A DNA stretch of 64,000 nt from a bacterium (GTDB lineage: Bacteria; JAHJDO01). Within the stretch, counting starts at the first letter, position 1. The number at the start of each line of letters is the position of its first letter. The translations under genes and the position numbers were made by a program. Under the pieces are notes generated by a model that made no database searches, was not told the origin of the DNA, and was given only the letters and a program-made list of their open reading frames with translations. Below are positions 1 to 64,000 of this stretch, piece after piece. The DNA lies in the NCBI GenBank assembly GCA_030652805.1, contig JAUSPT010000024.1, positions 37,050-101,049 on the forward strand, in the 5' to 3' direction.

Positions 1-210
1 CTTTCAGCATGGACAGACCTTTTTATATATCCCGGATATAAATTTAAAGTAGTGAACGCTATTATTACAAACTTTCATCTTCCAAAGTCAACGCTATTAA
101 TTTTAATACATGCTTTTGCGGGCAGAAAACTTATAACAAAGACATACAAAGAGGCAATTAAAAAGGAGTACAGGTTCTATAGTTATGGAGATGTGACGTT
201 TGTCACATAA
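1..210 (+). CDS. queA: S-adenosylmethionine:tRNA ribosyltransferase-isomerase, C-terminal fragment (5' truncated by window edge)
   Basis: Frame-1 translation ends ...[45 protein letters not shown], matching the conserved QueA C-terminus (HLPKSTL...YRFFSYGD). Confidence 0.55.
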
Positions 211-274
211 TAACTTGACAATCAATAGCCAATAACTATAATGCCAGCGATGAATTAAGAAATTGGGAGGAAGC

Positions 275-1015
275 ATGAAGCTTGGTGGAAAAACAGCAGT
301 TGTAACTGGTTCAGCTCAGGGTATTGGAAAGGAAATAGCGTGTAGTCTGGCAAAGGAGGGCGCAAATGTTGTAGTTTCCGATATAGATCTTGAACTTGCA
401 GAACAAACAGCAGCCGAGATAAGAAAAATGGGAAGAGAAACGCTGGTTATAAAAGCTGATGTTTCTATGCCAGAGGAAGCTGCAAACATTATAGAAAAAA
501 CGATTGACAAATTAGGAAGCCTGGATATACTCATCAACAATGCTGGAATAACCAGGGACAACTTTATTTTACGCATGAAGGATGAGGACTGGGATAAGGT
601 GTTAGCAATAAATCTTAAGGGGACATTTAACTGTATTAAAGCGGCTGCAAAAGTTATGTTAAAGCAAAGAAAAGGCAAAATAGTAAACATGGCATCCATT
701 ATAGGATTAATAGGCAATGCTGGGCAGGCGAATTATGCTGCCTCTAAAGCAGGTGTAATTGCCCTAACCAAGTCCGCTGCCAAAGAATTCGGCTCAAGAG
801 GAATAACTGTTAATGCTATAGCACCTGGTTTTATAAGCACAAGAATGACAGAAGTGCTTAAAGAAGATACAAAACAAAAAATGCTGGGCAATATTCCTCT
901 AGGTAGATTTGGCTTACCCACTGATGTTGCAAATCTTGTTTTATTTCTTGTCTCTGATGAAGCAAATTACATCACAGGACAGGTAATTAATGTAGACGGT
1001 GGAATGGTAACTTGA
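275..1015 (+). CDS. fabG: 3-oxoacyl-[ACP] reductase (SDR family)
   Basis: [19 protein letters not shown] Rossmann motif, NNAG, YAASKAG catalytic motif; GGGAGG RBS precedes ATG at 275 (ORF track begins at an upstream TTG); fabG-acpP-fabF synteny. Confidence 0.9.
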
Positions 1016-1043
1016 AGTTTTCAAAAAAAGGAGGAGATTGAGT

Positions 1044-1277
1044 ATGTCAAGTGAAAAAAGAGTGAAAGAGATTATTGTTGAACAGCTTGGTGTAAAGCCG
1101 GAAGAGGTTACTAATGAGGCATCTTTTGTTGATGATTTAGGCGCAGATTCATTAGATACAGTAGAACTTGTTATGGCACTTGAAGAGGAATTTGACATTG
1201 AAATACCCGATGAAGATGCAGAAAAGATTGTTACAGTTGTCGATGCGACAAACTACATAGATAAGCACGTCCAATAA
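1044..1277 (+). CDS. acpP: acyl carrier protein
   Basis: [20 protein letters not shown] phosphopantetheine-attachment motif; AAGGAGGAG RBS before ATG at 1044. Confidence 0.92.
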
Positions 1278-1296
1278 GAGCATTTCGGTTATAGTC

Positions 1297-2538
1297 ATGG
1301 AGAAAAATAGGGTTGTTATAACAGGTATAGGGGCGGTAACGCCTGTTGGTAATAATCCTGATATTTTTTGGAAAAACATATGCGATGGAAAGAGCGGGGT
1401 AGATCGCATCAGCTTGTTTGATCCATCAGATTTTGATAGCAAGATAGCTGGACAGATTAAAGATTTTGATTCTTCTATGTATCTTAGCCAAAAAGATATA
1501 AAAAGGATGGATCGTTTTGTGCAATTTGCTGTTGCCTGTAGTAAAATGGCTTTAGAGAATAGTGGATTAGATACAGATAAAGAGGATAAGAGCAGAATAG
1601 GTGTTCTTATAGGTTCTGGGATTGGCGGATTAAAGGTAATTGAAGATCAGCACAATGTGCTCTTGCAGAAAGGCCCTTCAAGGGTATCTCCTTTTCTTAT
1701 TCCGATGTTGATAATAGACATGGCTAGTGGACAAGTTGCAATTCAATTTGGTCTTAAAGGTCCGAATTTTGCGATTGCTACTGCGTGCGCTTCCGGCTCT
1801 CATGCAATAGGAGAGGCTTTTAGGATTATTCAAAGAGGAGAAGCAGATATAATGATAGCAGGGGGAACAGAGACTGCAATAACTCCTATTGGTGTTGCCG
1901 GCTTCTGTAAGATGAAGGCTCTTTCTACAAGAAATGATAAGCCTGAGAAAGCAAGCAGACCATTTGACAGGGATAGAGATGGTTTTGTAATTGGGGAAGG
2001 AGCAGGTATTCTGCTTCTTGAAGATTTGGATCATGCAACAAGGAGAGGTGCATACATTTATGCAGAATTAGCAGGTTTTGGTATGACTGCTGATGCATAT
2101 CATATAACATCTCCATCTCCTGAGGGTGAGGGAGCTGCGCAAGCAATGAAATTGGCTTTGGACGATGCGACGCTAAATCCTGAAGATATTGATTACATTA
2201 ATGCACATGGCACTTCAACCCCTTTCAATGACAGATGTGAGACAAAGGCTATTAAAACTGTATTCGGCAAGTATGCAAAAAACATACCTGTGAGTTCAAC
2301 GAAATCTATGACGGGTCATCTTTTAGGAGCGAGTGGAGGGGTTGAATTGATAACATGTGTCTTAAGCATAAAGCATGGCATTATTACTCCAACTATAAAC
2401 TATGAAAATCCGGATCCTGAATGTGATCTTGATTATGTGCCTAATACTGCGAGAGAATGCAAGGTTCAATATGCGATGTCAAATTCATTTGGTTTTGGCG
2501 GTCATAATTCAGCTTTAGTTGTAAAGAAATTTGAATAA
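1297..2538 (+). CDS. fabF: 3-oxoacyl-[ACP] synthase II
   Basis: KAS II hallmarks: active-site Cys in [30 protein letters not shown]; follows acpP. Confidence 0.92.
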
Positions 2539-2572
2539 TGATGATTTCTAAAATTTCAAGGAGACAATAGTT

Positions 2573-4486
2573 ATGAAAAAACTTTCAATATTCTTATTAA
2601 TATTTTCAGTAATCTTAACCAGTGTAACTCCTGCATATAGTTGGCCGTGGTCCAGAAATCGTCGTCCGCTTCCGCCCAAAACAGCAACAATCCAAGGCAG
2701 AGTAACAAATTCCCTAACAAATCAAGCCATATCCGGCGCAGCAGTCCGAGCAGGCAGTTACAGAGCCAGTACAAATGCAAATGGGCAGTATGTAATAAAA
2801 AATATTAATGTATGGTTCTGGGGAAGAATATATAGAGTAAGCGCATCAGCAAATGGATATTACTCAAGTTCTAAATGGATATATGTGAGAGCAGGAAGAA
2901 CATACACATTAAACTTCAGATTAAGACCCAAAAAACCGCTAATATTAGTCAAGATAACTTCCCCTGAAGACAATTCATACATAAGCGGGTCAAGCTTAGA
3001 TGTAAAAGTAGCATGGCAGGGCAGAGCAGGAATAATAGACTTATATTTAGATAATAGTTTAGCTGGAAGCTACAGAACATGGCGCTGGTGGCATAGAACA
3101 GGAATTCATACATTTAAAATAGACATTTCAGTTCAACAAGATGGAGAGCACAAGCTCAAAGCAATAGCATACAGATCACACATGAGAAAAGGCTACAAAG
3201 CAGAGTCTAAAGAGATAACATTCGTGTTAGATAACACCTCCCCTGTAATTTCAGCTCTATTACCAGAAGATAACGCTTTAATTAACAACAACCAGCCAGA
3301 GATCTCAGCAGTGTTGTCGGATGCTACAAGCGGGATTGGCAAAGAGACAATCATATTGAAACTTGATGATGCAGAAGTGACTTCAGCTTATGATGAGGTA
3401 ACAGGGGAACTAAGTTATACACCAGAAACAGCGCTTGAAGACGGAATTCATACAGTTTCTATTGAGGTAAAGGATAGAGCGGAAAATGAAGCAAGTGCAA
3501 GCTCAACATTTAGAGTGGAAACAGACACAACACCGCCAAGCATAACTGATTTATCTCCAAAAGACGCTTCCACAATCTACTACACAACGCCAAAAATCTC
3601 AGTAAAATATTCTGATGATAAATCAGGTATAGATAAAACCACAGTAAAGATGTTGGTAAACGCAGTAGATGTAACAGCAAGCAGTATAATTACAGATGAA
3701 GGTATTTCGTACAAACCTACAGAAGAACTCACAGAAGGCGGAGTAACAGTAAATATAGAGGTGAAAGACAAGGCAGGGAATCTAGCAACGAAGGAATTTA
3801 GTTTTGAGATAAAGATATTGACAGCGGAAGATCTTTTGCAGGCAGTAAAGAATAATCACGACTCAATTACCAGTATGAAGACAGACTATACTGTTGAATC
3901 GTTGTTAAATTCAGAGCCTGTTCTTGAGACGCAGTATGTAAGGTGTTTTTACAAAGACCCTTCAAAAACGAAGTTATATACTTATGAAGATTCAGATATG
4001 ACAAACAAGCTGAGTATATTAATAATGGATGATACAAGCATATACGATGTAGATCCAAACACAGGAGATATAGACGAAGTAAATACTTTTGAAGCAGAGG
4101 GGCTTGGAATTGAGTTTGAAGCATACGGTGATACAGAACTGTTTTTTGAATCTCATGACGTAACCAGTGAGACAATAGATGGAATGAGTGGCATAGGAGA
4201 AATAACAGCAGTCCCTGAGAATGCCAATGATACCTATTCCAAGATAAAGTTAAAAATAGATTATCCCAAAGAGATTATCGTAGGAATGTCTTTTTATGAC
4301 AATGATGATGAATATATAAGCGGATTTGAGGTAGTTGAAGCTGTAGAGATTGACGGTATCTGGGTTCCAAAGAAAGTAATTGAAACACCTGCGTTAGAAG
4401 GGATGCAGGTTATTCAAACATACAGTAACATTGAAATAAATGTTGATATTCCTAATGACGCATTTGATCCGGGAAAGCAGTTATGA
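2573..4486 (+). CDS. secreted multidomain protein (signal peptide, carboxypeptidase-regulatory-like beta-sandwich, repeated Ig-like domains, C-terminal LolA-like fold?)
   Basis: N-terminal MKKLSIFLLIFSVILTSVTPAYS signal peptide; GRVTN...NGQYVIKNI CarbopepD_reg-like motif; repeated TPP..T/S-rich ~90 aa modules. Confidence 0.6.
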   Translation: MKKLSIFLLIFSVILTSVTPAYSWPWSRNRRPLPPKTATIQGRVTNSLTNQAISGAAVRAGSYRASTNANGQYVIKNINVWFWGRIYRVSASANGYYSSSKWIYVRAGRTYTLNFRLRPKKPLILVKITSPEDNSYISGSSLDVKVAWQGRAGIIDLYLDNSLAGSYRTWRWWHRTGIHTFKIDISVQQDGEHKLKAIAYRSHMRKGYKAESKEITFVLDNTSPVISALLPEDNALINNNQPEISAVLSDATSGIGKETIILKLDDAEVTSAYDEVTGELSYTPETALEDGIHTVSIEVKDRAENEASASSTFRVETDTTPPSITDLSPKDASTIYYTTPKISVKYSDDKSGIDKTTVKMLVNAVDVTASSIITDEGISYKPTEELTEGGVTVNIEVKDKAGNLATKEFSFEIKILTAEDLLQAVKNNHDSITSMKTDYTVESLLNSEPVLETQYVRCFYKDPSKTKLYTYEDSDMTNKLSILIMDDTSIYDVDPNTGDIDEVNTFEAEGLGIEFEAYGDTELFFESHDVTSETIDGMSGIGEITAVPENANDTYSKIKLKIDYPKEIIVGMSFYDNDDEYISGFEVVEAVEIDGIWVPKKVIETPALEGMQVIQTYSNIEINVDIPNDAFDPGKQL

Positions 4487-5466
4487 AAAAAATTAGTTTA
4501 TTACTATTTATACTCACAATATGTTTAGCTGTAACTATACCTTCTTACGCAAAAAGGCTAAAAGGATGTGATTATGTAAGTTATCATAGTCCCTGCTGGA
4601 TGCCTGATTCAAAACATATCGTGTACATAAAACATATAAGTCATCACAAGTATCGTTATGGCTGGCTGGCTGCGGTGAGCAAGAGCGGAGATTTATGGGT
4701 GGGAAACGATTATTATATCTACAAGATGAATGTAGAGACGAAAAAAGAAGAGATAATTAAAAAATATTTTTCAAAGGTAGATCAGATAAAGTCTAAGTAT
4801 GAGTATTTTGTTGACGAGAACGGAAAAGCAAAGAGATTTCCATATAAAATGGAATCTTTTAAGATAGATTGTTCTAAAGACGGGAAATGGATATGTTTTA
4901 ATTCGGGGACGTTGCATCTTTTAAGCGCAGACGGAAAGATATTAAAAAAACTGCCTGTAGCTGGTGGCATCCCCAAATTTTCCCCGGATGGCAAAAGAAT
5001 ACTTTACGGTGTTTCTAGTGATGTAAGAACACATGAAGGAAAATATGTATGCAAGAAAGACGATTTAAGACTGATAGATGTAGATGGAGAAAATGACAGA
5101 TTATTGGTTGAAAATGCTACACATGGCATCTGGCATCCAAGCGGAGAGAAAATAGGATATCACAGAGAAAAAGATAAAATAGATTTCTGGACAGTAAATG
5201 TTGATGGAACGAATAAAAAAGCCGAGTTCAAAGCAAATTGTTATCCATGTGATTGGTCGCCTGATGGTGGGTATATAAACACTGTGGGAAGATTTCTCGA
5301 TATGCAAGGAAAGAGAATGAAGACAGGTTTTAAAAGTATTCCCTCATATGGAAAATTTTCACCTGATGGACTCAAAATGGTTGGAGAAAGTTTAGGCATA
5401 ACTTTCTCCAAAATTGGAGACGAAAAAGAAACGGTATTGCTTAAAGATTATTCAAAGGAATATTAA
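4483..5466 (+). CDS. lipoprotein/secreted TolB-like beta-propeller (PD40 repeats) protein
   Basis: Signal peptide MKKISLLLFILTICLAVTIPSYA; repeated SPDGK/WSPDG PD40-like motifs; start overlaps upstream stop (ATGA). Confidence 0.55.
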   Translation: MKKISLLLFILTICLAVTIPSYAKRLKGCDYVSYHSPCWMPDSKHIVYIKHISHHKYRYGWLAAVSKSGDLWVGNDYYIYKMNVETKKEEIIKKYFSKVDQIKSKYEYFVDENGKAKRFPYKMESFKIDCSKDGKWICFNSGTLHLLSADGKILKKLPVAGGIPKFSPDGKRILYGVSSDVRTHEGKYVCKKDDLRLIDVDGENDRLLVENATHGIWHPSGEKIGYHREKDKIDFWTVNVDGTNKKAEFKANCYPCDWSPDGGYINTVGRFLDMQGKRMKTGFKSIPSYGKFSPDGLKMVGESLGITFSKIGDEKETVLLKDYSKEY

Positions 5467-5481
5467 ATACGGGAGAGAAAG

Positions 5482-8187
5482 ATGAGAAATAAGAGATTTA
5501 ATTTTCTAATAATATTATTGTGTACGATGTTTTTGTTCACATCTTTTTCAATAGAGGCAGACCAATTATACACAACGGAAACTGCTTGGGAGGATAATCT
5601 GGATGTTTACCGTCCTTGTCCTGTATTATTCCTTCACGGTTTTGCAGCAGGTTCGCCGGAAACATGGCAAAAGGTAGTAGATAACCTTAAAACTCATCAT
5701 TTTGATTTCTATTATAGGGGAGAGAAGTATGGACACAGTTTTGGTAATAAAGTTAGTCCGTATCTAGAATCTATTCAATTCTTCAATGAAGCTGATGAAC
5801 CGGTGGTAGGCAAGAACAACTCCGTAGATACATACAAAGCGGGAGACTGTTATGTGGACAGAGGCTTGAGGGATATAAATGATCCGGGTGGAGCTAATAA
5901 GGTTTACTATTGGCTGCACAAACGTGTTCCAGATGGTGTTAATGACAGATTATCTTTTCTTGATAAGGAATCCACTCCAATAATTGGGACTTATACAGTT
6001 GACAGTGAAAAGCCAAAGGTAAACATGATTTGCCACAGTCTGGGAGGATTGTCTGCAAGGCAGTTTTTGAAACAGTATGGGGATGAAAATGTGGCGAAGC
6101 TGATAACCGTGGGCACTCCTCATTTAGGCTCTCCTCTTGCTGCAGCGGCGCATGGTGGATATGTGGGAACTCAGCTTATAGCCAAGGCAATTGCATCTAC
6201 ATTCTATATTCCAAGACTATCAAAAATTCTAATTCCAAAGATTGAGGGAGCCTCATTATGGCCGCCAAAGATTAAGATAGGCATCAGAAAATCCACTTTT
6301 ACTTCCTATGTTTCAGGTATAAAAAACACACGCGTTAATCTTCCTGATTTAGCAGATATTGATATTCAGGGAGACGCAGTAAGCGATTTGGTACCCGGAT
6401 GTGAATTTTTAAATCAGCTAAATAGTTCTGTTCCTGGCGGTCCGAAATATTACTGCGTTTACGGGCAGTATTCTGCAATTCCATATATTCATATTGGAGT
6501 CAATGCGATAGGTGGAGATATGGTAGTTCCTGTAGCCAGCCAGAGAGCCGATGGAGTGGGAATTCCATGGAAGGAAATGAAGAGGATTTATACATATCAT
6601 TCAAACGAAGGAGCCACTTTAGCGGAGAATGATTGTAAAACTCTTTTAGGATTCCTTGATGATACAGAACCAGTCCTTGACTTAGTCCGAGTTTTAGAAT
6701 CAAAAGACATAAATCTTTCAACGCTTCCTGAAAGGCCGGAAGGAGATTGGGACAATGAAGACACTGACTGGAGACAGCACTCAGCAGGTGGAAGTGTAAT
6801 AGAACTGGATATATTGAAATATGGCAAGGTTTACATCGAAGGTAAAGTTGACAACGAATATCTTCCTGCAACAAGTGAAGTAAAGATAGCAGTTTTTAAA
6901 AGGGATAAAAATCAATCAGCCACTTATGATGAAGATGAATTAGAATACTGGGGGTATGAATCTGATGATTTTGGCTATGTAACAAAGAAATGGAGTAATC
7001 TTGAAGAAGCAAAAGAGACTAGATGTTTAAAGCCTTATGCAAATCAGATACCAGCACCAGCAGGATTCAGATATAAGGTAGAATTTAATTTTAAAGACCC
7101 AGATAAACCAGAACCTGGAATATATGAAGCAAAAGTCTTCGTTGAAAACCCAGCAGGCTTGAAATCAGAGGTAAAATCTTTAAAAGTAACGTTTTTTGAC
7201 AGTAGCACAGGATTAGATTGCGGATATTGGAATGGTAGTTTTGCCTTTATCCATAAAAATGCCTATGAACCGCCTATGATTTATAAACATCCAAATTATG
7301 AGCTAATAGATATAGAGTGTCCAGAGTTGTTGCCTTTACGTGGTAATTACTTAAGTGATAAATGGTATTATGATGGTGATAGTTGGAATGAGATCTATGA
7401 GCCAGACTGGGGTGAAGGGGATTGGAGTGATAGAGGGACAAGCTCTATACAAACCACAGGTAATGAACCTTATGGTAAAATAACTAAATTAGGTAAAGAG
7501 ATAAACGTCGATGGCGAAAACAGATATTATTTTAAAGCGCGCATTTGGCTTCTTTCTGGTGGAGTATGGAGTTATACTGACCATATAGGTGGTTATGTTT
7601 ATGATGGACAGTGCTATGAAGAGGGATGGGCGTACGCTAGTGGAGGAGTACAAGGTGCATGGAAATGGGGCAATGATATATGTTATTTAGCGGCACATGG
7701 TACTTCTCATGGTACTTATGCTATGTATTGTAAAAATGGGGTTTATTTAGGTACAAGTTTATTCTCATATCGTGGAATTGGTCTTACAGTTTGTCCCAAT
7801 TTAGTTTATGCAAGAGCTACTTCTTATTATGCACGGGCTGATTATGGTCTTGCTAGACCAGATGGAATAATAACCTTAGAGAGGATAGGTCATATACCTC
7901 CTTATTATGGCTCTTATCACGCTTTGTCTAATGGTTGTTTGCGAATTAAAAGCACTTCTCAACGTCAATATGAGTATTATATTGATGCTGTAAAAAATAG
8001 TGGCACTTACTCTTTGCCTCAATATAACGGATATGAGTTTAGCGGCATAAGTTTCTATCGTAACAGTGGGAATGAAGTTATTGCGATAGTAAGTAGTTGG
8101 CAACATCCTGATGAAGATATGACAAGAATAATGAGCTTTAATCCCATAACAAATAGCTGGACAGATTATGGAGAAGTTCCGTGGTAA
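5482..8187 (+). CDS. secreted alpha/beta-hydrolase (lipase/esterase-like) with large W/Y/G-rich C-terminal domain
   Basis: Signal peptide; lipase nucleophile elbow CHSLGG (G-H-S-L-G) at aa ~185; PGAP1/lipase class 2-like N-terminus; ~600 aa C-terminal region of unknown fold. Confidence 0.6.
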   Translation: MRNKRFNFLIILLCTMFLFTSFSIEADQLYTTETAWEDNLDVYRPCPVLFLHGFAAGSPETWQKVVDNLKTHHFDFYYRGEKYGHSFGNKVSPYLESIQFFNEADEPVVGKNNSVDTYKAGDCYVDRGLRDINDPGGANKVYYWLHKRVPDGVNDRLSFLDKESTPIIGTYTVDSEKPKVNMICHSLGGLSARQFLKQYGDENVAKLITVGTPHLGSPLAAAAHGGYVGTQLIAKAIASTFYIPRLSKILIPKIEGASLWPPKIKIGIRKSTFTSYVSGIKNTRVNLPDLADIDIQGDAVSDLVPGCEFLNQLNSSVPGGPKYYCVYGQYSAIPYIHIGVNAIGGDMVVPVASQRADGVGIPWKEMKRIYTYHSNEGATLAENDCKTLLGFLDDTEPVLDLVRVLESKDINLSTLPERPEGDWDNEDTDWRQHSAGGSVIELDILKYGKVYIEGKVDNEYLPATSEVKIAVFKRDKNQSATYDEDELEYWGYESDDFGYVTKKWSNLEEAKETRCLKPYANQIPAPAGFRYKVEFNFKDPDKPEPGIYEAKVFVENPAGLKSEVKSLKVTFFDSSTGLDCGYWNGSFAFIHKNAYEPPMIYKHPNYELIDIECPELLPLRGNYLSDKWYYDGDSWNEIYEPDWGEGDWSDRGTSSIQTTGNEPYGKITKLGKEINVDGENRYYFKARIWLLSGGVWSYTDHIGGYVYDGQCYEEGWAYASGGVQGAWKWGNDICYLAAHGTSHGTYAMYCKNGVYLGTSLFSYRGIGLTVCPNLVYARATSYYARADYGLARPDGIITLERIGHIPPYYGSYHALSNGCLRIKSTSQRQYEYYIDAVKNSGTYSLPQYNGYEFSGISFYRNSGNEVIAIVSSWQHPDEDMTRIMSFNPITNSWTDYGEVPW

Positions 8188-8273
8188 AGAAAATTGGAGG
8201 CATAACCCATTACAACGCTAACACTCGCAATGACTTGGCAGGATAGGAATAATTAACCTAAGGAGATAGACAT

Positions 8274-9413
8274 ATGGATTTTAGTTTAACAGAAGAACAG
8301 CAGATGATGCTTGAGGAAGTTAAGAAAGTTTGTAAAGAAAAAATAGCTCCAAGAGCAGAGGAGGTTGACGAAAAAGGTGAATTCCCGAAAGAGAACATTG
8401 ATCTTTTGGCCAATATGGATTTACTTGGGCTTGTTATCCCTGAGGAATATGGCGGTCTTGGCATGGGTTTTTTAACATGGGCTCTTGTTGCTGAGGAGAT
8501 TTCAAAAGCATGTGGAACAACAGGTCTTATTTTTGGAGCTAATTTGCTTTGTGTGTATCCACTGATGACTTTTGGCACAGAAGAGCAAAAGAAAAAATAT
8601 CTGCCGTCTCTGGCAAAGGATAAGCTCGCAGCGTTTGCTCTCACTGAGCCGGAAGCAGGCTCTGACGCTGGAAACGTCAAGACAACCGCAAAGCTTGAAG
8701 GAGATCAATATATAATAAATGGCAGAAAGATCTTTAATACGAATGGTGGAGAAGCAAGCATCTATATTATTATTGCAAGTACACATCCGGCTCAGGGGCC
8801 TCGCGGTCTGAGTGCGTTCATAGTCGAGGAAGACACTCCTGGATTTACAATAGGGCAAAAGTTTAACAAGATGGGGTTCAGTGCACTTCCGAATGTAGAA
8901 CTTGTTTTTGATGATTGTAAGGTGCCAAAAGAAAATCTATTATTAAAAGAAAGACGTGGTTTTCGAGTTGCAATGGAAACATTTGATGCAGGCAGAATCG
9001 GAGTTGGCATAGGCGCGCTTGGCATTGCTGAGGCAGCGTTCGAAGCCGCTCTCAAATACGCAAAGGAAAGAGTGCAATTTGGAAAGCCGATAGCCTCTTT
9101 TCAGGCGATTCAACATATTTTGGCTGATATGGCAACAGAGATTGAGGCAGTAAAATTGATACTTTATAAATCAGCATGGCTTAAGGACCAGAATCAGCCT
9201 TTTGAAAAATATGCTTCAATGGGAAAACTAAAGGCTTCAGAAGTTGCTATGCACGTATCTACAAAAGCTGTGCAGGTTTTTGGCGGATACGGATATATGA
9301 AGGAATATCCTGTGCAGAGGTATATGAGAGAAGCCAAACTGTTTGAAATAATAGAAGGCACCTCTGAAATCCAACGCAGTGTTATTGCAAACTTTTTATT
9401 AAAGGGACGTTAA
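8274..9413 (+). CDS. acyl-CoA dehydrogenase (short/medium chain)
   Basis: ACAD family motifs (LTEPEAGSDAG, GGYGYMKEYPVQRYMREAKLFEI.EGTSEIQ). Confidence 0.88.
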   Translation: MDFSLTEEQQMMLEEVKKVCKEKIAPRAEEVDEKGEFPKENIDLLANMDLLGLVIPEEYGGLGMGFLTWALVAEEISKACGTTGLIFGANLLCVYPLMTFGTEEQKKKYLPSLAKDKLAAFALTEPEAGSDAGNVKTTAKLEGDQYIINGRKIFNTNGGEASIYIIIASTHPAQGPRGLSAFIVEEDTPGFTIGQKFNKMGFSALPNVELVFDDCKVPKENLLLKERRGFRVAMETFDAGRIGVGIGALGIAEAAFEAALKYAKERVQFGKPIASFQAIQHILADMATEIEAVKLILYKSAWLKDQNQPFEKYASMGKLKASEVAMHVSTKAVQVFGGYGYMKEYPVQRYMREAKLFEIIEGTSEIQRSVIANFLLKGR

Positions 9414-9416
9414 ATC

Positions 9417-10208
9417 ATGCAGTTCATTGTTTGTATAAAACAAGTTCCTGATACTGAAGAGATAAACAATGTTAAAATAGATTCCCAGACAAACACAATG
9501 ATTAGAGAAGGGATAAAGAATGTTATAAATCCCTTTGATGAGAACGCAATTGAGGAAGCTCTTAAGTTAAGAGAAAAATATGGAGGCAAGGTCACTGTTA
9601 TCAGCATGGGGCCTCCACAGGTAGAGGCTGCGCTTAAATCTGCTCTGGCAATGGGTGCAGATGAAGCGATACTTATTTGCGATAGAGCATTTGCTGGTTC
9701 AGATACACTTGCTACATCATACACATTGGCTCAAGCCATAAATAAAATAGGGAAGTTTGACATTGTATTATTTGGTAAACAGGCTATAGATGGTGATACT
9801 GCCCAGGTTGGACCTGGTGTTGCAGAACAGCTCGGTATAGCGCAAATAACATATGCCCGAAAAATAGAGATTAATGACAATATATTAAGGGCTGAGAGAG
9901 CATTAGAGAATTCTTTTGAGGTTGTAGAGGTAAAGCTTCCATGCGCGGTGACAGTTACAAAAGAGATTAATGAACCACGTTATGCTTCGATGAAGGGGCT
10001 TCTTATGGCAAGGAAAAAGCAGATTCATGTTTGGAGCGCTGAGGACTTGGATGTTGATAAGGACAAGATAGGGCTGGATGGTTCTCCTACTCAGGTAGTT
10101 AAAATATTCACTCCACAGACAAAACATGAAGGTGAAATTCTGGATGGGACATCTTCAGAAGTTGTAGATAAACTTGTTTCAAAATTAACAGAACATAAGC
10201 TTTTCTAA
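9417..10208 (+). CDS. etfB: electron transfer flavoprotein beta subunit
   Basis: MQFIVCIKQVPDT...NPFDENAIEEAL, ETF-beta signature; follows the ACAD; no etfA follows (tRNAs instead). Confidence 0.88.
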   Translation: MQFIVCIKQVPDTEEINNVKIDSQTNTMIREGIKNVINPFDENAIEEALKLREKYGGKVTVISMGPPQVEAALKSALAMGADEAILICDRAFAGSDTLATSYTLAQAINKIGKFDIVLFGKQAIDGDTAQVGPGVAEQLGIAQITYARKIEINDNILRAERALENSFEVVEVKLPCAVTVTKEINEPRYASMKGLLMARKKQIHVWSAEDLDVDKDKIGLDGSPTQVVKIFTPQTKHEGEILDGTSSEVVDKLVSKLTEHKLF

Positions 10209-10230
10209 TCTTTTATCCTCAAACTAACAT

Positions 10231-10304
10231 GTGCCTGTAGCTCAGTTGGATAGAGCGTTGGGTTGCGGACCCAAAGGTCGGAGGTTCAAATCCTCTCAGG
10301 CATG
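10231..10304 (+). tRNA. tRNA-Arg (anticodon GCG as parsed)
   Basis: Cloverleaf folded by hand: acceptor GTGCCTG/CAGGCAT (G1:U72), D-arm GCTC/GAGC, anticodon stem TTGGG/CCCAA, loop TTGCGGA, T-loop TTCAAAT. Confidence 0.6.
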
Positions 10305-10311
10305 CCGCAAT

Positions 10312-10398
10312 GGAGAGATCGCGTAGCCTGGCTTAGCGCGCACGCTTGGAAAGCGTGTAACCTGAAAGGGTTCGAGGGTTCAAATCCCTCTCTCTCCG
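10312..10398 (+). tRNA. tRNA-Ser (anticodon GGA), long variable arm
   Basis: Acceptor GGAGAGA/TCTCTCC, anticodon stem CACGC/GCGTG loop TTGGAAA, long variable arm, T-loop TTCAAAT, discriminator G. Confidence 0.75.
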
Positions 10399-10418
10399 CC
10401 GGTTTCTTTCAGCTTCTT

Positions 10419-12344
10419 TCATTCACGGTGCCTTTTTCCAAGAAGCATAATATCTCGTAGTCCTTCGATACTTTTAGCATGTAACCAGTCTTTGTCAAAG
10501 TTTGCATCTTGAGTAATTTGTGCAATTGCTGATAAAGCGCGCAGATGAAAATTCCTTTCATCACGTGTGCCAACTAATATGAATACAGCATAAACAGGAG
10601 TTGACGATTCTATAAAGTTAATGCCAGCTTCACATCTTACTATAACCAGTTCGAATTTGTGCTTGCCGTCAATAATTATATGTGGAATTGCCAATCCTGG
10701 CTTTATTACTGTTGTTGAAGTTTTCTCCCGCGCAATTAAAGAATCGAGCACTTGCTTTGCGTCCATGTTTAATCTGCTAGCGAGTTTTTCTGCAATAATT
10801 GCGAAGAATTCTTTAAGTGTAACTTGTTTTGTTATATCAATTACTTTGCATCTTTTTACTAATTCGTCAAATCTGTCTTCTATTATTTTGTCCCGTTCTT
10901 TTAGAACTTCGCGTAGCTCAGCTCCTAATGAATCACCTGCAATCTCTTTGGCAGTTATACGCTCAACAATATGTATTAGAGCGGACTTGCGCATGGATAT
11001 CTTGCGAACATAAATCCTATGCCATAAAATACAGGAAAGGATAAAGCTTCCCGTTCCAAGGATTGCTATAGTTCCCATCTTATATATTAGAAACCCATAA
11101 CAGATGATTCCTGCTATTTGTAACCAGGGATACAATGGCGAGCGGAATGTTGGCTTATAATTCAGAATTTTGCTTTCACGCATAACAATGCATGCTAGGA
11201 ACGCAAATATAAATAATACGAGCTGCATGGTGGAGGCTACTTTTACAAGATTTTCAAGATTTAGAAAAAGCATCACTATTATCATGAAAATTCCTGTAAA
11301 TATTATAGAAAAATGTGGTGTGTTAGATCGTTTGTTTATGTTTGCAAGAAATCCTGGCAGAAGATGATCACGACTCATTGCCATAGGAAAACGTGATGCA
11401 GCCAGTATACCCGCGTTGGCAGTAGTAATAAAAGCAAGTATTGCAGCGATTGCCATAACCAAGCTGCCAATTTTACCAAATATTTTATATCCCCCAGTTG
11501 ATATTGGAGTCAGGGAATGCGCCAGTTCATGCTTGTCGAGCAAGCCCACTGTTACAAAAATTGCTAAACCATAAAGAAGCAGTACAACGCAAAATGCCAG
11601 TATCATTCCGTACGGGATGTTCTTTGTTGGATTCTTTACCTCTTCTGCAACACTTGCAACCTTTGTCAATCCACAAAACGATATAAAGACCATACCGGCT
11701 GCTGCAAACAGCGCGTGCTTGTCAGACAGCATAAAAGGAGTGTATCTGTTGACATCAATAAACATTGTTCCGCGAGATATATATAAAACCAATAAACCGA
11801 TGAGCAGAATTACAAAGAAAACCTGAAACCTTCCTGTGAATTTAACGCTTGTCAGGTTGAGAATTATAAAAAACACACAGAATCCTACAGCAATGAGTTT
11901 AATCTGCCAATCTGTGATATTTGGGTTGATCAATGTTGCAAATACACCAATGCCAACTAATGAGAACGCGCTTTTAAGACTGAGCGAAAACCAACTGGCG
12001 AATCCACCCATTGTGCCTGCCGCTGAGCCCATACTTCGCTCAATAAAGAAGTAATCGCCGCCGGCTTTAGGCATAGCTGTAGTCAATTCAGCCTCAGAAA
12101 ATAACGCTGGTAGAATGAGTATGCCTGCCAGAATATAGACTAGAATCACTGCTGGACCAACTTTAGCATAGATCAGTCCAGGAAGGATAAACAGTCCTGA
12201 ACTAATCATTGCGCCAGCAGCGATGCAAAATACGTCAATACCCCTCAGTTGGCGGATTAATCTTTTGCCTTGATTATTATGAGACATAATCTGTATATTA
12301 TACTGCCAAATCTCATAATTGCGAGAACTTTTAGAAAAACGCAA
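10419..12344 (-). CDS. APC-family amino acid permease fused to C-terminal PTS EIIA(Fru/Ntr-type) regulatory domain
   Basis: 12 predicted TM helices with APC motifs (GAMISSGLF..PG), then C-terminal ~150 aa PTS_EIIA_2-like domain (GLAIPHIIIDG...VFILVGTRDE). Start may be the internal MSHNNQ at 12287. Confidence 0.7.
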   Translation of the reverse strand: MRFSKSSRNYEIWQYNIQIMSHNNQGKRLIRQLRGIDVFCIAAGAMISSGLFILPGLIYAKVGPAVILVYILAGILILPALFSEAELTTAMPKAGGDYFFIERSMGSAAGTMGGFASWFSLSLKSAFSLVGIGVFATLINPNITDWQIKLIAVGFCVFFIILNLTSVKFTGRFQVFFVILLIGLLVLYISRGTMFIDVNRYTPFMLSDKHALFAAAGMVFISFCGLTKVASVAEEVKNPTKNIPYGMILAFCVVLLLYGLAIFVTVGLLDKHELAHSLTPISTGGYKIFGKIGSLVMAIAAILAFITTANAGILAASRFPMAMSRDHLLPGFLANINKRSNTPHFSIIFTGIFMIIVMLFLNLENLVKVASTMQLVLFIFAFLACIVMRESKILNYKPTFRSPLYPWLQIAGIICYGFLIYKMGTIAILGTGSFILSCILWHRIYVRKISMRKSALIHIVERITAKEIAGDSLGAELREVLKERDKIIEDRFDELVKRCKVIDITKQVTLKEFFAIIAEKLASRLNMDAKQVLDSLIAREKTSTTVIKPGLAIPHIIIDGKHKFELVIVRCEAGINFIESSTPVYAVFILVGTRDERNFHLRALSAIAQITQDANFDKDWLHAKSIEGLRDIMLLGKRHRE

Positions 12345-12423
12345 GATATTACAAATTAAGGCAATATAATTTGAGAAATATAGTTATGTTAAAGATACAC
12401 TCTCTCAAAAAGGAGTATTAACT

Positions 12424-14118
12424 ATGATGACAGATTTAGAAATTGCACAAGCCGCAAAACTTAAACCAATTCAGGAGATTGCCAAAAATATTGGGCTAAA
12501 AGATGATGAACTAGAATTGTATGGTAAGTACAAGGCAAAAATTATTCTTGAAGTCCAGGATAGGTTACATACACAATCAAATGGTAAGTATATTGATGTA
12601 ACAGCCATTACTCCTACTCCTCTTGGTGAAGGAAAAACTGTTACAACTATTGGCCTGAGTATGGCACTCAACAGAATAGGCAAAAAGACAATTACTGCAA
12701 TAAGACAGCCTTCAATGGGTCCCACATTTGGAATTAAAGGTGGTGCAGCAGGCGGAGGATATTCACAAGTTGTACCTATGGAGGATTTCAATCTTCATCT
12801 TACAGGGGATATACACGCTGTAGGAGTAGCTCATAACCTTCTTGCAGCATTTATTGACAACTCTCTTCAGAAAAAGAATCCATTAAATATAGATCCATTT
12901 AGTATTACATGGCGCCGTGTTGTTGATATCAGCGATAGAGCTCTGAGAAATATTGTAATAGGCCTGGGCGGCAAGATAGATGGAGTTCCTAGGGAAACCG
13001 GTTTTGATATAACTGTAGCTTCAGAAGTTATGGCAATCCTTGCTTTAACAACAGGCTTAAAAGATTTAAGGAAAAGGTTGGGCAGAATAGTAATTGGTTA
13101 CACGAGAGATGAGGAGCCTGTAACAGCGGAAGATCTTAAATGCGCAGGCGCAATGACTGTTCTGATGAAAGACGCGATAAAGCCAACTTTAATGCAGACA
13201 TTAGAGAATACGCCTGTGTTTGTGCATGCAGGTCCATTTGCAAATATTGCACACGGCAATAGTTCTATACTGGCTGACAAAATAGGATTAAAACTTGCTG
13301 ATTATGTAGTAACAGAGAGTGGATTTGGAGCAGATTGCGGAGCAGAAAAATTTCTTAACATCAAATGCCGTTATAGTAAACTAATTCCCGATGCGGCTGT
13401 AATAGTATGTACTGTTAGGGCACTTAAGATGCACAGCGGTGATTTTACAGTTGTTGCTGGAAAACCGCTTGATGAGGGATTAATCAAAGAAAATCTGGAT
13501 GCTATTGAGCGTGGAGCTTGTAATCTGGAGAAACATATTGAAAATATAAAATTGTTTGGAATTCCTGTAGTAGTTGCTGTGAATAGATTCACTACTGATA
13601 CAGATAAAGAAATAGAATTAATAAGAGAAATAGCTAAAGGGGCTGGCGCGGAAGATGCGGTTGAGAGTACTGTGTGGGCTGAAGGAGGTAAGGGAGGAGA
13701 AGAACTTGCAAAGAAAGTTGTTGAAGTTGCAGAGAAACCCAGTAATTTTAAATTTCTATATGATTTAGAACAATCAATAGAAGAGAAGATGACTATCATT
13801 GCAAAAAAGATTTACGGAGCTGATGGGATAGATATTTCTCCTGTGGTTAGAAAGAAGATCCGTATGTATGAAAAAAATGGGCTTGATAAACTACCTATCT
13901 GTATGGCAAAGACACATCTTTCACTTTCTCATGATCCAAAATTAAAGGGAAGACCAAAAGGTTTCACAGTTCCAATAAAAGACATTAGACTATCTGCAGG
14001 AGCAGGTTTTCTTTACCCTCTACTTGGAGACATGCGAACAATGCCAGGACTTCCGACTACCCCTGCTGGTACAAAGGTAGATATTGACAGTACAGGGAAA
14101 ACTGTTGGATTGTTTTAA
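12424..14118 (+). CDS. fhs: formate--tetrahydrofolate ligase
   Basis: [17 protein letters not shown]-loop and full-length FTHFS conservation. Confidence 0.92.
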
Positions 14119-14208
14119 TAATTTGAAAAAAGGGCTTGTATTTTTTTTAAACTTAATTAGAATTAGATAAACGTTTGAAAAATTAACTTTGGAAGGAGGT
14201 GTAGAAAT

Positions 14209-14469
14209 ATGTGGAGTTTAATTGGAGGAATAGCTGCTATAGTACTTGGAGCTCTGGGATTAAAAATATGGTGGTTGCTTTTTCTGAAAGGTCTTGCTGC
14301 TACTGTTCCAGCAATATTAGTTCTTGGCGGCATAGCTGCTGTTGCTGCTGGTGTCAGTTCTATTAAAGATGATATTGCGGCTAAAAAGGAGAAGGAGGAA
14401 GAGAAGGAAAAGCCAGCTGCTGAGGAAGTAAAACCAGAGGAGAAAAAGGAAGAAGAGAAAAGCGAATAA
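14209..14469 (+). CDS. small membrane protein with lysine/glutamate-rich C-terminal tail
   Basis: Two hydrophobic helices followed by KKEKEEEKEKPAAEEVKPEEKKEEEKSE; followed by a strong terminator. Confidence 0.45.
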   Translation: MWSLIGGIAAIVLGALGLKIWWLLFLKGLAATVPAILVLGGIAAVAAGVSSIKDDIAAKKEKEEEKEKPAAEEVKPEEKKEEEKSE

Positions 14470-14487
14470 AAATTTTTTATATGGTTA

Positions 14488-14534
14488 AAGGGACAGAGTA
14501 AGTCACAGGACGTGTGATTTATCTGTCCCTTTTA
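14488..14534 (+). terminator. intrinsic terminator
   Basis: 10-bp stem AAGGGACAGA...TCTGTCCCTT, with an inner TCACA/TGTGA stem inside the loop, followed by TTTT. Confidence 0.7.
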
Positions 14535-14626
14535 TTGTGCTTGACATAGCATGCTGTAATTGATATGTTTCCCCTCGATATGTGTCCTGATTTAGGGTAA
14601 CTTACTTAATAGCATAGGAAGAAGTA

Positions 14627-16696
14627 ATGCAAATTGGAGATGTTAAAAAGATAAGAAATATCGGCATTATGGCTCATATTGATGCGGGTAAAACGACAAC
14701 AACAGAAAGAATGCTATTCTTTGCAGGCAGGATACATCGCATAGGCGAAGTTCATGACGGGGCTGCTACAATGGACTGGATGGAACAGGAAAGAGAGAGG
14801 GGAATAACAATCACGTCTGCGGCCACAACATGTATCTGGCGTAAGCATCATATTAATATCATTGACACTCCAGGGCATGTAGATTTCACTGCAGAGGTAG
14901 AACGAAGTCTAAGGGTTTTAGATGGTGCAGTAGCAATATTTTGCGCAGTTGGCGGTGTAGAGCCGCAAACTGAAACTGTATGGAGGCAGTCGGAAAAATA
15001 TAAAATTCCCAAGATTGTCTTTATTAATAAAATGGATAGAATTGGAGCAGATTTTTTTGCTGTACTTGAGATGATAGACAAGAAACTTGGAGTTAACTAT
15101 GTGCCAATTCAGTTGCCTATTGGAAAGGAAGATAATTTTCATGGCATTATAGATATTGTGGAAGAAAAGGCATTTTTCTTCAATCCGGAAGACGCTATGG
15201 AAGAGCCGAAAGAACGAGAAATTCCAGAAGACTATGTAAAGATGACGAAGAAATATAGAAATGAGCTAATAGAAAAACTTGCTGACACAGATGACAGTCT
15301 CATGAATAAATATATTGAAAATCAGCCCATTACAATAGAGGAAATTAAGAATTCTCTTAACAAAGCAACTATAAAATCCGAGATATTCCCTGTGCTGTGC
15401 GGCGCAGCTTTCAAGAACAAGGGAGTCAGGAGGCTTATGGAAGCTGTTGTCGATTACCTGCCAAGTCCAGAAGAGGCCCCCCCTGTAGAAGTTATAGATA
15501 GTGATTCAGGAGAAAAGAGCCTGTTCAGTTTCGGAGAAAAAAAGGATTTATTGGGGCTCGCTTTTAAGATTGCTGTTGACCCTCATATTGGAAAACTTGT
15601 TTATTGCAGAATATATTCGGGTTCAATAAAACAAGGTGAATATGTTTTCAAGGCAGGGTCATCAAAGAAAGAAAGAATATCCCGTATTGTAAAGATGCAC
15701 GCTAATAAAAAAGAAGCTGTGAATAGTCTCAGCGCAGGAGATATAGGAGCAATAATCGGGCCAATGAACATTACTACTGGAGATACAATATGTAAACAAA
15801 ATTCTAATCTTTTTCTCGAGAACATAGAATTTCCAACACCTGTAATTTCAGTGGCAATTGAAGCAAAGAACAAGATTGAGCAAGAGAAACTTTCGGATTC
15901 CATAAGAAAATTATCTAATGAGGACCCGACATTTAATTTCTTTTTTAATGAAGAGACATCCCAAACTATTCTTTCTGGTATGGGTGAACTGCATCTTGAG
16001 ATCCTGGTAGATAGATTAAAGAGGGAGTTTAAAGTGTCTGCGAATGTAGGCAAGCCTAAAGTTGCTTTCAAGGAGACAATAACCAATATTCAGGAAGAAA
16101 AATACAAACATCAGAAGCAAACTGGTGGAAGAGGGCAATTTGCAGAAGTACACATAGAACTAATTCCTGCAAAGAGAGGTGAAGGGTTCGAATTTATTAA
16201 TGATATCAAGCAGGGAGCTATTCCAAGAGAATTTATTCCTGCTGTTGAAAAGGGCTGTATTGAGGCAATGGAAGCAGGAATTTTTGCGGGATATCCTGTA
16301 ATTGATGTAAAAGTAAGATTATTTGACGGAAGATTTCACGAAGTTGACTCTTCTGAAATAGCTTTTAAGGTAGCCGGGTACTATGCATTCAAAAGTGCGT
16401 TTATGAAGGCAGGTCCAAGGCTTGTTGAGCCGATTATGACAGTAGATATATCTACTCCGGAAGAGTATTTTGGTTCAATCATGTCTGATATAACATCAAG
16501 AAGAGGTAAGATAATCCTGATAGAAAAAAAGGCTAAGAGCCAGTTAATAAAGGCTGAGGTTCCGCTTATGGAACTTTTCGGTTACGCTACACAGCTGAGA
16601 TCACTATCACAGGGACGAGCAACAGAGTCTATGCGGTTTGAAAGATATGACAAAGCTCCTCCGCATGTTGTCAGTAAAATAATAGAAGACAATTAA
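14627..16696 (+). CDS. fusA: elongation factor G (likely a second EF-G paralog; not in an rpsL-rpsG operon)
   Basis: [13 protein letters not shown]1 motif, [16 protein letters not shown] domains IV/V ([13 protein letters not shown]). Confidence 0.85.
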
Positions 16697-16702
16697 ATTA
16701 AC

Positions 16703-16722
16703 GGGTCAAGCACGCTTGACCC
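16703..16722. terminator. bidirectional hairpin between convergent fusA and the HD-domain gene
   Basis: GGGTCAAG-CACG-CTTGACCC perfect 8-bp stem; weak flanking T/A runs. Confidence 0.4.
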
Positions 16723-16725
16723 CTA

Positions 16726-18177
16726 CTAGATATTTGTAGACAGAGCTTCCCTTGTTCTGAATATTTCTTCAAATGCTCTGACTAGTTTCTTTTTATGTCT
16801 ATAGTCATGAGCGTATATCCTGCAGAGGTAGACTCTGGAAGGCACAAATTCAAATAGCTCCTTTAACGTTTCTTTCTGGACCTTTCCAGACGCAAGCTCG
16901 TATAAGAAAATCTGTTTGTCTCCCATAGCCATGGGATTATCAGGCATTGGATCAAGGGCAGGAATATCTATGCGAAAATCTATCTTATCAGGAGAGAGGT
17001 TTTCCTTTATTTTCGCTTCCAATCTTTCAACATCTGAATAGAAAATATCTGCATAATTTTCTGTATCCTTTAATCTTTCAAATTTCTCATAAACCATTTT
17101 CCACTGCCTTTGTCTCATAAGAATCTTCTCCCATTCTCTGCCAAGCCGGCAGATACTTTGATTTAGGCTGTATTTCCATTTATCTACACTCGCAAACAAT
17201 GACCATTCTGTAAGATATAAATAATCATTGAGATGATTTATAGGATTTTTATTTTCAAAGACCACTTTCATTGTTTCAGAGAATATATCCTTTAAACACA
17301 GATCTATGGACCTTGTAGCTCTGTGGTAATAAACAGCAGAATAAAGACTCAATCTGGCATTAACAAAATTGAGCAATGCTGTCTTCCCAGCTCCATGAAG
17401 CGTTAAACCTTTTGATGATATAAATGTATAGTGCAGAATGCGTTCAAGATCAATAATGCCTCTGGAAAAGCCTGTTATATACGAATCTCTTAATACATAG
17501 TCAAGATTATCTACAGTATATATTCCACTAAAAAGAGGTAGTAAGAATTTAAGCCACTTTGGGAAAGATGAGCGAGTTCTGTCTTTTTTAGGCTTTTCAA
17601 TAAGAAAAGATATGTACAAAGGGTCAATAACCTCACCTTTAGCAAAATCTCCGGATGGACTTCTTTTGATTTTCTTTAATAATGAGGCTAGCTTTGCTTT
17701 TATTATTGTCTTTGATATTGTCTCATGGGAAACATTAAATTGTTTGAGATAATTGTCATCAAAAAAATGTCCGAATGGTCCATGCCCTATATCATGAAGC
17801 AGGCCTGCAAGTCTCATCAGCTCTTCTAGGTAATTACTTGACGGGCAATCCGGACAGACTTTTTTTATTGACGGATATAGATGCAGGGCAAACCTGCCTG
17901 CTACATGCATTGTTCCAAGTGAATGCTGAAATCTGCTGTGCTCAGCTGAAGGAAAAACCCAGAATGCGCTTTGAAGTTGATGTATGCGTCTGAGCCGCTG
18001 TACCCACGGATTATCAATAATATCACGTTCTGTAATCTCTGTTTTATCTTCCTCAGTTGGAGAAGTAAATTTGATGTAATTATGTATAGGGTCGCTTATT
18101 AGATCTATGCCTGAATAAAAAGAATCGTTTTCACCTAGCTCTTTTGTTTCCATTACCTGAGCCTCACATTTTATCAA
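16726..18177 (-). CDS. HD-domain phosphohydrolase, dGTPase/SAMHD1-like
   Basis: HSRFQHSLGTMHV...LLHDIGHGPFGH HD motif typical of dNTP triphosphohydrolases. Confidence 0.75.
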   Translation of the reverse strand: MIKCEAQVMETKELGENDSFYSGIDLISDPIHNYIKFTSPTEEDKTEITERDIIDNPWVQRLRRIHQLQSAFWVFPSAEHSRFQHSLGTMHVAGRFALHLYPSIKKVCPDCPSSNYLEELMRLAGLLHDIGHGPFGHFFDDNYLKQFNVSHETISKTIIKAKLASLLKKIKRSPSGDFAKGEVIDPLYISFLIEKPKKDRTRSSFPKWLKFLLPLFSGIYTVDNLDYVLRDSYITGFSRGIIDLERILHYTFISSKGLTLHGAGKTALLNFVNARLSLYSAVYYHRATRSIDLCLKDIFSETMKVVFENKNPINHLNDYLYLTEWSLFASVDKWKYSLNQSICRLGREWEKILMRQRQWKMVYEKFERLKDTENYADIFYSDVERLEAKIKENLSPDKIDFRIDIPALDPMPDNPMAMGDKQIFLYELASGKVQKETLKELFEFVPSRVYLCRIYAHDYRHKKKLVRAFEEIFRTREALSTNI

Positions 18178-18252
18178 TAGTTACTTTTCTATTAGTATAC
18201 AAACATTCCTTTGTGTGTCAATAATATCAGATGATCACGGATTTCCCAGTTT

Positions 18253-19584
18253 TTACCGGGATAATAAACAGGCTGGAATAAACAGGGCTTGAGTATCGTT
18301 TAACTGTCGGCTGTCAAGGAAATCTTTTGTAACAACCAATGTATTTTTAGCATTTATCTGACTCATGCCACTTTTCATTGCTCTGGGAACCTTTGCCGAT
18401 TTAAGCGGTTGATATTTAACTTCAATAGCCATATCCCTGATTAAAAAGTCTATTTCGGTACCACTGTAAGTCCTCCAAAAGGATACGGGGTTGGCTATAT
18501 CTTGAAGTCCTGCCAGTAGTTGGAATATTACGTTTTCAACCAGATGACCTTTATCTATCCGATCCGATAACGGAAGGAACTGATTAATAAGTGCATTGCG
18601 TATGCCTGTATCATAAAAATATGTTTTAGGTGATTTAATAACTCTTTTCTTCACATTAGAAAAATACGGCGGTATCAAGTCAACTACGAATGTAACCGAA
18701 AGGATATCCAGATACCTCTGCAGGGTGCGATATGTGATTCCAAGGGGAGTAGTAAGTTCAGAATAGACCGTCAGGCTGCCTATTTGACCGGCCAGAATCT
18801 TAATCAACTGAGTAAAAGAGCCCAGATGATCTATATCAAATAGGGTGTGAATATCCTTGCGCAGATAATCATTGATAATACTCTGAAGGCGTTTCTGCTT
18901 AATATCTGCTGAATCGGCCATAACCACGGCTGGGTGACCACCGTAAACAGTATATTCTTCAAAAAGCGGTATCAGTCTCTGTAGAAAAGGTTGTATCGCA
19001 GGAGGCTCTGGCATCCTTTTCCCAAAGATATTTCGCAAACAAAATTTTTCGGTGAGTTCCGATAACTGATGCTCCTGCCTAAAATTGAGAAATTCTTTGA
19101 ATGCAAGAGACTGTAGATGAAATTCCTGTTTCCTACCGGGCAGAGTGTCCTTGAATTTTTTCCGTAATCCGGTAGATGAGGAACCCGAAGCGATTATTTT
19201 TATTTCAGGGTGGTGGTCAACAAGAAGTTTTACCAGTTGAGATGGATTGTCCAAATACTGAATTTCGTCAATGAACAGATAAAGAATACGTTTTGAATGA
19301 AATTTTTTCCCGGCCAGGCGCAAATGTTCTAATAAAGCTGAAACACCGCTATTACAGATTTCCAGGTCGGCAGAAGATTCTAAGTCGAAAAAAGCTATAT
19401 TTTCAAGATTTGCTATTTTAGTCTTAAGTAAATACTGGGCCAGAAGAAACATAAGGCAGCTTTTTCCCACCTGTCTGGAACCAACGATAATAATAGATTC
19501 ACGTTCAGACAACCATGGGATAATTTGTTCCATAATATCTCTTTTGTTTAACTTGCGATTGACGACATCTTCAGTTTTTATCAT
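18253..19584 (-). CDS. AAA+ ATPase with C-terminal DUF4143-like domain
   Basis: Walker A IVGSRQVGKS, Walker B LFIDEIQ; architecture of the widespread archaeal-type predicted ATPase. Confidence 0.7.
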   Translation of the reverse strand: MIKTEDVVNRKLNKRDIMEQIIPWLSERESIIIVGSRQVGKSCLMFLLAQYLLKTKIANLENIAFFDLESSADLEICNSGVSALLEHLRLAGKKFHSKRILYLFIDEIQYLDNPSQLVKLLVDHHPEIKIIASGSSSTGLRKKFKDTLPGRKQEFHLQSLAFKEFLNFRQEHQLSELTEKFCLRNIFGKRMPEPPAIQPFLQRLIPLFEEYTVYGGHPAVVMADSADIKQKRLQSIINDYLRKDIHTLFDIDHLGSFTQLIKILAGQIGSLTVYSELTTPLGITYRTLQRYLDILSVTFVVDLIPPYFSNVKKRVIKSPKTYFYDTGIRNALINQFLPLSDRIDKGHLVENVIFQLLAGLQDIANPVSFWRTYSGTEIDFLIRDMAIEVKYQPLKSAKVPRAMKSGMSQINAKNTLVVTKDFLDSRQLNDTQALFIPACLLSR

Positions 19585-19757
19585 ATTAGTGCCTCCATAG
19601 ACAATTATATCATGGAAAATATTGTTGTCAATGTCAAAAATTTTCTATTAAATAAAAATAATAGATTGTTTTGTAGTAATAAGTTATAATTAAATTTCTA
19701 ACGAGGTTTAGCTGATGGCTTTGCCTACCAAAGAAAGGATTTGGAAGGGAATTAAAA

Positions 19758-21455
19758 ATGGAAGCAAGAAAAACAGGAATTGATATTTTAGGCAATAAGC
19801 CCTGGGGTACACACTTCTGCCAATTTTACCAGACCAAAAATGATTTAATTGATATTCTGGTGCCGTATTTTAAAGCGGGATTAGAAAATAATGAATTTTG
19901 CATGTGGGTTACTTCAGAGCCTCTAAATGTTGAAGAAACAAAGGAATCGTTAAGAAAGGCTGTAAAAGACCTGGATAAGTATATCAAAAAAGGTCAGATA
20001 GAAATACTTGATTACAGCCAGTGGTATACCAAAGCAGGAAAATTCGAACAGGATAGGGTATTACAGGGCTGGGTCAAAAAGGAGAAGGAAGCCATAAAGA
20101 AAGGGTTTGACGGTCTCCGCCTCACAGGCAATACTTTCTGGCTTGAGAAAAAGGACTGGAAGAGTTTTGCTGATTATGAAGAAGTGGTAAACAATGTTAT
20201 AGGTAAATATAAAATGCTCGCAATCTGCACCTATTCCCTTGAAAAGTGCAATCTATTTAAAGTCCTGGATGTAGTCAAAAACCACCAATTCGCTCTCATA
20301 CAGCGTGCAGGTAAATGGGAGATTATTGAAAGCGCCGAGCTCAGGAAGGCGGAGGAGGAGCTAAGGGAAAACGAAGAGAAGTATCGAGACTTGTGGGAGA
20401 ACGTAAATGACCTTATTCAGAGCGTTAAACCAGATGGTACGTTTGTATATGTTAACCGTGCCTGGCGAGAAACTCTTGGGTATAATGAGAAAGAAATCCC
20501 AGATCTCTCGTTGTTGGATATCATTCATCCCGACAGTCATGCGCACTGTATGGAGATATTTAAGCGTTTGTTAGCTGGAGAAAAGGTCGAATACATTGAA
20601 GCTGCGTTCCTGGCCAAGGATGGCAAGACAATTATGGTCGAGGGAAGCGCAAACTGTCGCTTCGTAGATGGCAAGCCTGTTACTACACGCGCTATTTTCC
20701 GTGATGTCACCGAGCGCAAGAAGGTGGAGAAGAGGAAATCGGAATTTCTTTCTCATGTATCCCACGCCTTAAGGACACCCTTGGCTTCGATTAAATCCTT
20801 TGTAGAGATTCTCTTAAAGTACAAAGATGTGAATCCGACCGAACAAAGTGAGTTTCTGACTGTAATTAATAATGAAACTGACCGTTTAACTCGCCTGATA
20901 AATCAACTTTTAGATTTAGACAAGATAGAACAGGACGAGTTAAAATGGAAATTTGTGTCTTGTGATATCTCGAATATAGTTCAGAACGCAATTAGTGAGC
21001 TAGAGCCATTGATACAAGAAAAAAATATTGTAGTTAATATGAATCTTCCTTCTCAGGATTTGATTGTTAATGGAGATAAAGATAGATTAAATGAGGTGTT
21101 CATAAATCTAATAGGCAATGCAATTAAATTTACTCCTAGTAAGAGAGAGATTAGGATAACCGTTAAAAATAAAGGGAAAGTTGTCGAAGTCAGTATAGCT
21201 GATACAGGTATAGGAATACCCAAGGATGAGTTGACCAATATCTTTGAAAGGTTCAAGAGATTAGATAACTCCATTAATAGAAAGCTAACAGGAACAGGTT
21301 TGGGCTTATACATATGCAAGCAAATTATAGAAAAGCATGAAGGTAAGATTTGGGCTGAGAGCCATGGAAGTAAGGGTGCTAAATTTATTTTTGTCTTACC
21401 AAAGTATAAAGCTAAGTCAACTAAAAAGAGAATCGAACCCAAAAGAGGTTCATAG
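19758..21455 (+). CDS. sensor histidine kinase: MEDS domain - PAS - HisKA - HATPase_c
   Basis: N-terminal WGTHFCQFY (MEDS signature), PAS (VNRAWRETLGY), H-box FLSHVSHALRTPL, G-boxes DTGIGI/GTGLGL. Confidence 0.8.
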   Translation: MEARKTGIDILGNKPWGTHFCQFYQTKNDLIDILVPYFKAGLENNEFCMWVTSEPLNVEETKESLRKAVKDLDKYIKKGQIEILDYSQWYTKAGKFEQDRVLQGWVKKEKEAIKKGFDGLRLTGNTFWLEKKDWKSFADYEEVVNNVIGKYKMLAICTYSLEKCNLFKVLDVVKNHQFALIQRAGKWEIIESAELRKAEEELRENEEKYRDLWENVNDLIQSVKPDGTFVYVNRAWRETLGYNEKEIPDLSLLDIIHPDSHAHCMEIFKRLLAGEKVEYIEAAFLAKDGKTIMVEGSANCRFVDGKPVTTRAIFRDVTERKKVEKRKSEFLSHVSHALRTPLASIKSFVEILLKYKDVNPTEQSEFLTVINNETDRLTRLINQLLDLDKIEQDELKWKFVSCDISNIVQNAISELEPLIQEKNIVVNMNLPSQDLIVNGDKDRLNEVFINLIGNAIKFTPSKREIRITVKNKGKVVEVSIADTGIGIPKDELTNIFERFKRLDNSINRKLTGTGLGLYICKQIIEKHEGKIWAESHGSKGAKFIFVLPKYKAKSTKKRIEPKRGS

Positions 21456-21472
21456 AGTAATAGGAGAGATCT

Positions 21473-22159
21473 ATGGCTAAGAGAACAATCTTAGTAGTTG
21501 ATGATGATCCTAATATCATTCAAGCGGTCTCTTTTGTTTTAAAAAAGGAAGGATATATAGTTACTACAGCTGTTGATGGAAAAGAAGCATTTAAAAAAGC
21601 TAAAGAAGAATTACCTCACCTAATTATTCTTGATGTTATGTTACCGAAACTGAGTGGATTTGAGGTCTGTAAACGATTAAAAGCTAATACTCAAACCAGA
21701 AAAATTCGTACTATTATGTTGACTGCTAGGAGTGAAGAAAAGGATAAAAGGTTGGGTGAGAAGTTAGGTGTGAATGCTTATATTACTAAACCTTATAATA
21801 TTGATGAGGTTCTATTTACAGTAAAGAGAGCTATAGAGAAAAAAGAATTACAGAGATCAATTGAAAAAATGAAAAAAGCAGCCTTGGTGGGGTATATGGG
21901 AGAGGCGATGTCTCATGAGATATTTAATCCTTTATCTGTTGTTTCTGGCTCCGTCCAACTTTTAATGAGCAGGATTAAAAAAGGCAAAAAGCTAACTACA
22001 AAAGAATATGAAGATTTCTTTAAAAATATTACTAAAAATGTAGAAAGGTGCATAGAGATTATAAATATTTTTAGGAAATTTTATGCATCTATAGGCATTG
22101 AGATTAAGCCTAGAAATTTAGAAGAAACGTTAAGGGATATATTGGAAGGCAAGATATGA
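21473..22159 (+). CDS. response regulator receiver with C-terminal HisKA-like dimerisation domain (no ATPase domain)
   Basis: ILVVDDDPN...LIILDVMLPKLSGFEV receiver; C-terminal EAMSHEIFNPLSVVSGSVQLL H-box-like. Confidence 0.7.
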   Translation: MAKRTILVVDDDPNIIQAVSFVLKKEGYIVTTAVDGKEAFKKAKEELPHLIILDVMLPKLSGFEVCKRLKANTQTRKIRTIMLTARSEEKDKRLGEKLGVNAYITKPYNIDEVLFTVKRAIEKKELQRSIEKMKKAALVGYMGEAMSHEIFNPLSVVSGSVQLLMSRIKKGKKLTTKEYEDFFKNITKNVERCIEIINIFRKFYASIGIEIKPRNLEETLRDILEGKI

Positions 22160-23229
22160 TTATGAGTAAAGAGTTTAGCAGAGCTCTGTTTGAGTACAAT
22201 CCTATTGAAACCGTAGTCGTGGATTTGGAAGGAAGAATAATCGACTTTAATCTGGCAAAAAAGAACTCAGGGGATAGATTGCCCAATATTGGGGATGGGA
22301 TGTACAAGGATTATGCAGCTCATCATGAGATTGACATGTATGCTGAATTGATAAAATGTATCAGAACAAGTAAGGTAAAAAAGTTTCCTGAGAAAAAATA
22401 TAAAAAGAGGTTTCTATCCATAACAATAGCTCCCTTTCCCAAAGGGGCAATTATAACATCTCTAGATGTCACCGAGCACAAGAAAGAGACAGAAATAGAG
22501 AGGAAAAGAGCTACAGAGGCGAAAAAGGATTATGAACAACTACAAGCCAATAAGGACGATTTGATTCGCTCCGAGAAACTTGCCTTTACCGGCCGCATAG
22601 CCGCAAATATTGCTCATGAGATAAGAAATCCCCTGACCAATGTAGCTATGGCAGTCCAGCAGCTTGGGAAAACCATTAAACAGGAAGGACACATTGCTAA
22701 ACATATGGACATCATTAAAAGAAACACAGAAAGGATTAACTATTTAATTACTGAACTCCTAAATTGTGCCCGCCCGCCAAAACTTAATATACAGCCATGT
22801 AATATTCATAAGGTATTAGAAGATATTTTAGAGTCCAACAAGACTAAGATTAGTTCAAAAAATATAAAGATAATTAAAAGGTTTACCTCTGACACATTCA
22901 TAATAAAGATTGATAAAGAACAAATGCAGCGTGCCTTCTTAAACATAGTCATCAATGCTATTGAAGCTATGCCCAAGAGAGGCAAATTGACCATTATTAC
23001 AGAGTTTAAGGGAAATCTTTTTGAGGTGAAGGTTCAAGATACAGGTAAAGGCATTCCTGAAGAAGATATTATCAGGATATTTGACCCTTTCTTTAGTTCC
23101 AAGTCCGGGGGTGTAGGCTTAGGATTGACTATATGTTATGGGATTATTGTGAGCCATGGCGGTACTATAGAGGTAGAAAGCAAGCCGAAAGAAGGGTCTA
23201 TCTTTATGGTATCTTTGCCAATTGGGTAA
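22156..23229 (+). CDS. sensor histidine kinase (PAS-like - HisKA - HATPase_c), cytoplasmic
   Basis: H-box IAHEIRNPLTNV, N-box, G-boxes DTGKGI/GVGLGL; start overlaps upstream stop (ATGA). Confidence 0.8.
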   Translation: MIMSKEFSRALFEYNPIETVVVDLEGRIIDFNLAKKNSGDRLPNIGDGMYKDYAAHHEIDMYAELIKCIRTSKVKKFPEKKYKKRFLSITIAPFPKGAIITSLDVTEHKKETEIERKRATEAKKDYEQLQANKDDLIRSEKLAFTGRIAANIAHEIRNPLTNVAMAVQQLGKTIKQEGHIAKHMDIIKRNTERINYLITELLNCARPPKLNIQPCNIHKVLEDILESNKTKISSKNIKIIKRFTSDTFIIKIDKEQMQRAFLNIVINAIEAMPKRGKLTIITEFKGNLFEVKVQDTGKGIPEEDIIRIFDPFFSSKSGGVGLGLTICYGIIVSHGGTIEVESKPKEGSIFMVSLPIG

Positions 23230-23326
23230 AGATCAAAAGTTAGAAAAAGTAAAATTTTGAGATAAAAAAGGCACAAAGTGACAAAGGCGCAAAAGATGCT
23301 CGTTTACATAACGGAGAGTGAATATA

Positions 23327-23407
23327 AACTCACCCTGACCCTCTCTTGAGTAGAGAGGGAATGTTCCCCTTCTCTGTCAAGAGAAGGGGCGAGGGGATGA
23401 GTTGAGT
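23327..23407. repeat. composite inverted pair of a short dispersed repeat (second copy at 60721-60753)
   Basis: AAACTCACCCTGACCCTCTCTTGAGTAGAGAGGG ... CCCCTTCTCTGTCAAGAGAAGGGGCGAGGGGATGAGTTGAGTT. Each half is a hairpin (CCCTCTC..GAGAGGG) plus GGGTGAGTT tail, matching 60721-60753 in both orientations. Confidence 0.55.
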
Positions 23408-23439
23408 TCACTAAATATTTACGACGACGGAGTGTAATA

Positions 23440-24048
23440 GTGGAAATAAAATATGATATTAGAAGAGGCGCAGATATATATCGGGCAATTTATGGAGCTC
23501 GATTACAGAAATGGATTCTTGCAGGTAAGATAAAGCGAGGAGAAGTAATTGTCTGGCGAAGCGGTCTTTCAGGCTGGCGCAAAGCCGAAGAACTTGAAGA
23601 ACTGGCGCCATTTTTTGAACAGTGGGAAAAAGAACAATTAAGAGAAACAAAGAGGCAAAAAGAGCAAGTCTTCTTAAGGAAGAAACAGAAGAAGATAAAG
23701 AATATTTTGATAATAGACGATGAGAAGGATTTGTGTTCGCTCCTGTCTGACGCCTTAATCCAGAGAAACTACAATGTATCGATTGCAAACACAAAAAGAG
23801 AAGCTATGGCTTATCTTAAAAAGAAATCACCTGATTTAGTTCTGTTAGACCTAAAACTACCTGATGGCGATGGAATAAAAATCCTTCCTAGGATCAAAAG
23901 GGTAAATCCAGAGACAGTAGTGATTGTAATTTCTGCCTATGGAAGCGAAGAAAGCAGACAAATGGCAAAAAAGGGAGGAGCTTTTACCTTTATAAACAAG
24001 CCGTTTACTGAAGAAGATATATTAAGGAGTATAAAAGTACTCTCATAA
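23440..24048 (+). CDS. response regulator: N-terminal DUF4339/GYF-like domain, K/E-rich linker, receiver domain
   Basis: GWRKAEELEELAPFF (DUF4339-like), then ILIIDDEKD...LLDLKLPDGDG receiver. Confidence 0.65.
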   Translation: MEIKYDIRRGADIYRAIYGARLQKWILAGKIKRGEVIVWRSGLSGWRKAEELEELAPFFEQWEKEQLRETKRQKEQVFLRKKQKKIKNILIIDDEKDLCSLLSDALIQRNYNVSIANTKREAMAYLKKKSPDLVLLDLKLPDGDGIKILPRIKRVNPETVVIVISAYGSEESRQMAKKGGAFTFINKPFTEEDILRSIKVLS

Positions 24049-24059
24049 CAGAGGGCAGC

Positions 24060-25439
24060 ATGGAGACGATTCTAATAGTAGATGATGAGAAGGACTTGCG
24101 TTTTAATCTTTCCAACATTTTGAAGGACGAAGGTTACAACGCAATCGCTGTGGGAGACGGAAGGAAAGCGCTTAATGCAGTTAAGAAAAATTCTCCCAAT
24201 TTGGTCCTGCTGGATATGAAGCTTCCTGAAATGGATGGGATGCAGATTCTAGAGAAGATGAAGCTGATTGATAAGGATTTGATTATTATAATGCTTACTG
24301 CTTATGGAAATCTAAATGGAGCGGTAAAAGCAATGAAATTAGGGGCATTTGACTATCTTGCCAAGCCTTTTGATAATGAAGAATTAATTCTTGTAATAAA
24401 AAGGGCTCTTCGGACCCAATATTTAGCCAAGGAAGTAGAAACTCTAAAAAAACGGGTTGGTGAAAAAATTACAGCAGAAGAGCTAATGGGAGAAAGCCCT
24501 CAAATAAAGCAAGTCTTAAAACAGATTAAGATAATTGCTCCGACCAATATGACTGTAATACTTCAAGGTGAAAGCGGAACAGGCAAGGAATTGATTGCTC
24601 AGATGATCCATCAGGAAAGTCCGCGAAAAAATGACCCTTTTATTGCTATAGACTGTGGCGCAATTCCCGATACATTGGCTGAGAGTGAACTCTTTGGTCA
24701 TGAGAAAGGCGCCTTTACAGGAGCTGATGCTCAAAAAGAAGGCAGGTTTGAAGAGGCTAATGGAGGAACTCTGTTTCTGGATGAGATTACAAATCTCTCT
24801 TCTACTACGCAGAGAAAACTTCTCAGAGTGATACAGGAAAGAAGGCTTCAGCATATAGGCGGCAAGAGAAGTATAAAAGTTGACGTCAGAATAATCGTGG
24901 CTACGAACATTAATCTCTCAGGCGCGGTAAGGCGGGGTAAATTTAGAGAGGACCTCTTCCATAGGTTAAATGAATTTCATATTTCACTTCCCCCGCTTCG
25001 GGAAAGAAAAGATGACATCCCCCATTTAGCCATGCGTTTTTTGGGGGGAGGAAATCAGGAATTAAATAAAAAAATAGAAGGGTTTTCTTCTGATGTAATG
25101 AAATTGCTTCTGGATTATCCCTGGCCGGGCAATGTTAGAGAATTAAAGAATGTAGTCAGAAAAGCAGTGCTTCTGTGCGATTCCAATCATATCAAACCGG
25201 AACACTTTCCATTAGATAATATTGCTTCCACTAAAAAGCTTGAATTTCAGCAGGATTTGGATAAAGGAGTCTCCCTCAAAGAGATAACTAAAAAAGCGAC
25301 AGGACAGATAGAAAAGGAAGCTATTGAGCAAGCACTGGCAAAAGCCGGCGGCAATAAAAGTAAAACCGCCAAAATCCTCAAAATAGACCGCATGACCCTC
25401 TATTCTAAGATGAAGGAATATCAGATACGTAGACTGTAA
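24060..25439 (+). CDS. sigma54-dependent transcriptional activator, NtrC family (receiver - AAA+ - Fis-type HTH). Candidate gas-vesicle regulator, GvrA-like
   Basis: Receiver LLDMKLPEMDG; Walker A GESGTGKE; GAFTGA motif; ESELFGHEKGAFTGA; C-terminal HTH KTAKILKIDRMTLYSKMK; immediately upstream of a sigma54 promoter and gvpA. Confidence 0.9.
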   Translation: METILIVDDEKDLRFNLSNILKDEGYNAIAVGDGRKALNAVKKNSPNLVLLDMKLPEMDGMQILEKMKLIDKDLIIIMLTAYGNLNGAVKAMKLGAFDYLAKPFDNEELILVIKRALRTQYLAKEVETLKKRVGEKITAEELMGESPQIKQVLKQIKIIAPTNMTVILQGESGTGKELIAQMIHQESPRKNDPFIAIDCGAIPDTLAESELFGHEKGAFTGADAQKEGRFEEANGGTLFLDEITNLSSTTQRKLLRVIQERRLQHIGGKRSIKVDVRIIVATNINLSGAVRRGKFREDLFHRLNEFHISLPPLRERKDDIPHLAMRFLGGGNQELNKKIEGFSSDVMKLLLDYPWPGNVRELKNVVRKAVLLCDSNHIKPEHFPLDNIASTKKLEFQQDLDKGVSLKEITKKATGQIEKEAIEQALAKAGGNKSKTAKILKIDRMTLYSKMKEYQIRRL

Positions 25440-25511
25440 ATCGTATATCGTATACAGCACACGGCTAACGAAATACGGACGACGAAATACGAAATACAGC
25501 ATGCAAAGCGC

Positions 25512-25529
25512 TGTAGAATAGAGTCTACA
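25512..25529. promoter_or_regulatory. palindromic upstream activator sequence candidate (TGTAGA-N6-TCTACA)
   Basis: Perfect 6-bp inverted repeat about 190 bp upstream of the -24 element; shares the half-site with the 25567 palindrome. Confidence 0.5.
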
Positions 25530-25566
25530 CTATATAAAGGAACACGTAGGGTTGTTGTAAAATAAA

Positions 25567-25584
25567 TTCTACACAGATGTAGAA
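25567..25584. promoter_or_regulatory. palindromic upstream activator sequence candidate (TTCTACA-CAGA-TGTAGAA)
   Basis: Perfect 7-bp inverted repeat about 120-135 bp upstream of the sigma54 -24/-12 element; typical bEBP enhancer distance. Confidence 0.55.
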
Positions 25585-25701
25585 ACAACTCTACGCTTTT
25601 TGCCTTTAAATTTCCTCTGCTTTTAAGCTCCTCAGAATTCTTTCAAAAGATATTTTTAAAAAAGAGGATACGCAAGCCGAAATTTTTTTTAGCAGATACT
25701 T

Positions 25702-25717
25702 TGGCACGGAATTTGCT
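25702..25717 (+). promoter_or_regulatory. sigma54 (RpoN) -24/-12 promoter of gvpA
   Basis: TGGCACGgaatTTGCt. Exact match to TGGCACG-N4-TTGCW with correct GG/GC spacing; about 113 bp upstream of gvpA ATG; NtrC-type activator encoded immediately upstream. Confidence 0.8.
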
Positions 25718-25830
25718 TTTACAATACAGATGGTCGCAGATGAAAAATCGCAGATGGGTACAGATGTTCAATCTGCGCTGGTCTGTGAAAATAATCTGCG
25801 CTAATCTGTGAAAGAGGGGAGGTGGAAAAA

Positions 25831-26037
25831 ATGGCAGTAGAAAAAGCAATCGGTTCATCTAGTTTGGTTGAGGTTATTGACAGAATCCTTGACAAGGGTG
25901 TTGTGGTTGATGCATGGGTTAGAATTTCTTTAGTTGGTATTGAATTACTCGCTATTGAAGCAAGAGTCGTAGTCGCATCAGTCGAGACATACCTGAAGTA
26001 TGCTGAAGCAATTGGTCTAACCGCAACAGCAGCTTAA
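25831..26037 (+). CDS. gvpA: gas vesicle structural protein GvpA
   Basis: [60 protein letters not shown]. Near-identical to the canonical GvpA core; AGGTGG RBS before ATG 25831 (ORF track starts at upstream GTG). Confidence 0.95.
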
Positions 26038-26226
26038 GTATAGTTTAAAAAAAGGATTCTTGCCGAGCCACCCTTTTGAGCGCAGATTGGCGCAGATGTA
26101 AAAGACAGATGCACACAGAGAAATCTGTGATAATCAGCGTAAAAAAATCAGTGTTAATCTGTGGTTTAAACAGCATGGTTCGCCAAGAGATTCCTTTTTC
26201 CGTTCTGAGAAAAAAGGGGTAAAATT

Positions 26227-26925
26227 ATGGGAAGTGCCGAGGAAATGAAGAATTTGGCGCAAGGAATTGTTTCTTCTTATCAGGCCAGAGTTTCTGAAGT
26301 AGCCACGGTCATGGACAATGCTCACCAAATTCTTGAAGATTTTAAGCTCAAAAGAAGTGAGATGAGCAGTCAACTTAGAGAAACCCTTGCCAATGGAGAG
26401 TCTCTCAGAAAAAAGGATTTTGATAATATGATGAAAGGCATCCTTTCCCATCAAGAAGAAAGAGAAAAAGAGGTAAAAGATTTATTAAAGACTTTTTTTG
26501 AAGAACAAAAAGAAATAGCTGAAGCCATTAGGAAGAATTTGGCCGAAGGCGAAAGCGTGAGAATAAGTGATTTTAAAAAGATGCTCCAGGATATTCAGGC
26601 AAGGCAGAAACTCAGGGAAAATGAAGTAAGAACGACCCTAAAGGAATTTCAGGAAGGACATAGGGAGATGGCTGAGTCTTTGCACAGCCTTTTAAATAAA
26701 GAAGAGTCCTTACGGATTGAGGACTTTAAAGAGATGCTAAAAGATATTCGTTCAAGACAGATAGAGCGGAAAAAAGAAGTCAGAACCAAACTTGATGAAT
26801 TCAGGAAAGAACATCAAAATATGACTTCCGAATGGAATAAACTAACCGGTCTTATGGCCGAGAAAAGAGCCAGCAAGCTGAGAGGAGGTGAGAGAGAGGA
26901 AAAGTTGGAAGTTGCCAGGGTTTAA
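26227..26925 (+). CDS. tandem-repeat coiled-coil protein, candidate GvpC-like gas vesicle scaffold/strengthening protein
   Basis: Three ~50-aa repeats of pattern L..GES.R..DFK.ML.DI..RQ..RE.EVR..L.EF...H..M; hydrophilic, predicted all-helical; directly downstream of gvpA as gvpC is in cyanobacteria. Confidence 0.5.
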   Translation: MGSAEEMKNLAQGIVSSYQARVSEVATVMDNAHQILEDFKLKRSEMSSQLRETLANGESLRKKDFDNMMKGILSHQEEREKEVKDLLKTFFEEQKEIAEAIRKNLAEGESVRISDFKKMLQDIQARQKLRENEVRTTLKEFQEGHREMAESLHSLLNKEESLRIEDFKEMLKDIRSRQIERKKEVRTKLDEFRKEHQNMTSEWNKLTGLMAEKRASKLRGGEREEKLEVARV

Positions 26926-26995
26926 TTTTGGATCCTGGGTAAGTAACCTGATGTATGGGAACTAAGAAACTAGAAGTTTAAGAGGAGGAATAAAG

Positions 26996-28027
26996 ATGGG
27001 AATAGCAAGTGATATCAAAGCACTGGGTGAGGACATTGTTGCCTCTTATGATACGCGAGTAAGGGCGATAGGTGTGCTTGTCAAGGACGTCGACAAAATG
27101 CTTAAGGGTCTTCATACGGATCATAAGAGTATGGCTGCCAATCTTAAAGCTGGCCTTAACAAGGGAGAAGAAGATAGGCTCAATGCCTTTAAGCCAATGA
27201 TAGCAGAAATTCAGAAGCGGACAAAGGAAATAGAAGTCTATGTTAAAACTCTGCTCAAAAAGTTTCACAGCGAGCATATGGAAATGTCTGCCAATCTTAA
27301 TGCCTCTCTTGCAAAAGGAGAAGAGGATCGACTTAAGGACTTTAGAGCAATGATGGCTGATGTTAAGAAGTTTGTAGCGGATATGGTTGATACGACTGCG
27401 AAACTGATGAAGCAAATTCAGGCTGAACAGAAAGATAGAAATAAAGGAGTAGCTGATCTCCTTGCAAAGTTTGCGCAAGACCATGCATCTATGGCAGATG
27501 AGCTTAGAAAAAGCCTTGCAAAAGGAGAAACAAACAGGCTTGAAGACTTCAAAAAGATGATAGATAGTATCCAAAAATATGTGGCTGATGTAATTAGTGC
27601 GACTAAGCAGCTAATTAGCGAAATTCAAGCAAGGCAGGATGAGAGAAACAAAGAGGTTCTTGCTCTCTTACAGGCATTCCAGGCCGAAAGAGAAAAGATG
27701 GCTGCTAACTGGCAGGCTCTGGCTGCAACAATGGAGAAGAGAAGAGGCGGTAAGCCGATTCCAGTTAAAGTAGAAGCCAGGCAGGAAGTAAAGACTGTTG
27801 AAGAGGCAGTGAAAGAAAAACCCAAAGCTAAACCTAAGGCTGGGCCTAAACCCAAAACACCTGAAGGTCAGATATTAGCTTTGCTTAGGGAGCATGCTGA
27901 AGGCATGAGCTTGCCGAATTTAGGAAATGAAGCAGGCTGCCACTTTATAAAGCTGACCAGTCCAATGAGAGGTCTGCTGGATAAAGGCAAAGTTAGAAAA
28001 GAAGATAATCTTTACTTTATTGCTTAG
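26996..28027 (+). CDS. tandem-repeat coiled-coil protein (paralog of 26227 gene) with K/P-rich linker and C-terminal winged-helix-like domain
   Basis: Repeats ...SLAKGEEDRLKDF.AMM.D..K.V.D...; KPKAKPKAGPKPKTPEG linker; C-terminal ILALLREHAEGMSLPNL... Confidence 0.5.
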   Translation: MGIASDIKALGEDIVASYDTRVRAIGVLVKDVDKMLKGLHTDHKSMAANLKAGLNKGEEDRLNAFKPMIAEIQKRTKEIEVYVKTLLKKFHSEHMEMSANLNASLAKGEEDRLKDFRAMMADVKKFVADMVDTTAKLMKQIQAEQKDRNKGVADLLAKFAQDHASMADELRKSLAKGETNRLEDFKKMIDSIQKYVADVISATKQLISEIQARQDERNKEVLALLQAFQAEREKMAANWQALAATMEKRRGGKPIPVKVEARQEVKTVEEAVKEKPKAKPKAGPKPKTPEGQILALLREHAEGMSLPNLGNEAGCHFIKLTSPMRGLLDKGKVRKEDNLYFIA

Positions 28028-28043
28028 TGAATGGAGGTGAAAG

Positions 28044-28364
28044 ATGAGCGAGATAAAATGTGCTTTCTGCAAAGGCACGGGCAAGGATCCATTTGATCTT
28101 CTATCCGAGCTTGCTGTCTGCCAGGTTTGCGGAGGCAGGGGTAAAGTTGAGGTAAAAGAGCCGGCAATCAAGTGTGTCTTTTGTAGCAGCACCGGTATCT
28201 ATCCTCGTAGTCGAGTTACCTGCACTGTATGTAATGGCAAAGGAATGGTTGCGGTTAAAGGCGCGACTGACGAGTGCCCTAAGTGCAAAGGCACAGGCAG
28301 AGCAATAGATAGCGGACTTCCCTGCATTAAATGTGGAGGCAAAGGGGTCGTTTCAAAAAAATGA
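28044..28364 (+). CDS. DnaJ-type cysteine-rich zinc-finger (CxxCxGxG repeat) protein
   Basis: Six CxxC(x)GxG motifs (CAFCKGTG, CQVCGGRG, CVFCSSTG, CTVCNGKG, CPKCKGTG, CIKCGGKG), as in DnaJ CR domain. Confidence 0.7.
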   Translation: MSEIKCAFCKGTGKDPFDLLSELAVCQVCGGRGKVEVKEPAIKCVFCSSTGIYPRSRVTCTVCNGKGMVAVKGATDECPKCKGTGRAIDSGLPCIKCGGKGVVSKK

Positions 28365-28546
28365 CTGAATTAAACTCCTCCAGGGAAGACTTTCTTAGAA
28401 AAAGAAAGGAAGCGTTAGATAAGTTGAGTTCCTGCCGGGAAGGTTTTAGAAGGAAGGAGAAGAGAATAAAAGCGGATTTGGCAGAGGCGGGCAAGACTTG
28501 GGAGAAAGTGAGCCAAAAGTTCAAGTGGTGGCAGTCTCTGCCCTAG
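28361..28546 (+). CDS. small basic hypothetical protein
   Basis: ATG overlapping upstream stop (ATGA); MTELNSSREDFLRKRKEALDKL...; no recognisable domain. Confidence 0.3.
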   Translation: MTELNSSREDFLRKRKEALDKLSSCREGFRRKEKRIKADLAEAGKTWEKVSQKFKWWQSLP

Positions 28547-28586
28547 AGGAAAAGAAAACAAAAATCAAAAAAGGAGGTAAGATAAG

Positions 28587-29507
28587 ATGGCAGCTGTTGA
28601 GGAGATGACCACAGTACTTGAACCAAGTCCTTTATCAGACTTTGTGGAAACAAAGTATGTGAAGGATGTCACTAATCGGACACTTTCCTATATTAAGGCC
28701 GGTTTTCCGGTCCATTTTCGAGGTCCTTCAGGGACAGGAAAGACCACTCTGGCTATGCATGTAGCCAGTAAGGTTAAAAGGCCGGTGGTAATGATTCACG
28801 GGGATGAAGAGTTTACAACCTCTGATTTGGTGGGTGGTGAACATGGCTACAGGTTTAGAAAGGTTGTAGACAGATTTGTCTCCAGGGTGTTGAAAGTGGA
28901 AGAAGATATGGTAAAGCGCTGGGTGGATAACCGTTTAACGGTTGCCTGTAAGTATGGTTTTACCCTTATCTATGATGAATTCACACGTTCCCGTCCTGAG
29001 GCAAACAATATTCTTCTCTCTATTTTGCAGGAGAAGATGATGGATCTGCCAGTGGGAAGAGGCGGAGAAGAACCGTATTTAAAGGTTGACCCTGATTTTA
29101 CCGCTATTTTCACATCAAACCCTGAGGAATATGCCGGAGTTCATCGGAGTCAGGACGCTCTTAGGGACAGAATGATAACCATGGATTTGGACCATTTTGA
29201 TTATGATACGGAAATAGGTATTACCAGGGCAAAATCCAAACTCTCTAAACAAGATTCTGAGAGGATAGTTAATATTGTAAGAGGATTGAGGGAATCAGGA
29301 AAGTGTGAGTATGCACCAACCGTACGCGGCTGTATTATGATTGCTAAGACGCTTAAAGTTCTGGGCACTGCTCCTGCTAAGAGTAATGGTTCCTTCAGCG
29401 CGATGTGTCAGGACATATTGGCTTCTGAGACCAGTAGAGTTGGCTCAAAGACGAATCAGGACAGGGTAAAGGGGATAGTTAAGGAGTTGGTTAAGAAATA
29501 TAGTTAA
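28587..29507 (+). CDS. gvpN: gas vesicle protein GvpN (AAA+ ATPase)
   Basis: Walker A GPSGTGKTTLAMHVA, Walker B LIYDEF; length and position typical of GvpN (CbbQ/NirQ-like AAA+). Confidence 0.88.
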   Translation: MAAVEEMTTVLEPSPLSDFVETKYVKDVTNRTLSYIKAGFPVHFRGPSGTGKTTLAMHVASKVKRPVVMIHGDEEFTTSDLVGGEHGYRFRKVVDRFVSRVLKVEEDMVKRWVDNRLTVACKYGFTLIYDEFTRSRPEANNILLSILQEKMMDLPVGRGGEEPYLKVDPDFTAIFTSNPEEYAGVHRSQDALRDRMITMDLDHFDYDTEIGITRAKSKLSKQDSERIVNIVRGLRESGKCEYAPTVRGCIMIAKTLKVLGTAPAKSNGSFSAMCQDILASETSRVGSKTNQDRVKGIVKELVKKYS

Positions 29508-29585
29508 AAGACAGAGGGCAGAAGGCAGAAAGCAGAAAAATCTGCTCTCAGAAATCTGGTTTCTGAATAAGAGAGGAGAAAGAAA

Positions 29586-29756
29586 ATGACACTGATGAGG
29601 ACGTTTTCTAAAGTGGAAAAAGATGGGAAGATAAAACTTCCCGGTAATATTCAGCGAGCAGCAGGTCTTAAAGAAGGCCAGTTGATTGAGCTGAAGATTG
29701 TAGGAGCAAGCAGGAAGAAGAATATCTTGCTCTCGGCTAAAGATAGCGCAAGATAG
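29586..29756 (+). CDS. AbrB/MazE/SpoVT-type swapped-hairpin DNA-binding protein (56 aa; not in ORF track)
   Basis: MTLMRTFSKVEKDGKIKLPGNIQRAAGLKEGQLIELKIVGASRKK. Classic AbrB-N pattern (KVxxxGxIxIPxxIRxxLGIxxGDxV); preceded by TCAGAAA-TCTGG-TTTCTGA palindrome and GAGAGGAGAAAGAAAATG RBS. Confidence 0.5.
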   Translation: MTLMRTFSKVEKDGKIKLPGNIQRAAGLKEGQLIELKIVGASRKKNILLSAKDSAR

Positions 29757-29791
29757 GTCTGTAAGTTTCTCACATTATAAGGGAGAGAACA

Positions 29792-30127
29792 ATGAAGGAT
29801 GTTAATAGTCTGCCGGGACTCCATAAGTTGAGGACTATGTTTAGTGCCAAGAAGAGGTCCATACCAAAGGTTCAAAGCTCGGGTTATTTAGATTTGTATA
29901 TGCTCGGGAAAGAGAAAGAGAGACTCCTGAAGGAAGATGAGAGGCTGGATATGAGAAAAGACACTCTCAAGAAGCGCCTGGAGGAGATAGACCTGGAGAT
30001 GAATCAACTACAGGAGGTCTCGAAAAGCGGGATTAAATCTGCTCCGGACATAGGTTTTTCAGGAGGCACTTTCACGCAGAAAAATGGAGTCAAAAAAGAG
30101 TGGAAAAAGATGTCTTTAAATTATTAA
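29792..30127 (+). CDS. hypothetical protein (gvp-locus accessory)
   Basis: ORF with coiled-coil central region; no recognisable motif. Confidence 0.4.
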   Translation: MKDVNSLPGLHKLRTMFSAKKRSIPKVQSSGYLDLYMLGKEKERLLKEDERLDMRKDTLKKRLEEIDLEMNQLQEVSKSGIKSAPDIGFSGGTFTQKNGVKKEWKKMSLNY

Positions 30128-30148
30128 CAACTGCATAGGTGGTTGAGA

Positions 30149-30541
30149 ATGAATTGGAACACATTTGACTTTAAAAGCGGGAAAAGCGGAAGAACCAGGT
30201 CAGGACGAAGGATAGGTGAGATTTTGGAAGGGGATAAGTTTAGATGTTCATTATGCAGAGGCACAGGGATATTACCCCGAACCAAGGGCACAAGATGTCA
30301 TGTATGTAAAGGCTCAGGCATAGTTTCCTTAACCGGACCGGCAGTAGTATGCGCTTACTGCAAAGGCAGAGGCGATTATCCGCCGAGGACAAGTCTTACC
30401 TGTACGGTTTGCGGAGGGAAGGGTTTAGTTAGCATTACCAAACCCATTGAAATATGCGAACATTGCCGGGGAACCGGTGCTGAGCCGGGCAATAAACTAC
30501 CTTGCTTAAAATGCAAAGGTAAGGGTGTGATTACAAAATAG
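30149..30541 (+). CDS. DnaJ-type cysteine-rich zinc-finger protein (paralog 2)
   Basis: CSLCRGTG, CHVCKGSG, CAYCKGRG, CTVCGGKG, CEHCRGTG, CLKCKGKG; AGGTGG RBS, ATG at 30149. Confidence 0.7.
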   Translation: MNWNTFDFKSGKSGRTRSGRRIGEILEGDKFRCSLCRGTGILPRTKGTRCHVCKGSGIVSLTGPAVVCAYCKGRGDYPPRTSLTCTVCGGKGLVSITKPIEICEHCRGTGAEPGNKLPCLKCKGKGVITK

Positions 30542-30558
30542 AAATCGGGAGAGAGACT

Positions 30559-30816
30559 ATGAAAATAGAAGAAGTAGAGAAGGCGATCACAGATTTCTTT
30601 AAGAGCAGTCTTGGTGGAAAGGCAAAAGTAATAAAGATAGTAAAATCTCAGGATGGCTGGACAGGTGAGGCAGAGATTTATGAGGAGAGTTCATTTATTA
30701 AATCTTTAGGACTATCTACCAGAGTTCAGGATAGGAATATTTACGGGATTAAATTGACTGATGCCTTGGAAGTGGTCTCTTACGCGCGAAAAGAGGGATC
30801 TGTAAAAGAGGAATAA
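30559..30816 (+). CDS. GvpO/GvpR-like gas vesicle protein
   Basis: DGWTGEAEIYEESSFIKSLGLSTRVQDRNIYGIKLTDALEVVSYARKE resembles GvpO core (GW.A.VEVVER...DTQD..GRYE..LD...V.GY.R.RR). Confidence 0.55.
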   Translation: MKIEEVEKAITDFFKSSLGGKAKVIKIVKSQDGWTGEAEIYEESSFIKSLGLSTRVQDRNIYGIKLTDALEVVSYARKEGSVKEE

Positions 30817-30831
30817 AAATAAGGAGCAATT

Positions 30832-31128
30832 ATGACTAATAAAATGGCTCATGCTACTGAGGCGACGAATCTTGCGGATATTTTAGAAAGGGTTCTGGAT
30901 AAGGGGATAGTTATTGCCGGGGATATTAAGATCCAAATTGCCGACATTGATCTTCTCACTATCAAAATAAGGCTGTTGGTTGCCTCTGTGGATAAGGCAA
31001 TGGAGATGGGGATAAATTGGTGGCAGCAGGATTCTTATCTTTCTTCTGAAGCAAAAGAGAAAGAAATAGAGAACGAAAATAAATCCTTAAAAAAGAGATT
31101 AGAACGGTTAGAAGCGAAGATAAAATAA
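30832..31128 (+). CDS. gvpJ: GvpA-family minor gas vesicle protein (GvpJ/GvpM-like)
   Basis: ANLADILERVLDKGIVIAGDIKIQIADIDLLTIKIRLLVASVDKAMEMG, GvpA fold with extended C-terminus. Confidence 0.85.
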   Translation: MTNKMAHATEATNLADILERVLDKGIVIAGDIKIQIADIDLLTIKIRLLVASVDKAMEMGINWWQQDSYLSSEAKEKEIENENKSLKKRLERLEAKIK

Positions 31129-31132
31129 AGAA

Positions 31133-31441
31133 ATGACCAGTATGGAGCGTGAGACTTTAGATGTTATTGCTGAAAATGAGGAGAGAGTCCATTATTACTT
31201 AATAGCTCAGGAATTAAAGGTAAGCGCTCATTATGCCTATGTGATTTGCAAAGGGCTTGAGAGAGACAAATATGTTGATTTTGATACATTTAAAGGAGTA
31301 TGCAGCTTAACAGAAAAAGGTAAAGAAACAGTGGAAGAGAATTGGCTTTTTAAACTTAAGCAGCAAAAGCAGAATATTCAGAAGAGAAGAAAAGAAAATA
31401 AGGGAAAAATTTCTAAGAATGTTGAGGTTGTAAATTATTAA
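31133..31441 (+). CDS. small winged-helix DNA-binding protein (MarR/ArsR-like)
   Basis: LDVIAENEERVHYYLIAQELKVSAHYAYVICKGLERDKYV. HTH + wing pattern; basic C-terminus. Confidence 0.5.
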   Translation: MTSMERETLDVIAENEERVHYYLIAQELKVSAHYAYVICKGLERDKYVDFDTFKGVCSLTEKGKETVEENWLFKLKQQKQNIQKRRKENKGKISKNVEVVNY

Positions 31442-31444
31442 GAC

Positions 31445-31657
31445 GTGAGTATAACAGCTACAGAATTAGAAATACTAAGAATTATAAAAAAGAAAAACGG
31501 TTTAATATCTATGAAAGAGTTAAGCAGTAAAGCAGGGTTTGAGATAGGCTATACCTACATGTTGTGCAAGTCCCTGGAAAAGCAGGATTGTATTGGGTTT
31601 TTTACCCATTCATCTTGTAGAATAACTGCAACAGGCAAAGGTCTGATAAGCGAATAG
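31445..31657 (+). CDS. small winged-helix DNA-binding protein (paralog)
   Basis: ELEILRIIKKKNGLISMKELSSKAGFEIGYTYMLCKSLEKQDCI. Same HTH pattern as the 31133 gene. Confidence 0.5.
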   Translation: MSITATELEILRIIKKKNGLISMKELSSKAGFEIGYTYMLCKSLEKQDCIGFFTHSSCRITATGKGLISE

Positions 31658-31666
31658 GAGGTCGAA

Positions 31667-32053
31667 ATGAGCTGGCAAACAATGGAGTGGAATAAACAAA
31701 AGATCGGGCGCAGAGGAGAGATTTTAACCAGGGATGTCTACAGATGCGGTTTTTGTAGAGGCACAGGTCTCCTTTCTTCTAAAAAGGGGATAAAATGTCC
31801 TGTTTGTTTAGGTAATGGAGAGGCAAAGGTTTCATCTCCGGCTGTAATTTGCGCTTATTGCAATGGAACGGGAAAAAGACATCCTCGAACTACCCTCACC
31901 TGTACTGTTTGCCGAGGAAAGGGTGTTGTGAGCGTGGGAACTTCTGATATTGAAGCTTGTCCTACTTGCAAAGGAATAGGCAGGGAACGCGGCAGGACTC
32001 TTCCCTGTTTAACCTGCAAAGGGACAGGCGTTATTCCTAAAAAGAAGAGATAA
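31667..32053 (+). CDS. DnaJ-type cysteine-rich zinc-finger protein (paralog 3)
   Basis: CGFCRGTG, CPVCLGNG, CAYCNGTG, CTVCRGKG, CPTCKGIG, CLTCKGTG. Confidence 0.7.
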   Translation: MSWQTMEWNKQKIGRRGEILTRDVYRCGFCRGTGLLSSKKGIKCPVCLGNGEAKVSSPAVICAYCNGTGKRHPRTTLTCTVCRGKGVVSVGTSDIEACPTCKGIGRERGRTLPCLTCKGTGVIPKKKR

Positions 32054-32085
32054 TATTTTAGTATTAAATGTACAGGGAGAAAAAA

Positions 32086-32604
32086 ATGGCTAAAGAAAAG
32101 AAAAAAAATGAAGAAGCGGTAGGTTTTGATTTTGGCATTGGTGGGCTGTTTAAAGGTATTGAGAAATTAGTTGACCTGGCAGCAGATTTAAAAGAGGCCG
32201 GAGGGGAGATTAAGAAAGAAGGCGAAATAGACCTGAGCCATCTTAAGAAAGGGATGAAGGGAGTATTTGGATTTTCTGTAAAAAGCGCGGTGGGAGGAAA
32301 ACCAACAGTTGAGACATTCGGCCACAAAATTAAGAAGACCCCTGAAGGTCCCACGGTTGAAGAAGAGAGAGAGCCTATCATAGATGTATTTGATGAAAAA
32401 GAAGAGATCCGAGTCTATGCTGAGATGCCGGGGGTAAATGACGAGTCTATATCGGTTGATTTAAAAGGGGATATATTAGAAATAACAGCTGTAAGTAAGG
32501 ATAGAAAATACCGCAAGGAAATTTTGCTTCCTGCTAAAGTTGAATCTAAAACTTTAGAGAGGAGTTTTAAAAACGGTATCTTAGAAATAAAAATAAAGAA
32601 ATGA
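32086..32604 (+). CDS. gvpH: Hsp20/alpha-crystallin-domain protein, GvpH-like
   Basis: C-terminal ACD: IDVFDEKEEIRVYAEMPGVNDESISVDLKGDILEITAV...ERSFKNGILEIKIKK; RBS AGGGAG before ATG 32086 (ORF track starts at 32068). Confidence 0.75.
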   Translation: MAKEKKKNEEAVGFDFGIGGLFKGIEKLVDLAADLKEAGGEIKKEGEIDLSHLKKGMKGVFGFSVKSAVGGKPTVETFGHKIKKTPEGPTVEEEREPIIDVFDEKEEIRVYAEMPGVNDESISVDLKGDILEITAVSKDRKYRKEILLPAKVESKTLERSFKNGILEIKIKK

Positions 32605-32607
32605 TAT

Positions 32608-33543
32608 ATGGCATTAACAGGATTAAGAGAAGATGCGTTAAAACTGGTTTTATTTGGAGGGAAGGGCGGCGTAGGAAAGACAACCTGTGCATCAAGCACA
32701 GGCTTTTATTTAGCAAAGAATTTCAGGACATTGCTTTTTTCAACAGACCCGGCACATTCGCTCTCTGATAGTTTAGAGCAGGACATTGGCAGTAACATAA
32801 TAGAGGTGAAAGGGACAAAAAACTTGAGTGCTTTTGAAGTAAGCGCAGAAAAAGCTCTTTCTAGATTCAAGATAGAACATGAAGACCAGATAAAAAAGAT
32901 TTTGGATACCTCTACCTATTTAGATGAGGAAGACATTGATTCCATCTTTGATTTGCCTATTCCCGGGATGGATGAAGTGATGGGGTTCAAGACAATTGTT
33001 GATTTAATAGAGGAAGCTAAGTTTGACAAGTACATTGTAGATACCGCGCCTAGCGGTCATGCGATGAGACTTCTGACTTTACCTGACCTGCTGGATGACT
33101 GGGTCAAGGTTATGGCAAAGATGAGATGGAAGTATAGATATATGGTGGAAAGATTTGGCGGAAGATATAATCCTGACGAAGGCGATGATTTCTTATTAAC
33201 TATGAAAAAGACCGTAAAGAGAATAGAAAATCTTCTTAAGGATCAAAAAAGGTGTGAATTTATAGCAGTTACCATTCCGGAAGATATGGCAATTTTAGAA
33301 ACCGGGAGAATGATAAATAATTTGAACGACTATGGCATAAAAGTGAGGCAATTAGTAATAAATAATGTTGTAGAATCGCAGGATTGCGGATTTTGTAGAG
33401 AAAGAAGAAAAGGGCAGGAGAAACATATAAACAGGATAATGAAAAAGTTTGATGACTTAAAAATAACAATTGTCCCTTTGCAATCAAGGGAGGTTAAAGG
33501 TATAGATACCTTGAATAATTTTAAAGAGATGCTATTTCAATAA
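32608..33543 (+). CDS. ArsA/Get3-family P-loop ATPase (single ATPase domain)
   Basis: Deviant Walker [11 protein letters not shown]; ArsA/Get3 signature [12 protein letters not shown] (cf. DTAPTGHTLRLL); [11 protein letters not shown]. Confidence 0.75.
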
Positions 33544-35711
33544 TGGGAAAAAAGAACTCAGCTCTTACACTTAAAGTAAAAGAAGCTCTGCCAAAGGATG
33601 CAGGAAGGGCTATCGCCAGGATTGACCCGGAAGATATGAAAACTCTTGGAATAGAAGTGGGCGAGGTTGTAGAGATTGACGGTAAAAGAAAAACTCCTGT
33701 CAAAGCAATGCCATCTTACGTAGAAGATAGAGGGAAAAAGACTATTCAAATGGATGGAATATCCAGAGAGAATGCGCAGATTGGACTGGATGAAAAGGTA
33801 AAGATCAGCAAGATTGACTATAAGTCTGCTAACAAAATCACACTCTCGCCTCTAACTGCATCAAGTCTGCTTCAAAGAGATAAAGATACCAGATATATCG
33901 GGTCGCTTATGGAGGGGCTTCCTGTAACCAGCGGCGATAGGATTAGAGCTACGCTTTTTGGCTCAAGATCCTGCGATTTTAAGGTGCTGGATACTATTCC
34001 TGCGGGTGTAGTTTTAATAAACCAGACTACTTCAATAAAGATGAAGACAAAGGGAGCAGAAAAAGAGAGGTCAGCCAAAGTTTCATATGAAGATATTGGC
34101 GGGCTTGATAAGCCAATCCAAAGAATCAGGGAGATGATAGAGCTTCCTTTAAAATATCCTCAAGTATTTGAAAGATTAGGAATTGATCCGCCGAAAGGCG
34201 TTTTTCTCCATGGTCCTCCGGGTTGTGGAAAAACCTTAATCGCTCGGGCCGTGGCTAATGAAACAGATGCTTATTTTACCAGCATAAGCGGACCGGAAAT
34301 TATGGGGAAGTTTTATGGGGAGAGCGAAGCTCGCCTCCGTTCCATATTTGAAGATGCTCAGGCACATGCGCCTGCTATCATATTTTTGGATGAGATTGAA
34401 TCTATTGCTCCAAAAAGAGAAGATATGGGCGCTGAAAAACAGGTTGAGCGAAGAGTAGTAGCTCAGCTTCTGGCTCTGATGGATGGATTAGAATCAAGGG
34501 GACATGTTGTTGTTATAGCTGCAACCAATTTGCCTAATACAGTTGATCCGGCTTTGAGACGGCCAGGCCGTTTTGACAGAGAATTATCTATCCCTATTCC
34601 GGATAAAAATGGGCGATTAGAAATTTTACAGATACATACAAGAGGAATGCCTTTGGCAGAAGATGTGAGTTTAGAGAGATTAGCTGAGATTACTCATGGA
34701 TTTGTGGGCGCGGATTTAGAATCATTAGCAAGAGAAGCAGCAATGTCAGCGTTAAGAAAGATTTTGCCTAAGATAGATTTTGAATTAGCGGAGATACCTT
34801 ATGAGACTCTTTTAGAATTGCAGGTTACTATGGACAATTTTTTGGAGGCATTGAAAGAAATAGAGCCTTCTGCTATCCGCGAGGTATTTGTTGAGATTCC
34901 TGATGTCCGGTGGGATGAGGTTGGTGGATTAGATGAAATAAAGAAGTCTTTAATTGAAGCCGTGGAATGGCCTCTTAAATACAGCAGATTATTTGAGCAC
35001 GTCAAAACAGAGCCGCCTACAGGCATTTTGCTCTCCGGTTCTCCGGGTACGGGAAAGACTTTGGTAGCCAAAGCATTAGCTACTGAGAGCGGGGTTAATT
35101 TTATTTCTGTTAAAGGCCCTGAGATTATAAGTAAGTATGTGGGTGAGTCAGAACGCGCTGTCCGTGAGATATTTAAAAAGGCAAGAATGGCTGCTCCATG
35201 TATTTTATTCCTGGATGAAATAGACAGTCTGGTTCCTACACGCGGAAGCGCTGGAGGGGATTCACAGGTAACCGAGAGAGTGATCAGCCAATTTCTTACC
35301 GAACTTGGAGGGATAGAGAGATTAAAGGGCGTAGTAGTGATTGGTGCGACCAATAGATTAGATATGATAGACACCGCAGTATCAAGGGCGGGAAGGTTTG
35401 ATATCCATTTAAACTTTCCATTACCTGATAAAAAGACAAGACTCAGAATTTTTGAAATTCATGCTAAAGACAAACCATTAGATAAAGATGTAAATTTAGA
35501 AAAATTAGCAGATCAAATAGAAGAATATTCCGGAGCAGATATTGAAGCTGTTTGCCGTCGCGCGTCTATGCTTGCTATAAGAGGATATATAGAAAATCAA
35601 AAGGCAAAAAGCAAAGATCAAAAATTAGAACTCAAGATATCAAAGAGCAATTTTGAAGAAGCTATTAGTTTACTAAAAGAACAGAAGAACGAAATAAAGG
35701 GGGGTGGTTAA
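33543..35711 (+). CDS. CDC48/VCP-like AAA+ ATPase (N-domain + D1 + D2)
   Basis: CDC48-N-like start; two AAA modules with Walker A GPPGCGKT and GSPGTGKT, Walker [20 protein letters not shown] regions; archaeal/eukaryotic-type architecture. Confidence 0.85.
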
Positions 35712-35712
35712 A

Positions 35713-35847
35713 ATGGCAGGGATTATTGAGAAAATTAAAAACTTTTTTAGCAGCATGTGTATATGCAAAGTTAAGAAGGAAAAAGAAGAACCTAAACTGC
35801 AACAGGAAGAGCCTAAGGTAGAGGAAAAACCTGAAGAACAAAAATAA
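35713..35847 (+). CDS. small protein with K/E/P-rich tail (44 aa; not in ORF track)
   Basis: MAGIIEKIKNFFSSMCICKVKKEKEEPKLQQEEPKVEEKPEEQK; tail resembles that of the 14209 gene product; AAGG..GGTGG RBS. Confidence 0.3.
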   Translation: MAGIIEKIKNFFSSMCICKVKKEKEEPKLQQEEPKVEEKPEEQK

Positions 35848-35862
35848 TAAACAAGGTGTAAA

Positions 35863-36867
35863 ATGGCTGAAATTGGAAAATATATTTATGGAATTATAAG
35901 TTCTAATACGAACTTCCGCCTTTTTATCTCGGAGGATAGCATACATGCGATTCCTTATCAGGATATCTCGGCTGTAGTAGGAGACTCTGAGATAATCGAT
36001 TACACCTGTATATCTAAAGGTGATGTGGCGAAAATGCTGGTCAGGCATCAAAAGGTTATTGAAGGCGTTATGAGTTCAGGGCTTACAATTATTCCTATGA
36101 AATTAGGTACATTCGCTGTTTCGGAAATTGAGGTCAAAGATATTTTGGATAGAGGATATAACCTCATTAAGGAGATTATGGAGAAGACGGGCGATAAAAT
36201 AGAGATTGATATAGTCGCCACATGGAGTGATTTTCCTTCAATTCTTAAAGAGGTTGGGGAAGAGAGAGAAATTAAAGAATTCAAAGAAAGGCTTTTAGCT
36301 AGTCCAAAAGAGATAACCATAACTGAGCAAATGAAAGTAGGGCTTATGGTTAAGAAAGCATTGGATACAAGAAAAGAAAAATATGCTGAAAAGATAAAGA
36401 ATGCACTGGAAACTCTAAGCCAGGATCTAAAGTTGCATGAACTCATGGACGATAATATGGTTGCTAATATAGCCTTTTTGATAAATAAAACCCGGCAAAT
36501 AGAATTTGATAAAAAGATAGAAGACCTAAACACTGAATTTCACGATGAGTTAAATTTTAGATGTATAGGTCCGCTTCCGCCTTATAGTTTCTATACGCTT
36601 GAGATAAAAAAGATGAAATTTGACGAGATTGATTGGGCAAAAAAGAAGTTGAGGTTAAATGATTTTGCAGGTAAAGATGAAATTAAGAAAGCTTATCGAA
36701 GAGTAGCCGCCTCTTCCCATCCTGATAGAAATCCGGATATACCGGCTAAAATTTTTGATGATGTAAACAAAGCTAATAAGATACTTATTGATTATTGCAA
36801 AGCTCGTGAACAAGCAGGCGAGGAAGAATTTGAAAAGAACGCAATATTGATCAAAGTGAGGGAGTAA
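35863..36867 (+). CDS. GvpF/GvpL-family protein fused to C-terminal DnaJ J-domain
   Basis: N-terminal YIYGIISS...AIPYQDISAVV (GvpF/L hallmark); C-terminal KKAYRRVAASSHPDRNPD...ANKIL J-domain with HPD tripeptide at nt 36718-36726. Confidence 0.8.
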   Translation: MAEIGKYIYGIISSNTNFRLFISEDSIHAIPYQDISAVVGDSEIIDYTCISKGDVAKMLVRHQKVIEGVMSSGLTIIPMKLGTFAVSEIEVKDILDRGYNLIKEIMEKTGDKIEIDIVATWSDFPSILKEVGEEREIKEFKERLLASPKEITITEQMKVGLMVKKALDTRKEKYAEKIKNALETLSQDLKLHELMDDNMVANIAFLINKTRQIEFDKKIEDLNTEFHDELNFRCIGPLPPYSFYTLEIKKMKFDEIDWAKKKLRLNDFAGKDEIKKAYRRVAASSHPDRNPDIPAKIFDDVNKANKILIDYCKAREQAGEEEFEKNAILIKVRE

Positions 36868-36874
36868 TAGGAAT

Positions 36875-37645
36875 ATGGAGAAAGAAGGTAAATATATCTA
36901 TTGTATTATCGCAACATCGCAGGAGAGGAACTTTGGGTCAATAGGAATAGGTGGCAGGGGCGATGAGGTATTAACCATTGGCTATAATGATCTGAGCATG
37001 GTTGTAAGCAGTCATCCAATGACTAAATTTACTGTTAATCGCGAGAATATGCTGGCTCATGAGAAGGTAATTGAAGAAGTGATGAAGGAATTTGATAGTG
37101 TTCTTCCAGTCAGATTTGGCACAGTTGCCTCTAATGCCGATGAGATAAGAAATCTTCTGGATAAAAGATATAGAGAATTTAAGGACTCATTAAGAAATAT
37201 GGATCATAAAATAGAATTAGGGGTTAAAGGGATATGGAAGAATATGGATATCATCTTCAAGGAGATTTCAGAAGAGAACAGAGAGATTAAGAAGGCAAAA
37301 GTGAAAATTCAAAACGGCAAAGGGAAAAAGAATATACAATCTAAGATGGAGGTTGGTAAAGAGGTTTTTGAAGCTCTGCAAAAGAAAAAAGAGAAAGAGG
37401 CAGAGAAGATAGTAGATGCCTTAAGAAGAACATCCTTTGACCATAAACTTAATGAGACTATTACTGATGAGATGTTTATGAATGCAGCCTTTTTGGTGGA
37501 TAAAGGGAGAGAGAAAGAATTTGATAACATAATGGGTGATTTAAGTGAAGAATATAAGGATAGAGTAAAGTTTATGTATGTAGGTCCTTTACCTGTTTTT
37601 AATTTTGTGAGCATTGCAATTTATCCTGAAGAATGGGAGAAATAA
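36875..37645 (+). CDS. GvpF/GvpL-family gas vesicle protein
   Basis: KYIYCIIATSQERNFGSIGIGGRGDEVLTIGYNDLSMVVS; YVGPLP near C-terminus. Confidence 0.8.
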   Translation: MEKEGKYIYCIIATSQERNFGSIGIGGRGDEVLTIGYNDLSMVVSSHPMTKFTVNRENMLAHEKVIEEVMKEFDSVLPVRFGTVASNADEIRNLLDKRYREFKDSLRNMDHKIELGVKGIWKNMDIIFKEISEENREIKKAKVKIQNGKGKKNIQSKMEVGKEVFEALQKKKEKEAEKIVDALRRTSFDHKLNETITDEMFMNAAFLVDKGREKEFDNIMGDLSEEYKDRVKFMYVGPLPVFNFVSIAIYPEEWEK

Positions 37646-37646
37646 G

Positions 37647-38414
37647 ATGGAAACGGCTGTAAAACGAGGTAAATATATATATTGCGTAATTGAGTCAAAT
37701 CAAGCCCAATCATTCGGTTCGCCGGGAGTTGGCGGAAGAGGGGACGAATTGCATACTATTTGCTTTAACGATATAGCAGTTGTAGTGAGCAATTCTCCAA
37801 TAATAAAATACCCGGTATCAAGGGAGAATACACTTGCTCATGAAAAGGCAATTGAGGAAGTGATGGAAAAATATGTAGTTTTGCCGGTAAGATTTTGTAC
37901 AATTGCTGAAGACGAGAAGAAGGTAAAAAAGATTTTAGAAAGAGAGCATGATAAATTCAAAGATTTGTTGGATGAGATCAAAGGGAAAAAAGAGCTCGGA
38001 TTAAAAGCAATATTTAAAGAGGATGTTATTTATAAAGATATCCTGGAAAAACATGAAGGCATAAGAAAGTTAAAAGAAGGGCTGGCTTCTAAACCCCCTG
38101 AAGCGACCCATTACGAACGTATGGAAATAGGAAAAATGGTGGAAACTGCTCTACAAAAAGAAAAAGAGATTTGTGAAAAGGAAATTATTAATGCTCTTTT
38201 GCCTTTGGCAGTAGAGCATAAGACGAATAATACCTATGGTGAACGAATGATTATTAATGCGGCTTTTTTAGTGGAGAAAAGCAAAGAAACAGAATTTGAT
38301 CAGAAGGTTCAGGAACTTGACGGAAAATATGGTAATAAAATAAAATTTAAATATGTGGGCACATTACCGCCATTTAATTTTGTCAATTTAGTAATTAATA
38401 TAGGAGAGTATTAA
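37647..38414 (+). CDS. GvpF/GvpL-family gas vesicle protein
   Basis: KYIYCVIESNQAQSFGSPGVGGRGDELHTICFNDIAVVVS; YVGTLPPFNF; ATG 37647 directly after upstream stop. Confidence 0.8.
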   Translation: METAVKRGKYIYCVIESNQAQSFGSPGVGGRGDELHTICFNDIAVVVSNSPIIKYPVSRENTLAHEKAIEEVMEKYVVLPVRFCTIAEDEKKVKKILEREHDKFKDLLDEIKGKKELGLKAIFKEDVIYKDILEKHEGIRKLKEGLASKPPEATHYERMEIGKMVETALQKEKEICEKEIINALLPLAVEHKTNNTYGERMIINAAFLVEKSKETEFDQKVQELDGKYGNKIKFKYVGTLPPFNFVNLVINIGEY

Positions 38415-38653
38415 TGTTTTTAATTGATGATATATTCCTTGCGCCATTGAAAGGGGTGGTTTGGCTTGGCAAGAAGATGAATGAGGTTATAGAGAAGGAA
38501 ATCTCTGATGAAGGGCGGATAAAAGAGAAACTTATGGAATTACAAATGCAGTTTGAACTTGATGAAATAAACGATGAAGAATATAAGAAGCAGGAAGAAG
38601 AACTTTTAGCGCGATTGGACGCTATTAGAAAAGCAAAAGAAGAGGAGGTGTGA
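38414..38653 (+). CDS. gvpG: gas vesicle protein GvpG
   Basis: MFLIDDIFLAPLKGVVWLGKKM... typical GvpG N-terminus; ATG overlaps upstream TAA. Confidence 0.8.
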   Translation: MFLIDDIFLAPLKGVVWLGKKMNEVIEKEISDEGRIKEKLMELQMQFELDEINDEEYKKQEEELLARLDAIRKAKEEEV

Positions 38654-38913
38654 AGATGGCTAATATGGAAGAAGCTAAGAAAGCAGTTGCAGAGTTTTTA
38701 AAAAAGACCCTTAATGTCAAAGATGTAAAGGTTATTAAGGTTGGAAAGAGCGAAAAGGGCTGGGAGACAGAAGCAGAAGTATATGAAGAAAGTTCATTTA
38801 TAAAGGCTCTCGGACTTCCAACAAGAGTAAAGGACCGGAATATCTATGAGATTAAATTGGATGATAAGTTGGAAGTAGAGTCTTACGAACGTAAAAAGGA
38901 AGAGAAGGAATAG
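38650..38913 (+). CDS. GvpO/GvpR-like gas vesicle protein (paralog of 30559)
   Basis: KGWETEAEVYEESSFIKALGLPTRVKDRNIYEIKLDDKLEVESYERKKEE. About 55% identical to 30559 product. Confidence 0.55.
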   Translation: MKMANMEEAKKAVAEFLKKTLNVKDVKVIKVGKSEKGWETEAEVYEESSFIKALGLPTRVKDRNIYEIKLDDKLEVESYERKKEEKE

Positions 38914-38959
38914 AGGCAGTGATAAGAGAGAAGAAGGGAGGCAATAAAGGAGGAACGAG

Positions 38960-39325
38960 ATGGCTTTAGAGGCGACAAGAGGTAATGGTGGTGATAACGG
39001 AACTCTGGTTGACGTAATAGACCGCATTCTGGATAAGGGTTTAGTCATCAATGCGGATATTACTGTATCCGTAGCGGGGGTTGAATTACTTGGTGTAAAG
39101 GTTCGGGCAGCTCTGGCTTCATTTGAAACCGCAGCAAAATATGGTTTAGAATTCCCCTCAGGCACTAATTACGAAACCGCGGCATGGAAAGAGGCGGCAA
39201 AAGGTAAAGATGAATGTCCGCAGTGTGCTAAAAAGGTACTGACAGATGAACTGATGAATAAAGGATGCCCTTGGTGCGGCTGGCAAAGCGCTAAGGCAAA
39301 ACTAAAACCAAAACAAATAGTCTAA
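38960..39325 (+). CDS. GvpA-family domain fused to C-terminal zinc-ribbon
   Basis: [48 protein letters not shown], then CPQC...GCPWCGW. Confidence 0.75.
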   Translation: MALEATRGNGGDNGTLVDVIDRILDKGLVINADITVSVAGVELLGVKVRAALASFETAAKYGLEFPSGTNYETAAWKEAAKGKDECPQCAKKVLTDELMNKGCPWCGWQSAKAKLKPKQIV

Positions 39326-39330
39326 ATTCT

Positions 39331-39597
39331 ATGAGCAAAAAGGAAAAATCGAGATTAGGCGGGTTTAATCTTCTAGGCATTCCTCTAGACCCTACTTTGG
39401 GTGTAGGAGATAAGGTTTTAGACCATGTAGATGAATCAATAGAAGCTGAAAAAAGAAAAGAAGCGGGTTCTAAATATTGGGCCCGTTGCTCTTTCTATTA
39501 CACTGTTTGCCCTAAATGCAGTCGTAAGGTAATTACTGAAGAGTTGGAAGAAAAGGGATGTTTTGTTTGTGGATATAAACCTAATAAGGAGGAGTGA
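39331..39597 (+). CDS. stand-alone zinc-ribbon protein homologous to C-terminus of the 38960 gene product
   Basis: CPKCSRKVITEELEEKGCFVCGYK parallels CPQCAKKVLTDELMNKGCPWCGWQ. Confidence 0.5.
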   Translation: MSKKEKSRLGGFNLLGIPLDPTLGVGDKVLDHVDESIEAEKRKEAGSKYWARCSFYYTVCPKCSRKVITEELEEKGCFVCGYKPNKEE

Positions 39598-39600
39598 CAT

Positions 39601-39990
39601 ATGCGCGTTAAAATTAACACAAATAGAGATATAAAAAGTAACATGGACATTGCAAGAAAACAGAAGATACCATCTATGACATCAAAGATAGAGGATATAG
39701 TAAAGGCAGAATTGGAAGAAGAATTTGGACCAACATTGACAGAGGAAGAACTCTCTAAAATAGCCCAGAAGGAAAAAGAGAGAAAAGTAAAGCGGGATTT
39801 GGCCTTGAAAAACTCTAGGATGAAAATAATGAGGGTAAAGGAAAAGGCGAGGGAGACTCAGAGGATAAGACAGGAAATAGCTAAGGGGAAAACTTGCCAC
39901 CACATCAAGGATTTTAGCGCGGGGGCAAACCTCAAAGTTAGCGGAGATTCTAGAAAAGAGAGGTTTAAGAAAATGAATATTGAATACTAA
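39601..39990 (+). CDS. hypothetical highly charged protein
   Basis: ORF in gvp locus; K/E/R-rich; no motif recognised. Confidence 0.4.
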   Translation: MRVKINTNRDIKSNMDIARKQKIPSMTSKIEDIVKAELEEEFGPTLTEEELSKIAQKEKERKVKRDLALKNSRMKIMRVKEKARETQRIRQEIAKGKTCHHIKDFSAGANLKVSGDSRKERFKKMNIEY

Positions 39991-40038
39991 TCTTGCTGCA
40001 AGTTGTTTTATTTGTGGATATAAGGGAGGATAAAGGAA

Positions 40039-40605
40039 ATGGATGAAGAAAAAAAGCGAAATCCTGAGAAGCAAAGAGATAAAAAGAAAGAACCTGGTAG
40101 AGAAAAGGAAGAGGGTATAGCAGGAGAAACTCTTAAAGGGATTGGTAAGATGATTCCAGGATTGGGTGGATTGTTCAGGGGTCTGAGAAAATCTCCAGTA
40201 TTCAAAGAAAGATTAAAAAAGATTGATGAAGAAGTAGAGCGCAAGTTGAAGGAAGCTCCCTTAGAAAAGACAGAAAAAGGAAAATTTAAGATAGAGGGAA
40301 AGTTTGAAGCAAGGCATTTAGCTCCAGATAAACCATTTATGAGAAAGGAAGTTTCTCCTCCAATGCCACAGGAAAGGTCAGCAGATATTTTTGACGAGGA
40401 AGATCATATTAAAATAATAGCTGAAATCCCCGGCGTAGATGCAAATGATATAAATCTTAATTTGCAAGGGAATAAACTTACTATATCTGTAGATACCCTT
40501 GACCGTAAATATCATCAGGAATTGAAACTACCCTGCGAACCTAAAGGGGAATTGCAGAAGTCTTATAAGAATGGGATCTTAGAAGTAAAGATAAAAAAGG
40601 AATAA
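40039..40605 (+). CDS. Hsp20/alpha-crystallin-domain protein, GvpH-like (paralog 2)
   Basis: ADIFDEEDHIKIIAEIPGVDANDINLNLQGNKLTISV...QKSYKNGILEVKIKKE. Confidence 0.75.
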   Translation: MDEEKKRNPEKQRDKKKEPGREKEEGIAGETLKGIGKMIPGLGGLFRGLRKSPVFKERLKKIDEEVERKLKEAPLEKTEKGKFKIEGKFEARHLAPDKPFMRKEVSPPMPQERSADIFDEEDHIKIIAEIPGVDANDINLNLQGNKLTISVDTLDRKYHQELKLPCEPKGELQKSYKNGILEVKIKKE

Positions 40606-40629
40606 TTTTTCATTGGAGCAAAATGACAT

Positions 40630-40953
40630 ATGCCAATAGATATTGATGAGGATAATCTAAAACACGGGGTTTTAGGGCTGGTTATTGCTTTAGTGGAGGT
40701 AATTAAAGATGCTCTTAATCTCCAGGCAATGAAACGTATGGAGGGAGGATCTCTTACGGAAGAAGAGATGGAACGATTGGGCGAAGCCCTTATGGATTTA
40801 GATGTGGCAATTGAGGATATAAAAAAGGAACAGGGTGTTACTGAGTCAGTTAAATCCGTAAGGGATGGATTGGATAGTATTGTGGATGATGTATTAGACA
40901 AGATGATAAATCCAGAAAGATGGAGGAAAGAAGCAGAGGAGAAAGGAATTTAA
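40630..40953 (+). CDS. gvpK: gas vesicle protein GvpK
   Basis: GVLGLVIALVEVIKDALNLQAMKRMEGGSLTEEEMERLGEALMDLD matches GvpK signature (GLAKLVLTVVELLR..LERQA.RR...GSLT.EE.ERLGEAL.DLD). Confidence 0.8.
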   Translation: MPIDIDEDNLKHGVLGLVIALVEVIKDALNLQAMKRMEGGSLTEEEMERLGEALMDLDVAIEDIKKEQGVTESVKSVRDGLDSIVDDVLDKMINPERWRKEAEEKGI

Positions 40954-40954
40954 G

Positions 40955-41719
40955 ATGAATGAAGCAAGATATCTTTATTGTATAGCCGATGGAAATAAAA
41001 AGATAACATTTGGCAATATTGGAATAGAGGATAGCGAAGTCTACACTATCCCTTATGAAGATTTATGCGCTGTAGTTCATAATTGTCCTTCAGAGCCCTA
41101 CAAATCAGAGGATAATGAAGTGGTGAAAAAATGGGTAACGGCTCACCAGAAGGTTGTTGATACTGTCTGGGGAAAATTTGGCACTGTCTTACCATTGGGT
41201 TTTGATACCATAATTAAAGGCGAGAAGGGGACTACCCCGGATAAGAATATGAAGAATTGGATTAAAGAAGATTACAAAAATTTAAAAGAAAAGATAGCTA
41301 AGCTTAAAGGCAAGGCTGAGTATGGGGTTCAGATTTCCTGGGACCCTAAGGTGATTGGAGAAAAGTTAATAGAAAGTAATCAAGAGATTAAGAAATTAAA
41401 TGAGGAGATAAAATCCAAATCCAAGGGTCTTGCTTATATGTATAAACAGAAACTGGAGAATCTCTTGAAGAAAGAGATGGAAGTGGAGGCGGAAAGGCAT
41501 TTTAAAGATTTTTACGAGAAAATTAAAAAATGTGCGAATGAAATTAAAGTAGAAAAGACTAAAAAACTTGAAGAAGGAAAACAAATGCTGATAAACCTTT
41601 CTTGTCTTTTACCCAAAGAAAAAAGCAAGGTATTAGGCGAGGAGTTAGAAAAGATTAACGATATGGAAGAATTCTACGTTCGCTTCACTGGTCCCTGGCC
41701 GCCATATAGTTTTGTATAG
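40955..41719 (+). CDS. GvpF/GvpL-family gas vesicle protein (4th paralog)
   Basis: RYLYCIADGNKKITFGNIGIEDSEVYTIPYEDLCAVVH; FTGPWPPYSF. Confidence 0.75.
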   Translation: MNEARYLYCIADGNKKITFGNIGIEDSEVYTIPYEDLCAVVHNCPSEPYKSEDNEVVKKWVTAHQKVVDTVWGKFGTVLPLGFDTIIKGEKGTTPDKNMKNWIKEDYKNLKEKIAKLKGKAEYGVQISWDPKVIGEKLIESNQEIKKLNEEIKSKSKGLAYMYKQKLENLLKKEMEVEAERHFKDFYEKIKKCANEIKVEKTKKLEEGKQMLINLSCLLPKEKSKVLGEELEKINDMEEFYVRFTGPWPPYSFV

Positions 41720-41727
41720 GATAAAAA

Positions 41728-42834
41728 ATGGAACCGACCCGCAATGTTCAGGCAACTTTGGTTGATTTATTGGATAGGATACTGGATAAGGGGCTGGTAA
41801 TCAACGCCGATATTATCATCTCTGTGGCTGGTATTCCTTTAATCGGCGTTAATTTGAGAGCGGCGTTAGCAGGAATGGAGACTATGCTTAAATACGGGGT
41901 GATGCAGTCCTGGGATGAGAAGAGCAGGGCATGGGAGAGGGAACATCAGAAGAAGGCTCTTCCTTCTCTGGTTGAAGGGGAGAAGATCGCCCTGAAAATA
42001 TATGGTTCTTATTATTATAGTAAAGGAATATATAATGCCTGGAAACCAGGCTATTTTTATTTAACTAATAAAAGGCTTATTCTTCACCGTCAGGATTTTG
42101 ATGAAATCACCTTTCAGATACCATTAGAAAAAATAAAAGCATTAATAGTGAAAGAGGAAGAGCATTTTGTTAAAGAAAAGAAAAAACAGGTGCTTTATCT
42201 TATGGATAGACAGGATCAAGCGCATCGGCTTAGCGCAGTAGAGGCAAACCAATTAAAAGAGGCTATTGAACAAAGAATAAAGGATATGGGACTTTGTCTG
42301 GAAGAAAATCCTGTTCTTCCAGAGTTTGTGGATGAGCGAATTGCAGGTTCGCTGATGGAAGAAGAAAAGGTTAGTCATCAAGGGAAGAAAGTGTGGTATT
42401 TAGTGCCGCCTGAAGGAATTCAACAAGAGACCTGGAGACCGGGTCATCTCTATCTTACCAATAAAAGATTATTTTGGTGGTATGATTTTGATAAAAGAAT
42501 AGTTTTTGATGTTTCTGTTGATAAAATAGTTGGCGTTAATGCCGAGATGAGAAAAACAAGCGGTCTTGATAGTAAGAAAGAGAAAATCCTTGATATACTA
42601 TACGGGGTTAATTCAACAAAAAGAACAGCTTCTTTTGCCGGAAAGGAAATAGATGAATGGGCGGAAGCGCTAAACAGGATTGTTCCCGGCAAGATAAATG
42701 AGGAAATCGAAACCTGCCCCCAGTGCGGCAGGCCCGCCCCGGCCAAAGAATTATTAGAAGAGAGTTGCCAGAGCTGTGGCTGGGTCAGCCCTAGATTAAA
42801 AAAGAAGATAGCTCAAGCGGCTTTATCAGCATGA
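41728..42834 (+). CDS. GvpA-family domain fused to two GRAM/PH-like domains and a C-terminal zinc ribbon
   Basis: N-terminus ATLVDLLDRILDKGLVINADIIISVAGIPLIGVNLRAALAGMETMLKYG (GvpA fold); two W(K/R)PG(Y/H)(F/L)YLTNKRL modules (GRAM/bacterial PH signature); CPQCGR...CQSCGW. Confidence 0.7.
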   Translation: MEPTRNVQATLVDLLDRILDKGLVINADIIISVAGIPLIGVNLRAALAGMETMLKYGVMQSWDEKSRAWEREHQKKALPSLVEGEKIALKIYGSYYYSKGIYNAWKPGYFYLTNKRLILHRQDFDEITFQIPLEKIKALIVKEEEHFVKEKKKQVLYLMDRQDQAHRLSAVEANQLKEAIEQRIKDMGLCLEENPVLPEFVDERIAGSLMEEEKVSHQGKKVWYLVPPEGIQQETWRPGHLYLTNKRLFWWYDFDKRIVFDVSVDKIVGVNAEMRKTSGLDSKKEKILDILYGVNSTKRTASFAGKEIDEWAEALNRIVPGKINEEIETCPQCGRPAPAKELLEESCQSCGWVSPRLKKKIAQAALSA

Positions 42835-44039
42835 GAAGTTATTTAGATACTATAAGAAAACCGGTTAATTTACCTTTGCTTCAGGGCGAAGAAGTGCTTA
42901 AGTATTTTACGGCGAGCTACGATGTTGGGAGTTCACTTGCCTCATCCTGGAGACTGGGAAATTTATATCTTACCAATAAGAGACTGCTTTTTGTCCAGGG
43001 AAGAAAGATACTATTTGAGGGCCTGCTCAGCCAAATAAAGACTATAAATATAGTAAAGAGAAGATGGATTTTGGGTAAGAAAGTAAAACAACTAAGTATA
43101 GTATCTGAAGGCAGGAGAGCGCCATATATTGCCATAAAAGACCCTGAAGAATGGAAAAAAGCAATCCTTTCTGATCCACAGTCCCCAGTCCATAACTCGC
43201 AACCTGATGAAGTAATTTTAAAAGGAAGGGGTGGTTATTTAACTCCCGGTCAATCAAAGTGGAGGCTTGGCACTCTTCTCCTTACCAATAAAAAACTCGC
43301 ATTTTCCCAGTTGAGGGGAATTGTATGGGAGACGCCACTCAGCAGTATTAAGGGTTTAAGAATAGAAAAAAGAGTTTACGGGGTCAGTAAAAGTGATGCG
43401 ATATGTGTGGAATATGAATCTTTGGGTGAATTATTAAAAGCATGGATTATATCGCTTAATTTAGAGACTTGGAGAAAAGAGCTATATGAGAGAGTATTAC
43501 TAAAAGTAGATCGGGAGACATTAGATAAAATTGTTACCGAATTGGATCCAGGTTCAAAAGGGATACTCTGGTTTCTTTATGAGAACCGACACGCAAGAAT
43601 CGATATCTTAGCCAAGCTCATAAAGTCTCCTACCCATATGGATGTTTTACTTAAAATAAGGGAGATTATAAACCCAACAGCTGAAAAGCTCATCGGCTAT
43701 CCTATACTCTCATTCGAGAGTTCAAAAGTTGACTGGGAAACTGGCGAGAAAGTTACGTTTAGCTGGTGGCTCGCTGGTCAGCCTTATAGAGAGAAAATGG
43801 AGCCGCTTCTGGACATATTTGATGAGGATGCTGAGCTGGTAGTCTATTTAGAGATGGTAGGTATTAAAGAAGATAAGTTATGCTTAAGTGTGGTGAATAA
43901 CAAACTTATTATTGATGCAGATAAAAATTATCATAAAGAAATTTCTCTTCCCGCAGTGGTTAATACAAATAGTTTTACCAAGAGGTATAAAAATAATATA
44001 TTGGAAGTAAGGTTAAAAAAGGGAAAGTGTAACAGGTGA
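42831..44039 (+). CDS. two GRAM/PH-like domains fused to C-terminal Hsp20/alpha-crystallin domain
   Basis: WRLGNLYLTNKRLLFVQ and WRLGTLLLTNKKLAFSQ modules; C-terminal ACD LLDIFDEDAELVVYLEMVGIKEDKLCLSVVNNKLII...KRYKNNILEVRLKK. Confidence 0.7.
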   Translation: MRSYLDTIRKPVNLPLLQGEEVLKYFTASYDVGSSLASSWRLGNLYLTNKRLLFVQGRKILFEGLLSQIKTINIVKRRWILGKKVKQLSIVSEGRRAPYIAIKDPEEWKKAILSDPQSPVHNSQPDEVILKGRGGYLTPGQSKWRLGTLLLTNKKLAFSQLRGIVWETPLSSIKGLRIEKRVYGVSKSDAICVEYESLGELLKAWIISLNLETWRKELYERVLLKVDRETLDKIVTELDPGSKGILWFLYENRHARIDILAKLIKSPTHMDVLLKIREIINPTAEKLIGYPILSFESSKVDWETGEKVTFSWWLAGQPYREKMEPLLDIFDEDAELVVYLEMVGIKEDKLCLSVVNNKLIIDADKNYHKEISLPAVVNTNSFTKRYKNNILEVRLKKGKCNR

Positions 44040-44716
44040 GAAAACTTATTTATGTGCCGATTATACATATGAGCGCTGACTTAGGCAGTGTTGCCAAGCA
44101 GGTAAATAAAAGAGGTATTGCAGATTTTGGAGAGGAATTCTGGAAGAAACACAGAGAGACTGTGTCCGGCTTTTGGGATTCGATTGTAAAATATTTTGCC
44201 AATTTAGAGGTTAAAGATTTTAAGATATACCAGGATGGCTTGGTAGCTGATGGAGAAGTTGGCCAAAAAATAGTGGAGGAAGGCGTTAAATCCGGCAGTA
44301 AAAATTATGAAGTTATCGATGATTTATTGAAGAAAGGGGGGATTTTAGTCCAGACAGAGGATTTCCCTCTGGTTAAAGAAGAAAGAGATCGTATTGTTAA
44401 AATTACCCAGGCTAAGACGATAACAACGAAGTTAATAGCATATTTAGGATATAGATTGACTAAGGATTGGTTACTAAGGAAAAGAGATAATTATATAGCT
44501 AAGAGGATAGATGAAACTTTAGAACATGGCGGAGAAAAGGGCATCCTCTTTTTAGGTGCATACCACAACATAATACCTGAACTCTCTAAAAAAATTCAGA
44601 TAACTGAGGTAAAGGAAGCAAAAAAAGTAAGGGATTATCAAAGATTGCTTCTCTCATTTAGAAAGAATAAAGAAGAATTTGAAGAGTTAGCAAGATATTT
44701 AATCTCACCAATATAA
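44036..44716 (+). CDS. hypothetical protein, last gene of gvp locus
   Basis: ORF contiguous with cluster (alternative GTG start at 44036, ATG at 44066); no motif recognised. Confidence 0.4.
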   Translation: MRKLIYVPIIHMSADLGSVAKQVNKRGIADFGEEFWKKHRETVSGFWDSIVKYFANLEVKDFKIYQDGLVADGEVGQKIVEEGVKSGSKNYEVIDDLLKKGGILVQTEDFPLVKEERDRIVKITQAKTITTKLIAYLGYRLTKDWLLRKRDNYIAKRIDETLEHGGEKGILFLGAYHNIIPELSKKIQITEVKEAKKVRDYQRLLLSFRKNKEEFEELARYLISPI

Positions 44717-44889
44717 AAGAACCCTTTACTGCTTTTTTCTCTTTCATCGTTAATCCCATAGACCATCTCCTGTTTTAATCTTTTCCCCGCCTTTATATCA
44801 GGAGATAGTCTATAACCTAAATTTTTGTGTAGATTTTTACGTGAGGCAATGATACAATTCCCTGTTAACTAAAATCCGTGGTACTATAA

Positions 44890-44962
<73 letters not shown>

Positions 44963-44992
44963 CAAACTTATCATAACTTTATGGGAGAATAT

Positions 44993-45349
44993 ATGGCAAA
45001 ACACAAAGTTTTTAAAATACATGATAAATTACACGTTACTATAACAAGTAAACAAATAGAATTAACATCTAAACTTAGGGATTATATTCAGCAGAAAACT
45101 TCAAAATTAACAAAATACTTCTCTCATATATCTGACATACACATTATCATAAATGAAGAAAAATATAGACATGTTATAGAAATTAATGCATTAACTAACG
45201 GAATAATAATGCCGGGCAGAGCAGAGCATACAGATGTTCATACAGCGTTTGATAAAGCACTTGCTAAGGTCGAAAACCAAATCAGAAGATATAAGGACAA
45301 AATCGTAACTCATACATCTAAGCAAGAAAAGACAGAGAGTAATTCCTGA
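44993..45349 (+). CDS. hpf: ribosome hibernation promoting factor / sigma54 modulation protein (short form)
   Basis: KVFKIHDKLHVTITSKQIELTSKLRDYIQQKTSKLTKYFSHISDIHIIIN. RaiA/HPF fold; GGGAGA RBS before ATG 44993. Confidence 0.8.
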   Translation: MAKHKVFKIHDKLHVTITSKQIELTSKLRDYIQQKTSKLTKYFSHISDIHIIINEEKYRHVIEINALTNGIIMPGRAEHTDVHTAFDKALAKVENQIRRYKDKIVTHTSKQEKTESNS

Positions 45350-45365
45350 TAAAAAAGGATATAAG

Positions 45366-45839
45366 GTGAGACTAACTGATTTTATTAATAAAGGTGCAGT
45401 TTGTATAGATTTGAAATCAAATGATAAAACAGCTGTGCTTTATGAACTGGTTGATATTCTCCAGAAATCTGGAGGAATTAAAAATGGTAATAGTAATAGA
45501 GAAAAATTGTTTAACATTCTATGTGAGAGAGAGAAACTCGGCAGCACAGGAATTGCTAATAGAGCGGCTATCCCGCATGGAAAATCTGATTTGGTAAAAA
45601 GCATAACCATTGCTATTGGTATTTCTCCTAATGGAGTTGATTTTGATTCTATTGACGGGCAAAAGACATGTATATTCGCTCTTTTAATTGCGCCTCCTAG
45701 CTCTGCAGCTCCTCATTTAAGAGCACTGGCCAGAATAGCCCGTCTTTTTAAAAATAAGACTTTCAGGCATGTTTTAATAAATGCTAAATCTCCAGAAGAC
45801 GTAATAAGACTAATTGCAACAGAAGAGAAAACTCTTTGA
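45366..45839 (+). CDS. ptsN: PTS EIIA-Ntr (nitrogen regulatory IIA)
   Basis: PTS_EIIA_2 domain with phosphorylatable His in AIPHGK; follows hpf as in rpoN operons. Confidence 0.8.
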   Translation: MRLTDFINKGAVCIDLKSNDKTAVLYELVDILQKSGGIKNGNSNREKLFNILCEREKLGSTGIANRAAIPHGKSDLVKSITIAIGISPNGVDFDSIDGQKTCIFALLIAPPSSAAPHLRALARIARLFKNKTFRHVLINAKSPEDVIRLIATEEKTL

Positions 45840-46398
45840 GGGTCCAATGATAAAAGCGGCAGTTAAGACAGAAAAAAGAACAATGACTCATGGAGTTTTA
45901 TTGGATGTGCATGGATCTGGTGTGTTAATTACAGGTAAAAGCGGTGTGGGAAAAAGTGAAGCAGCACTTGATCTGATTACAAGAGGACAGCGGTTGGTTG
46001 CAGATGACGTTGTTAATATTAAATTAGTCGCAGAGAAATTTCTGATGGGCTCCGGGTCTGAACTCACTAAACATAAGATGGAGATCAGAGGTCTGGGCAT
46101 TATAGACGTTTGCGCTATCTTTGGAATAGGAAGCATAAGAAATCGTAAAAGGATAGAATTGGTGATAAAACTTGAACACTGGGACAGCAGTAAGGAATAT
46201 GAAAGATTGGGGCTGGAAGAAAAAATACACTGTATATTGGGGATAGGCATTCCAATGATAATTATTCCTGTAAGGCCTGGACGTAATATTGCAACAATTA
46301 TTGAAGTTGCTACGAAAAATCACAGATTAAGAAGAATGGGTGCTTTTGCAGCAAAAGAGCTGGATGAAGAATTAATTAATATGTCGAAAAATAAATAG
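45814..46398 (+). CDS. hprK: HPr kinase/phosphorylase, C-terminal kinase domain only (short form)
   Basis: Walker A GKSGVGKSE, LVADD, MEIRGLGIIDV...GIG motifs of HprK C-domain; lacks N-terminal domain. Confidence 0.75.
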   Translation: MQQKRKLFEGPMIKAAVKTEKRTMTHGVLLDVHGSGVLITGKSGVGKSEAALDLITRGQRLVADDVVNIKLVAEKFLMGSGSELTKHKMEIRGLGIIDVCAIFGIGSIRNRKRIELVIKLEHWDSSKEYERLGLEEKIHCILGIGIPMIIIPVRPGRNIATIIEVATKNHRLRRMGAFAAKELDEELINMSKNK

Positions 46399-46421
46399 TA
46401 AATTAAGAGAGGAAAAGGTAT

Positions 46422-47183
46422 ATGCGTAAGCCGTTAATAGCTGGGAATTGGAAAATGAATAAAACTGTGAGCGAAGCAGCAGATTTTGCAAATAACTTAA
46501 AGTCAGCATTAAGAGACCTGCAATATGTTGAAATTGTTATATGTCCTGCTTTCGTTGCTTTAAGTGAAGTTAGTAAAATACTGGAAGGAAACAGCGCAAA
46601 GTTAGGTGCTCAGAATATGTATATGCAGGAGAATGGCGCATATACAGGAGAAATATCGCCTCTAATGTTAAAGGAACTGGGTTGCAGGTATGTTATAATA
46701 GGGCATTCTGAAAGGAGAGAATATTTTAAGGAAGATAATAAATTAATTAATGCTAAGATAAAGTTGGCCTTAAAATACCAATTGCGTCCAATTTTGTGCG
46801 TTGGCGAAACTCTCTCAGAATACCAAAACAATCAAACTATTGATATTGTAAAAACAGAAATTAGAGAGGGTTTAGCTGGTATAGATGAGGAGCAAATGAG
46901 TCAAGTAGCTATTGCATATGAGCCGATTTGGGCTATTGGAACAGGGGAAACCGCTACTCCAGATGATGCTAATAGAGTTCATAAGATTATAAGAAAGATT
47001 ATATCAGAGATGTTTGATGCTAAAACTGGCGAAAAAACGAGAATACAGTATGGAGGCAGTGTAAAACCAGATAATATAAGCGCTTTGATGGAAAAATCCG
47101 ACATAGACGGGGCTTTAGTAGGTGGAGCAAGTTTGTCTGTTGAATCATTTATAAGAATAGTCAATTATGATAAAAAAGACTGA
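46422..47183 (+). CDS. tpiA: triosephosphate isomerase
   Basis: IAGNWKMNKT, IIGHSERR, AYEPIWAIGTG, GGSV. Confidence 0.9.
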   Translation: MRKPLIAGNWKMNKTVSEAADFANNLKSALRDLQYVEIVICPAFVALSEVSKILEGNSAKLGAQNMYMQENGAYTGEISPLMLKELGCRYVIIGHSERREYFKEDNKLINAKIKLALKYQLRPILCVGETLSEYQNNQTIDIVKTEIREGLAGIDEEQMSQVAIAYEPIWAIGTGETATPDDANRVHKIIRKIISEMFDAKTGEKTRIQYGGSVKPDNISALMEKSDIDGALVGGASLSVESFIRIVNYDKKD

Positions 47184-47448
47184 TATAAAAAGAATAGTTG
47201 TTATAAAGAATACGCTTGGTCTGCATGCAAGACCAGCAGCTTTATTTGTTCAACTTGCTAATAAATTTCAATCGGAGATTTTTGTAGAGAAAAAAGAGCA
47301 AAAAGTAAATGGGAAAAGCATCATGGGAATAATGACATTGGCTGCTGGCAAAGGGCAGAAAATAACTATAATAGCAGACGGAAATGATGCTGAAAAAGCT
47401 GTAAAGGCCTTAGAAAAATTACTTAAAGATAAATTTGGAGAGGAGTAA
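47167..47448 (+). CDS. ptsH: phosphocarrier protein HPr/NPr
   Basis: NTLGLHARPAA with His15; Ser46 region KSIMGIM. Confidence 0.85.
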   Translation: MIKKTDIKRIVVIKNTLGLHARPAALFVQLANKFQSEIFVEKKEQKVNGKSIMGIMTLAAGKGQKITIIADGNDAEKAVKALEKLLKDKFGEE

Positions 47449-47454
47449 ACTAGA

Positions 47455-49203
47455 TTGTTGAATGGAATTCCTGTATCACCCGGCATAGTAATCGGGAAAG
47501 TTCTATTATTGGATAGTCGAATATCTGCTGTGCCTAAGTATAAGATTAACAAAGATGGAATAGTAAAAGAAATAATCCGCTTTACAAGAGCGCTTAGCAA
47601 AGCTAAAAGGGAGCTTACAGAGATTCAGAGAAAATTTGTTGACAAGGTTGGAGAAACGCACGCCGCTATCTTTGATGCGCATTTGTTAATTCTAGAGGAT
47701 TCATCACTAATAGAAAAAACCATAGAACAAGTAAGAAATGAACAGTTTAATGTGGAGTTTGTATTTTCCCAGGTACTGGAGAAGGTAATTAAAAAGTTTT
47801 CTGGTATTAATGATGAATACATGGGGGAACGTGTAGCTGATATAAACGACGTTGGCAGACGCGTTCTCAAAAATCTTTTAGCCAAGAAGCATGTGGATTT
47901 GTCTAATTTAAAAGAAAGGGTTGTGCTCGTAAGCCATGATCTTTCTCCATCAGACACTGCCCAAATGAATAAGAATAAAGTCATAGGCTTTGCGACTGAA
48001 ATAGGCGGGCGAACTTCGCATACAGCAATCATGGCAAGAACGTTAGAGATCCCTGCTGTTGTAGGAGTAGAAAACATTACTCAAAAAGTGATTACAGGGG
48101 ACACTATTATTATAGATGGGGTTAAGGGAATAGTAATAGTAAATCCTTCTCCGTTTATTCTTGAGAAATATTTGAAGAAGCGGGCAGAAATTAAGTCATT
48201 AGAAAGAAAGCTCTCAAGACTTAGATACGTACGCGCAGATACGCTTGATGGGCAGAAAATTTTGCTGGCGGCAAATATAGAATCACGAAACGAAGTCCAT
48301 TCAATAATAACACATGGCGCAAACGGGATAGGACTTTATAGAACAGAATTTCTCTACTTAAAGAGAAATACTATGCCTAGCGAAGAAGAGCAGTTTAACG
48401 CTTATAGGTATGTTGCTCAAAAAATTAATCCGCAGAATGTGGTTATAAGAACTCTTGATCTGGGAGGAGATAAGTTTATATCAGAGTTAGGAATGCCAAA
48501 AGAAATGAATCCCCTTTTAGGTTTGAGGGCTATTAGATTTTGTTTGAAACGGCCGGATATATTCAAGCCTCAGTTACGGGCCATTCTAAGAGCAAGCCAT
48601 TACGGTAATGTGTCAATGATGTTCCCTATGATATCAGGATTGTCAGAACTAAGAGAGGCAAAAGTGCTTGTTGAGGGGGTAAAAAAGGAACTGGATAGGG
48701 AAAATCTTCCTTATGACAGGAATATTAAGGTTGGCGTTATGATAGAGGTGCCTTCCGCGGCATTAATAGCTGATATATTGGCGAAGGAAGCAGATTTTTT
48801 TAGCATAGGAACTAATGACTTAATTCAGTATTCTTTTGCGCTAGACAGAGTTAACGAAAAAATCTCCTATCTCTATAGACCTAATCATCCGGCAGTTTAT
48901 CGTTTAATCAAAATGATTATAGACGCTGCGAATAAGGCTGATATTCCTGTCACTATATGTGGAGAGATGGCAGGAGTGCCAGCATCTGTATTGGCCTTAT
49001 TGGGATTGGGATTGTTTCGTTTCAGTATGGCCTCTGTAATAATTCCTGAAATTAAAAAACTGATTCGCCACGTAAACACTAATGATGCAAAAAAAGTTGC
49101 TAAACATGTTCTCGAATTATCAACAGGTAAGGAAGCAGACAGGTATCTGAGATCTAAGATTGAAAAGATTATCTCAAGGGCTGAAATTGAGATATATGGC
49201 TAA
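47455..49203 (+). CDS. ptsI: phosphoenolpyruvate-protein phosphotransferase (Enzyme I)
   Basis: GGRTSHTAIMAR (phospho-His domain), PEP-utilising TIM barrel motifs (LGGDKF, IGTNDLIQY, CGEMAG). Confidence 0.88.
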   Translation: MLNGIPVSPGIVIGKVLLLDSRISAVPKYKINKDGIVKEIIRFTRALSKAKRELTEIQRKFVDKVGETHAAIFDAHLLILEDSSLIEKTIEQVRNEQFNVEFVFSQVLEKVIKKFSGINDEYMGERVADINDVGRRVLKNLLAKKHVDLSNLKERVVLVSHDLSPSDTAQMNKNKVIGFATEIGGRTSHTAIMARTLEIPAVVGVENITQKVITGDTIIIDGVKGIVIVNPSPFILEKYLKKRAEIKSLERKLSRLRYVRADTLDGQKILLAANIESRNEVHSIITHGANGIGLYRTEFLYLKRNTMPSEEEQFNAYRYVAQKINPQNVVIRTLDLGGDKFISELGMPKEMNPLLGLRAIRFCLKRPDIFKPQLRAILRASHYGNVSMMFPMISGLSELREAKVLVEGVKKELDRENLPYDRNIKVGVMIEVPSAALIADILAKEADFFSIGTNDLIQYSFALDRVNEKISYLYRPNHPAVYRLIKMIIDAANKADIPVTICGEMAGVPASVLALLGLGLFRFSMASVIIPEIKKLIRHVNTNDAKKVAKHVLELSTGKEADRYLRSKIEKIISRAEIEIYG

Positions 49204-49408
49204 CTATTATGAAGATGAAATATCAAATCACAAATAACAAATCTCAAACAAATTCAAAATTTCAATTTTCAAAATTCAAAGACAGAGCAATTTTGATCAT
49301 TGGTTATTTGGTCATTGTGATTTGTTTGTTATTTGGTACTTGGTACTTGGAATTTTAAAATTTATACTAACTTAGAGTTAAACATTTACAAGAGAGGAAA
49401 TTTTTTTT

Positions 49409-50467
49409 ATGGATGTTTTGGATAACTTAGAGTCAATAAAGAAAATAGATGTATCTAATATGTTTGATTTGATATTGAATTTTGACTCTCAGTGCGAGGA
49501 GGCTGTTTCTGCTGCCCGGTCTTGCGATATTCCTCGGGAATATTCACAGGTTGAGAAAATTATAGTCATAGGTATGGGTGGTTCAGCAATTGGAGGAGAT
49601 ATTTTATCAAAACTTCTCATAGATGAAATAAAAGTTCCAGTATTTGTTAATCGCAATTATCGTTTGCCTAATTTTGCAGATAAGAAAACTCTTGTATTTG
49701 CTACAAGTTATTCAGGTAATACTGAAGAGACACTTTCGTCTTACAACGATGCGAAGGGACGTGGTTGCAGAATAATTTGTGTAACAAGTGGGGGAAGACT
49801 GGCTGAGAATGCAGAGTCTGACAGTCTTCCACTCATAAAAATACCCGGTGGTCAGCCTCCGAGAAGTGCGTTAGGATACATGTTTCTACCTGTGTTAATA
49901 GTTATGCAAAATCTAGGACTTACTACTTCAAAGATGGAAGATATAAGCGAAGCTATAAGTATTTTGAAGAGGTTAAAAACTGTGTGGGGAAATAAATTCT
50001 CTGATTCAAACCTGGCAAAAAAACTTGCAAAGACATTATACAATAAATTCCCTCTGATCTATTCTATAGATGGCTGTCTTGGGCCAGTAGCTCTAAGATG
50101 GAAAACACAGCTGAATGAAAACAGTAAAATTCTGGCGTACAATAATGTTTTCCCTGAGCTGGATCATAATGAAATAGTTGGCTGGGAAGGGCTGGATAAT
50201 CTAACCAAGAGTATGTCAGTCATAATACTCAGAGATAAAGGTGATTTTGAGAGAAATTCAAAGCGCATTGTTATAACAAATTCAATCATAAAAGACAAGC
50301 CAAGTGAAATTACTGAAGTCTGGACAGAGGGTAATTCTGTATTAGCCAGAATGTTTTCACTTATTTATCTTGGAGATTTTGTGAGTTTTTATCTTGCAAT
50401 ATTGTATGGAGTTGATCCAACACCTGTTGATAAAATAGAAACATTAAAGAAAAAACTGGTAGAATAA
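49409..50467 (+). CDS. bifunctional phosphoglucose/phosphomannose isomerase (SIS domain, archaeal type)
   Basis: SIS motif VIGMGGSAIGGD, ATSYSGNTEETL; PGI/PMI family architecture. Confidence 0.75.
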   Translation: MDVLDNLESIKKIDVSNMFDLILNFDSQCEEAVSAARSCDIPREYSQVEKIIVIGMGGSAIGGDILSKLLIDEIKVPVFVNRNYRLPNFADKKTLVFATSYSGNTEETLSSYNDAKGRGCRIICVTSGGRLAENAESDSLPLIKIPGGQPPRSALGYMFLPVLIVMQNLGLTTSKMEDISEAISILKRLKTVWGNKFSDSNLAKKLAKTLYNKFPLIYSIDGCLGPVALRWKTQLNENSKILAYNNVFPELDHNEIVGWEGLDNLTKSMSVIILRDKGDFERNSKRIVITNSIIKDKPSEITEVWTEGNSVLARMFSLIYLGDFVSFYLAILYGVDPTPVDKIETLKKKLVE

Positions 50468-50483
50468 CAGAAGGAGGAATTAG

Positions 50484-51647
50484 ATGGTAACAAAGAGTAG
50501 CAACAACTATTTATTTACATCAGAGTCTGTAACTGAAGGACACCCTGACAAAATGGCAGACCAGATATCTGACAGTGTTTTAGATGTTATTATGGAGAAT
50601 GACCCAAATGGAAGAGTTGCATGTGAGACACTTGTTACGACAGGCATCGTATATGTTGCCGGAGAGATTACAACTTCGTGCTATGTAGATATTCCTACAA
50701 TTGCAAGAAAGACTATTAGAGAGATTGGCTATACCAGTGCTTCTTATGGATTTGATTACGAAACATGTGGTGTTCTTACTGCTATACAATCTCAGTCTCC
50801 AGACATTGCTCTCGGTGTTGATCCAGGTGGTGCAGGAGACCAGGGTATGATGTTTGGTTATGCGACTGAGGAGACAAAGGAACTTATGCCCTTGCCAATC
50901 ATGCTTGCTCATAAACTTTGCAGAAGACTGGCTAAGATAAGAAAAGAAAAAATCTTAGATTACTTAAGGCCTGATGGGAAGTCACAGGTAACGGCTGAAT
51001 ATGTAGATGGAAAACCATACCGCATAGAAGCAATAGTAGTATCAACACAGCATGATGGCGATATTGATATGAACATCTTAAAGGATGATATAAAAGAACA
51101 TGTGATAAGACCTGTTATTCCTTCTAATCTGATGGATAGCAAAACCAAGATTTTTATAAATCCAACAGGTCGCTTTGAGATAGGTGGACCGCATGGAGAT
51201 ACTGGTTTGACAGGGAGAAAGATCATAGTTGATACATACGGCGGTGTAGGCAGCCACGGTGGGGGCTGTTTTTCTGGTAAGGATTGTACCAAAGTTGATC
51301 GATCTGCATCTTATTTTGCCCGCTACCTTGCAAAGAATATAGTGGCAGCTGGTTTAACATCTGAGTGTGAGATTCAGCTGGCATATGCAATTGGAGTACC
51401 GGAACCAGTTTCAGTTATGGTAAATACATTCAATAAAGGCAAGATAGCCAAAGATAAAATTAAAAAGCTTCTTATCGATAATTTTGATATGAGCCCGAAA
51501 GGGATAATTAATCATCTAAAACTTCGCAGGCCAATCTATAAGAAGACTGCTTGCTATGGTCATTTTGGCAGGGAAGAAGCTACCTTTACATGGGAAAAGA
51601 CAGACAAAGCAGATTTTCTTAGAAAAAAGGCTGGACTGTGCTCGTGA
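50484..51647 (+). CDS. metK: S-adenosylmethionine synthetase
   Basis: [35 protein letters not shown](C)TKVDRS. Confidence 0.92.
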
Positions 51648-51658
51648 TTAATATATAG

Positions 51659-52927
<1,269 letters not shown>

Positions 52928-52940
52928 CTCAGTTAATGTT

Positions 52941-53135
52941 ATGATTAAAAAAATAATAAAAACTACGACACATGCCAAACAGGCAATAGATGATCGAAAA
53001 TTCTGGCAATCACAAACGTCCGAATATAGGTTGAGTACTGTAGAAAAGCTGAGAATTGAGGCGGGGAATTTTTTGTATGAATATCCAGCAAGACTTCAAA
53101 GAACTATTAGAGTTACTCGAAAAACATCAAGTTGA
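52941..53135 (+). CDS. small hypothetical ORF overlapping start of nucleotidyltransferase gene
   Basis: 64-aa ORF, different frame from 53077 gene, 59-nt overlap; possible partner protein or spurious. Confidence 0.2.
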   Translation: MIKKIIKTTTHAKQAIDDRKFWQSQTSEYRLSTVEKLRIEAGNFLYEYPARLQRTIRVTRKTSS

Positions 53136-53517
53136 ATATATGATTGTCGGCGGATATGCCGTCGCTTTTCATGGTTTTCCGAGATTTACAAAAGATATTG
53201 ATATATTCTTTTCCAGTTCTTCCAAAAATGTTGAGAAAATCATAGCAGTGCTTGTTGAGTTTGGCTTTTCAAAAACTGACCTATCCCCTGAATTGTTTCT
53301 TAAAGAAGGGAATATTGTTACTTTCGGGATAGCACCTGTTCGGGTAGATTTTGTAAATAAAATTGATGGTGTGGATTTTTCAGCAGCATGTCCAAGACGT
53401 GTCAGAGGAAAGTATGGCAGCGTTGATGTTTATTTTATCGGGAAGAAAGATTTGCTGACAAACAAAAGCTCAACTACGAGAACTAGGGATAAAGCGGACG
53501 TAGAAGAATTGTCATAA
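53077..53517 (+). CDS. minimal nucleotidyltransferase (Pol-beta superfamily, MNT-like)
   Basis: MIVGGYAVAFHGFPRFTKDIDIFF. G[GS]x9-13Dx[DE] NTase motif; ATG at 53077 preferred over track start 53056. Confidence 0.55.
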   Translation: MNIQQDFKELLELLEKHQVEYMIVGGYAVAFHGFPRFTKDIDIFFSSSSKNVEKIIAVLVEFGFSKTDLSPELFLKEGNIVTFGIAPVRVDFVNKIDGVDFSAACPRRVRGKYGSVDVYFIGKKDLLTNKSSTTRTRDKADVEELS

Positions 53518-53525
53518 TAAAAATT

Positions 53526-56500
53526 CTACACTTCCCAGCACACACATCTAAAATTGCAATTATCGCATTTTGTTTTATCGTATTCTGAAAGCTTCTCAAA
53601 TTCAAGATTGTGAATCCTCTTCCATACGTCAATAATGAGCTTCTTCATATCTTCTGCCATTTTATCAGTTATTGTAAGCTCGAGTGTTTTATATTCTCCT
53701 TCTTCTATATCGTATTTTTTGACCGTTCTTTTTGCGGGCTCTAAAAACTCAAGTTTGCATGATGCTACTTTATAGGGCTCGGGTTGATTTTCGAGTATTA
53801 ATTTATATGCTATTAGCTGGTGAAGGTATGGGTCGCAGTCTTTATTAAGAGGGTCATTGTTGTCTGTAATGCTTTTTATATGTCTATATGCATCTCCTGT
53901 TTTGTAATCAATAACGCACACGTTTCTATTGTTTCCAACAGTATCTATTCTGTCAAACCTTCCTGAAAAAGGGATATTCTCATTTATAAATATTCCAAGG
54001 CTTTTCTCTATGAATAAAACGCACGCAGGGCTTTCAGCCTTCTTCTGATACCAGTTTCTGAGCTCCTCAACTTTCCCAAGGCAGCCTTGTTCTATCCTTT
54101 GTCCCGGGGACATATTTTCCAGACAGGTCTTAAAAACATTCTCAAAAAAACTAAATCCGGGGAGACTTCGCCTCGAGAGACTTTGTCTCTTTTTGTATAT
54201 TTCATAGGTTTTGCTCAATGCTTTGTGTACACATGTTCCAAATAGCAGGCTTTCAGTTAATTCACTTGGAATCATTAACAGGTTATTGTAGAGAAAAGAT
54301 CTCTTGCATTTTACATAGTCATTTACATTTGTTGGATTTAGGGTTATGAATTTTACGTAGTCTTTGAGAATTTCATCTGTTTGCAAAAAGGGAGGACGTT
54401 CCTTAACTGTATCTATGGAAAATCTAAGAACATGTTCTTCAGGTATAAGGCATGGTTGAGGCTCAATATCCATGTTCTTAAGAAACATGCTGGTAATGTC
54501 TTTTTCCAGAGGAGCAGCAGTAAAAAATAGATTCGCTTTAGCCCTTGTACACGCTACATAGAATAGTCTTATTTCATCGTATATATGGAGTTTTTTCATC
54601 GCTTCCAAGGAACATACACTTTCAGGTATTTGAAGAATAGTTTGCGGAATAGGTATTAGGTCTGTAATTAGTTTTTTAGGCCATTTTTTATCATGAATAC
54701 AAAAAGGAATAAAAACAGTATGAAATTCAGTTCCTTTCCCACTGTGAGCTGTTAATACTCTGACCCCTTTTTGATGAGAACTTGCAAGTATACCTTGAAT
54801 TCCTATGCCGTAAGATTGCTGCAAATTGATATTTCCCACAAAATCAGTAATCGTCATTATAGGATTGGTAGTTACCTGTTCCTTTACACACTCAATAAAA
54901 GAAGAGATTGCTCTTAAATCTCTTACTTTTAATATCTGGTCTGTTTCGTACTGTGCTAATATAAACTCCAGCATTCCGGAATCCTTTATATACTGAAGTA
55001 TTAGCTGATGAACCGAACGCGTGCCGGAATCCTTAATAAGTCTTTGAATCGCCCATGAGAATTTATGTAACTTTAGAGGTTTTTTAAGGTTGATATGTTT
55101 TGTTATTTTTAGTTGATTTGATTCTTGCTCTGTAGGCGAAGTGTTTCCTGGAAATCCTGATGTTATTTCTTCGAGGAAAGTAATTGATTTATTCCCATTA
55201 ATATTTTTCCTCTTTTTTAAGCTTACATAACTCAGCAAAGCAGTCATATCACTTACATCTATTTCAAAATAATCAGAAGCAAGTAATTCAAATATATACC
55301 TATCTGCATGCTCAGGATTATGCGAATTTACTGCAAGGTTTAGAGCTGAAAACAGCTGCCTGACACGCAGATGGGAGCTTATATCCTCCTTGCCATCTGT
55401 TACATACGGAATTCCTGTTTGCAGGAATGCATCAATAATAGGCAGTATGTCTTTTCTTGTTCTAAGGAGTATAGCTATATCGCTGTATGGGTCATCACCT
55501 GGTATAATCTTCTCTCTAACAAGCCGTTTAATTTCCTCTACAATAAAAGATACCTCTTCTCTGAGGGAACCGAATTTTAATGATTTTACCCCATTAGAGA
55601 AAACCACTGACTTTAGTCGGTGGTGCGGGACTAAAGATTTCTGTGATATTCTCTTATGCGAAGGGATTTCTTCTATGAGTTTTCTTGATATATTAAGTAT
55701 TTCAGGAGTTGAGCGATAGTTTTCTGTAAGCGTCATTTGTGTGAGATTCTTAAATCTGTCTTTTATTGTCCTGAAGTTTGCAATAGATGCGCCCTGAAAT
55801 CTGTATATTGACTGGTCATCATCTCCAACCACACATAGATTAGTTTTCTTGGGATTAATAAGACTTAGAAGCAGTTTGAGCTGAGCTTTGTTTGTATCCT
55901 GAAACTCGTCCACCATAATATAGCTAAATTTCCCCCTGTACTTTTTACCCAGATTCTTGTCATGATTCAGAATATGAGTTGCCATAATTATCATATCATC
56001 AAAATCATATCTTCCCCTCTCATCAAGAACATGTTTTTCTCCTGAATCCTTGAGCTCTTCATACATTCTGTAAACCTTTTCAAATTGGTTAAGTTTTGGG
56101 ATATGTTTTTCCTGAATAATCTCTCCGTCAGTAAAGATATTACTCAGACATTGGGAAAAATCGTCGGGGGTGATACCTTCCCTTTTTAGAATATTTATGT
56201 TTCTGATAATCTCCTTTTCATAATGATAAGGCGCTCTAAAGGGTCTGATTTGTGAGATATTATCTAAATTGTCCAGAATGTATCTTATAAGTTTGATTCT
56301 CTCTGTGTCATGCAGTTCTATTTTTTCTCCAAAGGCCTCAGATACTTCCTCTGATTCAGTAATGATGGAATTTGCAAGGCTGTGATATGTCTCAACTTCT
56401 ACAAAGTAACCGTCAGCGCCAATAATTTCAACAATCCTTTCCCTGATAGTTCCGCTAGCAGCATTGGTAAAGCTCAGGATAAGGATATTTGACGGCGAAG

Positions 56501-56651
56501 CATTGTTTCTTTTTAGTATATTTGCCGTTCTTACAGAAAGCACCTGAGTTTTCCCGGTGCCTGGTCCGGCCAGTACAACAACATGTTCTTTAATGTTGTC
56601 AACAACTGCTTTTTGTTTATCATTTAACTGGTTATAATAATTGCTGTACAT
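53526..56651 (-). CDS. UvrD/PcrA-like superfamily-1 helicase fused to C-terminal PD-(D/E)xK (RecB/Cas4-like, Cys-cluster) nuclease
   Basis: Walker A LAGPGTGKTQ, motif II MVDEFQDTN, helicase motifs through GKGTEFHTVF; C-terminal nuclease core RFDRIDTV...VIDYKTG and terminal CDNCNFRCVCW cysteine cluster. Confidence 0.8.
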   Translation of the reverse strand: MYSNYYNQLNDKQKAVVDNIKEHVVVLAGPGTGKTQVLSVRTANILKRNNASPSNILILSFTNAASGTIRERIVEIIGADGYFVEVETYHSLANSIITESEEVSEAFGEKIELHDTERIKLIRYILDNLDNISQIRPFRAPYHYEKEIIRNINILKREGITPDDFSQCLSNIFTDGEIIQEKHIPKLNQFEKVYRMYEELKDSGEKHVLDERGRYDFDDMIIMATHILNHDKNLGKKYRGKFSYIMVDEFQDTNKAQLKLLLSLINPKKTNLCVVGDDDQSIYRFQGASIANFRTIKDRFKNLTQMTLTENYRSTPEILNISRKLIEEIPSHKRISQKSLVPHHRLKSVVFSNGVKSLKFGSLREEVSFIVEEIKRLVREKIIPGDDPYSDIAILLRTRKDILPIIDAFLQTGIPYVTDGKEDISSHLRVRQLFSALNLAVNSHNPEHADRYIFELLASDYFEIDVSDMTALLSYVSLKKRKNINGNKSITFLEEITSGFPGNTSPTEQESNQLKITKHINLKKPLKLHKFSWAIQRLIKDSGTRSVHQLILQYIKDSGMLEFILAQYETDQILKVRDLRAISSFIECVKEQVTTNPIMTITDFVGNINLQQSYGIGIQGILASSHQKGVRVLTAHSGKGTEFHTVFIPFCIHDKKWPKKLITDLIPIPQTILQIPESVCSLEAMKKLHIYDEIRLFYVACTRAKANLFFTAAPLEKDITSMFLKNMDIEPQPCLIPEEHVLRFSIDTVKERPPFLQTDEILKDYVKFITLNPTNVNDYVKCKRSFLYNNLLMIPSELTESLLFGTCVHKALSKTYEIYKKRQSLSRRSLPGFSFFENVFKTCLENMSPGQRIEQGCLGKVEELRNWYQKKAESPACVLFIEKSLGIFINENIPFSGRFDRIDTVGNNRNVCVIDYKTGDAYRHIKSITDNNDPLNKDCDPYLHQLIAYKLILENQPEPYKVASCKLEFLEPAKRTVKKYDIEEGEYKTLELTITDKMAEDMKKLIIDVWKRIHNLEFEKLSEYDKTKCDNCNFRCVCWEV

Positions 56652-56912
56652 GACTTAATATATTAACATAAAACTGGGACACAATAAAGAAAGCCCGTTT
56701 ATATTTGCCATTGCGAATCCCGAATGCTTTCGGGATGAAGCAATCTCATCTTTTTGAATTTTTATATTGTAGGGGCGGGGCTTGCCTCCGCCCTTTTTCC
56801 TTTTGTCTATTTTTATTGAGGTTTTAAGTAATTTGAGGTAAGGTAATATTAAAGCAGAAGTAATTGTTCAATAGTGTATTTTAAAAGAACTTTTATGATA
56901 TAAAGAATTAGT

Positions 56913-57953
56913 ATGAAAAAGAAGTTGGAAATAAATACCACACTATACACAGACGTAAAAAAGCTGATTGAAAGTGCCCGCACTGCTGTTGCACAGACAA
57001 TTAATGTCGGTCTTACGATGCTTTACTGGAATATTGGTAAAAGAATTAATGATGAGATTTTAAAAAATAAGAGAGCTGATTACGGCAAACAAATTTTCTC
57101 TACGCTGTCGCACAAATTGACAGAGGAATATGGCAAAGGATTTTCTCGTTCAGCATTAACCAGAATGTGTTTATTTAATGAAAAGTTTCCTGATCTCAAG
57201 ATTGTTGCGACGCTGTCGCACAAATTAAGTTGGTCACATTTTATTGAAATTTTACCTCTCAGCAATGAACTCCAACAAGATTTCTATGCTCAAATGTGCC
57301 GGATTGAACAGTGGAGTGTCCGTACGCTGAGGAAAAAGATTGATTCCATGCTGTTTGAACGGACAGCTATCTCTAAAAAACCAGAGGAATTGGCAAAACT
57401 TGAACTAAAAAATCTACAGGAGAATGACAAGGTAACTCCTGATTTGGTATTCAGGAGTCCTTATATTCTTGATTTTTTAAACCTGAAAGACACCTATCAA
57501 GAAAAAGACTTAGAGAAAGCCATACTAAATAAAATAGAGCAGTTTATTCTTGAACTTGGCAAAGGTTTTACGTTCGTAGAACGGCAAAAAAGAATGATAA
57601 TTGATGATAAAGACTTTTATCTTGATATGCTGTTTTATCATCGCAAACTCAAGCGGCTTGTTGCTATTGAATTAAAGCTAGGTAAATTTAAGGCTTCATA
57701 CAAAGGGCAGATGGAGCTTTATTTGAAATGGCTGGGAAAATATGAAATGGAAGAAGACGAAGATCTGCCTATTGGTTTGATATTATGTGCGGAAGGGAGC
57801 AAAGAGCAAATTGAACTGTTGCAACTTGAAGAAAGCAATATCAAAGTTGCTGAATATATTACTAAAATTTTACCAAAGAAGTTATTAAAAGAAAAACTGC
57901 ATCAATTCTATCTGCAAAGTAAGAGTTTGATTGAAAATAGGGACAGGTGTTGA
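56913..57953 (+). CDS. YhcG-like (DUF1016) PD-(D/E)xK nuclease-domain protein
   Basis: N-terminal TAVAQTINVGLTMLYWNIGKRINDEIL... typical of DUF1016/YhcG; C-terminal ELKLGKFKASYKGQMELYL nuclease core. Confidence 0.65.
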   Translation: MKKKLEINTTLYTDVKKLIESARTAVAQTINVGLTMLYWNIGKRINDEILKNKRADYGKQIFSTLSHKLTEEYGKGFSRSALTRMCLFNEKFPDLKIVATLSHKLSWSHFIEILPLSNELQQDFYAQMCRIEQWSVRTLRKKIDSMLFERTAISKKPEELAKLELKNLQENDKVTPDLVFRSPYILDFLNLKDTYQEKDLEKAILNKIEQFILELGKGFTFVERQKRMIIDDKDFYLDMLFYHRKLKRLVAIELKLGKFKASYKGQMELYLKWLGKYEMEEDEDLPIGLILCAEGSKEQIELLQLEESNIKVAEYITKILPKKLLKEKLHQFYLQSKSLIENRDRC

Positions 57954-58079
57954 ATAATAAGAAATTTCCGAAAAATTTTGGTTTGCAAAAAGTCGCTGTT
58001 CCTATTTTTTTACCCATATCATATACTATGAGTTGATTTCATTGTATGACCAAATTATTCGGCAAATAAAAGTTAAAGG

Positions 58080-59075
58080 ATGAGTAGAATACGATGCCAT
58101 ACCGTCCCCCAATTTTACCTAAAGTATTTTCTCATACCTAATTCTAACCTCTTTTGGGTATATGATAAGAAAGACTCCACTGCCAGAGAACAGTCCCCCA
58201 TCAATACTACCGTAATAGGTGACTATTATTTATCTTCATCAGATAAAGAAGGTAATAAAGATACGAGAATGGAAGACTTTTTTTCTGTGCTGGAGGATAG
58301 GACTAAACCATTATTTGATGCGTGGATATCTAATCCATTCAAATGGTCTGAAGATGATAAATCTTTAATTGCGATATTCTTATCTTTTATGTATACACGA
58401 GCTCCGAGAACAATTGAGTTAACAAAAGAAATGGGTGCTGTTGGTATTAATTATCGTCTTGATAAGTTAAAGGATGTTGCAAATGACGCAGGAAAATTTA
58501 AAAAGCTATATGAAGATTTTTGTGCTAGCAAAGAAGGGAAGGGTTGCAAAATTTCGTTTAAAGAATGTTCCCATCTAATGTCAGATCCACTAAAATATGT
58601 AAAAGTTCAAATCAATGAAAAACACGCTATTGGAGACAGCCTTCGTATGTCAGAAGCTATATACCGTGTTCTCATGAGTATGCATTGGGGTATAGGCTAT
58701 ATTGATGACGAGCATTTTTTTGTAACAAACGATACTCCTGTAAATATTTTTGTTCCAACCAATGACAAAAAAGCAATACTTGGTAGTGGTTTTGGTTCGC
58801 CCAAAGCAGAAATTAATTTTCCATTGTCACCAAAGCTATGTTTGCGGATAAGGCATACACCGATAAATAGATATCATCGCGTATATGCAGGTTTTGTTGA
58901 TGAAATAAACAGAAGAAGTGTTTATACAGCAGAACGTTATATTATTTCTTCTTTTAAAAGTAATAGAATTTATAAAATTGTTAAAGAAGCAGCTTCAACA
59001 TACGGAAAACCAAAGATAGATGCCGAGAAAATTAGGCAAAGATTGGAAGATGCCGGAGTGGGTAATAATCTGTAA
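58080..59075 (+). CDS. DUF4238-domain protein
   Basis: N-terminal HTVPQFYLKYF matches DUF4238 signature (H.VPQFYLR.F). Confidence 0.6.
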   Translation: MSRIRCHTVPQFYLKYFLIPNSNLFWVYDKKDSTAREQSPINTTVIGDYYLSSSDKEGNKDTRMEDFFSVLEDRTKPLFDAWISNPFKWSEDDKSLIAIFLSFMYTRAPRTIELTKEMGAVGINYRLDKLKDVANDAGKFKKLYEDFCASKEGKGCKISFKECSHLMSDPLKYVKVQINEKHAIGDSLRMSEAIYRVLMSMHWGIGYIDDEHFFVTNDTPVNIFVPTNDKKAILGSGFGSPKAEINFPLSPKLCLRIRHTPINRYHRVYAGFVDEINRRSVYTAERYIISSFKSNRIYKIVKEAASTYGKPKIDAEKIRQRLEDAGVGNNL

Positions 59076-59151
59076 CGGAAAGGGAAAAGGGGCAGAGTAT
59101 CGAAAGGGGCTAAGTTTTTATTGTTGATAAAACCGTTTTCAAATACGCATT

Positions 59152-59181
59152 TTGACAAAATAAGTTGTGAGGTGTTACTAT
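59152..59181 (+). promoter_or_regulatory. sigma70-type promoter (TTGACA-N18-TACTAT)
   Basis: Consensus -35 TTGACA and -10 TACTAT; drives the candidate sRNA/leader below. Confidence 0.5.
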
Positions 59182-59187
59182 CACATT

Positions 59188-59368
59188 AGCAACATTGTTC
59201 TTTAAAAATTAATTATTTTTCAGTTTTGCCTTAAAGAAGCTTTGGCTTCTCACCGCAAAGTGAGGTAGAGCTGTCATATCGCTGTCCTTCGGGATGGCGA
59301 GGGGTGGCAGTCTTTATCGGATTCACTTTGCGGTGGCCGATATAGATGTTTGCGCCCCTTTTTTATTG
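59188..59368 (+). ncRNA. candidate small RNA or structured leader (promoter to U-run)
   Basis: Begins downstream of TTGACA/TACTAT promoter; contains long-range inverted repeat CACCGCAAAGTG...CACTTTGCGGTG, CTTCGG-looped hairpin; ends GCGCCCCTTTTTT at 59357-59368. Confidence 0.3.
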
Positions 59369-59424
59369 GGAAGTGGACTAGAATGAGATATAATGGTTTT
59401 AAGAAAATAAAAATAGGAGATCCA

Positions 59425-59874
59425 ATGAACACAAAAAAAGGCTTTCTAAGATTAACAATTATTTTTTCAATTATTGTATATGCGATAACATTTGGGGTTT
59501 GTTTTATGGACTTTAATAATTATCGTCCTGATTATAGAATGAAAAGTAAATATAAGGCTACTGATAAAGAGACTGGAAAAACAGTTGCTTTTGATTGGGA
59601 AGGAGTAAATCCGCCTACTGAAAGTGATTTAGAGGAGATTTTTGCAAAAGCTAGAAATATATCCTCCCCCAAAACATTTAATCTTGATGTTAAACCTAAA
59701 ATTCTCACCGATGATGATATTAGACGATTTGATGCTAAAGAAAAATATGACAATGCTAAACTTAGCCTCTTATTAACTCCTTTGGCGTTTTTTGCGGGAG
59801 TTTGGAGTCTGTGGATAATCTATTTTATTATTAGAGTTCTATCTGTTTGGGTAATAAGAGGATTTAAAAAATAA
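59425..59874 (+). CDS. small two-helix membrane protein (paralog A)
   Basis: MNTKKGFLRLTIIFSIIVY... N-terminal TM and C-terminal TM; TAGGAG RBS before ATG 59425 (track start 59350 rejected). Confidence 0.55.
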   Translation: MNTKKGFLRLTIIFSIIVYAITFGVCFMDFNNYRPDYRMKSKYKATDKETGKTVAFDWEGVNPPTESDLEEIFAKARNISSPKTFNLDVKPKILTDDDIRRFDAKEKYDNAKLSLLLTPLAFFAGVWSLWIIYFIIRVLSVWVIRGFKK

Positions 59875-59883
59875 AGGAAAAGA

Positions 59884-60273
59884 ATGAATAAGAAAAAGGG
59901 ATTTCTGAGACTTACGCTGGTATTATCGATTATAGTAGGTATCCTATCAGGTGTAATTGGATATATTTCATATGAAGCTATGAATTTAGACCTAAGACCA
60001 TTAGAACTTAAACCAATCAGATTAAGTGATATTCCCGATACATTACCTACGCCAGGTTTTGTGCCCGATAAGCCAACACCAAGCTTTATACCAGATAAAC
60101 CCACATCTGGATTTGTTCCTGATGAAGTAATACCAGAATGGTCAAAAGTTACAGCTGGAATACTATGGCTGATTATAGGTTTTATTTCAGTTTGGACAAT
60201 CTATGGCTTTATAAGATGGTGTATTATTAACCTTACAACATGGATAATTATAGGATTTAAGACAAGTCAATGA
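59884..60273 (+). CDS. small two-helix membrane protein (paralog B) with tandem PDKPT repeats
   Basis: MNKKKGFLRLTLVLSIIVG...; LPTPGFVPDKPTPSFIPDKPTSGFVPDE repeats; C-terminal TM. Confidence 0.55.
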   Translation: MNKKKGFLRLTLVLSIIVGILSGVIGYISYEAMNLDLRPLELKPIRLSDIPDTLPTPGFVPDKPTPSFIPDKPTSGFVPDEVIPEWSKVTAGILWLIIGFISVWTIYGFIRWCIINLTTWIIIGFKTSQ

Positions 60274-60605
60274 AAAAACTTAAAATAATTTTACCAACAA
60301 TCTCTATCATAATGCTTTTATTGGCAATCCCTAAAGGATTATTTCCTTATAGCTATAATCTTCTCCGTTTTGTTGTTTGTGGAACAGGAGTATTCCTTGC
60401 GATAATATCATACAAAAGTAAGGATACTGTATGGACTTGGACAATGGGAATAGTCGCCTTTATTTTTAATCCAATTTTCCCTATACATTTGGGCAAAGAG
60501 ATTTGGGTTGTAATTGATATTGTAGTTGCAATTGTTTTTTCTGTTTATCTTTTTGTAATAAAATCCGGAAAAATAAAAAGGATAAAAAGGGATAGCAACC
60601 TTTAG
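60270..60605 (+). CDS. small polytopic membrane protein
   Basis: Three hydrophobic helices; overlapping start with upstream gene. Confidence 0.45.
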   Translation: MKKLKIILPTISIIMLLLAIPKGLFPYSYNLLRFVVCGTGVFLAIISYKSKDTVWTWTMGIVAFIFNPIFPIHLGKEIWVVIDIVVAIVFSVYLFVIKSGKIKRIKRDSNL

Positions 60606-60720
60606 GAATAAACACTGGATTCTGCGATTAAGCCGCAGAATGACAGGCGAGATTGCCACGTCGCTACGCTTCTCGCAATGACGGACTTGGGTGAATATAT
60701 AGTATAGGAATTTCCATTTT

Positions 60721-60753
60721 CCCTCTCTGTCAAGAGAGGGTCAGGGTGAGTTT
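60721..60753. repeat. second copy of dispersed hairpin repeat (see 23327-23407)
   Basis: CCCTCTCTGTCAAGAGAGGGTCAGGGTGAGTTT immediately before the ATG at 60757. Confidence 0.5.
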
Positions 60754-60756
60754 AAT

Positions 60757-61842
60757 ATGATTGATAGAAGATTGTTGGAAAATTTTGATTTTATTTTATT
60801 CTTTACAACAATTGTATTATGTCTGGTGGGTATAATATTTATCAAAAGCGCTACCAGTACACTGGAAATTGACTACGCAAAAAGGCAGCTTTTATACTTC
60901 TCTATTGGATTAGTCGGGCTGATAATTGCAGTAATGTTCAATTATTCTAAGATAGCTAAGCATACAATACCAGTTTATGCGTTATCTGTGCTGTTATTAA
61001 TAACGGTTCTTCTTATAGGCGAAGGCGTAGGTGGGGCAAAAAGGTGGATTTCTCTTGGTATAGTAAGTTTTCAGCCGTCGGAATTATTTAAAATTACATC
61101 TATCTTAATGATAGCGTATTATTTGGATAAGGTGGGTAAGAGAGTAAGTAATTCTAAAATATTAAGTTACGTTTTTTTAATTGTGGTTTTACCAGTTTTA
61201 CTTATTATTATTCAACCGGATCTTGGCACTGCTCTCTCTCTAATTTTTGTGATCTTTACTGTTGTATTTGTCTCAGGAGGAAGCATTCGGAATATGTTGA
61301 TTGTAATTGGAATAAGTCTTGCTAGTTGTCCGTTTTTATGGGGATTTTTAAGAACGTATCAGAAGAAAAGACTGCTGGTTTTCATGAATCCAGATGTAGA
61401 TCCTTTAGGTGCTGGTTATGCTATAATTCAATCAAAGATAGCTGTTGGAGCCGGTGGATTATTTGGATATGGATGGAAAAGAGGTTACCAGACGCACCTT
61501 AACTTTATACCGGAACATCACACGGATTTTATCTTCTCAACAATAGCCGAGGAATGGGGATTTATAGGATCATGCGTATTGTTGTTACTTTATGCTGTTC
61601 TCCTTTGGCGTATGTTTAGTATAGCAAGCTTGGTAAGAGATAAATTGGGCTTACTTATAATTGTTGGGGTAATTTCTCTTTTTGGGGTACAGGTTTTTAT
61701 CAACATAGGAATGGCAATAGGGATAATGCCCATTACAGGCCTTACACTGCCGTTTTTGAGTTATGGAGGCTCATCCTTAATTGTAAATATGTGTTTAATA
61801 GGGTTAGTGCTTAATATAGGAATGAGGAGGTTTAAAGTTTAG
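60757..61842 (+). CDS. SEDS-family peptidoglycan glycosyltransferase (RodA/FtsW)
   Basis: 10-TM FtsW/RodA/SpoVE pattern (PSEL.K, GD.GSG, GL.LPF.SYGGSS). Confidence 0.85.
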   Translation: MIDRRLLENFDFILFFTTIVLCLVGIIFIKSATSTLEIDYAKRQLLYFSIGLVGLIIAVMFNYSKIAKHTIPVYALSVLLLITVLLIGEGVGGAKRWISLGIVSFQPSELFKITSILMIAYYLDKVGKRVSNSKILSYVFLIVVLPVLLIIIQPDLGTALSLIFVIFTVVFVSGGSIRNMLIVIGISLASCPFLWGFLRTYQKKRLLVFMNPDVDPLGAGYAIIQSKIAVGAGGLFGYGWKRGYQTHLNFIPEHHTDFIFSTIAEEWGFIGSCVLLLLYAVLLWRMFSIASLVRDKLGLLIIVGVISLFGVQVFINIGMAIGIMPITGLTLPFLSYGGSSLIVNMCLIGLVLNIGMRRFKV

Positions 61843-61843
61843 T

Positions 61844-62221
61844 ATGAATGTTATAGGAGTTGGGGTAGATCTAGTTGAGGTAAATAGAATTGAAACTGCT
61901 ATTAGAAGATTTGGAGATAGATTCCTGAAGAAAATATACACAGACATGGAAATAAAATACTGCAATACAGGAAAAGTAGCCTGCCAGCATTTTGCGGGGA
62001 AGTTTGCAGCAAAGGAAGCGGTATACAAAACATTAAATATTGATTGTGTTGTAAAATGGACAGAGATAGAAGTTAAAAATTTAGAACAAGGTCGTCCGTA
62101 TGTAGTTCTTCATGGTAAAGTAAAGAAAATTGCTAAAGAAAAGAATATTTCAAGCATTTTGGTAAGCATTTCTCATATAAAGACCCGCGCAGTAGCTTCT
62201 GCAGTGGCTCTGAGTGTTTAA
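61844..62221 (+). CDS. acpS: holo-[ACP] synthase
   Basis: IGVGVDLVEVNRIE...FAAKEAVYK, 4'-phosphopantetheinyl transferase motifs. Confidence 0.88.
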   Translation: MNVIGVGVDLVEVNRIETAIRRFGDRFLKKIYTDMEIKYCNTGKVACQHFAGKFAAKEAVYKTLNIDCVVKWTEIEVKNLEQGRPYVVLHGKVKKIAKEKNISSILVSISHIKTRAVASAVALSV

Positions 62222-63782
62222 AATATTGGAATTTAAAAATCTCTCCTTGTCTTTTATTTCAGGAATGCTGCTTGCAATTTCCTTTCCCAAAATTGATTTT
62301 GAATATGGTGCATGGATAGCTCTAGTTCCACTATTCCTGATTTTAGTAAATGTTGATTCAAAAAAAGCTTTTACTTTCTCCTATATAACAGGGGTAGTTT
62401 TTTTTGCATCCACAATTTATTGGATATCCTTTGTCAGCACATTAGGCACGGTGTTGCTTGTTCTATATCTTAGCCTTTACATGGCTGTATTTGGGTTTTT
62501 TACGAACTGCCTTTTTAGGAGGCTCAAATTACCGCTGGCGCTTATTGCTCCTCCTGTCTGGGTATTACTCGAATTTGCAAGAGCACATTTTCTTACTGGA
62601 TTTCCCTGGGTTTTGTTAGGCTATTCCCAGTATAAACAGATCACGCTTATTCAGAGCGCATCTTTTATTAGTGTTTATGGAATATCGTGTCTAATTGTTC
62701 TCATTAATGCCTCAATTGCTGATGTATGGTTATTTTTTAAGAATAGAAGTGGAGACTGGAGGTTCTTAATATGTCCAGTATTATCAGTTATTGCTGTTAT
62801 CGTTTTTTTGATTTATGGTAATGCCAGTATAAGGACAGAAAAGAGAGGAGGCGTTGAAGAAGGCATTAAGGTTGGGATTGTTCAGCCGAACATAACGCAT
62901 GAAGAAAAAGCAGAAGATGTTTACAGCTCAAGAGAGAAAGCTCTAAATATTCATCTAAATCTAAGTGAAGAGCTTCTAAAATTTGACCCTGATATCATTA
63001 TTTGGCCTGAAACTGCGCTGACCTATATGGATAATTACGACGAGAAATTGATTACTAAACTCAAAAATTTTGCAAAGCATAATAATTTACATCTTCTGAC
63101 AGGTGTTTGTTATAAGTCGCCCTTAACAAGTAAATTCTATAATAGTGTGTTTCTTTTTGCTCCGAATGGCGCAATACGGGAACGCTATGATAAAATACAT
63201 CTTGTGCCGTTTGGTGAATATATCCCTCTTAAGAAGCTTTTCCCGTTTTTGGGCAAAGTGGTTCCTATAGGAGATTTTGATTGTGGAAAAGAGTACACAG
63301 TATTGAATTTTTTTAGAGAAGGCAAATTAGATTCAGATCAAAAAATTAAGTTTGCTTGTACAATCTGTTTTGAAAATATATTTTCAGACTTTACTCGGCA
63401 ATTTGTAAGAAATGGCGCACAGTTTCTAGTTAATATTACAAATGACAGCTGGTTTGGTAACTCCAAAGCTCCATATCAGCATATGTCAATGTCTGTATTT
63501 AGAGCTGTAGAAAATCGTATACCAGTGATTTTCAATGCAAATACAGGTGTTTCTTGCTTTATTGATAAATACGGAAGAATAAGCAATAGAGTAAACGATG
63601 GCAATGACGATATCTTTATTGCAGGAACTGGTTTTGCTAATGTGTCTTTTAATAATAAGAAAACTTTTTATACAAAGTATGGAAATCTATTCGTGATATT
63701 TAACATAATTTGGCTGGTAATATTGACAGGTATTTATATATTTGTTAGAATCGCCCCTCATCCTAGTCTTTTGCCCACATAG
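62214..63782 (+). CDS. lnt: apolipoprotein N-acyltransferase
   Basis: N-terminal multi-TM then CN-hydrolase domain with catalytic Cys in CTICFENIF and VNITNDSWFG. Confidence 0.85.
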   Translation: MFKILEFKNLSLSFISGMLLAISFPKIDFEYGAWIALVPLFLILVNVDSKKAFTFSYITGVVFFASTIYWISFVSTLGTVLLVLYLSLYMAVFGFFTNCLFRRLKLPLALIAPPVWVLLEFARAHFLTGFPWVLLGYSQYKQITLIQSASFISVYGISCLIVLINASIADVWLFFKNRSGDWRFLICPVLSVIAVIVFLIYGNASIRTEKRGGVEEGIKVGIVQPNITHEEKAEDVYSSREKALNIHLNLSEELLKFDPDIIIWPETALTYMDNYDEKLITKLKNFAKHNNLHLLTGVCYKSPLTSKFYNSVFLFAPNGAIRERYDKIHLVPFGEYIPLKKLFPFLGKVVPIGDFDCGKEYTVLNFFREGKLDSDQKIKFACTICFENIFSDFTRQFVRNGAQFLVNITNDSWFGNSKAPYQHMSMSVFRAVENRIPVIFNANTGVSCFIDKYGRISNRVNDGNDDIFIAGTGFANVSFNNKKTFYTKYGNLFVIFNIIWLVILTGIYIFVRIAPHPSLLPT

Positions 63783-63845
63783 CTCAGTTGGCAGAGCACA
63801 TGCATGGTAAGCATGAGGTCATCGGTTCAATTCCGATTGTGGGCT
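63773..63845 (+). tRNA. tRNA-Thr (anticodon GGT)
   Basis: Acceptor GCCCACA/TGTGGGC, anticodon loop ATGGTAA, T-loop TTCAATT; precedes tuf as in many bacteria. Confidence 0.8.
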
Positions 63846-63895
63846 CTGTCAAAAAAAGGACTTGCAAGAGAAAGAGGATATGATATAATCCGTGA

Positions 63896-64000
<105 letters not shown>

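Follow-up and report, generated by a model that had tools for sequence, protein, structure and literature searches.

A natural receiver-DHp chimera without an ATPase domain upstream of a bacterial gas-vesicle gene cluster

The window analyzed here, a 64-kb stretch of DNA, contains a locus that we interpret, with a probability of roughly 0.6 for the explanation as a whole, as the regulatory region that heads a gas-vesicle gene cluster and consists of two layers, a core (g3-g4-g5) and an input layer (g1-g2; Table 1). Genes g3 and g4, often along with g5, are a conserved core in gas-vesicle clusters of many uncultured lineages, and g1-g2 is a lineage-restricted accessory input module. The product of g2 is a chimera; judging from sequence comparisons, two neighboring ancestral genes were fused by a 360-nt in-frame deletion at the receiver K-P motif. 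Because a stand-alone receiver, the likely partner of g1, is now joined to an alpha5-DHp segment, which wires the MEDS kinase straight to the DHp module, the fusion probably rewires this sensor kinase into the conserved gas-vesicle regulatory core.

Table 1. Features of the regulatory region and the start of the gvp cluster (window coordinates)
Feature	Position	Strand	Description	Basis
g1 / HK1	19758..21455	+	Soluble MEDS-PAS-HisKA-HATPase_c histidine kinase, 565 aa	Pfam
g2	21473..22159	+	Chimeric REC-DHp, no ATPase domain, 228 aa	Pfam, AF2, protein alignments, codon comparison, dN/dS
REC_A-derived part of g2	21473..21787	+	beta1 to beta5, with D10, D11, D54, T84, Y103
Recombination junction	21779..21802	+	Codons 103-110, Y-I-T-K-P-Y-N-I; conserved receiver K-P
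REC_B-DHp-derived part of g2	21788..22159	+	K106, alpha5/signaling helix, DHp hairpin with H148/E149/N152, stub of first CA strand and helix
g3 / HK2	22156..23229	+	PAS-like-HisKA-HATPase_c, 357 aa, H-box AHEIRNPL	Pfam
Palindromic GC-rich element	23316..23410	+	About 95 nt, inserted in the g3-g4 spacer
g4	23440..24048	+	GYF_2-like N-terminal domain and receiver, 202 aa, GTG start	Pfam, AF2 model
g5	24060..25439	+	NtrC/AtoC-type sigma54 enhancer-binding response regulator: REC, AAA+ with GAFTGA, HTH_8
Three 18-bp palindromes TGTAGA-N6-TCTACA	25512-25529, 25556-25573, 25578-25595	+	Candidate enhancer (UAS) sites for g5
sigma54 -24/-12 promoter	25702..25717	+	TGGCACGGAATTTGCT
Long hairpin	25725..25810	+	Predicted gvpA 5' leader; RNA fold -41.4 kcal/mol, z=-6.1	Repeat structure
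gvpA	25832..26037	+	Major gas-vesicle structural protein	Pfam Gas_vesicle 2.2e-16; ribosome-binding site in sequence

Gene order and domain content

The five plus-strand ORFs that the original prediction placed upstream of the gvp cluster, at 19758-25439, were all recovered. In the order g1 to g5, they encode MEDS-PAS-HisKA-HATPase, REC-HisKA and PAS-like-HisKA-HATPase proteins, a weak GYF_2/DUF4339-like domain combined with a receiver, and an NtrC-type sigma54 activator (Pfam; the PAS-like region of g3 was recognized by alignment). The genes had been described as tightly coupled, which holds for g1-g2 (17-nt gap), g2-g3 (4-nt overlap, ATGA, in which the start codon of g3 overlaps the stop codon of g2) and g4-g5 (11 nt), but not for g3-g4, which are 210 nt apart. 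This spacer, 18 nt long in locus L006 and 74 nt in L002, contains a structured palindromic insert here (RNA fold of 23225-23445, -64.3 kcal/mol, z=-5.0), so that the locus could comprise two transcription units. A partial second copy of the palindromic element is located at 60730-60754 on the minus strand.

The two domain assignments on which the original prediction was staked both held. The MEDS domain of g1 matched Pfam PF14417 over the full model (1-161/161, E=5.4e-47), and no ATPase domain was detected in the product of the gene at 21473 (g2), either as a HATPase_c match in the Pfam search or in the AlphaFold model. The hydrocarbon, methyl-compound or redox ligand suggested for the MEDS domain is a putative one, taken only from the family annotation; no hydrocarbon or C1 metabolism genes adjoin g1. 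As in the MEDS sensors DcmR and EtnR1/EtnR2 (epoxyethane), a full-length MEDS domain is present in g1, followed by PAS and the kinase core (for MEDS-domain sensors, see Anantharaman and Aravind 2005, as cited in PMC11507031), whereas the orthologue from L002, a close relative, has PAS-PAS in place of the MEDS part and is otherwise 94% identical in DNA.

The H-box of g1, SH336ALRTPL, with Ala at H+1, is kept in five orthologues; the best NCBIfam matches of this kinase are PnpS, WalK and PhoR, all below the cutoff. Given that the H+1 residue is needed for autokinase activity in CrdS and HK853 (PMC3510030), Ala at this position in all orthologues suggests that g1 may have weak kinase activity or act primarily as a phosphatase.

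The locus is a rearrangement hotspot, as seen in the sensor swap in HK1, PAS deletions in HK2 and mobile-gene insertions in relatives.

The g3-g4-g5 core and the gvpA promoter

Residues 1-110 of g3 are PAS-like, based on alignment to the multi-PAS orthologues in L006, L007 and L002, and about 290 N-terminal residues (two PAS domains) found in L006 are missing; the best NCBIfam matches are AtoS and ZraS. In 51 of 54 metagenomic loci, the gene immediately preceding g4 encodes a g3-like kinase. The prediction that g4 is a DUF4339-receiver protein is borne out for Response_reg; the match to GYF_2 (PF14237), presumably the renamed DUF4339, is below the cutoff (21.9 bits vs 25.8; model positions 17-50). 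The same domain is matched at E<0.01 in 19 of 20 members of the g4 family, and homologues confirm the GTG start. This family includes more than 1000 proteins and is linked to gvp clusters, with gvp genes present in 24 of the 29 loci that span 8 kb or more. The gene immediately downstream of g4 is g5 in 22 of 47 loci. The g5 protein contains Response_reg, Sigma54_activat (6.9e-71), AAA_lid_14 and HTH_8 domains, with the GAFTGA loop seen in the sequence, and its best NCBIfam matches are AtoC and NtrC.

Between g5 and gvpA, the first gene of the approximately 17-kb gvp cluster, the region contains a sigma54 promoter preceded by three palindromes. The exact pattern TGGCAC-N5-TTGC occurs only once in the window, is conserved in L002, and recurs in the interval from the NtrC gene to gvpA in 12 of 13 related loci. 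The palindromes, whose centers lie some 110-190 nt ahead of the -24 element, are the only matches to TGTAGA-N6-TCTACA with 0-1 mismatch in the window and are retained in L002 despite diverged flanks; at least 7 of the 13 related loci, and also L023, have comparable palindromes upstream of the sigma54 promoter.

These observations, with the sigma54 promoter in front of gvpA, support the proposal of a multi-component, multi-input system that ends at a sigma54 activator driving gvpA. As for the multistep phosphorelay originally envisaged, its endpoint stands, but a single linear His-Asp-His-Asp chain of the five genes is not established; the genes split into the conserved core and the lineage-restricted accessory pair.

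A natural chimera produced by an in-frame deletion

The g2 protein matches Response_reg (2.7e-26) and HisKA (1.7e-08), and its receiver matches Spo0F (E about 1e-15). The receiver residues D10, D11, D54 (codon at 21632-21634), T84, Y103 and K106 and the DHp residues H148 (21914-21916), E149 and N152 are all kept, within the H-box SHEIFNPL. In the AlphaFold model (pLDDT 86.6), receiver alpha5 runs continuously into DHp helix 1 (110-169); a further helix spans 176-206, and the chain closes with a short one, so that an ATPase domain could not be accommodated. The last 20 residues of the protein align with the beginning of the CA domain in g3 and in P0045, a full REC-HisKA-HATPase relative of g2 (37% identity). 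Thus, g2 stops about 12 residues after the CA domain begins, in a stub of the first CA strand and helix, and, lacking the ATP-binding domain, would be incapable of autophosphorylation. In HisKA kinases, Glu at H+1 is used for kinase activity and Asn or Thr at H+4 for phosphatase activity (PMC3510030).

In relatives with 93-97% DNA identity, two genes take the place of g2: one for a PhoB-like receiver that stands alone and, after it, one for an AtoC-like REC-DHp protein. The REC_A-derived part of g2 shows 95% DNA identity to positions 8076-8390 of L005 and 93% to the stand-alone receiver of L002, compared with approximately 52% to the REC_B gene, and its best NCBIfam match is PhoB. Residues 106-228, by contrast, are 93-96% identical in DNA to the L005 and L002 REC-HisKA genes. 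The BLAST segments between g2 and L005 overlap at 21774-21802 with an offset of 360 nt, the flanks of the deletion are 96-97% identical in DNA, and at the codon level the parent changes between codons 105 and 106. The unfused form (about 226 aa) is present in three lineages (L002, L005 and L006-L008), in 20 protein clusters, and in the divergent P0242.

The fused g2 was seen in one population only. The same 228-aa protein is encoded by an independent Logan assembly, although the two assemblies may share source reads. An assembly artefact through k-mer collapse is disfavored, given that the longest exact identity shared by the parental genes at the junction is about 7 nt, too short for such a collapse.

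The ATPase-less REC-DHp family and its link to the core

The ATPase-less REC-DHp family is extremely narrow: of 1.84 billion representatives, only two clusters at 50% identity belong to it. Purifying selection acts on the family (dN/dS 0.1-0.3), and D54, H148 and the entire H-box are invariant. Fused kinases of spirochaetes have the architecture REC-DHp(SHEIFNPL)-CA, and the family looks like a truncated Rec-controlled kinase of the LvrB type.

Under a different explanation, g1-g2 and g3-g4-g5 are independent neighbors, the core alone regulates gas vesicles, and g1-g2 acts elsewhere, or else the fusion has made g2 a loss-of-function allele or is itself an artefact of assembly. The absence of a g1-g2-like module from most gvp loci with g3-g4-g5 is consistent with such independence, as are the extreme narrowness of the DHp family, the hairpin-containing spacer between g3 and g4, the proneness of the locus to rearrangement, and the origin of the chimera from a single population. 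Nevertheless, we consider this explanation quite improbable. The sole output domain of g2 is a DHp of the NtrB/AtoS type; the deletion is in frame, with all catalytic residues retained; and the family is under purifying selection. Furthermore, several arrangements link the g1-g2 layer to the core: the translational coupling of g2 and g3, with the ATGA overlap kept in L006-L008; the g3 orthologue of L027, which has its own N-terminal receiver and is preceded by a PAS kinase; and the more distant L049, where a MEDS kinase and a receiver are again found upstream of g3-g4-g5-gvpA. Thus, L027 and L049 independently join an upstream kinase and a receiver to the same core.

Proposed mechanism

By family type, g1 (PhoR/WalK-like) would pair with the PhoB-like receiver of g2, and g3 (AtoS/ZraS-like) with the NtrC/AtoC-like receivers of g4 and g5; the ancestral REC_B receiver is AtoC/NtrC-like as well. 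This pairing is deduced from gene adjacency and family-level similarity, which leaves specificity unproven. In the core, the PAS kinase g3 would phosphorylate the receivers of g4 and g5, and phosphorylated g5 would bind the three palindromes and open the sigma54 promoter for transcription of gvpA and the genes after it. In the input layer, the MEDS-PAS kinase g1 would act on the receiver of g2, a predicted ATPase-less derivative of a Rec-controlled histidine kinase. Phosphorylation of D54 would be transmitted through the continuous alpha5/signaling helix to the DHp bundle (H148, E149, N152), which would shift the phosphorylation level of g4 and/or g5, either as a receiver-gated phosphatase or as a phosphodonor that is charged in trans by the ATPase domain of g3, to which g2 is translationally coupled.

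We consider such gating of the DHp, as a phosphatase or a trans-charged transferase on g4/g5, more likely than a literal relay. In the latter, the phosphoryl group would pass from g1 to D54, then to H148 of g2, and on to the receiver of g5 (or g4), making g2 a fused analogue of Spo0F-Spo0B and g3 a second entry point. DHp-type phosphotransferases are known (Spo0B and ChpT), D54 and the H-box are invariant in the family, H148 could not be charged by g2 itself in the absence of an ATPase, and an NtrB/AtoS-type DHp fits NtrC-type receivers. However, the 60-residue continuous helix in the AlphaFold model appears to hold D54 at a distance from H148 within one chain, and in P0242 the H-box and the truncated end are preserved next to a degenerate receiver that lacks the acidic pocket, acceptor Asp and switch Thr. 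The extra stand-alone receiver of the ancestral system does not fit a simple chain either, and in LvrB, the solved Rec-DHp-CA paradigm, the receiver is used allosterically, not as a phosphodonor to its own His (PMC13269768). Altogether, a true four-step relay appears unlikely.

Alternatively, g2 could be a regulatory subunit of g3 that forms a DHp heterodimer, as in RetS-GacS, with the g2 receiver gating a single ATPase in what would be a split Rec-controlled kinase. The ATGA coupling suggests co-production, the g3 orthologue of L027 is a single-chain REC-DHp-CA protein, and the DHp regions of g2 and g3 align over 116 residues (E=1e-08). Yet, the identity in this region is only 32%, and g3, with its own PAS-like sensor and complete DHp, would be able to homodimerize. 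After the His, the helices differ at H+8 (V/N), H+11 (G/M) and H+15 (L/Q) when read from g2 to g3; these are specificity positions of the DHp, and, given these differences, neither a common target nor a heterodimer is evident. Moreover, in L002-L005, g2 and g3 are apart, and g3 is disrupted while g2 remains intact. This arrangement is therefore doubtful.

Comparison with known regulatory systems

Among the described gas-vesicle regulators, those of Serratia sp. ATCC 39006 are the closest in layout to the core, as judged by gene order and description. In that bacterium, GvrA, of the NtrC family, the sigma54 promoter PgvpA1, and the essential GvrB and GvrC have been reported (PMC4982088). Both there and here, the gene for an NtrC-family activator lies inside the gvp cluster (PMC4982088, PMC11778176), a sigma54 -24/-12 promoter precedes the first gvpA, and there are two further regulatory genes, so that g3-g4/g5 resembles GvrB-GvrC/GvrA. 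In many metagenomic loci, two gvpF genes are followed by the kinase and g4, which is the Serratia order gvpF2-gvpF3-gvrB-gvrC. In contrast to Serratia, the regulators here precede gvpA in one direction; neither an upstream MEDS kinase nor an ATPase-less REC-DHp protein is described for Serratia in these two reports.

The g1-g2 pair can be compared to the LvrA to LvrB to LvrC system of Leptospira, the prototype in which a receiver N-terminal to the DHp of LvrB provides allosteric gating (PMC13269768; PDB 8vc9). In both LvrA-LvrB and g1-g2, an upstream kinase is followed by a protein whose N-terminal receiver is joined by a long signaling helix to a HisKA DHp, and 8vc9 is among the Foldseek matches to the g2 model. 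Unlike LvrB, g2 has no ATP-binding domain for autophosphorylation, which makes the REC-DHp family a truncated derivative of Rec-controlled kinases rather than a member.

Spo0F-Spo0B of Bacillus and ChpT of Caulobacter share with g2 the combination of a receiver and a helical-hairpin His carrier that is not itself a kinase. Spo0B and ChpT have retained a CA-like alpha/beta domain in degenerate form and carry no fused receiver, whereas g2 has a canonical HisKA H-box and, in the AlphaFold model, no CA-like domain. The isolated DHp of EnvZ ("domain A") has phosphatase activity and can be phosphorylated in trans by a separate CA domain. Like this fragment, g2 is a HisKA DHp without CA, keeping the His, Glu (H+1) and Asn (H+4); in contrast to the EnvZ fragments, which are laboratory constructs, it is a natural, conserved gene with a predicted gating receiver.

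Gene organization upstream of gvpA

The original prediction of five co-oriented genes upstream of gvpA, here denoted g1 to g5, was confirmed, including the gene boundaries, and Pfam searches bore out the domain calls (see table). In both g1 and g3, HisKA and HATPase_c score above the Pfam cutoff and the H-box and the N, G1 and G2 box motifs are readable, which qualifies these proteins as HisKA histidine kinases. The MEDS domain called in g1 matches PF14417 over its full length of 161 positions, with 160 bits (cutoff, 29.8) and E=5.4e-47, and the N-terminal portion of g3 aligns to the last PAS domain of longer orthologues. The g5 protein has the composition of an NtrC-family sigma54 enhancer-binding response regulator: a receiver (Response_reg, 3.5e-31), an AAA+ domain with a GAFTGA loop and a readable Walker A motif, GESGTGKE (Sigma54_activat, 6.9e-71), and a Fis-type HTH (HTH_8, 1.8e-15). 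None of the five proteins received an equivalog-level name from NCBIfam.

The proposed tight coupling holds for g1-g2 (17-nt gap), g2-g3 (4-nt overlap) and g4-g5 (11-nt gap) but is broken once, by a 210-nt g3-g4 spacer that contains a palindromic element. The possibility that g2 and g3 are a single frameshifted gene was ruled out: g3 has its own complete dimerization and phosphotransfer domain (DHp), and both its N-terminus, MIMSK, and the ATGA overlap are kept in the related metagenomic loci L006 and L007.

The N-terminal domain of g4 had been assigned to DUF4339, which we take to be the former name of GYF_2 (PF14237). In g4 itself, this match scores 21.9 bits, below the cutoff of 25.8, and covers model positions 17-50 only, but GYF_2 was matched in 19 of 20 members of the g4 family at E<0.01 (best E-value, 5.5e-06). 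In the AF2 model, the domain is beta-alpha-beta-beta, with pLDDT of 56-83. An upstream start codon for g4, considered because the match begins at model position 17, was rejected: all homologues start M-(A)-E-I-K-Y, and the close relative L002 has ATG at this position.

Features of the regulatory region and of related metagenomic loci (g1 to gvpA and the elements between them are on the + strand)
Feature	Locus	Position	Content
EF-G gene	window	14627-16696	
g1	window	19758-21455	full-length MEDS, then PAS, HisKA, HATPase_c
Sensor of g1	window	19758-20335	MEDS
Sensor of g1 orthologue	L002	7422-8497	PAS-PAS
H-box of g1	window	20763-20786	SHALRTPL
g2	window	21473-22159	receiver and HisKA; 228 aa
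Overlap of the two BLAST segments in g2	window	21774-21802	
g3	window	22156-23229	N-terminal 110 residues, then HisKA and HATPase_c
Start of g3 and in-frame jump	window	22156-22185	
Region compared with the g3 jump	L006	4266-5150	
Palindromic element in g3-g4 spacer	window	23316-23410	about 95 nt, GC-rich
Recurring arm of the palindromic element	window	60730-60754 (- strand)	25 nt, identical
g4	window	23440-24048	receiver preceded by weak GYF_2 match
g5	window	24060-25439	complete NtrC-type activator
Sigma54 element	window	25702-25717	TGGCAC-N5-TTGC, exact
Hairpin in predicted gvpA 5' leader	window	25725-25810	CGCAGAT/ATCTGCG repeats
gvpA	window	begins 25832	
Hairpin in spacer after gvpA	window	26036-26230	
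Chaperone-like genes of the gvp cluster	window	28044-28364, 30143-30541, 31667-32053, 32068-32604, 32608-33543, 33543-35711, 35863-36867, 40039-40605	
Gas_vesicle-domain protein	window	41728-42834	368 aa
Kinase-g4 pair with different regulators	L025, L026	6894-12684	
Cassette in g3 orthologue	L002	10684-12001	equivalents in L003-L005
Small selfish-looking ORFs	L002	13904-14275, 15722-16123	23S_rRNA_IVP or PDDEXK_3 family
Small selfish-looking ORF	L027	8648-9037	23S_rRNA_IVP or PDDEXK_3 family
P0242 gene	L109	491-1168	225 aa

g2 as an ATPase-less derivative of receiver-controlled kinases

The claim that g2 lacks an ATPase domain held: Pfam detected a receiver (REC) and HisKA alone, with no HATPase_c match, no ATPase domain is present in the AlphaFold model (pLDDT 86.6), and the chain stops 22 residues beyond DHp helix 2. 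In the model, alpha5 of the receiver is continuous with DHp helix 1 (residues 110-169); beyond this lie the hairpin, helix 2 and a short terminal helix. Neither D54 nor H148 varies within the family. The N-terminal features of Rec-controlled kinases (REC-DHp-CA, LvrB type), namely an acceptor-Asp receiver, a signalling helix and a HisKA DHp, are all found in g2; because the ATP-binding (CA) domain is missing, g2 is a derivative rather than a member of this group. At the C-terminus of g2, the final 20 residues can be aligned with the first CA strand and helix of g3 and of P0045, a full REC-HisKA-HATPase protein with 37% identity to g2, and a REC-DHp-CA module with an identical SHEIFNPL H-box occurs in spirochaete fused double kinases. 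Thus, g2 is a truncated derivative of a Rec-controlled histidine kinase.

In LvrB, the solved prototype, phosphorylation of the receiver by LvrA, the kinase upstream of it, causes the signalling helices to zip and the CA domain to be released (PMC13269768). A Foldseek search with the g2 model was dominated by receiver matches, and only LvrB (8vc9) was informative. Spo0B and ChpT have a degenerate CA-like alpha/beta domain after the hairpin and a separate receiver, whereas the g2 model has no alpha/beta domain and the receiver is fused; among the 60 PDB sequence matches listed for g2, none lies over the DHp half, and Spo0B and ChpT are absent.

Few homologues of g2 were found, about 20 clusters with lengths of 225-231 aa, and all are REC-HisKA proteins without an ATPase domain. 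In an exhaustive HMMER search of 1.84 billion representatives, the DHp half yielded only two specific clusters, the g2 family itself and P0242 (44% identity, same end position), all else being generic HisKA at E>1e-9. The H-box of P0242 is intact (AHEIFNPM), and its receiver is without the acidic pocket, acceptor Asp and switch Thr; this protein represents a second, divergent ATPase-less REC-DHp lineage with a degenerate pseudo-receiver. A genome scan with the same half of g2 found one species representative, on the contig that carries L005, another close relative; the remainder consisted of unrelated full kinases, for the most part large fused double kinases of spirochaetes. The dN/dS values of 0.1-0.3 for the DHp half and for both receivers (see below) indicate that the REC-DHp family is functional. 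Together with homologues that retain the C-terminal end at identities as low as 44%, these values led us to reject a decaying pseudogene.

Fusion of two neighbouring genes in g2

In the relatives, the gene order is consistent: the g1-type kinase (HK1), a stand-alone receiver (REC_A, 121-126 aa), a REC_B-HisKA gene (226 aa) and the g3 orthologue, the latter two sharing the ATGA overlap in L006-L008. The window has no stand-alone receiver gene. Codons 1-105 of g2 are 95% identical in DNA to REC_A of L005, compared with about 52% to REC_B, and codons 106-228 match the C-terminal part of REC_B-HisKA at 93-96% identity; in the flanks, identity is 96-97%. The two BLAST segments overlap and are offset by exactly 360 nt, and the crossover falls within Y-I-T-K-P, the conserved Lys-Pro after strand beta5, so that g2 combines beta1-beta5 of REC_A (D10, D11, D54, T84, Y103) with K106, alpha5, the signalling helix and the DHp of REC_B. 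A chimera produced by k-mer collapse in the assembler is unlikely, because the parental genes have only about 7 exact nucleotides in common at the junction and an independent Logan assembly encodes an identical g2 protein. Since all other members of the family are unfused, the fusion is the derived state.

The unfused state in relatives at 93-97% DNA identity and the fused state in the window make a rare natural before-and-after pair for studying two-component rewiring. The pair bears on how receiver identity sets pathway input, on whether a foreign receiver core can drive alpha5 and the signalling helix, and on the role of a DHp domain without its ATPase.

Proposed signalling route

By family type, g1 is similar to PhoR, WalK and PnpS; REC_A to PhoB, YycF and RR468; g3 to AtoS and ZraS; and REC_B and the receivers of g4 and g5 to those of AtoC, NtrC and NtrX. 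The most economical reading has three steps: g1 would act on the REC_A-type receiver fused in g2, this receiver would gate the NtrB/AtoS-type DHp of g2, and the DHp would act on the NtrC-type receivers of g4 and/or g5. The 360-nt deletion would have put the PhoB-like partner of the MEDS kinase in place of an AtoC-like gating receiver, a natural rewiring. In HisKA kinases, the phosphatase residue is Asn or Thr at H+4 (PMC3510030); as g2 retains the phospho-acceptor His, Glu at H+1 and Asn at H+4, it may be a receiver-gated phosphatase. Alternatively, the CA domain of g3, to which g2 is translationally coupled, may charge g2 in trans.

A literal relay through the Asp and His of g2 itself, in line with the multistep phosphorelay originally proposed, is possible but disfavoured, because a rigid helix lies between the two residues, because receiver phosphorylation in the LvrB paradigm releases the CA domain, and because P0242 keeps the H-box next to a degenerate receiver. 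The original interpretation, a cascade ending at the sigma54 activator, is partly supported. On a more far-reaching reading, ATPase-less REC-DHp proteins would form a distinct, very narrow two-component class in which a receiver-gated DHp works in trans on NtrC-type receivers, either dephosphorylating them or donating phosphate, and the g2 allele would be a natural receiver swap, by in-frame recombination at K-P, from the AtoC-like receiver to the PhoB-like partner of the MEDS kinase. We hold this joint reading only tentatively, at a probability of roughly 0.3. If true, a new sensory input has been rewired directly into buoyancy control; with the unfused ancestral state kept in close relatives, rewiring by intra-receiver recombination is directly testable.

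In all six sequences, g1 and its orthologues from L002, L005 and L006-L008, the H-box has Ala at H+1 in place of Glu/Asp; the ATP-binding motifs appear to be intact. The H+1 residue is needed for autokinase activity in the HisKA kinases tested (PMC3510030). The substitution could indicate weak autokinase activity or a phosphatase bias.

The gvpA promoter region

The sigma54 element is the sole exact match in the 64-kb window and lies ~115 nt upstream of the gvpA start. Three 18-bp palindromes, TGTAGA-N6-TCTACA, located 110-190 nt further upstream, are candidate enhancer sites, with no other matches at 0-1 mismatch within the window. Both the promoter and the palindromes are preserved in L002 despite diverged flanking sequence. 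Among 13 more distant loci having both the NtrC gene and gvpA, the exact sigma54 element is found between the two in 12, and a similar palindrome 150-200 nt upstream of it in at least 7. The target of g5 would thus be a cognate sigma54 promoter with candidate enhancer sites upstream.

The predicted gvpA 5' leader contains a long hairpin of inverted repeats (-41.4 kcal/mol, z=-6.1), partly deleted in L002, and a second long hairpin (z=-5.3) occupies the spacer after the gene. These hairpins flanking gvpA, the gene in greatest demand, may be mRNA-stabilizing or attenuating structures. No + strand intrinsic terminator was detected from g1 to gvpA, and an Rfam scan of the window returned four tRNAs only, with nothing in the g1-gvpA region.

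A regulatory core shared by gvp clusters

The g4 family comprises more than 1000 proteins of about 200 aa that are 60-70% identical across lineages, with the first 60 residues exceptionally conserved; by record name, the sources include Omnitrophica, Verrucomicrobia, Planctomycetota and Thermodesulfovibrionia. In 80 metagenomic loci, with denominators that differ by feature, a g3-like kinase core (at least 50% identity) ends no more than 300 nt upstream of g4 in 51 of 54, an NtrC gene lies directly downstream of g4 in 22 of 47, and gvp genes are present in 24 of the 29 loci that measure 8 kb or more. Two layouts are seen repeatedly, kinase-g4-NtrC-(receiver)-gvpA and gvpF...gvpF-kinase-g4. These counts and layouts mark g3-g4(-g5) as a common regulatory unit of these gvp clusters and suggest that the kinase and GYF-like-receiver pair, often with an NtrC activator, is a common regulatory head of gvp clusters across uncultured lineages.

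In the more distant locus L049, a MEDS kinase (MEDS 67% identical) and a receiver again precede g3-g4-g5-gvpA. In L027, the g3 orthologue is a single-chain REC-DHp-CA protein downstream of a PAS kinase, an independent case in which the core kinase can be placed under the control of an upstream kinase. In two Verrucomicrobia MAGs (L025 and L026), the genes between the kinase-g4 pair and gvpA encode, in this order, a single receiver, a REC-PAS-HisKA_3 kinase and, in place of an NtrC activator, a NarL/GerE-type regulator; here, the sensory pair appears to pass its signal to another kind of output regulator.

Sigma54/NtrC control of gvpA, multi-kinase networks and Rec-controlled kinases are all known in kind; the very narrow ATPase-less REC-DHp family, the chimeric g2 allele with unfused ancestors available in relatives, and the breadth of the gvp-linked kinase and GYF-like-receiver pair are new. 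The precedent for sigma54/NtrC control of gas vesicles comes, to our knowledge, from a single enterobacterium. In Serratia sp. ATCC 39006, the NtrC-family GvrA acts on the sigma54-type gvpA1 promoter, and the system also needs GvrB and GvrC (PMC4982088; PMC11778176). The likeness is one of design and consists of regulators inside the gvp cluster and a sigma54 gvpA promoter, and the Serratia order gvpF2-gvpF3-gvrB-gvrC equals the metagenomic layout gvpF...gvpF-kinase-g4. A tblastn search of plasmids with g4 gave no match.

Other rearrangements and gene content

The HK1 kinase core is at least 94% identical in DNA between genomes with differing sensors, which are MEDS-PAS in the window and L005, PAS-PAS in L002 and L003, and multi-PAS-GAF in L006. 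After its first five codons, which are as in L006, g3 jumps in frame over about 290 residues (two PAS domains), and the L007 orthologue has lost one PAS domain; domain-level in-frame deletions are recurrent at this locus. A cassette of a Sigma54_DBD-only ORF (253 aa) and a GIY-YIG ORF (87 aa) interrupts the g3 orthologue in L002-L005. Further small, selfish-looking genes lie between the regulatory genes of the relatives. The palindromic element of the g3-g4 spacer (z=-5.0, RNA fold) is absent from the equivalent spacers of L006 (18 nt) and L002 (74 nt) and looks like a small repetitive extragenic element; one arm recurs in another intergenic region of the window.

Relatives of the EF-G at 92-100% identity are presumably of the same genus; otherwise, the best matches reach about 58% and spread over several phyla, so the host lineage is apparently deep and poorly sampled. 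The gvp cluster, headed by gvpA and extending to about 42.8 kb, contains unusually many chaperone-like genes, which encode three small DnaJ-type CXXCXGXG zinc-finger proteins, a GvpF/L protein with a fused J domain, a CDC48-like double AAA+ ATPase, an ArsA-type ATPase and two Hsp20/GvpH-like proteins. Near its end, a further protein combines an N-terminal GvpA/J-type Gas_vesicle domain with weak PH/GRAM/Vps36-like matches.

Follow-up and report, generated by a model that had tools for sequence, protein, structure and literature searches.

A predicted gas-vesicle operon with its own proteostasis genes

Judged from its sequence, the locus described here, which lies within a 64-kb stretch of bacterial DNA (the window), is a gas-vesicle operon, encoding a buoyancy organelle, and would represent a widespread, undescribed class of gvp cluster with its own protein-folding and unfolding machinery. 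It occupies 25.5-44.7 kb of the window as a single co-directional, tightly packed block of 32 plus-strand genes (ORFs from 25822 to 44716), with most intergenic gaps at 0-50 nt and start/stop overlaps at several junctions; no convincing intrinsic terminator was found between the genes of the block (Table 1). Profile searches against Pfam and NCBIfam upheld the core assignments of a first-pass annotation for GvpA, GvpN, GvpF/L, GvpG, GvpK and GvpO, and the gvp core is complete, with GvpA, GvpN, four GvpF/L, GvpG, GvpK, two GvpO and three GvpJ/M-type proteins. Outside the core lie genes for two ATPases, a VAT/CDC48 unfoldase and an ArsA protein of the Get3 type, and for three DnaJ-type zinc-finger proteins; there are also three sHsp domains, a J-domain joined to one GvpF, and tandem PH/GRAM fusions. 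Calls for the DnaJ cysteine-rich-type zinc fingers, the J-domain fusion, CDC48, ArsA/Get3 and HSP20 domains all passed profile cut-offs.

Most of these functions had been put forward as foreign to known gvp clusters. For CDC48, the J-domain fusion, the zinc fingers and the PH fusions this stands, as our literature search found no paper on any of them in gvp clusters, nor on a conserved ChaN/TIKI-like protein adjoining CDC48 there. It does not stand for ArsA, since both ArsA and Hsp20 (GvpH-like) have been known from gvp clusters since a comparative genomics study of 2010 (PMC2963123).

Table 1. Features of the locus and its borders, all on the + strand.
Feature	Coordinates	Evidence
Signalling cassette, 4 genes	19758-24048	Pfam
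MEDS-PAS histidine kinase	19758-21455	Pfam
Receiver-HisKA protein	21473-22159	Pfam
Histidine kinase	22156-23229	Pfam
Receiver protein	23440-24048	Pfam
NtrC-type sigma-54-dependent response regulator (REC, Sigma54_activat, HTH_8)	24060-25439	PF00158 E 7e-71
Three palindromes TGTAGA-N7-TCTACA	25512-25596	repeat family D3, inverted repeat I2
Sigma-54 promoter TGGCACGGAATTTGCT	25702-25717	0 mismatches to TGGCAC-N5-TTGCW
Long hairpin in gvpA 5' leader, CAGATG / AATCTGCGC repeats	25725-25810	MFE -41.4 kcal/mol, z -6.9
gvpA, major shell protein, 68 aa	25831-26037	PF00741 E 2e-16; NF006874
Stem-loop directly 3' of gvpA	26051-26197	covariance model R1
CC1, coiled-coil, three 51-aa repeats	26227-26925	autocorrelation peaks at lag 51
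CC2, CC1 paralogue, 51/69-aa repeats, Lys/Pro-rich linker, small C-terminal domain	26996-28027	repeat analysis
ZnF1, stand-alone DnaJ cysteine-rich-type zinc finger	28044-28364	PF00684 44 bits vs 32.7
Small conserved ORF, 71 aa	28331-28546	tblastn hits
gvpN, AAA+ (AAA_5) ATPase	28587-29507	TIGR02640 339.5 bits vs 266.8; PF07728
56-aa conserved protein	29586-29756	homologues after gvpN in 10 loci
u111, small coiled-coil protein	29792-30127	C-terminal motif
ZnF2, DnaJ-CR-type	30149-30541	PF00684 50 bits
GvpO1, GvpO paralogue	30559-30816	PF05800 weak
GvpJ1, GvpJ/M-type GvpA paralogue	30832-31128	PF00741 E 2.5e-17
Two small proteins, possible winged-helix	31133-31441, 31445-31657	sub-threshold MarR/HTH_24 hits
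ZnF3, DnaJ-CR-type	31667-32053	PF00684 46.4 bits
Hsp20a, small heat-shock protein, archaeal type / GvpH-like	32068-32604	PF00011 32 vs 20.8
ArsA ATPase, single-domain, Get3/TRC40-type	32608-33543	PF02374 E 5e-79; TIGR00345 265 vs 135
CDC48/VAT-type double-ring AAA+ unfoldase	33543-35711	TIGR01243 921 vs 803
GvpF~J, GvpF/L with C-terminal J-domain	35863-36867	PF06386 E 8e-50; PF00226 40.4 vs 27.8
Second GvpF/L	36875-37645	PF06386 E 1e-62
GvpF3, third GvpF/L	37647-38414	PF06386 E 5e-68
gvpG	38414-38653	PF05120 72 bits
gvpO	38650-38913	PF05800 27 bits vs cut-off 25
GvpJ-type protein with C-terminal zinc ribbon	38960-39325	PF00741; CxxC pairs
Zinc-ribbon protein	39331-39597	CxxC pairs
u129, weak u111 paralogue, C-terminus KKMNIEY	39601-39990	u111 vs u129 E 0.003
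Hsp20b, second small heat-shock protein	40039-40605	PF00011 24.2 vs 20.8
gvpK	40630-40953	PF05121 67 bits
Fourth GvpF/L	40955-41719	PF06386 E 1e-67
GvpJ~PH: GvpJ/M-type domain, two PH/GRAM-like domains, zinc ribbon	41728-42834	PF00741; Vps36-GLUE 34 vs 24
PH~Hsp20: two GRAM/PH-like motifs, middle domain, C-terminal Hsp20	42831-44039	NF041800 E 5e-19
u226, conserved 226-aa protein, putative ChaN/EreA/TIKI/RRSP-like fold	44036-44716	Foldseek E 0.037
tRNA-Ala(GGC), downstream border	44890-44963	ARAGORN; Rfam

Conservation and mosaic structure of the locus

When genomes were scanned with the CDC48 protein, about 38 bacterial loci emerged at 63-95% identity, and these showed the same gvp context wherever the contig was long enough; the adequately flanked loci belong to about 30 species genomes from more than 10 phyla. 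This bacterial CDC48 clade is essentially confined to gvp loci, and archaeal homologues below 60% identity had no gvp neighbours. Because the related bacterial CDC48s on sufficiently long contigs all sit in gvp context, the extra genes are not chance neighbours, in line with the earlier view that they form one module with the gvp genes, and insertion of something unrelated is contradicted by their presence in homologous gvp loci. The order [NtrC]-GvpA-CC1-CC2-(ZnF)-GvpN-u111-Hsp20-ArsA-CDC48-GvpF~J-GvpF-GvpF-GvpG-GvpO-...-u226 is kept in Nitrospinota, Nitrospirota, Omnitrophota, Planctomycetota, Thermodesulfobacteriota, Elusimicrobia, Chlamydiota, Desantisbacteria and others. GvpA, GvpN, GvpF~J, GvpG and Hsp20 were present in all 18 fully covered loci, ArsA in 14 and a zinc-finger protein in 12, and the absence of the latter two from four and six complete loci, respectively, indicates that not every component is essential. 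All relatives are uncultured organisms.

Two blocks (29507-32079 and 38913-44040) are missing from the locus of the nearest relative and, by sequence comparison, were swapped in by recombination from another gvp cluster subtype; the window locus is a mosaic of two subtypes. An unrelated operon was rejected as origin of the blocks, the source being the other gvp subtype. GvpJ1 shares 79% nucleotide identity with the terminal GvpJ of locus L002, and GvpO1 is 45-66% identical to proteins at the GvpO2 position in 20 other loci. Homologues of the two small proteins at 31133-31657 were found in a few subtype-II loci; they had been called winged-helix proteins, for which the MarR/HTH_24 matches stay below threshold.

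Shell protein and candidate coat proteins

GvpA scored 131 bits against NF006874 (cut-off 100) in an alignment beginning at residue 4, and its start is most likely ATG 25831, not the listed GTG 25822. Its identity between loci is 78-96% (88-96% within subtype I, 78-86% for subtype II). The paralogues CC1 and CC2 (BLASTP E 3e-37) come next, and in 17 of 18 loci the slot behind gvpA is taken by CC1. CC1 belongs to no family in Pfam or NCBIfam, and homology of either protein to GvpC was undetectable in the same databases; CC1 is a candidate for a GvpC-like protein of the outer surface. The shell would be built by GvpN and the other Gvps, and CC1 and CC2 may then coat it in a GvpC-like manner.

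Both coiled-coil paralogues had been overlooked in the first-pass annotation, as had the sigma-54 promoter and the 71-aa ORF, which has same-position tblastn hits in 7 loci and is about 113 aa long elsewhere. The 56-aa protein, previously described as AbrB-like, matched nothing in Pfam or NCBIfam at thresholds as loose as E 5, which leaves that label unsupported. For u111, which matched no known family in Pfam or NCBIfam, 24 homologues were found, one per locus, every one terminating in K-x-M-x-[IL]-x-Y-COOH.

Regulatory elements

Of the 18 fully covered related loci, 14 have an NtrC-type gene upstream of gvpA. In the window, the signalling cassette preceding this gene (91-93% nucleotide identity with L002) is probably the input to the regulator, the link to gvp being drawn from adjacency. 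The sigma-54 site is the sole perfect match within 64 kb, and perfect sites also precede gvpA in L002, L004, L006, L013, L014 and L017. The palindromes precede the -24/-12 element by 105-190 bp and are likely the activator-binding site (UAS). In the proposed scheme, the upstream phosphorelay would switch on the NtrC-type regulator, which would bind the three palindromes and fire the gvpA promoter.

Sequence conservation of the 5'-leader hairpin was not found in other loci. The 3' stem-loop matched a covariance model (R1) built from 20 other loci with 57.2 bits (E 5e-17), its apical part being expanded in the window; 91% of cells are paired and seven pairs carry compensatory changes, which was equalled by none of 500 shuffles. 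No Rfam family matched it. The stem-loops on both sides of gvpA may raise the ratio of gvpA to downstream-gene expression.

Chaperone, unfoldase and fusion proteins

The three zinc-finger proteins (44-50 bits, cut-off 32.7) carry six CxxCxGxG motifs each. ZnF1 is found at the same position in many loci, and ZnF2 matched the DnaJ CR domains 2ctt and 1exk in the PDB. Hsp20a gave a weak match to GvpH (PF05455) and scored 134 against the 'archaeal Hsp20' model NF041800 (cut-off 140). GvpA is extremely hydrophobic, as are its GvpJ/M paralogues, and the sHsps and DnaJ-type zinc-finger holdases would keep both soluble.

The four GvpF/L proteins matched PF06386 with E 1e-50 to 1e-68, and GvpF3 most likely starts at 37647. 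In GvpF~J, both domains were present in all of the 120 best of 1130 homologues, and the HPD motif (residues 286-288) is invariant in alignment A1 and found in 29 of 32 loci. The J-domain would recruit Hsp70 to GvpF-bound GvpA. No Hsp70 gene was found in the 64-kb window, where host DnaK could serve; three related loci encode their own. In a Methanobacterium locus the Hsp70 gene directly follows GvpF~J, and in two bacteria it lies inside the gvp locus.

ArsA aligned over its full length to Get3/TRC40 proteins, with Chlamydomonas ARSA1 and archaeal Get3 as best PDB matches, and its CxFC (CxxC) motif is kept in all homologues. Such a zinc-bridged ATPase could shield hydrophobic segments and hand them over, by analogy to the relay for tail-anchored proteins, in which Hsp70 and J-proteins pass hydrophobic clients on to Get3 (PMC8054193).

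GvpJ~PH has 934 homologues, and its AF2 model shows two PH-like domains with tandem-PH matches in Foldseek; PH~Hsp20 gave weak GRAM/Vps36 matches and contains WRxGxLYLTNKRL motifs. The GRAM/PH fusions proposed earlier were thus confirmed, as were the zinc ribbons (CxxC-N15-18-CxxC). The fusions may anchor an sHsp, among other factors, on shell or tip subunits of the GvpJ type.

CDC48 comprises CDC48_N, CDC48_2 and two AAA domains with aromatic pore loops in both rings (KFYG and KYVG). Its best PDB match is Thermoplasma VAT (E 1e-214), a proven unfoldase. It ends in KGGG and is devoid of an HbYX tail, leaving no evident protease partner beyond the weakly assigned u226. The fold of u226, a moderate assignment, is common to hydrolases and peptidases (RRSP, EreC, TraB/TIKI group), its His/Glu/Asp residues are conserved, and it adjoins CDC48 in 8 loci; u226 is a candidate hydrolase and CDC48 partner. 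The unfoldase, probably together with u226, would extract or clear GvpA that is mis-assembled or sits in collapsed shells. Pyrobaculum has CDC48 next to Hsp20 with no gvp genes beside them, which points to the co-option of an archaeal proteostasis pair.

Possible roles of the proteostasis genes

GvpA needs chaperoning, and its solubilisation as well as active gas-vesicle degradation are open questions (PMC10903477). Given the domain identities and their linkage, we favour, with moderate confidence, the view that the proteostasis set serves gas-vesicle assembly and GvpA handling; 'chaperone-assisted assembly' would be a reasonable reading.

For CDC48 itself, turnover or disassembly appears equally possible as assembly or quality control. 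That CDC48 and u226, perhaps with the sHsps, act mainly in regulated disassembly or recycling and not in assembly, pulling GvpA from collapsed or unwanted shells so that buoyancy is lost or protein reused, is a less likely proposal. The threading pore loops of the VAT-like CDC48, the features of u226 and the open question of degradation speak for it, but CDC48 lies mid-operon between Hsp20/ArsA and the GvpF genes, presumably co-transcribed with assembly genes, and u226 is a predicted hydrolase whose fold assignment is moderate. It is also compatible with a role in assembly.

It is rather doubtful that the genes chiefly shield the host from GvpA proteotoxicity and are dispensable for assembly itself, allowing the cluster to work after transfer to distant phyla with different chaperone networks. 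Very high cross-phylum identity (subtype I GvpA as above, GvpN about 85%, CDC48 65-76%) points to horizontal spread; block exchange between two genomes with flanks at 91-97% nucleotide identity, the tRNA at the border and the proteotoxic stress caused by heterologous gas-vesicle expression (PMC12848028) agree with such a role. However, Gvp and chaperone domains are physically joined in the fusions GvpF~J, GvpJ~PH and PH~Hsp20, which speaks for chaperones acting directly where assembly takes place and against general buffering.

The earlier suggestion of a GvpA-shell-based nanocompartment, in which the extra proteins would be cargo or loading factors, is very improbable. The many GvpA paralogues with added domains are unusual and vesicles are not known from any cultured member, but GvpA is standard, passes a GvpA-specific model and is near-identical between loci, the set of GvpN, F, G, K, J and O is complete, and profile searches revealed no enzyme cargo genes; nothing was found in favour of a nanocompartment. 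A general heat-shock operon lying in a gvp cluster by chance, as the Pyrobaculum pair might suggest, is hardly credible given identical linkage and order in about 30 loci from more than 10 phyla, a CDC48 clade essentially restricted to gvp loci, and fusions bridging both gene sets.

Taken together, a role in gas-vesicle assembly and GvpA handling is preferred. On balance, the class would be horizontally mobile, with canonical Gvp proteins permanently tied to a dedicated proteostasis set in a sigma-54-controlled operon, and the locus bears on how a very sticky shell protein is handled.

Results

The gvp locus comprises 32 consecutive ORFs on the plus strand (25.5-44.7 kb), mostly separated by 0-50 nt and with several start/stop overlaps; a terminator scan gave no convincing intergenic terminator, with matches inside coding sequence only. 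The gvp core proposed in the first-pass annotation (GvpA, N, F/L, G, K, O and J) passed curated profile thresholds. GvpA matched PF00741 (E 2e-16) and NF006874 (131 bits, cut-off 100), GvpN scored 339.5 with TIGR02640 (cut-off 266.8), and scores above cut-off were obtained for PF06386 (four GvpF/L genes), PF05120 (GvpG), PF05121 (GvpK) and PF05800 (GvpO). PF00741 was above cut-off in three more genes, which encode Gas_vesicle-domain (GvpJ/M-type) proteins. Of the calls made earlier, an AbrB-like protein found no SpoVT-AbrB match (Pfam at E up to 5; NCBIfam at 0.01), and the winged-helix proteins were likewise left without confirmation by profile search.

Several parts of the locus had been overlooked. 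CC1 and CC2, paralogous coiled-coil proteins with 51-aa repeats, are encoded right after gvpA at the position of gvpC. Gas vesicle clusters do not universally have GvpC, and neither Gas_vesicle_C repeats nor GvpC homology was detectable in the locus with Pfam and NCBIfam, CC1 and CC2 included. Also missed were a conserved 71-aa ORF, the small protein u111 encoded after gvpN, and u226, the 226-aa product of the terminal gene. The C-terminal end of u111 reads K-x-M-x-[IL]-x-Y-COOH in 24/24 homologues; KKMNIEY is the ending of a weak paralogue encoded in the distal part of the locus. Speculatively, the Phi-x-Phi pattern of this tail resembles the IxI tails that dock on small heat shock protein (sHsp) domains.

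The proposed CDC48-like double AAA+ ATPase, ArsA/Get3-like ATPase, three DnaJ cysteine-rich (CR) zinc-finger proteins, J-domain fusion and GRAM/PH-domain fusions were all borne out, the last by profile, structure model and structural matches to tandem PH domains. CDC48 carries CDC48_N, CDC48_2, two AAA and two AAA_lid_3 domains (TIGR01243, 921 bits, cut-off 803). It is closest to Thermoplasma VAT (E 1e-214), a known unfoldase of the same N-D1-D2 architecture, and in the alignment with VAT the aromatic pore loops of both rings (KFYG, KYVG) and both Walker B motifs are kept. A C-terminal HbYX motif, by which many archaeal CDC48s dock on the 20S proteasome and which is not required family-wide, is absent from the protein, which ends in NEIKGGG.

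The Get3-type ATPase is a single-domain protein of 311 aa with the deviant Walker A P-loop GKGGVGKT (TIGR00345, 265, cut-off 135). Its PDB matches to Get3/ARSA1 extend across residues 7-310, full-length with archaeal Get3 and Chlamydomonas ARSA1, and E. coli ArsA aligns to the N-terminal half only. CGFC is found at residue 260, and CxFC recurs in every single-domain homologue and in each half of the two-domain forms; the motif stands where Get3 dimers bind zinc. Pfam searches revealed no arsB, acr3 or arsR in the locus.

In GvpF~J, a J-domain (PF00226, 40.4, cut-off 27.8) is fused to the C-terminus of a GvpF/L protein. The HPD motif is invariant in 25 aligned homologues and was found in 29/32 loci, and both domains are present in all of the top 120 of 1130 homologues in the protein database. 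Three gvp clusters, from a Methanobacterium sp., a Eubacteriales MAG and a Planctomycetota MAG, include a short Hsp70 gene. In the Methanobacterium cluster, which is of the same class, this gene comes next after GvpF~J. Such Hsp70 genes within gvp loci, one of them right behind GvpF~J, are the strongest argument for a genuine J-domain/Hsp70 partnership.

While the J-domain sits on GvpF, the CR-type zinc fingers are found on three separate small proteins with six CxxCxGxG motifs each (three zinc centres). The type I DnaJ layout, with J-domain, G/F, CR and C-terminal client domains in one chain, was not found (TIGR02349, 33-39 bits, cut-off 377). Besides two sHsps, whose alpha-crystallin domains scored 32.1 and 24.2 with PF00011 (cut-off 20.8), a third Hsp20 domain is fused to GRAM-like motifs. 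NF041800 matched with E 4e-39 and 5e-19, the latter in this fusion protein. GvpJ~PH combines a GvpJ-type domain with two PH-like domains and a zinc ribbon (Vps36-GLUE, 34, cut-off 24). In an AlphaFold (AF2) model built from 34 homologues, residues 87-186 and 215-318 each form a PH-like unit, a seven-strand beta-sandwich with a C-terminal helix as its cap, and Foldseek matched BBS5, FARP PH-PH, Rtt106/FACT and CheF (E 1e-8 to 1e-5).

In the protein database, u226 has 1009 homologues, without a Pfam family, and GvpJ~PH has 934; the members of these two families and of the GvpF~J family are nearly all unnamed. Residues G174-A-Y-H177 (GAYH) of u226 are invariant, and H11, E108, E116 and D151 show little or no variation. 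The ChaN/EreA/TIKI/TraB/RRSP superfamily has an alpha/beta fold and active-site motifs of the pattern GxxH ... E ... GxxH; in u226, compared at the residue level, the first motif is PIIH instead of GxxH. Foldseek against the PDB gave a weak ChaN match and otherwise nothing significant. In 8 loci u226 directly adjoins CDC48, on either side.

In six deltaproteobacterial-type loci the genes after CDC48 encode a u226 paralogue of 206 aa, a short Hsp20-like protein and a receiver domain standing alone. L002, the locus of the nearest relative, carries an Hsp20-like gene and a receiver insert at this place, which are missing from the window. Two Pyrobaculum loci have an Hsp20 gene about 260 nt behind CDC48, on the same strand and away from any gvp genes, which may be the ancestral pairing of the two and fits co-option of an archaeal sHsp/CDC48 pair.

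Coordinates of features in the window and in related loci
Feature	Sequence	Position	Remark
Signalling cassette: MEDS-PAS kinase, receiver-HisKA, kinase, GYF-like receiver	window	19758-24048	before the sigma-54 activator
Three TGTAGA-N7-TCTACA palindromes	window	25512-25596	105-190 bp further upstream of the sigma-54 site
Sigma-54 site	window	25702-25717	3' end 114 nt upstream of the gvpA ATG
Leader hairpin	window	25725-25810	z -6.9
gvpA 3' stem-loop	window	26051-26197	also in L002 and 19 other loci
gvpA 3' stem-loop	L002	4256-4330	
Hairpin of the 3' stem-loop tip	window	26075-26170	z -4.3
Block without counterpart in L002	window	29507-32079	
AbrB-like call	window	29586-29756	
u111	window	29792-30127	C-terminus at 30107-30127
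Subtype-II distal block	window	38913-44040	no counterpart in L002
KKMNIEY end of u111 paralogue	window	39970-39990	in the distal block
tRNA-Ala(GGC)	window	44890-44963	between the last gvp-cluster gene and hpf-ptsN-hprK, at the border
Hsp70 gene	L082	13089-14558	489 aa
Hsp70 gene	L020	18527-19945	
Hsp70 gene	L039	15176-16642	
Distal block alone	L083	8495-12343	Mariniphaga sp.
u226 paralogue, Hsp20-like and receiver genes behind CDC48	L006, L007, L014, L017, L026, L076	~12135-13600	
Hsp20-like gene and receiver insert	L002	11251-12371	after CDC48
CDC48 and Hsp20 gene	L043, L046	~10001-12730	Pyrobaculum

A scan with the CDC48 protein, using one genome per species, yielded 80 loci, with which all window proteins were compared. 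Bacterial CDC48s at 63-95% identity were always located in a gvp cluster where the contig was long enough to judge, and the archaeal homologues in the scan (47-60% identity) had no gvp neighbours. The gvp-linked CDC48 occurs in Nitrospinota, Nitrospirota, Omnitrophota, Planctomycetota (Scalindua rubra and a Brocadiaceae genome among them), Thermodesulfobacteriota, Elusimicrobia, Chlamydiota, Desantisbacteria, WOR-3, Hakubella and others. Among 18 fully covered loci, GvpA, GvpN, GvpF~J, GvpG and Hsp20 were present in all (18/18 each), CC1 in 17, u111 and u226 in 15 each, ArsA and the NtrC-type regulator in 14 each, and a zinc-finger protein (ZnF) in 12. The usual order is [NtrC]-GvpA-CC1-CC2-(ZnF)-GvpN-u111-Hsp20-ArsA-CDC48-GvpF~J-GvpF-GvpF-GvpG-GvpO-GvpF'-GvpJ-(GvpK)-GvpJ-u226. 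MAGs of Planctomycetota, Auribacterota and Eubacteriales show a second subtype, marked by two GvpN genes, an ArsA with two domains, additional zinc fingers and a distal block that reads GvpJ~Zn - ZnR (zinc ribbon) - Hsp20 - GvpK - GvpF - GvpJ~PH - PH~Hsp20 - u226. The locus thus belongs to a class of widespread, uncharacterised gas vesicle clusters, and the recurrence of the linkage across many phyla upholds the earlier view that the extra genes and the gvp genes form one module.

Comparison with L002 revealed a mosaic. The flanks are 91-97% identical at the nucleotide level, with the same neighbours on both sides, and high identity was also found for Hsp20a-ArsA-CDC48 (94%), GvpF~J to GvpO (93%) and from u226 onward (96.6%). 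By contrast, identity drops to about 82% for gvpA and gvpN, CC1/CC2 are replaced by divergent alleles, and two blocks have no counterpart, the distal one being of subtype-II type. G+C is raised in the lower-identity region (0.41-0.44 vs about 0.37). The absent blocks and divergent gvpA-to-gvpN alleles between near-identical flanks show the window cluster to be a recombinant of two gvp subtypes. Modules of gvp clusters are thus swapped by recombination, and the incoming DNA is gvp-associated, not foreign. The distal block (GvpJ~Zn, GvpK, GvpF, GvpJ~PH, PH~Hsp20) also turned up by itself in a Mariniphaga sp., where it is placed among housekeeping genes and gvpA and gvpN are absent within 10 kb on either side.

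The first-pass annotation had set against its own reading an unrelated inserted operon with mobile-element scars that is missing from homologous loci; nothing of this kind was found. A search for flanking transposase or integrase genes found none, no repeat scar was seen, and a mobile-element insertion was rejected. The flanks carry the housekeeping genes FTHFS, EF-G, PtsI, PGI, MetK and AddA. A defence-system reading was also rejected (IteA-like score 225, cut-off 510).

Only one site in the 64 kb fits the sigma-54 consensus perfectly, and it is located ahead of gvpA; perfect sites were also detected before gvpA in six relatives. The gene immediately upstream of the locus encodes an NtrC-type activator and is preceded by a multi-component phosphorelay. 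The three palindromes are probably the binding site of this adjacent activator, and the signalling cassette may be the sensory input for buoyancy control.

Directly 3' of gvpA, all subtype-I loci contain a stem-loop (about 65 nt) whose arms (GGAUUCUUGCCGAGCCA ... UGGCUCGCCAAGAAAUUCC) are conserved and whose tip varies. In 20 sequences 91% of cells pair and seven pairs show compensatory changes; no shuffle matched this, and slid controls reached 36-53%. A covariance model built without the window detected the window copy with 57 bits (E 5e-17) and exactly one copy per locus, the plus strand scoring about twice as high as the minus strand. Rfam contains no family for the gvpA flanks, the 3' stem-loop included. 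In the window its tip is expanded by a repeat that also makes a strong hairpin in the gvpA leader, both hairpins sharing the same CAGATG / AATCTG(C/T)G repeats. Among all loci fetched, only the window has the CAGATG/AATCTGCGC repeat around gvpA, which is therefore a local feature. The stem-loop may represent a candidate new cis-acting RNA of gvp operons, which could plausibly set the ratio of gvpA to downstream transcript.

Discussion

From the observed domain identities and their conserved linkage we infer a function for each component, according to which the locus would be a gas vesicle operon with a built-in proteostasis module. The sHsps and zinc-finger proteins would act as holdases, GvpF~J as an Hsp70-recruiting GvpF, and the Get3-type ATPase would handle hydrophobic segments. 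The VAT-like unfoldase could serve extraction or clearance, and the PH-domain fusions might be tethers to GvpJ-type subunits.

The main rival reading assigns CDC48 and u226 to disassembly or recycling instead of assembly; both GvpA solubilisation/insertion and active vesicle degradation are listed as open problems in a 2024 review (PMC10903477). A third view sees in the module chiefly a buffer against proteotoxicity that makes the cluster portable from one host to another; proteotoxic stress limits gas vesicle expression in foreign hosts (PMC12848028). Proteostasis, disassembly and portability are not mutually exclusive. The recurrence of the linkage in many phyla makes a chance neighbourhood of chaperone and gvp genes very unlikely. 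A compartment other than a gas vesicle, suggested earlier as a GvpA-shell nanocompartment, is also very unlikely, as GvpA is a standard GvpA.

Parts of the proposed proteostasis module have been noticed before. Castillo and Saier (2010, PMC2963123) described genes for an ArsA homologue and Hsp20 that lie together with gvpN, F/L, G, J and K in Polaribacter, Pelodictyon, Anabaena/Nostoc and an acidobacterium, and they proposed that ArsA provides the energy for a step in making the vesicles. These gvp-linked ArsAs were stated to be two-domain proteins of about 600 aa, whereas the window encodes a single-domain Get3-type protein with CxFC and two-domain forms are found in subtype-II relatives; CDC48, the J-domain fusion, zinc-finger proteins, PH fusions and u226 are not mentioned there (PMC2963123). 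MAG papers on Scalindua rubra, Euphemobacter and Hakubella noted gvp genes, one of them with a neighbouring hsp20, and not the rest. Apart from the 2010 ArsA paper, no description of CDC48, J-domain, Get3, DnaJ-type zinc-finger or PH fusions in gvp clusters was found in literature whose coverage is partial for subscription journals, so that an earlier description is possible.

The haloarchaeal p-vac/c-vac clusters (gvpACNO, gvpDEFGHIJKLM) share with the window the core GvpA, N, O, F, L, G, J, K and M, and their A-C-N-O order resembles A-CC1-CC2-N. Their GvpH is an Hsp20-like accessory protein, to which Hsp20a of the window shows a weak match (PF05455, E 6e-4). They have GvpD/E as regulators, in contrast to the sigma-54 activator of the window, and are not known to contain CDC48, Get3, J-domain, zinc-finger or PH-fusion genes. 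In Serratia sp. ATCC 39006 the gvp cluster is under the control of an NtrC-family regulator and its signalling partners (gvrA/B/C); it has the accessory genes gvpV/W/X/Y/Z and is not known to include a proteostasis module.

Outside gas vesicles, the GET/TRC pathway (Hsp70 and J-protein, Sgt2, then Get3) offers a likeness, as this class of loci combines a J-domain, in some relatives Hsp70, a putatively zinc-bridged Get3-type ATPase and a very hydrophobic candidate client. The client in GET/TRC is a tail-anchored membrane protein, whereas the putative client here is a soluble-shell protein, and the analogy would be mechanistic only; no homologues of Sgt2, Get4/5 or the receptor were seen. Unlike VAT and archaeal CDC48, the window protein belongs to a bacterial clade tied to gvp genes and without HbYX. 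The zinc-finger proteins resemble plant BSD2 (Rubisco) and Anti-TRAP at motif level, being small proteins of CxxCxGxG motifs only (PF00684 and PF15777 matches), with six motifs instead of the four of that type. Stand-alone DnaJ-CR proteins of the BSD2 type are holdases or assembly factors, e.g. for Rubisco.

Taken jointly, the CDC48 clade, u226 and the sHsps might form a dedicated GvpA-extracting machine, and GvpF~J, Hsp70 and the Get3-type ATPase a GET-like route that delivers a hydrophobic shell protein instead of a membrane protein, which would amount to a self-contained assembly-and-recycling pathway letting the organelle move between phyla and domains. We put this forward tentatively and consider it rather doubtful in its entirety. 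If true, the extraction machine would be the first enzymatic system for gas vesicle quality control or disassembly.

The cluster class gives testable candidates for GvpA solubility or insertion and for vesicle dismantling, namely the J-domain on GvpF, the Get3-type ATPase, zinc-finger holdases, PH-tethered sHsps and a VAT-like unfoldase that may have a hydrolase as its partner. Gas vesicles serve as genetically encoded ultrasound reporters, and a cluster with its own chaperones could improve such constructs. The class also places a bacterial CDC48 lineage in a context, and gas vesicle genes prove to be common in uncultured anaerobic phyla.

Follow-up and report, generated by a model that had tools for sequence, protein, structure and literature searches.

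In the classical NtrC/glnAp2 enhancer system, an activator composed of a receiver (REC) domain, an AAA+ domain carrying the GAFTGA motif and a Fis-type helix-turn-helix (HTH) binds as dimers to inverted repeats located more than 100 bp upstream of the promoter and on one helical face of the DNA, and promoter opening is driven by ATP. An IHF site or a bend is frequently found between such an enhancer and its promoter but is not obligatory. Control of this type has also been described for gas vesicle genes. In Serratia sp. ATCC 39006, 5'-RACE placed the transcription start of gvpA1 downstream of a sigma-54 consensus, and gvpA1 transcription was shown to need the NtrC-like protein GvrA and also GvrB and GvrC (PMC4982088). 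In several Proteobacteria, operons headed by gvrA were reported within the gas vesicle clusters (PMC4982088). An earlier reading of the locus described here, made from the letters of the DNA alone (hereafter, the sequence-only reading), had named Serratia gvrA as the known precedent for sigma-54/NtrC-like control of gas vesicles, and the published work agrees with it. A literature search yielded nothing on how gas vesicles are regulated in Omnitrophota. That gvpA can be under sigma-54/NtrC-like control has been demonstrated by experiment, and the locus that we describe is a further example of such control, with a layout and an operator sequence of its own.

The locus is part of a 64-kb stretch of DNA, which was analysed as a whole and is referred to below as the window; the coordinates of its features are collected in Table 1. 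Our main conclusion, which we hold with considerable confidence, is that a sigma-54 promoter located between the activator gene and gvpA drives gvpA, and probably much of the gas vesicle cluster, through the phosphorylated form of the NtrC-type response regulator acting at three upstream sites. Assembly error does not account for the region, since the Logan assembly L010, which was made independently, matches it without a difference across 2889 nt.

Table 1. Features of the gvpA control region and its surroundings in the 64-kb window; centres of the enhancer sites are counted from the predicted transcription start at ~25728.
Feature	Position	Strand	Remarks
MEDS-PAS histidine kinase	19758-21455	+	not conserved in relatives
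REC-HisKA protein without ATPase domain	21473-22159	+	not conserved in relatives
Cytoplasmic histidine kinase HisKA-HATPase, 357 aa	22156-23229	+	from domain search
GYF_2 + receiver-only response regulator, 202 aa	23440-24048	+	directly 5' of the activator in most relatives
NtrC-type response regulator (activator), 459 aa, MDO9463954.1	24060-25439	+	REC, AAA+ sigma-54 interaction, AAA lid, HTH_8
Candidate enhancer site 1, TGTAGA-ATAGAG-TCTACA	25512-25529		perfect, isolated inverted repeat; centre ~-207
Candidate enhancer site 2, TGTAAA-ATAAAT-TCTACA	25556-25573		one mismatch; centre ~-163
Candidate enhancer site 3, TGTAGA-AACAAC-TCTACG	25578-25595		one mismatch; centre ~-141
Enhancer-promoter spacer	25596-25701		70% A+T; conserved among the four closest loci
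Sigma-54 -24/-12 element TGGCACGGAATTTGCT (TGGCACG-GAAT-TTGCT)	25702-25717	+	exact consensus match
5' leader palindrome, ~82-85 nt	25726-25810	+	four CAGAT units per arm
gvpA, 68 aa	25831-26037	+	PF00741, E 2e-16
Long stem-loop directly 3' of gvpA	26053-26200	+	base conserved across the clade; no T-run after it
Gas vesicle cluster, co-directional	26227-40605	+	domain/profile matches

The promoter element, TGGCACGGAATTTGCT, has its GG at 25703-04 and its GC at 25715-16; it is intergenic and points at gvpA, with 114 nt separating the end of the element from the gvpA ATG. When both strands of the window are scanned, it is the sole exact match to TGGCAC-N5-TTGC and also the sole exact match to the stricter pattern TGGCACG-N4-TTGCW, for which shuffled sequences give an expectation of 0.01 over both strands. 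Between 19 and 41.8 kb, no other intergenic element of the + strand keeps the GG and GC with no more than two mismatches, and no second sigma-54-like element was found within the gas vesicle cluster. One-mismatch matches at 15749 and 52528 were rejected as promoters: they lie within coding ORFs, and their number equals the chance expectation. Transcription of gvpA is predicted to start at ~25727-25729. A consensus scan of positions 25300-26300 returned no sigma-70-like promoter on the + strand, the host's own sigma-70 consensus being possibly different from the one used. No terminator was called on the + strand 3' of the activator gene, so read-through from the activator operon into gvpA is possible. 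The sequence-only reading had placed an exact RpoN consensus at precisely this position, about 113 bp before the gvpA ATG and 262 bp from the end of the NtrC-family gene at 25439; the element was found where it had been placed, and the two distances are 114 nt and 263 bp by our count.

Upstream of the promoter there are three candidate enhancer sites of 18 bp each, which start 190, 146 and 124 bp before the -24 element (sites 1, 2 and 3, respectively). Measured from centre to centre, sites 1 and 2 are 44 bp apart, sites 2 and 3 are 22 bp apart, and sites 1 and 3 are 66 bp apart; spacings of 44 and 22 bp equal four and two helical turns, and a repeat search returned the same three copies. The exact pattern of site 1 has a chance expectation of 0. 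When one mismatch is allowed, TGTAGA-N6-TCTAC is hit eight times in the window, counted by strand, where 0.76 hits would be expected; sites 1-3 account for six of the eight. The sites are dyad-symmetric, multiple, spaced by whole helical turns and located in the range of ~80-200 bp before the -24/-12 element, as is expected of an enhancer. The right half of site 2 and the left half of site 3 abut and form a further palindrome, TTCTACA-CAGA-TGTAGAA (25567-25584), and it is these inner half-sites that are best conserved in the double site. This palindrome was rejected as the binding unit, because the isolated site 1 exists only in the N6-spaced form and the N6 form is common to all loci. Its core, TCTACA-N4-TGTAGA, is left with some residual probability as an alternative binding unit of the double site, but it fails to explain site 1. 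The sequence-only reading had reported two perfect palindromes, at about -120 and about -190. Both palindromes are present, but the second of them is the junction just described, and the count of two sites must give way to three N6 sites. The two positions are right as distances to the -24 element but not as distances from the predicted start, from which the centres of the three sites lie at about -141, -163 and -207.

Within the spacer that separates the enhancer from the promoter, no match to the IHF consensus WATCAANNNNTTR was found at one mismatch or fewer, and a search for an intrinsic bend detected neither a 10-11 bp AA/TT periodicity nor A-tract phasing. Since neither an IHF-like site nor phased A-tracts were found, looping would have to use the intrinsic flexibility of the DNA or some other protein.

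The activator is the only NtrC-type protein encoded in the window. Its REC domain (PF00072, E 3.5e-31) contains the DD pair at residues 8-9 and the LDM motif at residues 51-53, with D52 as the phospho-acceptor; its AAA+ domain (PF00158, E 6.9e-71) contains Walker A (GESGTGKE at 170), GAFTGA at 217 and Walker B (LFLDE at 238); and its Fis-type HTH (PF02954, HTH_8, E 1.8e-15) carries RMTLYSK at 444. All NCBIfam equivalog models (AtoC, NtrC, ZraR, NtrX, LuxO and others) score the protein below their cut-offs, the best being AtoC with 469 bits against 714, and the activator is therefore not an orthologue of any of the named regulators. The solved structures closest to it are those of Aquifex NtrC-family regulators (PDB 4L4U, 1NY5 and 3DZD).

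According to the sequence-only reading, the promoter is fed by a five-gene two-component cascade. There are indeed five two-component genes, but only the proximal three are conserved in relatives, where the core consists of the histidine kinase, the GYF-REC protein and the activator. The distal sensor genes differ between genomes, so the input signal probably varies. The kinase encoded next to the GYF-REC protein keeps its position in L001, L002, L004/L005, L007, L008 and L009, a comparison that covers only those related loci whose upstream flank was captured and leaves out L006 and the truncated loci. It is likely that this kinase is the cognate kinase of the activator.

The nearest relatives of the activator are 97, 95, 89 and 88% identical to it, and a large further set, several members of which are labelled Omnitrophota, is 65-73% identical. 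The loci compared were L001-L009, with activators 97-69% identical to that of the window, and a set of nine loci (L036, L039, L041, L046, L049, L054, L056, L084 and L087; 59-67%), which was obtained by scanning metagenomes with GvpA and keeping the loci with the activator upstream. With the window included and with L002/3 and L004/5 each counted once, this gives 17 distinct loci, many of them from Omnitrophota, and the order activator, upstream sites, -24/-12 element, gvpA is found in all 17. Upstream sites precede the -24/-12 element in every locus but L042. The element lies 155-318 nt after the stop codon of the activator gene, or 632 nt where a gene is inserted. The core TGGCAC-N5-TTGC is exact in 13 of the 17 distinct loci, window included, and has one mismatch in 4. 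It is exact in L001, L002/3, L004/5, L007, L008 and L009, it begins with AGGCAC in L006, and it is present in all nine metagenome loci (exact in five, with one mismatch in four). In L006, L007 and L009, the activator gene and gvpA are separated by one or two small genes, for a receiver-only protein and an MS-channel-like protein, and in these loci the promoter stays by the end of the activator gene, ahead of the inserted genes, and not by gvpA. It can also be seen from the alignments that the promoter and the half-sites are retained where the rest of the spacer has diverged.

TGTAGA-type sites are found ~125-190 bp before the -24/-12 element in L001-L009. The position of site 1 is occupied in L001, L002 and L004 (perfectly in L001 and L004, with one mismatch in L002), and the ~40-bp double site made of sites 2 and 3 is common to L001-L009, L036, L049, L056 and L084. 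The double-site form [TGTArr-N6-TCTACA]-N4-[yGTAGA-N6-yyTACA] goes with the recognition helix KIDR(M/T)(T/S)LYSK in the activator, and in a sister group TGTCCC direct repeats ~11 nt apart go with the helix K(T)(L/F)YRK. Of the arguments for binding of the upstream sites by the adjacent activator, this co-variation of site type with the recognition helix is the strongest that we have; combined with adjacency, it suggests that the TGTAGA-type sites belong to the adjoining activator. The proposal of sigma-54/NtrC-like control of gvpA, with which the sequence-only reading began, is strongly supported by the layout recurring in 17 loci, by the intact motifs of the activator and by the lack of a sigma-70-like promoter in the scanned region. 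As far as can be judged by comparing sequences, gvpA is predicted to be sigma-54-dependent and to be switched from an upstream enhancer by the adjoining NtrC-family regulator.

A tblastn search found no rpoN in the 64-kb window. In L008, a full rpoN gene, with the Sigma54_AID, CBD and DBD domains, is located ~3 kb upstream of the cassette, and the RpoN protein P0164 probably sits on the same 848-kb contig as the L007 locus. A search with the RpoN protein returned many proteins from Omnitrophota, i.e., RpoN is common in this group; none of these proteins carried the label of the genome to which the window belongs, and the matches obtained by scanning contigs for rpoN with the L008 query were close relatives of L008 and distant Firmicutes.

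These observations can also be read in other ways. The sigma-54 promoter may be real and yet the sites may be bound by another protein, such as a different enhancer-binding protein, a repressor or an anti-activator, with the adjacent regulator acting elsewhere. The genome is incomplete, so the single activator gene seen in the window may have company, and the distal sensor genes vary among relatives. We nevertheless consider this arrangement quite improbable, because the activator gene is contiguous with the sites in 17 of 17 distinct loci, the type of site shifts with the recognition helix of the activator, and the sites stand at the classical enhancer distance of 100-200 bp. It is still less probable that the -24/-12 match is unused and that gvpA owes its transcription to read-through out of the two-component operon or to a promoter of another sigma factor that went unrecognised. 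Against this speaks a 12-position exact consensus that has an expectation of 0.01 and is kept in 17 of 17 loci amid diverging DNA, as does the failure to find a sigma-70-like site on the + strand of the scanned region, even though the consensus used in that scan may not be the host's, no terminator follows the activator gene and rpoN is not among the genes of the window. Moreover, the GAFTGA activator is intact, and, in line with what is established about such proteins, we know of no function that it could have without sigma-54.

The lowest probability of all is assigned by us to the explanation that the palindromes are not enhancers but RNA or DNA structures belonging to the upstream operon, i.e., a terminator, a processing site or the remnant of a mobile element. 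Stems of 6 bp that are A+T-rich and are not followed by a T-run do not fit it well, no terminator was called on the + strand, and the spacing by whole helical turns would be hard to account for. Half-sites that are kept while the 6-nt spacer between them varies are typical of binding by a protein and would not be expected of a hairpin. What this explanation has on its side is that mobile palindromic elements do occur in the same intergenic region, namely the CAGAT repeats described below and the GxxExxY-carrying copy in L002.

Under the preferred reading, in which the adjoining activator switches the sigma-54 promoter, the following chain of events may be envisaged. The gvpA promoter would by itself be silent. 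Upon phosphorylation of D52 by the neighbouring two-component proteins, activator dimers would occupy the three same-face TGTAGA-N6-TCTACA sites located 124-190 bp upstream of the -24 element, and three dimers would supply six protomers, which is what one AAA+ hexamer requires. The A+T-rich spacer would loop, and the sigma-54 closed complex would be opened near 25728 by ATP and the GAFTGA loops. A long hairpin would form the 5' end of the transcript, and another long one would follow gvpA; both would probably stabilise the gvpA segment and cut read-through, thus favouring the major structural protein. Since sigma-54 promoters give no transcription unless their activator is present, it is probable that gas vesicles are made only in response to a specific signal.

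The gvpA gene is preceded by a Shine-Dalgarno sequence, GAGGGGAGGTGG, at 25814-25825. An alternative start, GTG at 25822, exists upstream of the ATG at 25831, and the homologues called in relatives are 68 aa long. The cluster downstream contains gvpN, two gvpJ/M-like genes, three gvpF/L genes, gvpG and gvpO, together with genes for Hsp20-like proteins, ArsA-like and CDC48-like ATPases and CXXCXGXG zinc-finger proteins, and it is probably co-transcribed, at least partly, from the gvpA promoter.

The two hairpins that flank gvpA deserve a separate description. RNA folding of the leader palindrome gives a hairpin with a dG of -39 kcal/mol and a z of -6.0, whose base coincides with the predicted 5' end and which leaves the ribosome-binding site free. 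This long hairpin is specific to the genome under study, and a minimal hairpin of ~30 nt occupies its place in relatives. Likewise, the apex of the 3' stem-loop (26079-26165) is in this genome a second CAGAT-repeat palindrome and in relatives a short hairpin. The two palindromes are ~70% identical and colinear, and all four occurrences of CAGAT-N5-CAGAT in the 64-kb window fall within them. No known RNA family was matched by either the leader or the 3' hairpin, tRNAs being the only matches in the window. A gvpA-leader motif of other lineages was also considered and rejected: its covariance model gives nothing credible in the window, and the covariation of the motif is weak.

In L002, the same repeat units form inverted arms of ~50 nt around an inserted GxxExxY (PDDEXK_3) gene, the whole element being ~460 bp long. 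Near the L002 GxxExxY copy, a gene for a four-helix-bundle "23S rRNA IVS protein" lies between 40-nt inverted repeats. In size and layout, the L002 copy is akin to the 428-nt IVS of Coxiella (PMC4990558). Unlike the 23S rRNA IVS, however, the CAGAT elements are located not in rRNA but within a gas vesicle operon, in the hairpins of an mRNA leader and of an intergenic region. By their architecture and shared repeat units, the CAGAT palindromes of the window resemble copies of an IVS-like hairpin element without the ORF. That they stabilise or process gvpA mRNA is a speculation. It may be taken one step further: the palindromes could be co-opted ORF-less versions of an IVS-like selfish element, of which a full-length copy in a 95%-related genome carries a gene of the GxxExxY nuclease family, and they could excise or stabilise gvpA as a long-lived RNA of its own, combined with an independently assembled buoyancy switch, common to Omnitrophota-like bacteria, that runs from the kinase, the GYF-receiver protein and the activator through a three-dimer enhancer and sigma-54 to gvpA. 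This composite picture we consider rather unlikely. If it were true, expression of the most abundant structural protein would be under a sigma-54 switch and would in addition be amplified post-transcriptionally by the co-opted hairpins.

The finding leaves the general understanding of sigma-54 or of gas vesicle regulation unchanged. It provides the buoyancy-control wiring for an uncultivated lineage near Omnitrophota, i.e., a promoter, three putative operator sites, an activator and a likely kinase. The cassette made of the activator, the enhancer and the promoter is ~1.8 kb long and could be used to put engineered gas-vesicle clusters (acoustic reporters) under tight control.

In 16 of 73 further gvpA loci from metagenomes whose upstream sequence was long enough, a sigma-54 element is located 86-119 nt before the ATG, against 0.1 expected. 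On a plasmid of Methylocella tundrae, TGGCTCCGTTCTTGC occurs ~90 nt before gvpA, and the order of genes (activator, GvpF, kinase-like protein, receiver, gvpA) is a Serratia-like mix. Judging from Serratia, Methylocella and the 16 metagenomic loci, sigma-54 control of gvpA is widespread, and the environmental survey suggests that sigma-54 gating of this gene reaches well beyond Serratia and Proteobacteria. A special kinship of the activator with those of proteobacterial gas vesicle clusters was considered and rejected, there being no signal over the family background: the activator is 43% identical to that of the Methylocella gas vesicle cluster (343 bits), and its score with Aquifex NtrC1 is 346 bits.

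The system of the window, which is known from its sequence alone, resembles that of Serratia in having an NtrC-family activator in the gas vesicle locus, a -24/-12 element upstream of gvpA and extra kinase-like and receiver proteins. The layouts, however, are different. In Serratia, the genes gvpH/Z/F2/F3 and gvrB/C belong to a second operon, of which gvrA is the first gene. The window shows no such arrangement: its regulators are located directly upstream of gvpA and in the same direction, and the kinase, receiver and activator genes are not interspersed with gvp genes. The upstream sites of the window were defined by comparison of related loci, whereas the accounts of Serratia consulted here (e.g., PMC4982088) describe none. 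From the classical NtrC system, the locus differs in its own site sequence, TGTAGA-N6-TCTACA, in its target regulon, in having three sites and in lacking a match to the IHF consensus. It shares with NtrC/glnAp2 and with the NtrC-family regulators of Aquifex the same domain architecture of the activator and the presence of several dyad sites on the same face of the DNA, more than 100 bp upstream of the promoter.

The gvpA gene of the window is flanked on both sides by palindromes of about 85 nt, which are colinear, roughly 70% identical to each other and built with four CAGAT units per arm. In L002, a related locus, a GxxExxY (PDDEXK_3) gene is inserted with CAGAT units forming inverted arms on either side (7366-7823 for arms and gene together). 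Because the same units thus enclose a gene in L002, the palindromes of the window look, as judged from sequence, like ORF-less copies of a MITE- or IVS-like element that were inserted into pre-existing hairpin loops. In L001 and L002 (1910-2338 and 5538-5966, respectively) the receiver and activator genes are separated by an inserted four-helix-bundle gene ("23S rRNA intervening sequence protein", TIGR02436), which has A+T-rich inverted repeats of 40 nt on its two sides; this gene is not present in the window.

Directly 3' of gvpA lies a stem-loop with a variable apical hairpin and a base (GGrTTCTTGCCGrG.CA.CCTT ... AAAGCATGG.t.GCCAAGArATTCC) whose sequence is kept even between loci with no more than about 70% identity in the activator. 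The stem-loop has no T-run and no Rfam entry; it may serve in attenuation or mark a site of processing. About one third of other gvpA loci contain a leader motif, GAGG-N4-CCGTC-CCTC-N5-10-AAG(C)ACGG, located 55-67 nt upstream of the ATG, which is not present in the window. An H-type pseudoknot is one way to fold it, a model accompanied by weak covariation, with one pair clearly covarying; a search of Rfam gave no matches at E<=1.

Coordinates of gvpA-associated elements and genes in the window and in other loci
Feature	Window	Other loci
CAGAT palindrome flanking gvpA, 5' copy	25726-25810	
CAGAT palindrome flanking gvpA, 3' copy	26079-26165	
Stem-loop directly 3' of gvpA	26053-26200	L001 4258-4330; L008 6867-6935
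Accessory genes of the gvp cluster (CXXCXGXG, ArsA-like, CDC48-like, GvpF/L-J)	28044-28364, 30143-30541, 31667-32053, 32608-35711, 35863-36867	
gvpA leader motif		L066 1451-1488; L088 2436-2473; L024 981-1019; L099 2433-2476; about 20 more metagenome loci
Genes between sigma-54 promoter and gvpA		L006 2261-3621; L007 6784-7179; L009 6708-7845

The gvp-linked activators of L039, L041, L046, L054 and L087 (59-66% identical) form a sister subgroup; in these loci, TGTCCC direct repeats at intervals of about 11 nt take the place of the TGTAGA dyads between the activator stop codon and the -24/-12 element. In the four of these loci with a readable C-terminus (all except L087), the recognition helix contains YRK instead of YSK. 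Yet another dyad, TGGAAAAA-N-TTCCA, is found in L044.

The gvp cluster of the window also encodes two ATPases, one ArsA-like and the other a CDC48-like double AAA protein, and three small proteins that consist of CXXCXGXG zinc-finger repeats of the DnaJ type; in addition, one GvpF/L protein carries a fused J-domain. This accessory set is unusual and suggests that vesicle assembly has a chaperone system of its own.

Among the two-component genes, one codes for a receiver-HisKA protein without an ATPase domain and overlaps the start of the HisKA-HATPase kinase gene by 4 nt; the pair (21473-23229) may have arisen from a hybrid kinase that was split, or may form one step of a phosphorelay. Two related loci share a gene for an IclR-type regulator immediately before the kinase gene (L007 1990-2802 and L008 2006-2818), and in L008, from an Omnitrophota relative, rpoN itself adjoins the regulatory cassette (413-1726, minus strand). 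In several relatives (L006, L007 and L009) a receiver-only gene, sometimes together with an MS-channel-like gene, lies between the predicted sigma-54 promoter and gvpA and would be driven by this promoter ahead of gvpA. This layout resembles the position of a gvrC-like receiver gene (13373-13780) directly upstream of gvpA in Methylocella (L021). On this Methylocella tundrae plasmid, gvpA sits in a gvrA-like cluster, and TGGCTCCGTTCTTGC (13895-13909) is found about 90 nt upstream of its ATG.

Follow-up and report, generated by a model that had tools for sequence, protein, structure and literature searches.

Motif arrays bracketing a bacterial gvpA gene: likely gene-less members of a palindromic repeat family and candidate stem-loops of the gvpA mRNA

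Two dense arrays of short motifs bracket gvpA in the stretch of bacterial DNA analyzed here (64 kb, hereafter the window), and their comparison with related loci provides good support for both of them being gene-less members of a palindromic repeat family, other members of which carry a GxxExxY nuclease gene at their center. As judged from these comparisons, the arrays derive from a dispersed repeat family and their origin is not specific to gvpA. The explanation that best accounts for the observations combines this family identity with retention of the arrays as stem-loops that stabilize or process the gvpA mRNA, and to this combination we give slightly better than an even chance. The arrays would then probably protect or process RNA rather than operate as a gvpA-specific switch.

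The arrays flanking gvpA are real and far above chance. The heptamer CRCAGAT is present 24 times in the window, against 10.3 ± 2.9 copies expected from shuffled sequences, with none of 100 shuffles getting to 24, and nine of these copies gather within positions 25735-26163, which make up 0.7% of the window (Poisson expectation ~0.16, P(≥9) ~1e-13, our own estimate from the counts). The dense bracketing of gvpA described in the first-pass annotation is thereby borne out. In each array, four CAGAT-type heptamers in forward orientation precede four reverse ones of the ATCTG type. Forward copies of the 5′ array begin at 25727, 25737, 25751 and 25761, and its reverse copies at 25771, 25782, 25794 and 25804; in the 3′ array, forward copies begin at 26083, 26093, 26106 and 26115, and reverse ones at 26123, 26133, 26147 and 26157. 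The forward arm of the 5′ array (25726-25767, + strand) contains two 24-nt units, each with two CAGATG heptamers 10 nt apart, and CAGATG is found upstream of gvpA at all four forward positions rather than in the three copies previously counted. Its reverse arm (25770-25813, + strand) consists of the two 21-nt direct repeats AATCTGCGCTnnTCTGTGAAA (25770-25790 and 25793-25813) already reported, which are 90% identical, lie 23 nt apart and are laid out as the reverse arms of the gene-bearing cassettes described below (ATCTGTGATAATCTGTGAA). The forward copies of the 3′ array (26080-26119, + strand) include GCGCAGAT at 26080-26087 and 26090-26097, in agreement with the inverse motif having been noted twice downstream of gvpA, as well as ACAGATG at 26105-26111 and CACAGAG at 26113-26119, while its reverse copies (26123-26163) comprise ATCTGTG at 26123 and 26157 and the degenerate ATCAGCG at 26133 and ATCAGTG at 26147. 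DnaA-box, LexA-box and Fur-box identities considered for these motifs were dropped, since by eye the sequences do not match.

With two units per arm, unit spacing is 24 nt in the forward arms and 23-24 nt in the reverse ones, and heptamer spacings are mirrored about the center of each array. Such an order of forward and then reverse copies with mirrored spacing makes each array a long imperfect palindrome, complementary to itself. The 5′ and 3′ arrays are also complementary to each other (15 nt at 93%), because both are copies of one palindromic repeat. The mutual complementarity of the upstream and downstream sets had been correctly perceived before, the self-complementarity of each of them having been missed.

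The gvpA gene itself (25831-26037, + strand) comprises 68 codons plus the stop, its ATG being at the corrected coordinate 25831; in the identical contig L081, the gene is called with a PF00741 domain. A Shine-Dalgarno-like sequence, GAGGGGAGGTGG, lies at ~25813-25825 (+ strand), outside the 5′ hairpin. Upstream, a sigma54-type promoter, TGGCACGGAATTTGCT, spans 25702-25717 (+ strand; GG at 25703-4 and GC at 25715-6) and is the sole perfect match in the window to the consensus TGGCAC-N5-TTGCT. According to the usual -24/-12 geometry, transcription would start at about 25727-25729, that is, within the first nucleotides of the 5′ hairpin, which begins at 25725. Three TGTAGA..TCTACA inverted repeats (25512-25596), separate from the arrays, resemble enhancer (UAS) sites for an NtrC-type activator; a gene for an NtrC-type sigma54 activator is found at 24060-25439, ending ~390 bp before gvpA (Pfam domains taken from L081). 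A similar TCTACA..TGTAGA repeat is also seen upstream of gvpA in locus L002. A consensus scan for sigma70 promoters and terminators revealed nothing relevant on the + strand, and no terminator-like site was found on this strand in 25300-26400. Reading the region after gvpA as an intrinsic terminator fails, there being no G+C-rich stem with a free U tract directly after it; the T run at 26194-26198 is not free, as its bases take part in the outer helix of the hairpin that follows gvpA.

Transcription from the sigma54 promoter would include both arrays together with gvpA, each of them folding separately, and their positions on this mRNA suggest that they may act as its end structures. The 5′ array (25725-25811, + strand) is predicted to fold into an imperfect hairpin of 87 nt, which lies in the gvpA 5′ UTR and starts where the transcript is predicted to begin, with a minimum free energy (MFE) of -41.4 kcal/mol and a z-score of -6.8; none of 200 shuffles is as stable, and only three other 110-nt stretches in the window exceed it in stability. 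The region after gvpA is likewise predicted to fold into a single hairpin of ~150 nt (26049-26199, -58.9 kcal/mol, z -5.9), with the 3′ array (26076-26172, + strand) forming a hairpin of ~97-98 nt inside the tip of this stem-loop. Other iterated-motif hairpins are present in the window at 25434-25499 and 49212-49356.

When the whole transcript is folded, both arrays pair internally. This bears on the proposal that the two UTRs pair with each other, looping the gvpA mRNA and controlling its stability or translation. The arms are complementary, the 5′ reverse arm with the 3′ forward arm reaches -43.2 kcal/mol, and full cross-pairing (-72.3 kcal/mol) is nearly iso-energetic with the two local hairpins (-73.5 kcal/mol). 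Nonetheless, pairing within each array prevails in both the MFE and the ensemble structures of the whole transcript, with 27.1 expected internal pairs for the 5′ array versus 2.5 with the 3′ UTR; moreover, folding of the 5′ hairpin can precede transcription of the 3′ array, ribosomes on gvpA would oppose a long-range duplex, and two copies of a single palindromic repeat will always be complementary by construction. Cross-pairing is thus disfavored by the folding models, being possible but neither predicted nor needed, and a gvpA mRNA controlled in this way appears highly improbable. Of the earlier suggestion, the RNA-level role remains plausible, while the 5′/3′ duplex gives way to two predicted local hairpins.

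The imperfections of both hairpins differ between strands. For the 5′ array, the sense strand folds at -41.9 kcal/mol and the antisense one at -27.9 kcal/mol, with six G·U pairs versus one; for the 3′ array, the corresponding values are -31.6 and -16.5 kcal/mol, again with six G·U pairs versus one. Pooled, sense and antisense G·U pairs amount to 12:2 (one-sided binomial p ~0.007, own arithmetic). Other members of the repeat family fold about equally on both strands, and strand asymmetry as a family-wide property was rejected, as only the two window copies show it. Within these folding models, strand-biased G·U imperfections are a signature of RNA rather than of duplex DNA; they could also partly reflect mutation bias instead of selection.

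The identity of the arrays emerges from their comparison with other loci. A census with the exact motif showed few clusters, the relaxed motif CRCRGAT being needed to reveal the family. In the relaxed census, similar arrays appeared in L135, where they lie upstream of gvpA, in L002, on the downstream side of the conserved element that follows gvpA, and in L149, where they directly precede the AbrB-like gene of a different gvp cluster; these gvp loci were collected via gvp genes, and enrichment at gvpA is not measurable from them. Locus L082 displays forward and reverse CACAGAT arrays ~370 bp apart around an ORF (1028-1429) that encodes a GxxExxY protein (TIGR04256, E 7.9e-31; PF13366 PDDEXK_3, E 1.1e-30), with the start codon and first codons of the ORF inside the forward array. 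Among its 120 closest homologues, whose source names include Omnitrophica and Nitrospira, 98 start with M-x-[A/T]-[D/E] and 24 carry MI[A/T]DEKxQMxTD, which is the forward arm translated in frame. The 5′ array of the window, read in frame from 25730, gives MVADEKSQMGTD, the sole six-frame match in the window and one absent from 200 shuffles, while the 3′ array in frame gives a degenerate, frame-broken version (SADWRRCKRQMHTE).

All seven cassettes for which DNA was available (L082, L162, L165, L169, L171, L172 and L173), from uncultured bacteria, have their forward and reverse arms in common. The arms of the family, CACAGATGATCRCAGATGARAAGA ... ATCTGTGATAATCTGTG, are built of tandem 23-24-nt units with two heptamers ~10 nt apart, CRCAGAT in the forward arm and ATCTGYG in the reverse one, and the window arrays fit this description in units and heptamers alike. 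No part of the window matches the forward arm of the L169 cassette better than positions 25726-25746, which share 95% identity with it along 21 nt (E 1.4e-4). The cassette architecture can be written as ...ACACAG ATG ATC RCA GAT GAR AAG A CAC AG ATG ATC ACA GAT, followed by the ORF and then by TA ATCTGTGATCATCTG ... ATCTGTGATAATCTGTG, and the arms of one cassette co-fold at -41 to -62 kcal/mol. Every cassette is placed between two same-strand host genes, namely type II secretion E/F, histidine kinase/response regulator, polysaccharide genes, radical-SAM/uroporphyrinogen decarboxylase, nicotinate-nucleotide pyrophosphorylase/uvrB and, in L082, the activator gene/gvpA. In L169, a 23S_rRNA_IVP-family gene (PF05635) between two response-regulator genes is likewise flanked by analogous AGCGTT/AACGCT arrays.

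Gene-less copies also exist outside gas-vesicle loci, three of them in L171, adjoining an occupied copy, and one in L173, between a pantothenate-kinase-like gene and groES. Their junction, CACAGAT/ATCTGTG (vacant center CACAGATATCTGTG), is the exact place of the ORF in occupied copies. No GxxExxY gene was detected by tblastn in the window or in the 8.7 kb beyond it, and across all gvp loci the same search found such a gene in L082 only; the window copies match the gene-less state also found in L171 and L173. The extra 8.7 kb upstream of the window contain no further array, and the two arrays flanking gvpA are the only copies in the ~73 kb of this genome that were read. Literature on GxxExxY, PF13366 and TIGR04256 yielded no account of flanking arrays; PF13366 is listed as of unknown function.

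The source organism represents a deep unclassified lineage, as its EF-G is identical to that of one MAG but shares no more than 58% identity with EF-G from taxa bearing a name. Close relatives provide information on the age of the arrays. Because GvpA is too conserved for finding them, the metagenome search was carried out with the 232-aa protein encoded just downstream of gvpA as the query. In public assemblies, a look-up of the downstream protein gave back the source contig alone. The closest loci, L082 and L083, show 88% identity in this protein, and their gvpA differs from that of the window at 3 of 207 nt. The sigma54 promoter (identical in L082) and the enhancer-like repeats are the same as in the window, and L082 keeps the activator gene too, yet lacks both arrays. 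The 5′ UTR of L082 and L083 is ~50 nt shorter and contains only a small CAGA/TCTG hairpin, while the apical segment of the stem-loop after gvpA has only ~20 nt. A close locus with a near-identical gvpA but devoid of the arrays indicates that those of the window are recent gains and, as far as sequence comparison reveals, both are recent insertions or expansions and not conserved operators.

These observations also weigh on the idea that the arrays are iterated DNA operators, bound on one helix face at 10-14 bp spacings by a winged-helix, AbrB-like or response-regulator protein of the gvp locus. Heptamer spacings of 10, 14 and 10 bp and the like are indeed close to helical repeats, and the L149 array is located just upstream of an AbrB-like gene. 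On the contrary, (i) L082 is devoid of the arrays despite sharing the promoter, enhancer-like repeats and activator gene, (ii) the same arms surround GxxExxY genes in unrelated operons, including type II secretion, polysaccharide, two-component and uvrB ones, (iii) the 24-nt tandem unit, from which the N-terminus of the nuclease is also translated, accounts for the spacing, and (iv) the mismatches are strand-biased G·U pairs. Operator sites for the DNA-binding proteins of the locus, put forward in the first-pass annotation, are for these reasons abandoned here as a reading with very little chance of being correct.

The 3′ array is nested in a structure that is itself conserved in many phyla. 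The conserved stem-loop (26051-26201, + strand) has outer helices at 26051-26075 and 26173-26199, its tip being replaced by the 3′ array. A covariance model of this element matches the window over its full length at 26051-26201 (model R1, 47.8 bits, E 1.4e-10) and also detects the element after gvpA in ~60 of 80 genome loci, among them that of a Chlorobium phaeovibrioides isolate, with sense scores far above antisense ones. In an alignment of 20 loci, the 22 pairs are formed in 94% of cells and show double changes in 14 cases, figures matched by none of 500 shuffles, while slid controls are ~50% paired. BLAST comparison of the gvpA flanks with the 80 genome loci found through GvpA revealed the outer helices and one enhancer-like repeat as conserved, and the arrays as not. 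These alignments indicate that a covarying stem-loop follows gvpA in many phyla. At the gathering score, Rfam searches of the gvpA region, 20 related loci, one cassette locus and the whole window returned only tRNAs, the remaining matches being sub-threshold and due to chance, and no description of a bacterial gvpA 3′ element was found in the literature searched.

The apical segment of this stem-loop varies in length. A count based on a rough regular expression, which missed the window copy, yielded 20-29 nt in 78 loci and 40-46 nt in ~10 loci, mostly with short CACGGA/TCCGTG arms. That of the window, with its length taken from the sequence, has ~97 nt and is the largest true case among the loci counted. 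Such a range of insert lengths and motifs suggests that the tip of the stem-loop has been colonized more than once.

A likely counterpart of this element has been studied in haloarchaea, where a stem-loop between gvpA and gvpC stabilizes the gvpA mRNA, whose half-life is ~90 min versus 10 min for the long transcript, and does not cause termination (PMC4390858). By analogy, the bacterial stem-loop after gvpA is likely the equivalent of this mRNA-stabilizing structure. The covarying stem-loop is thereby relevant to the very large excess of GvpA and to the design of gas-vesicle reporter operons.

On the model that we favor, the arrays would function as stem-loops stabilizing or processing the gvpA mRNA. 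The 5′ copy would provide an 87-nt hairpin enclosing the very 5′ end of the message, and the 3′ copy would extend the conserved stem-loop after gvpA to ~150 nt; the two end structures would shield the gvpA segment from 5′-end-dependent and 3′-exonucleolytic decay, and the gvpA message would be expected to exceed that of the downstream gvp genes. Alternatively, the arrays might serve as processing sites for a double-strand-specific (RNase III-type) enzyme, by analogy with the intervening sequences of rRNA. Cutting of long helices by RNase III can destabilize a message. Since such an enzyme may cut long helices, the effect on the gvpA message could have either sign.

Retention for an RNA role is suggested by (i) the 6:1 G·U bias of both window copies, unlike that of other family members, (ii) the only two copies in ~73 kb bracketing one 207-bp gene, and (iii) the recurrence of related arrays at gvpA in other lineages, among loci collected via gvp genes. 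The same three observations tell against the arrays being neutral selfish passengers, copies of a palindromic repeat that moves or expands and has settled at non-coding positions able to tolerate it, with no selected effect, the third of them including arrays in the 5′ region of gvpA in L135, in its 3′ region in L002, and in tips of the 3′ element of the L087 type. Nonetheless, the arrays are present or absent between close relatives, the family occupies many unrelated intergenic spacers and the window holds the other iterated-motif hairpins mentioned above, all of which agree with such a passenger status; two copies around one gene could, in addition, come from local duplication without selection. 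We regard neutrality as possible, with a probability clearly short of even. If the retained arrays confer a benefit on gvpA expression, it must be a dispensable one, because the closest relative manages without them.

A tempting story of a gvpA-specific regulator is in this way replaced by a testable one, in which nuclease-linked dispersed palindromes may supply ready-made RNA hairpins to highly expressed genes. In addition, GxxExxY proteins (PF13366) gain a concrete genomic behavior, their gene being at the center of a repeat that also exists vacant, which makes their function experimentally approachable.

Regarding known systems, the arrays resemble hairpins of the REP/REPIN or intervening-sequence (IVS) type but fail the defining tests of these families. 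The IVSs of rRNA, which are regarded as selfish, are stem-loops standing in place of helix tips; some of them contain an ORF and others do not, and RNase III cuts them out (PMC4990558). As in the IVSs of bacterial 23S rRNA, a stem-loop bordered by inverted repeats here replaces the small tip of an existing helix, the 3′ array standing in place of the ~20-nt apical segment of L082 and most loci, a small ORF occupies the loop of some copies but not of others, and distribution is patchy among relatives. On the contrary, the host here is an mRNA (the gvpA UTRs and the conserved 3′ stem-loop) and not 23S rRNA, no rRNA having been found in the window by Rfam search; likewise, the arms here are iterated heptamers in tandem units and the ORF encodes a PD-(D/E)XK GxxExxY protein. 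A tentative extension, which we consider conceivable rather than probable, is that the repeats represent an undescribed IVS-like class, with or without a GxxExxY- or IVP-type ORF, that colonizes hairpin tips and spacers, that GxxExxY is a homing-type nuclease acting on the vacant CACAGAT/ATCTGTG site, and that at gvpA two vacant copies were co-opted as end-protecting or processing stem-loops.

With REP, REPIN and BIME elements the arrays share being dispersed intergenic palindromes that form mRNA hairpins and vary among strains in copy number or presence. REP-type palindromes stabilize upstream mRNA segments. However, the arrays lack the GT[AG]G head of REPs and REPINs, their arms beginning with CRCAGAT and ending with ATCTGYG; the unit is a 7-mer every 10-14 nt, with two copies in ~73 kb; and a PD-(D/E)XK nuclease gene lies inside the palindrome, in place of a RAYT transposase elsewhere in the genome. 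Similarity to MITEs lies in a gene-less palindromic copy being related to a gene-bearing one and in differences between close relatives, but the flanks of 10 copies share no target-site duplication, the gene is that of a PD-(D/E)XK nuclease with no transposase involved, and the hairpin takes up the element from end to end, the gene being exactly in the middle.

As an RNA structure, the 5′ array might be comparable to leaders of the ompA type, in which a 5′-terminal hairpin without a single-stranded tail slows RNase E- and RppH-dependent decay; with transcription starting at the predicted site, the 5′ hairpin would similarly occupy the very 5′ end with no single-stranded tail, but it is much longer and repeat-derived. 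The haloarchaeal gvpA-gvpC stem-loop is likewise found directly after gvpA, and differs in being archaeal and in having no repeat-family insert described. Finally, the gene-bearing members recall free-standing homing endonuclease genes, since the nuclease gene interrupts a sequence that also exists in uninterrupted form (CACAGAT/ATCTGTG), with L171 containing sites of either kind; in this case, GxxExxY would have as its putative target a dispersed palindromic repeat and not a conserved gene.

In the window, gvpA (25831-26037, + strand) is directly followed by a covarying stem-loop at 26051-26201. Across the comparison loci (L001-L161), this element is located immediately 3' of gvpA in approximately 60 of the 80 genome loci, which span many phyla, and in most of the metagenome loci. 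Its helices conform to AGGAUUCUUG-C-CGAGYCAU ... AUGRCUCG-C-CAAGAAAUCCU, with CCUU and AAAGCAU being also conserved, and no Rfam family was matched by this element. In several lineages, a further hairpin, GCCCCGTTAGAAAT..ATTTCTAAGCGGGGT, is found inserted at the same position, between the gvpA stop codon and the conserved element (loci L087, L091, L092, L094, L101, L127, L139 and L145).

Upstream of gvpA, many metagenome loci display a recurrent conserved motif, GAGGTTnACCGCTCCTCA ... AAAAGCGGAATC, approximately 20-100 nt away from the gene (L087, L088, L089, L095, L096, L100, L107, L116, L119, L125, L126, L133, L136, L139, L141 and L144), whose CCGCT loop could, from its sequence, establish a pseudoknot-like pairing with an AGCGG downstream. 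The window is devoid of this motif, using the sigma54 promoter instead. Hairpins found upstream of gvpA in L097, L106, L139 and L144 resemble a strong intergenic hairpin of the window at 23290-23400, built from the blocks CCCTCTCT / AGAGAGGG and CCCCTTCTC / GAGAAGGGG.

The two genes located 3' of gvpA (26227-28027) encode repeat-rich products of 232 and 343 residues that are probably coiled-coil proteins, neither of them scoring above threshold for any Pfam family. The 232-residue protein, the first after gvpA, is conserved beside this gene in 80 metagenome loci, with identities of 50-88%.

Hairpins made of forward motif copies followed by reverse ones are also present elsewhere in the window. 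One of them, at 25434-25499, lies directly 3' of the NtrC-type activator gene and combines forward ATCGTAT with reverse ACGAAAT / ATACGAA; in L082, the closest relative of the window, this same site is that of a GxxExxY cassette, namely a nuclease gene at the centre of a CAGAT-type palindromic repeat. Similarly, an AT-rich intergenic palindrome between the PTS enzyme I and phosphoglucose isomerase genes (49212-49356) iterates CAAAT forward and ATTTG in reverse, sharing the architecture of the gvpA arrays but with a different motif. Among 110-nt stretches of the window, the highest folding stability is reached in an intergenic spacer at 59235-59325 (-60 kcal/mol for the sense strand versus -39 for the antisense); this structure contains no iterated motif and has no Rfam match.

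Regarding its origin, the EF-G encoded in the window (14627-16696) is identical to that of one MAG and has two relatives at 92-93% identity, while all others remain at ≤59% (≤58% for any named taxon), which, as judged from sequence, places the source organism in a deep lineage.

Arrangements related to the cassette were also detected in other loci. In L171, one spacer of a polysaccharide operon (9761-10522) holds, in tandem, two gene-less CAGAT palindromes, an occupied GxxExxY cassette and one more gene-less palindrome. In L169 (2852-3340), a 23S_rRNA_IVP-family gene (PF05635), flanked by two response-regulator genes, is preceded by approximately five AGCGTT-type copies and followed by approximately four AACGCT-type ones, an arrangement that reproduces the design of the GxxExxY cassette.
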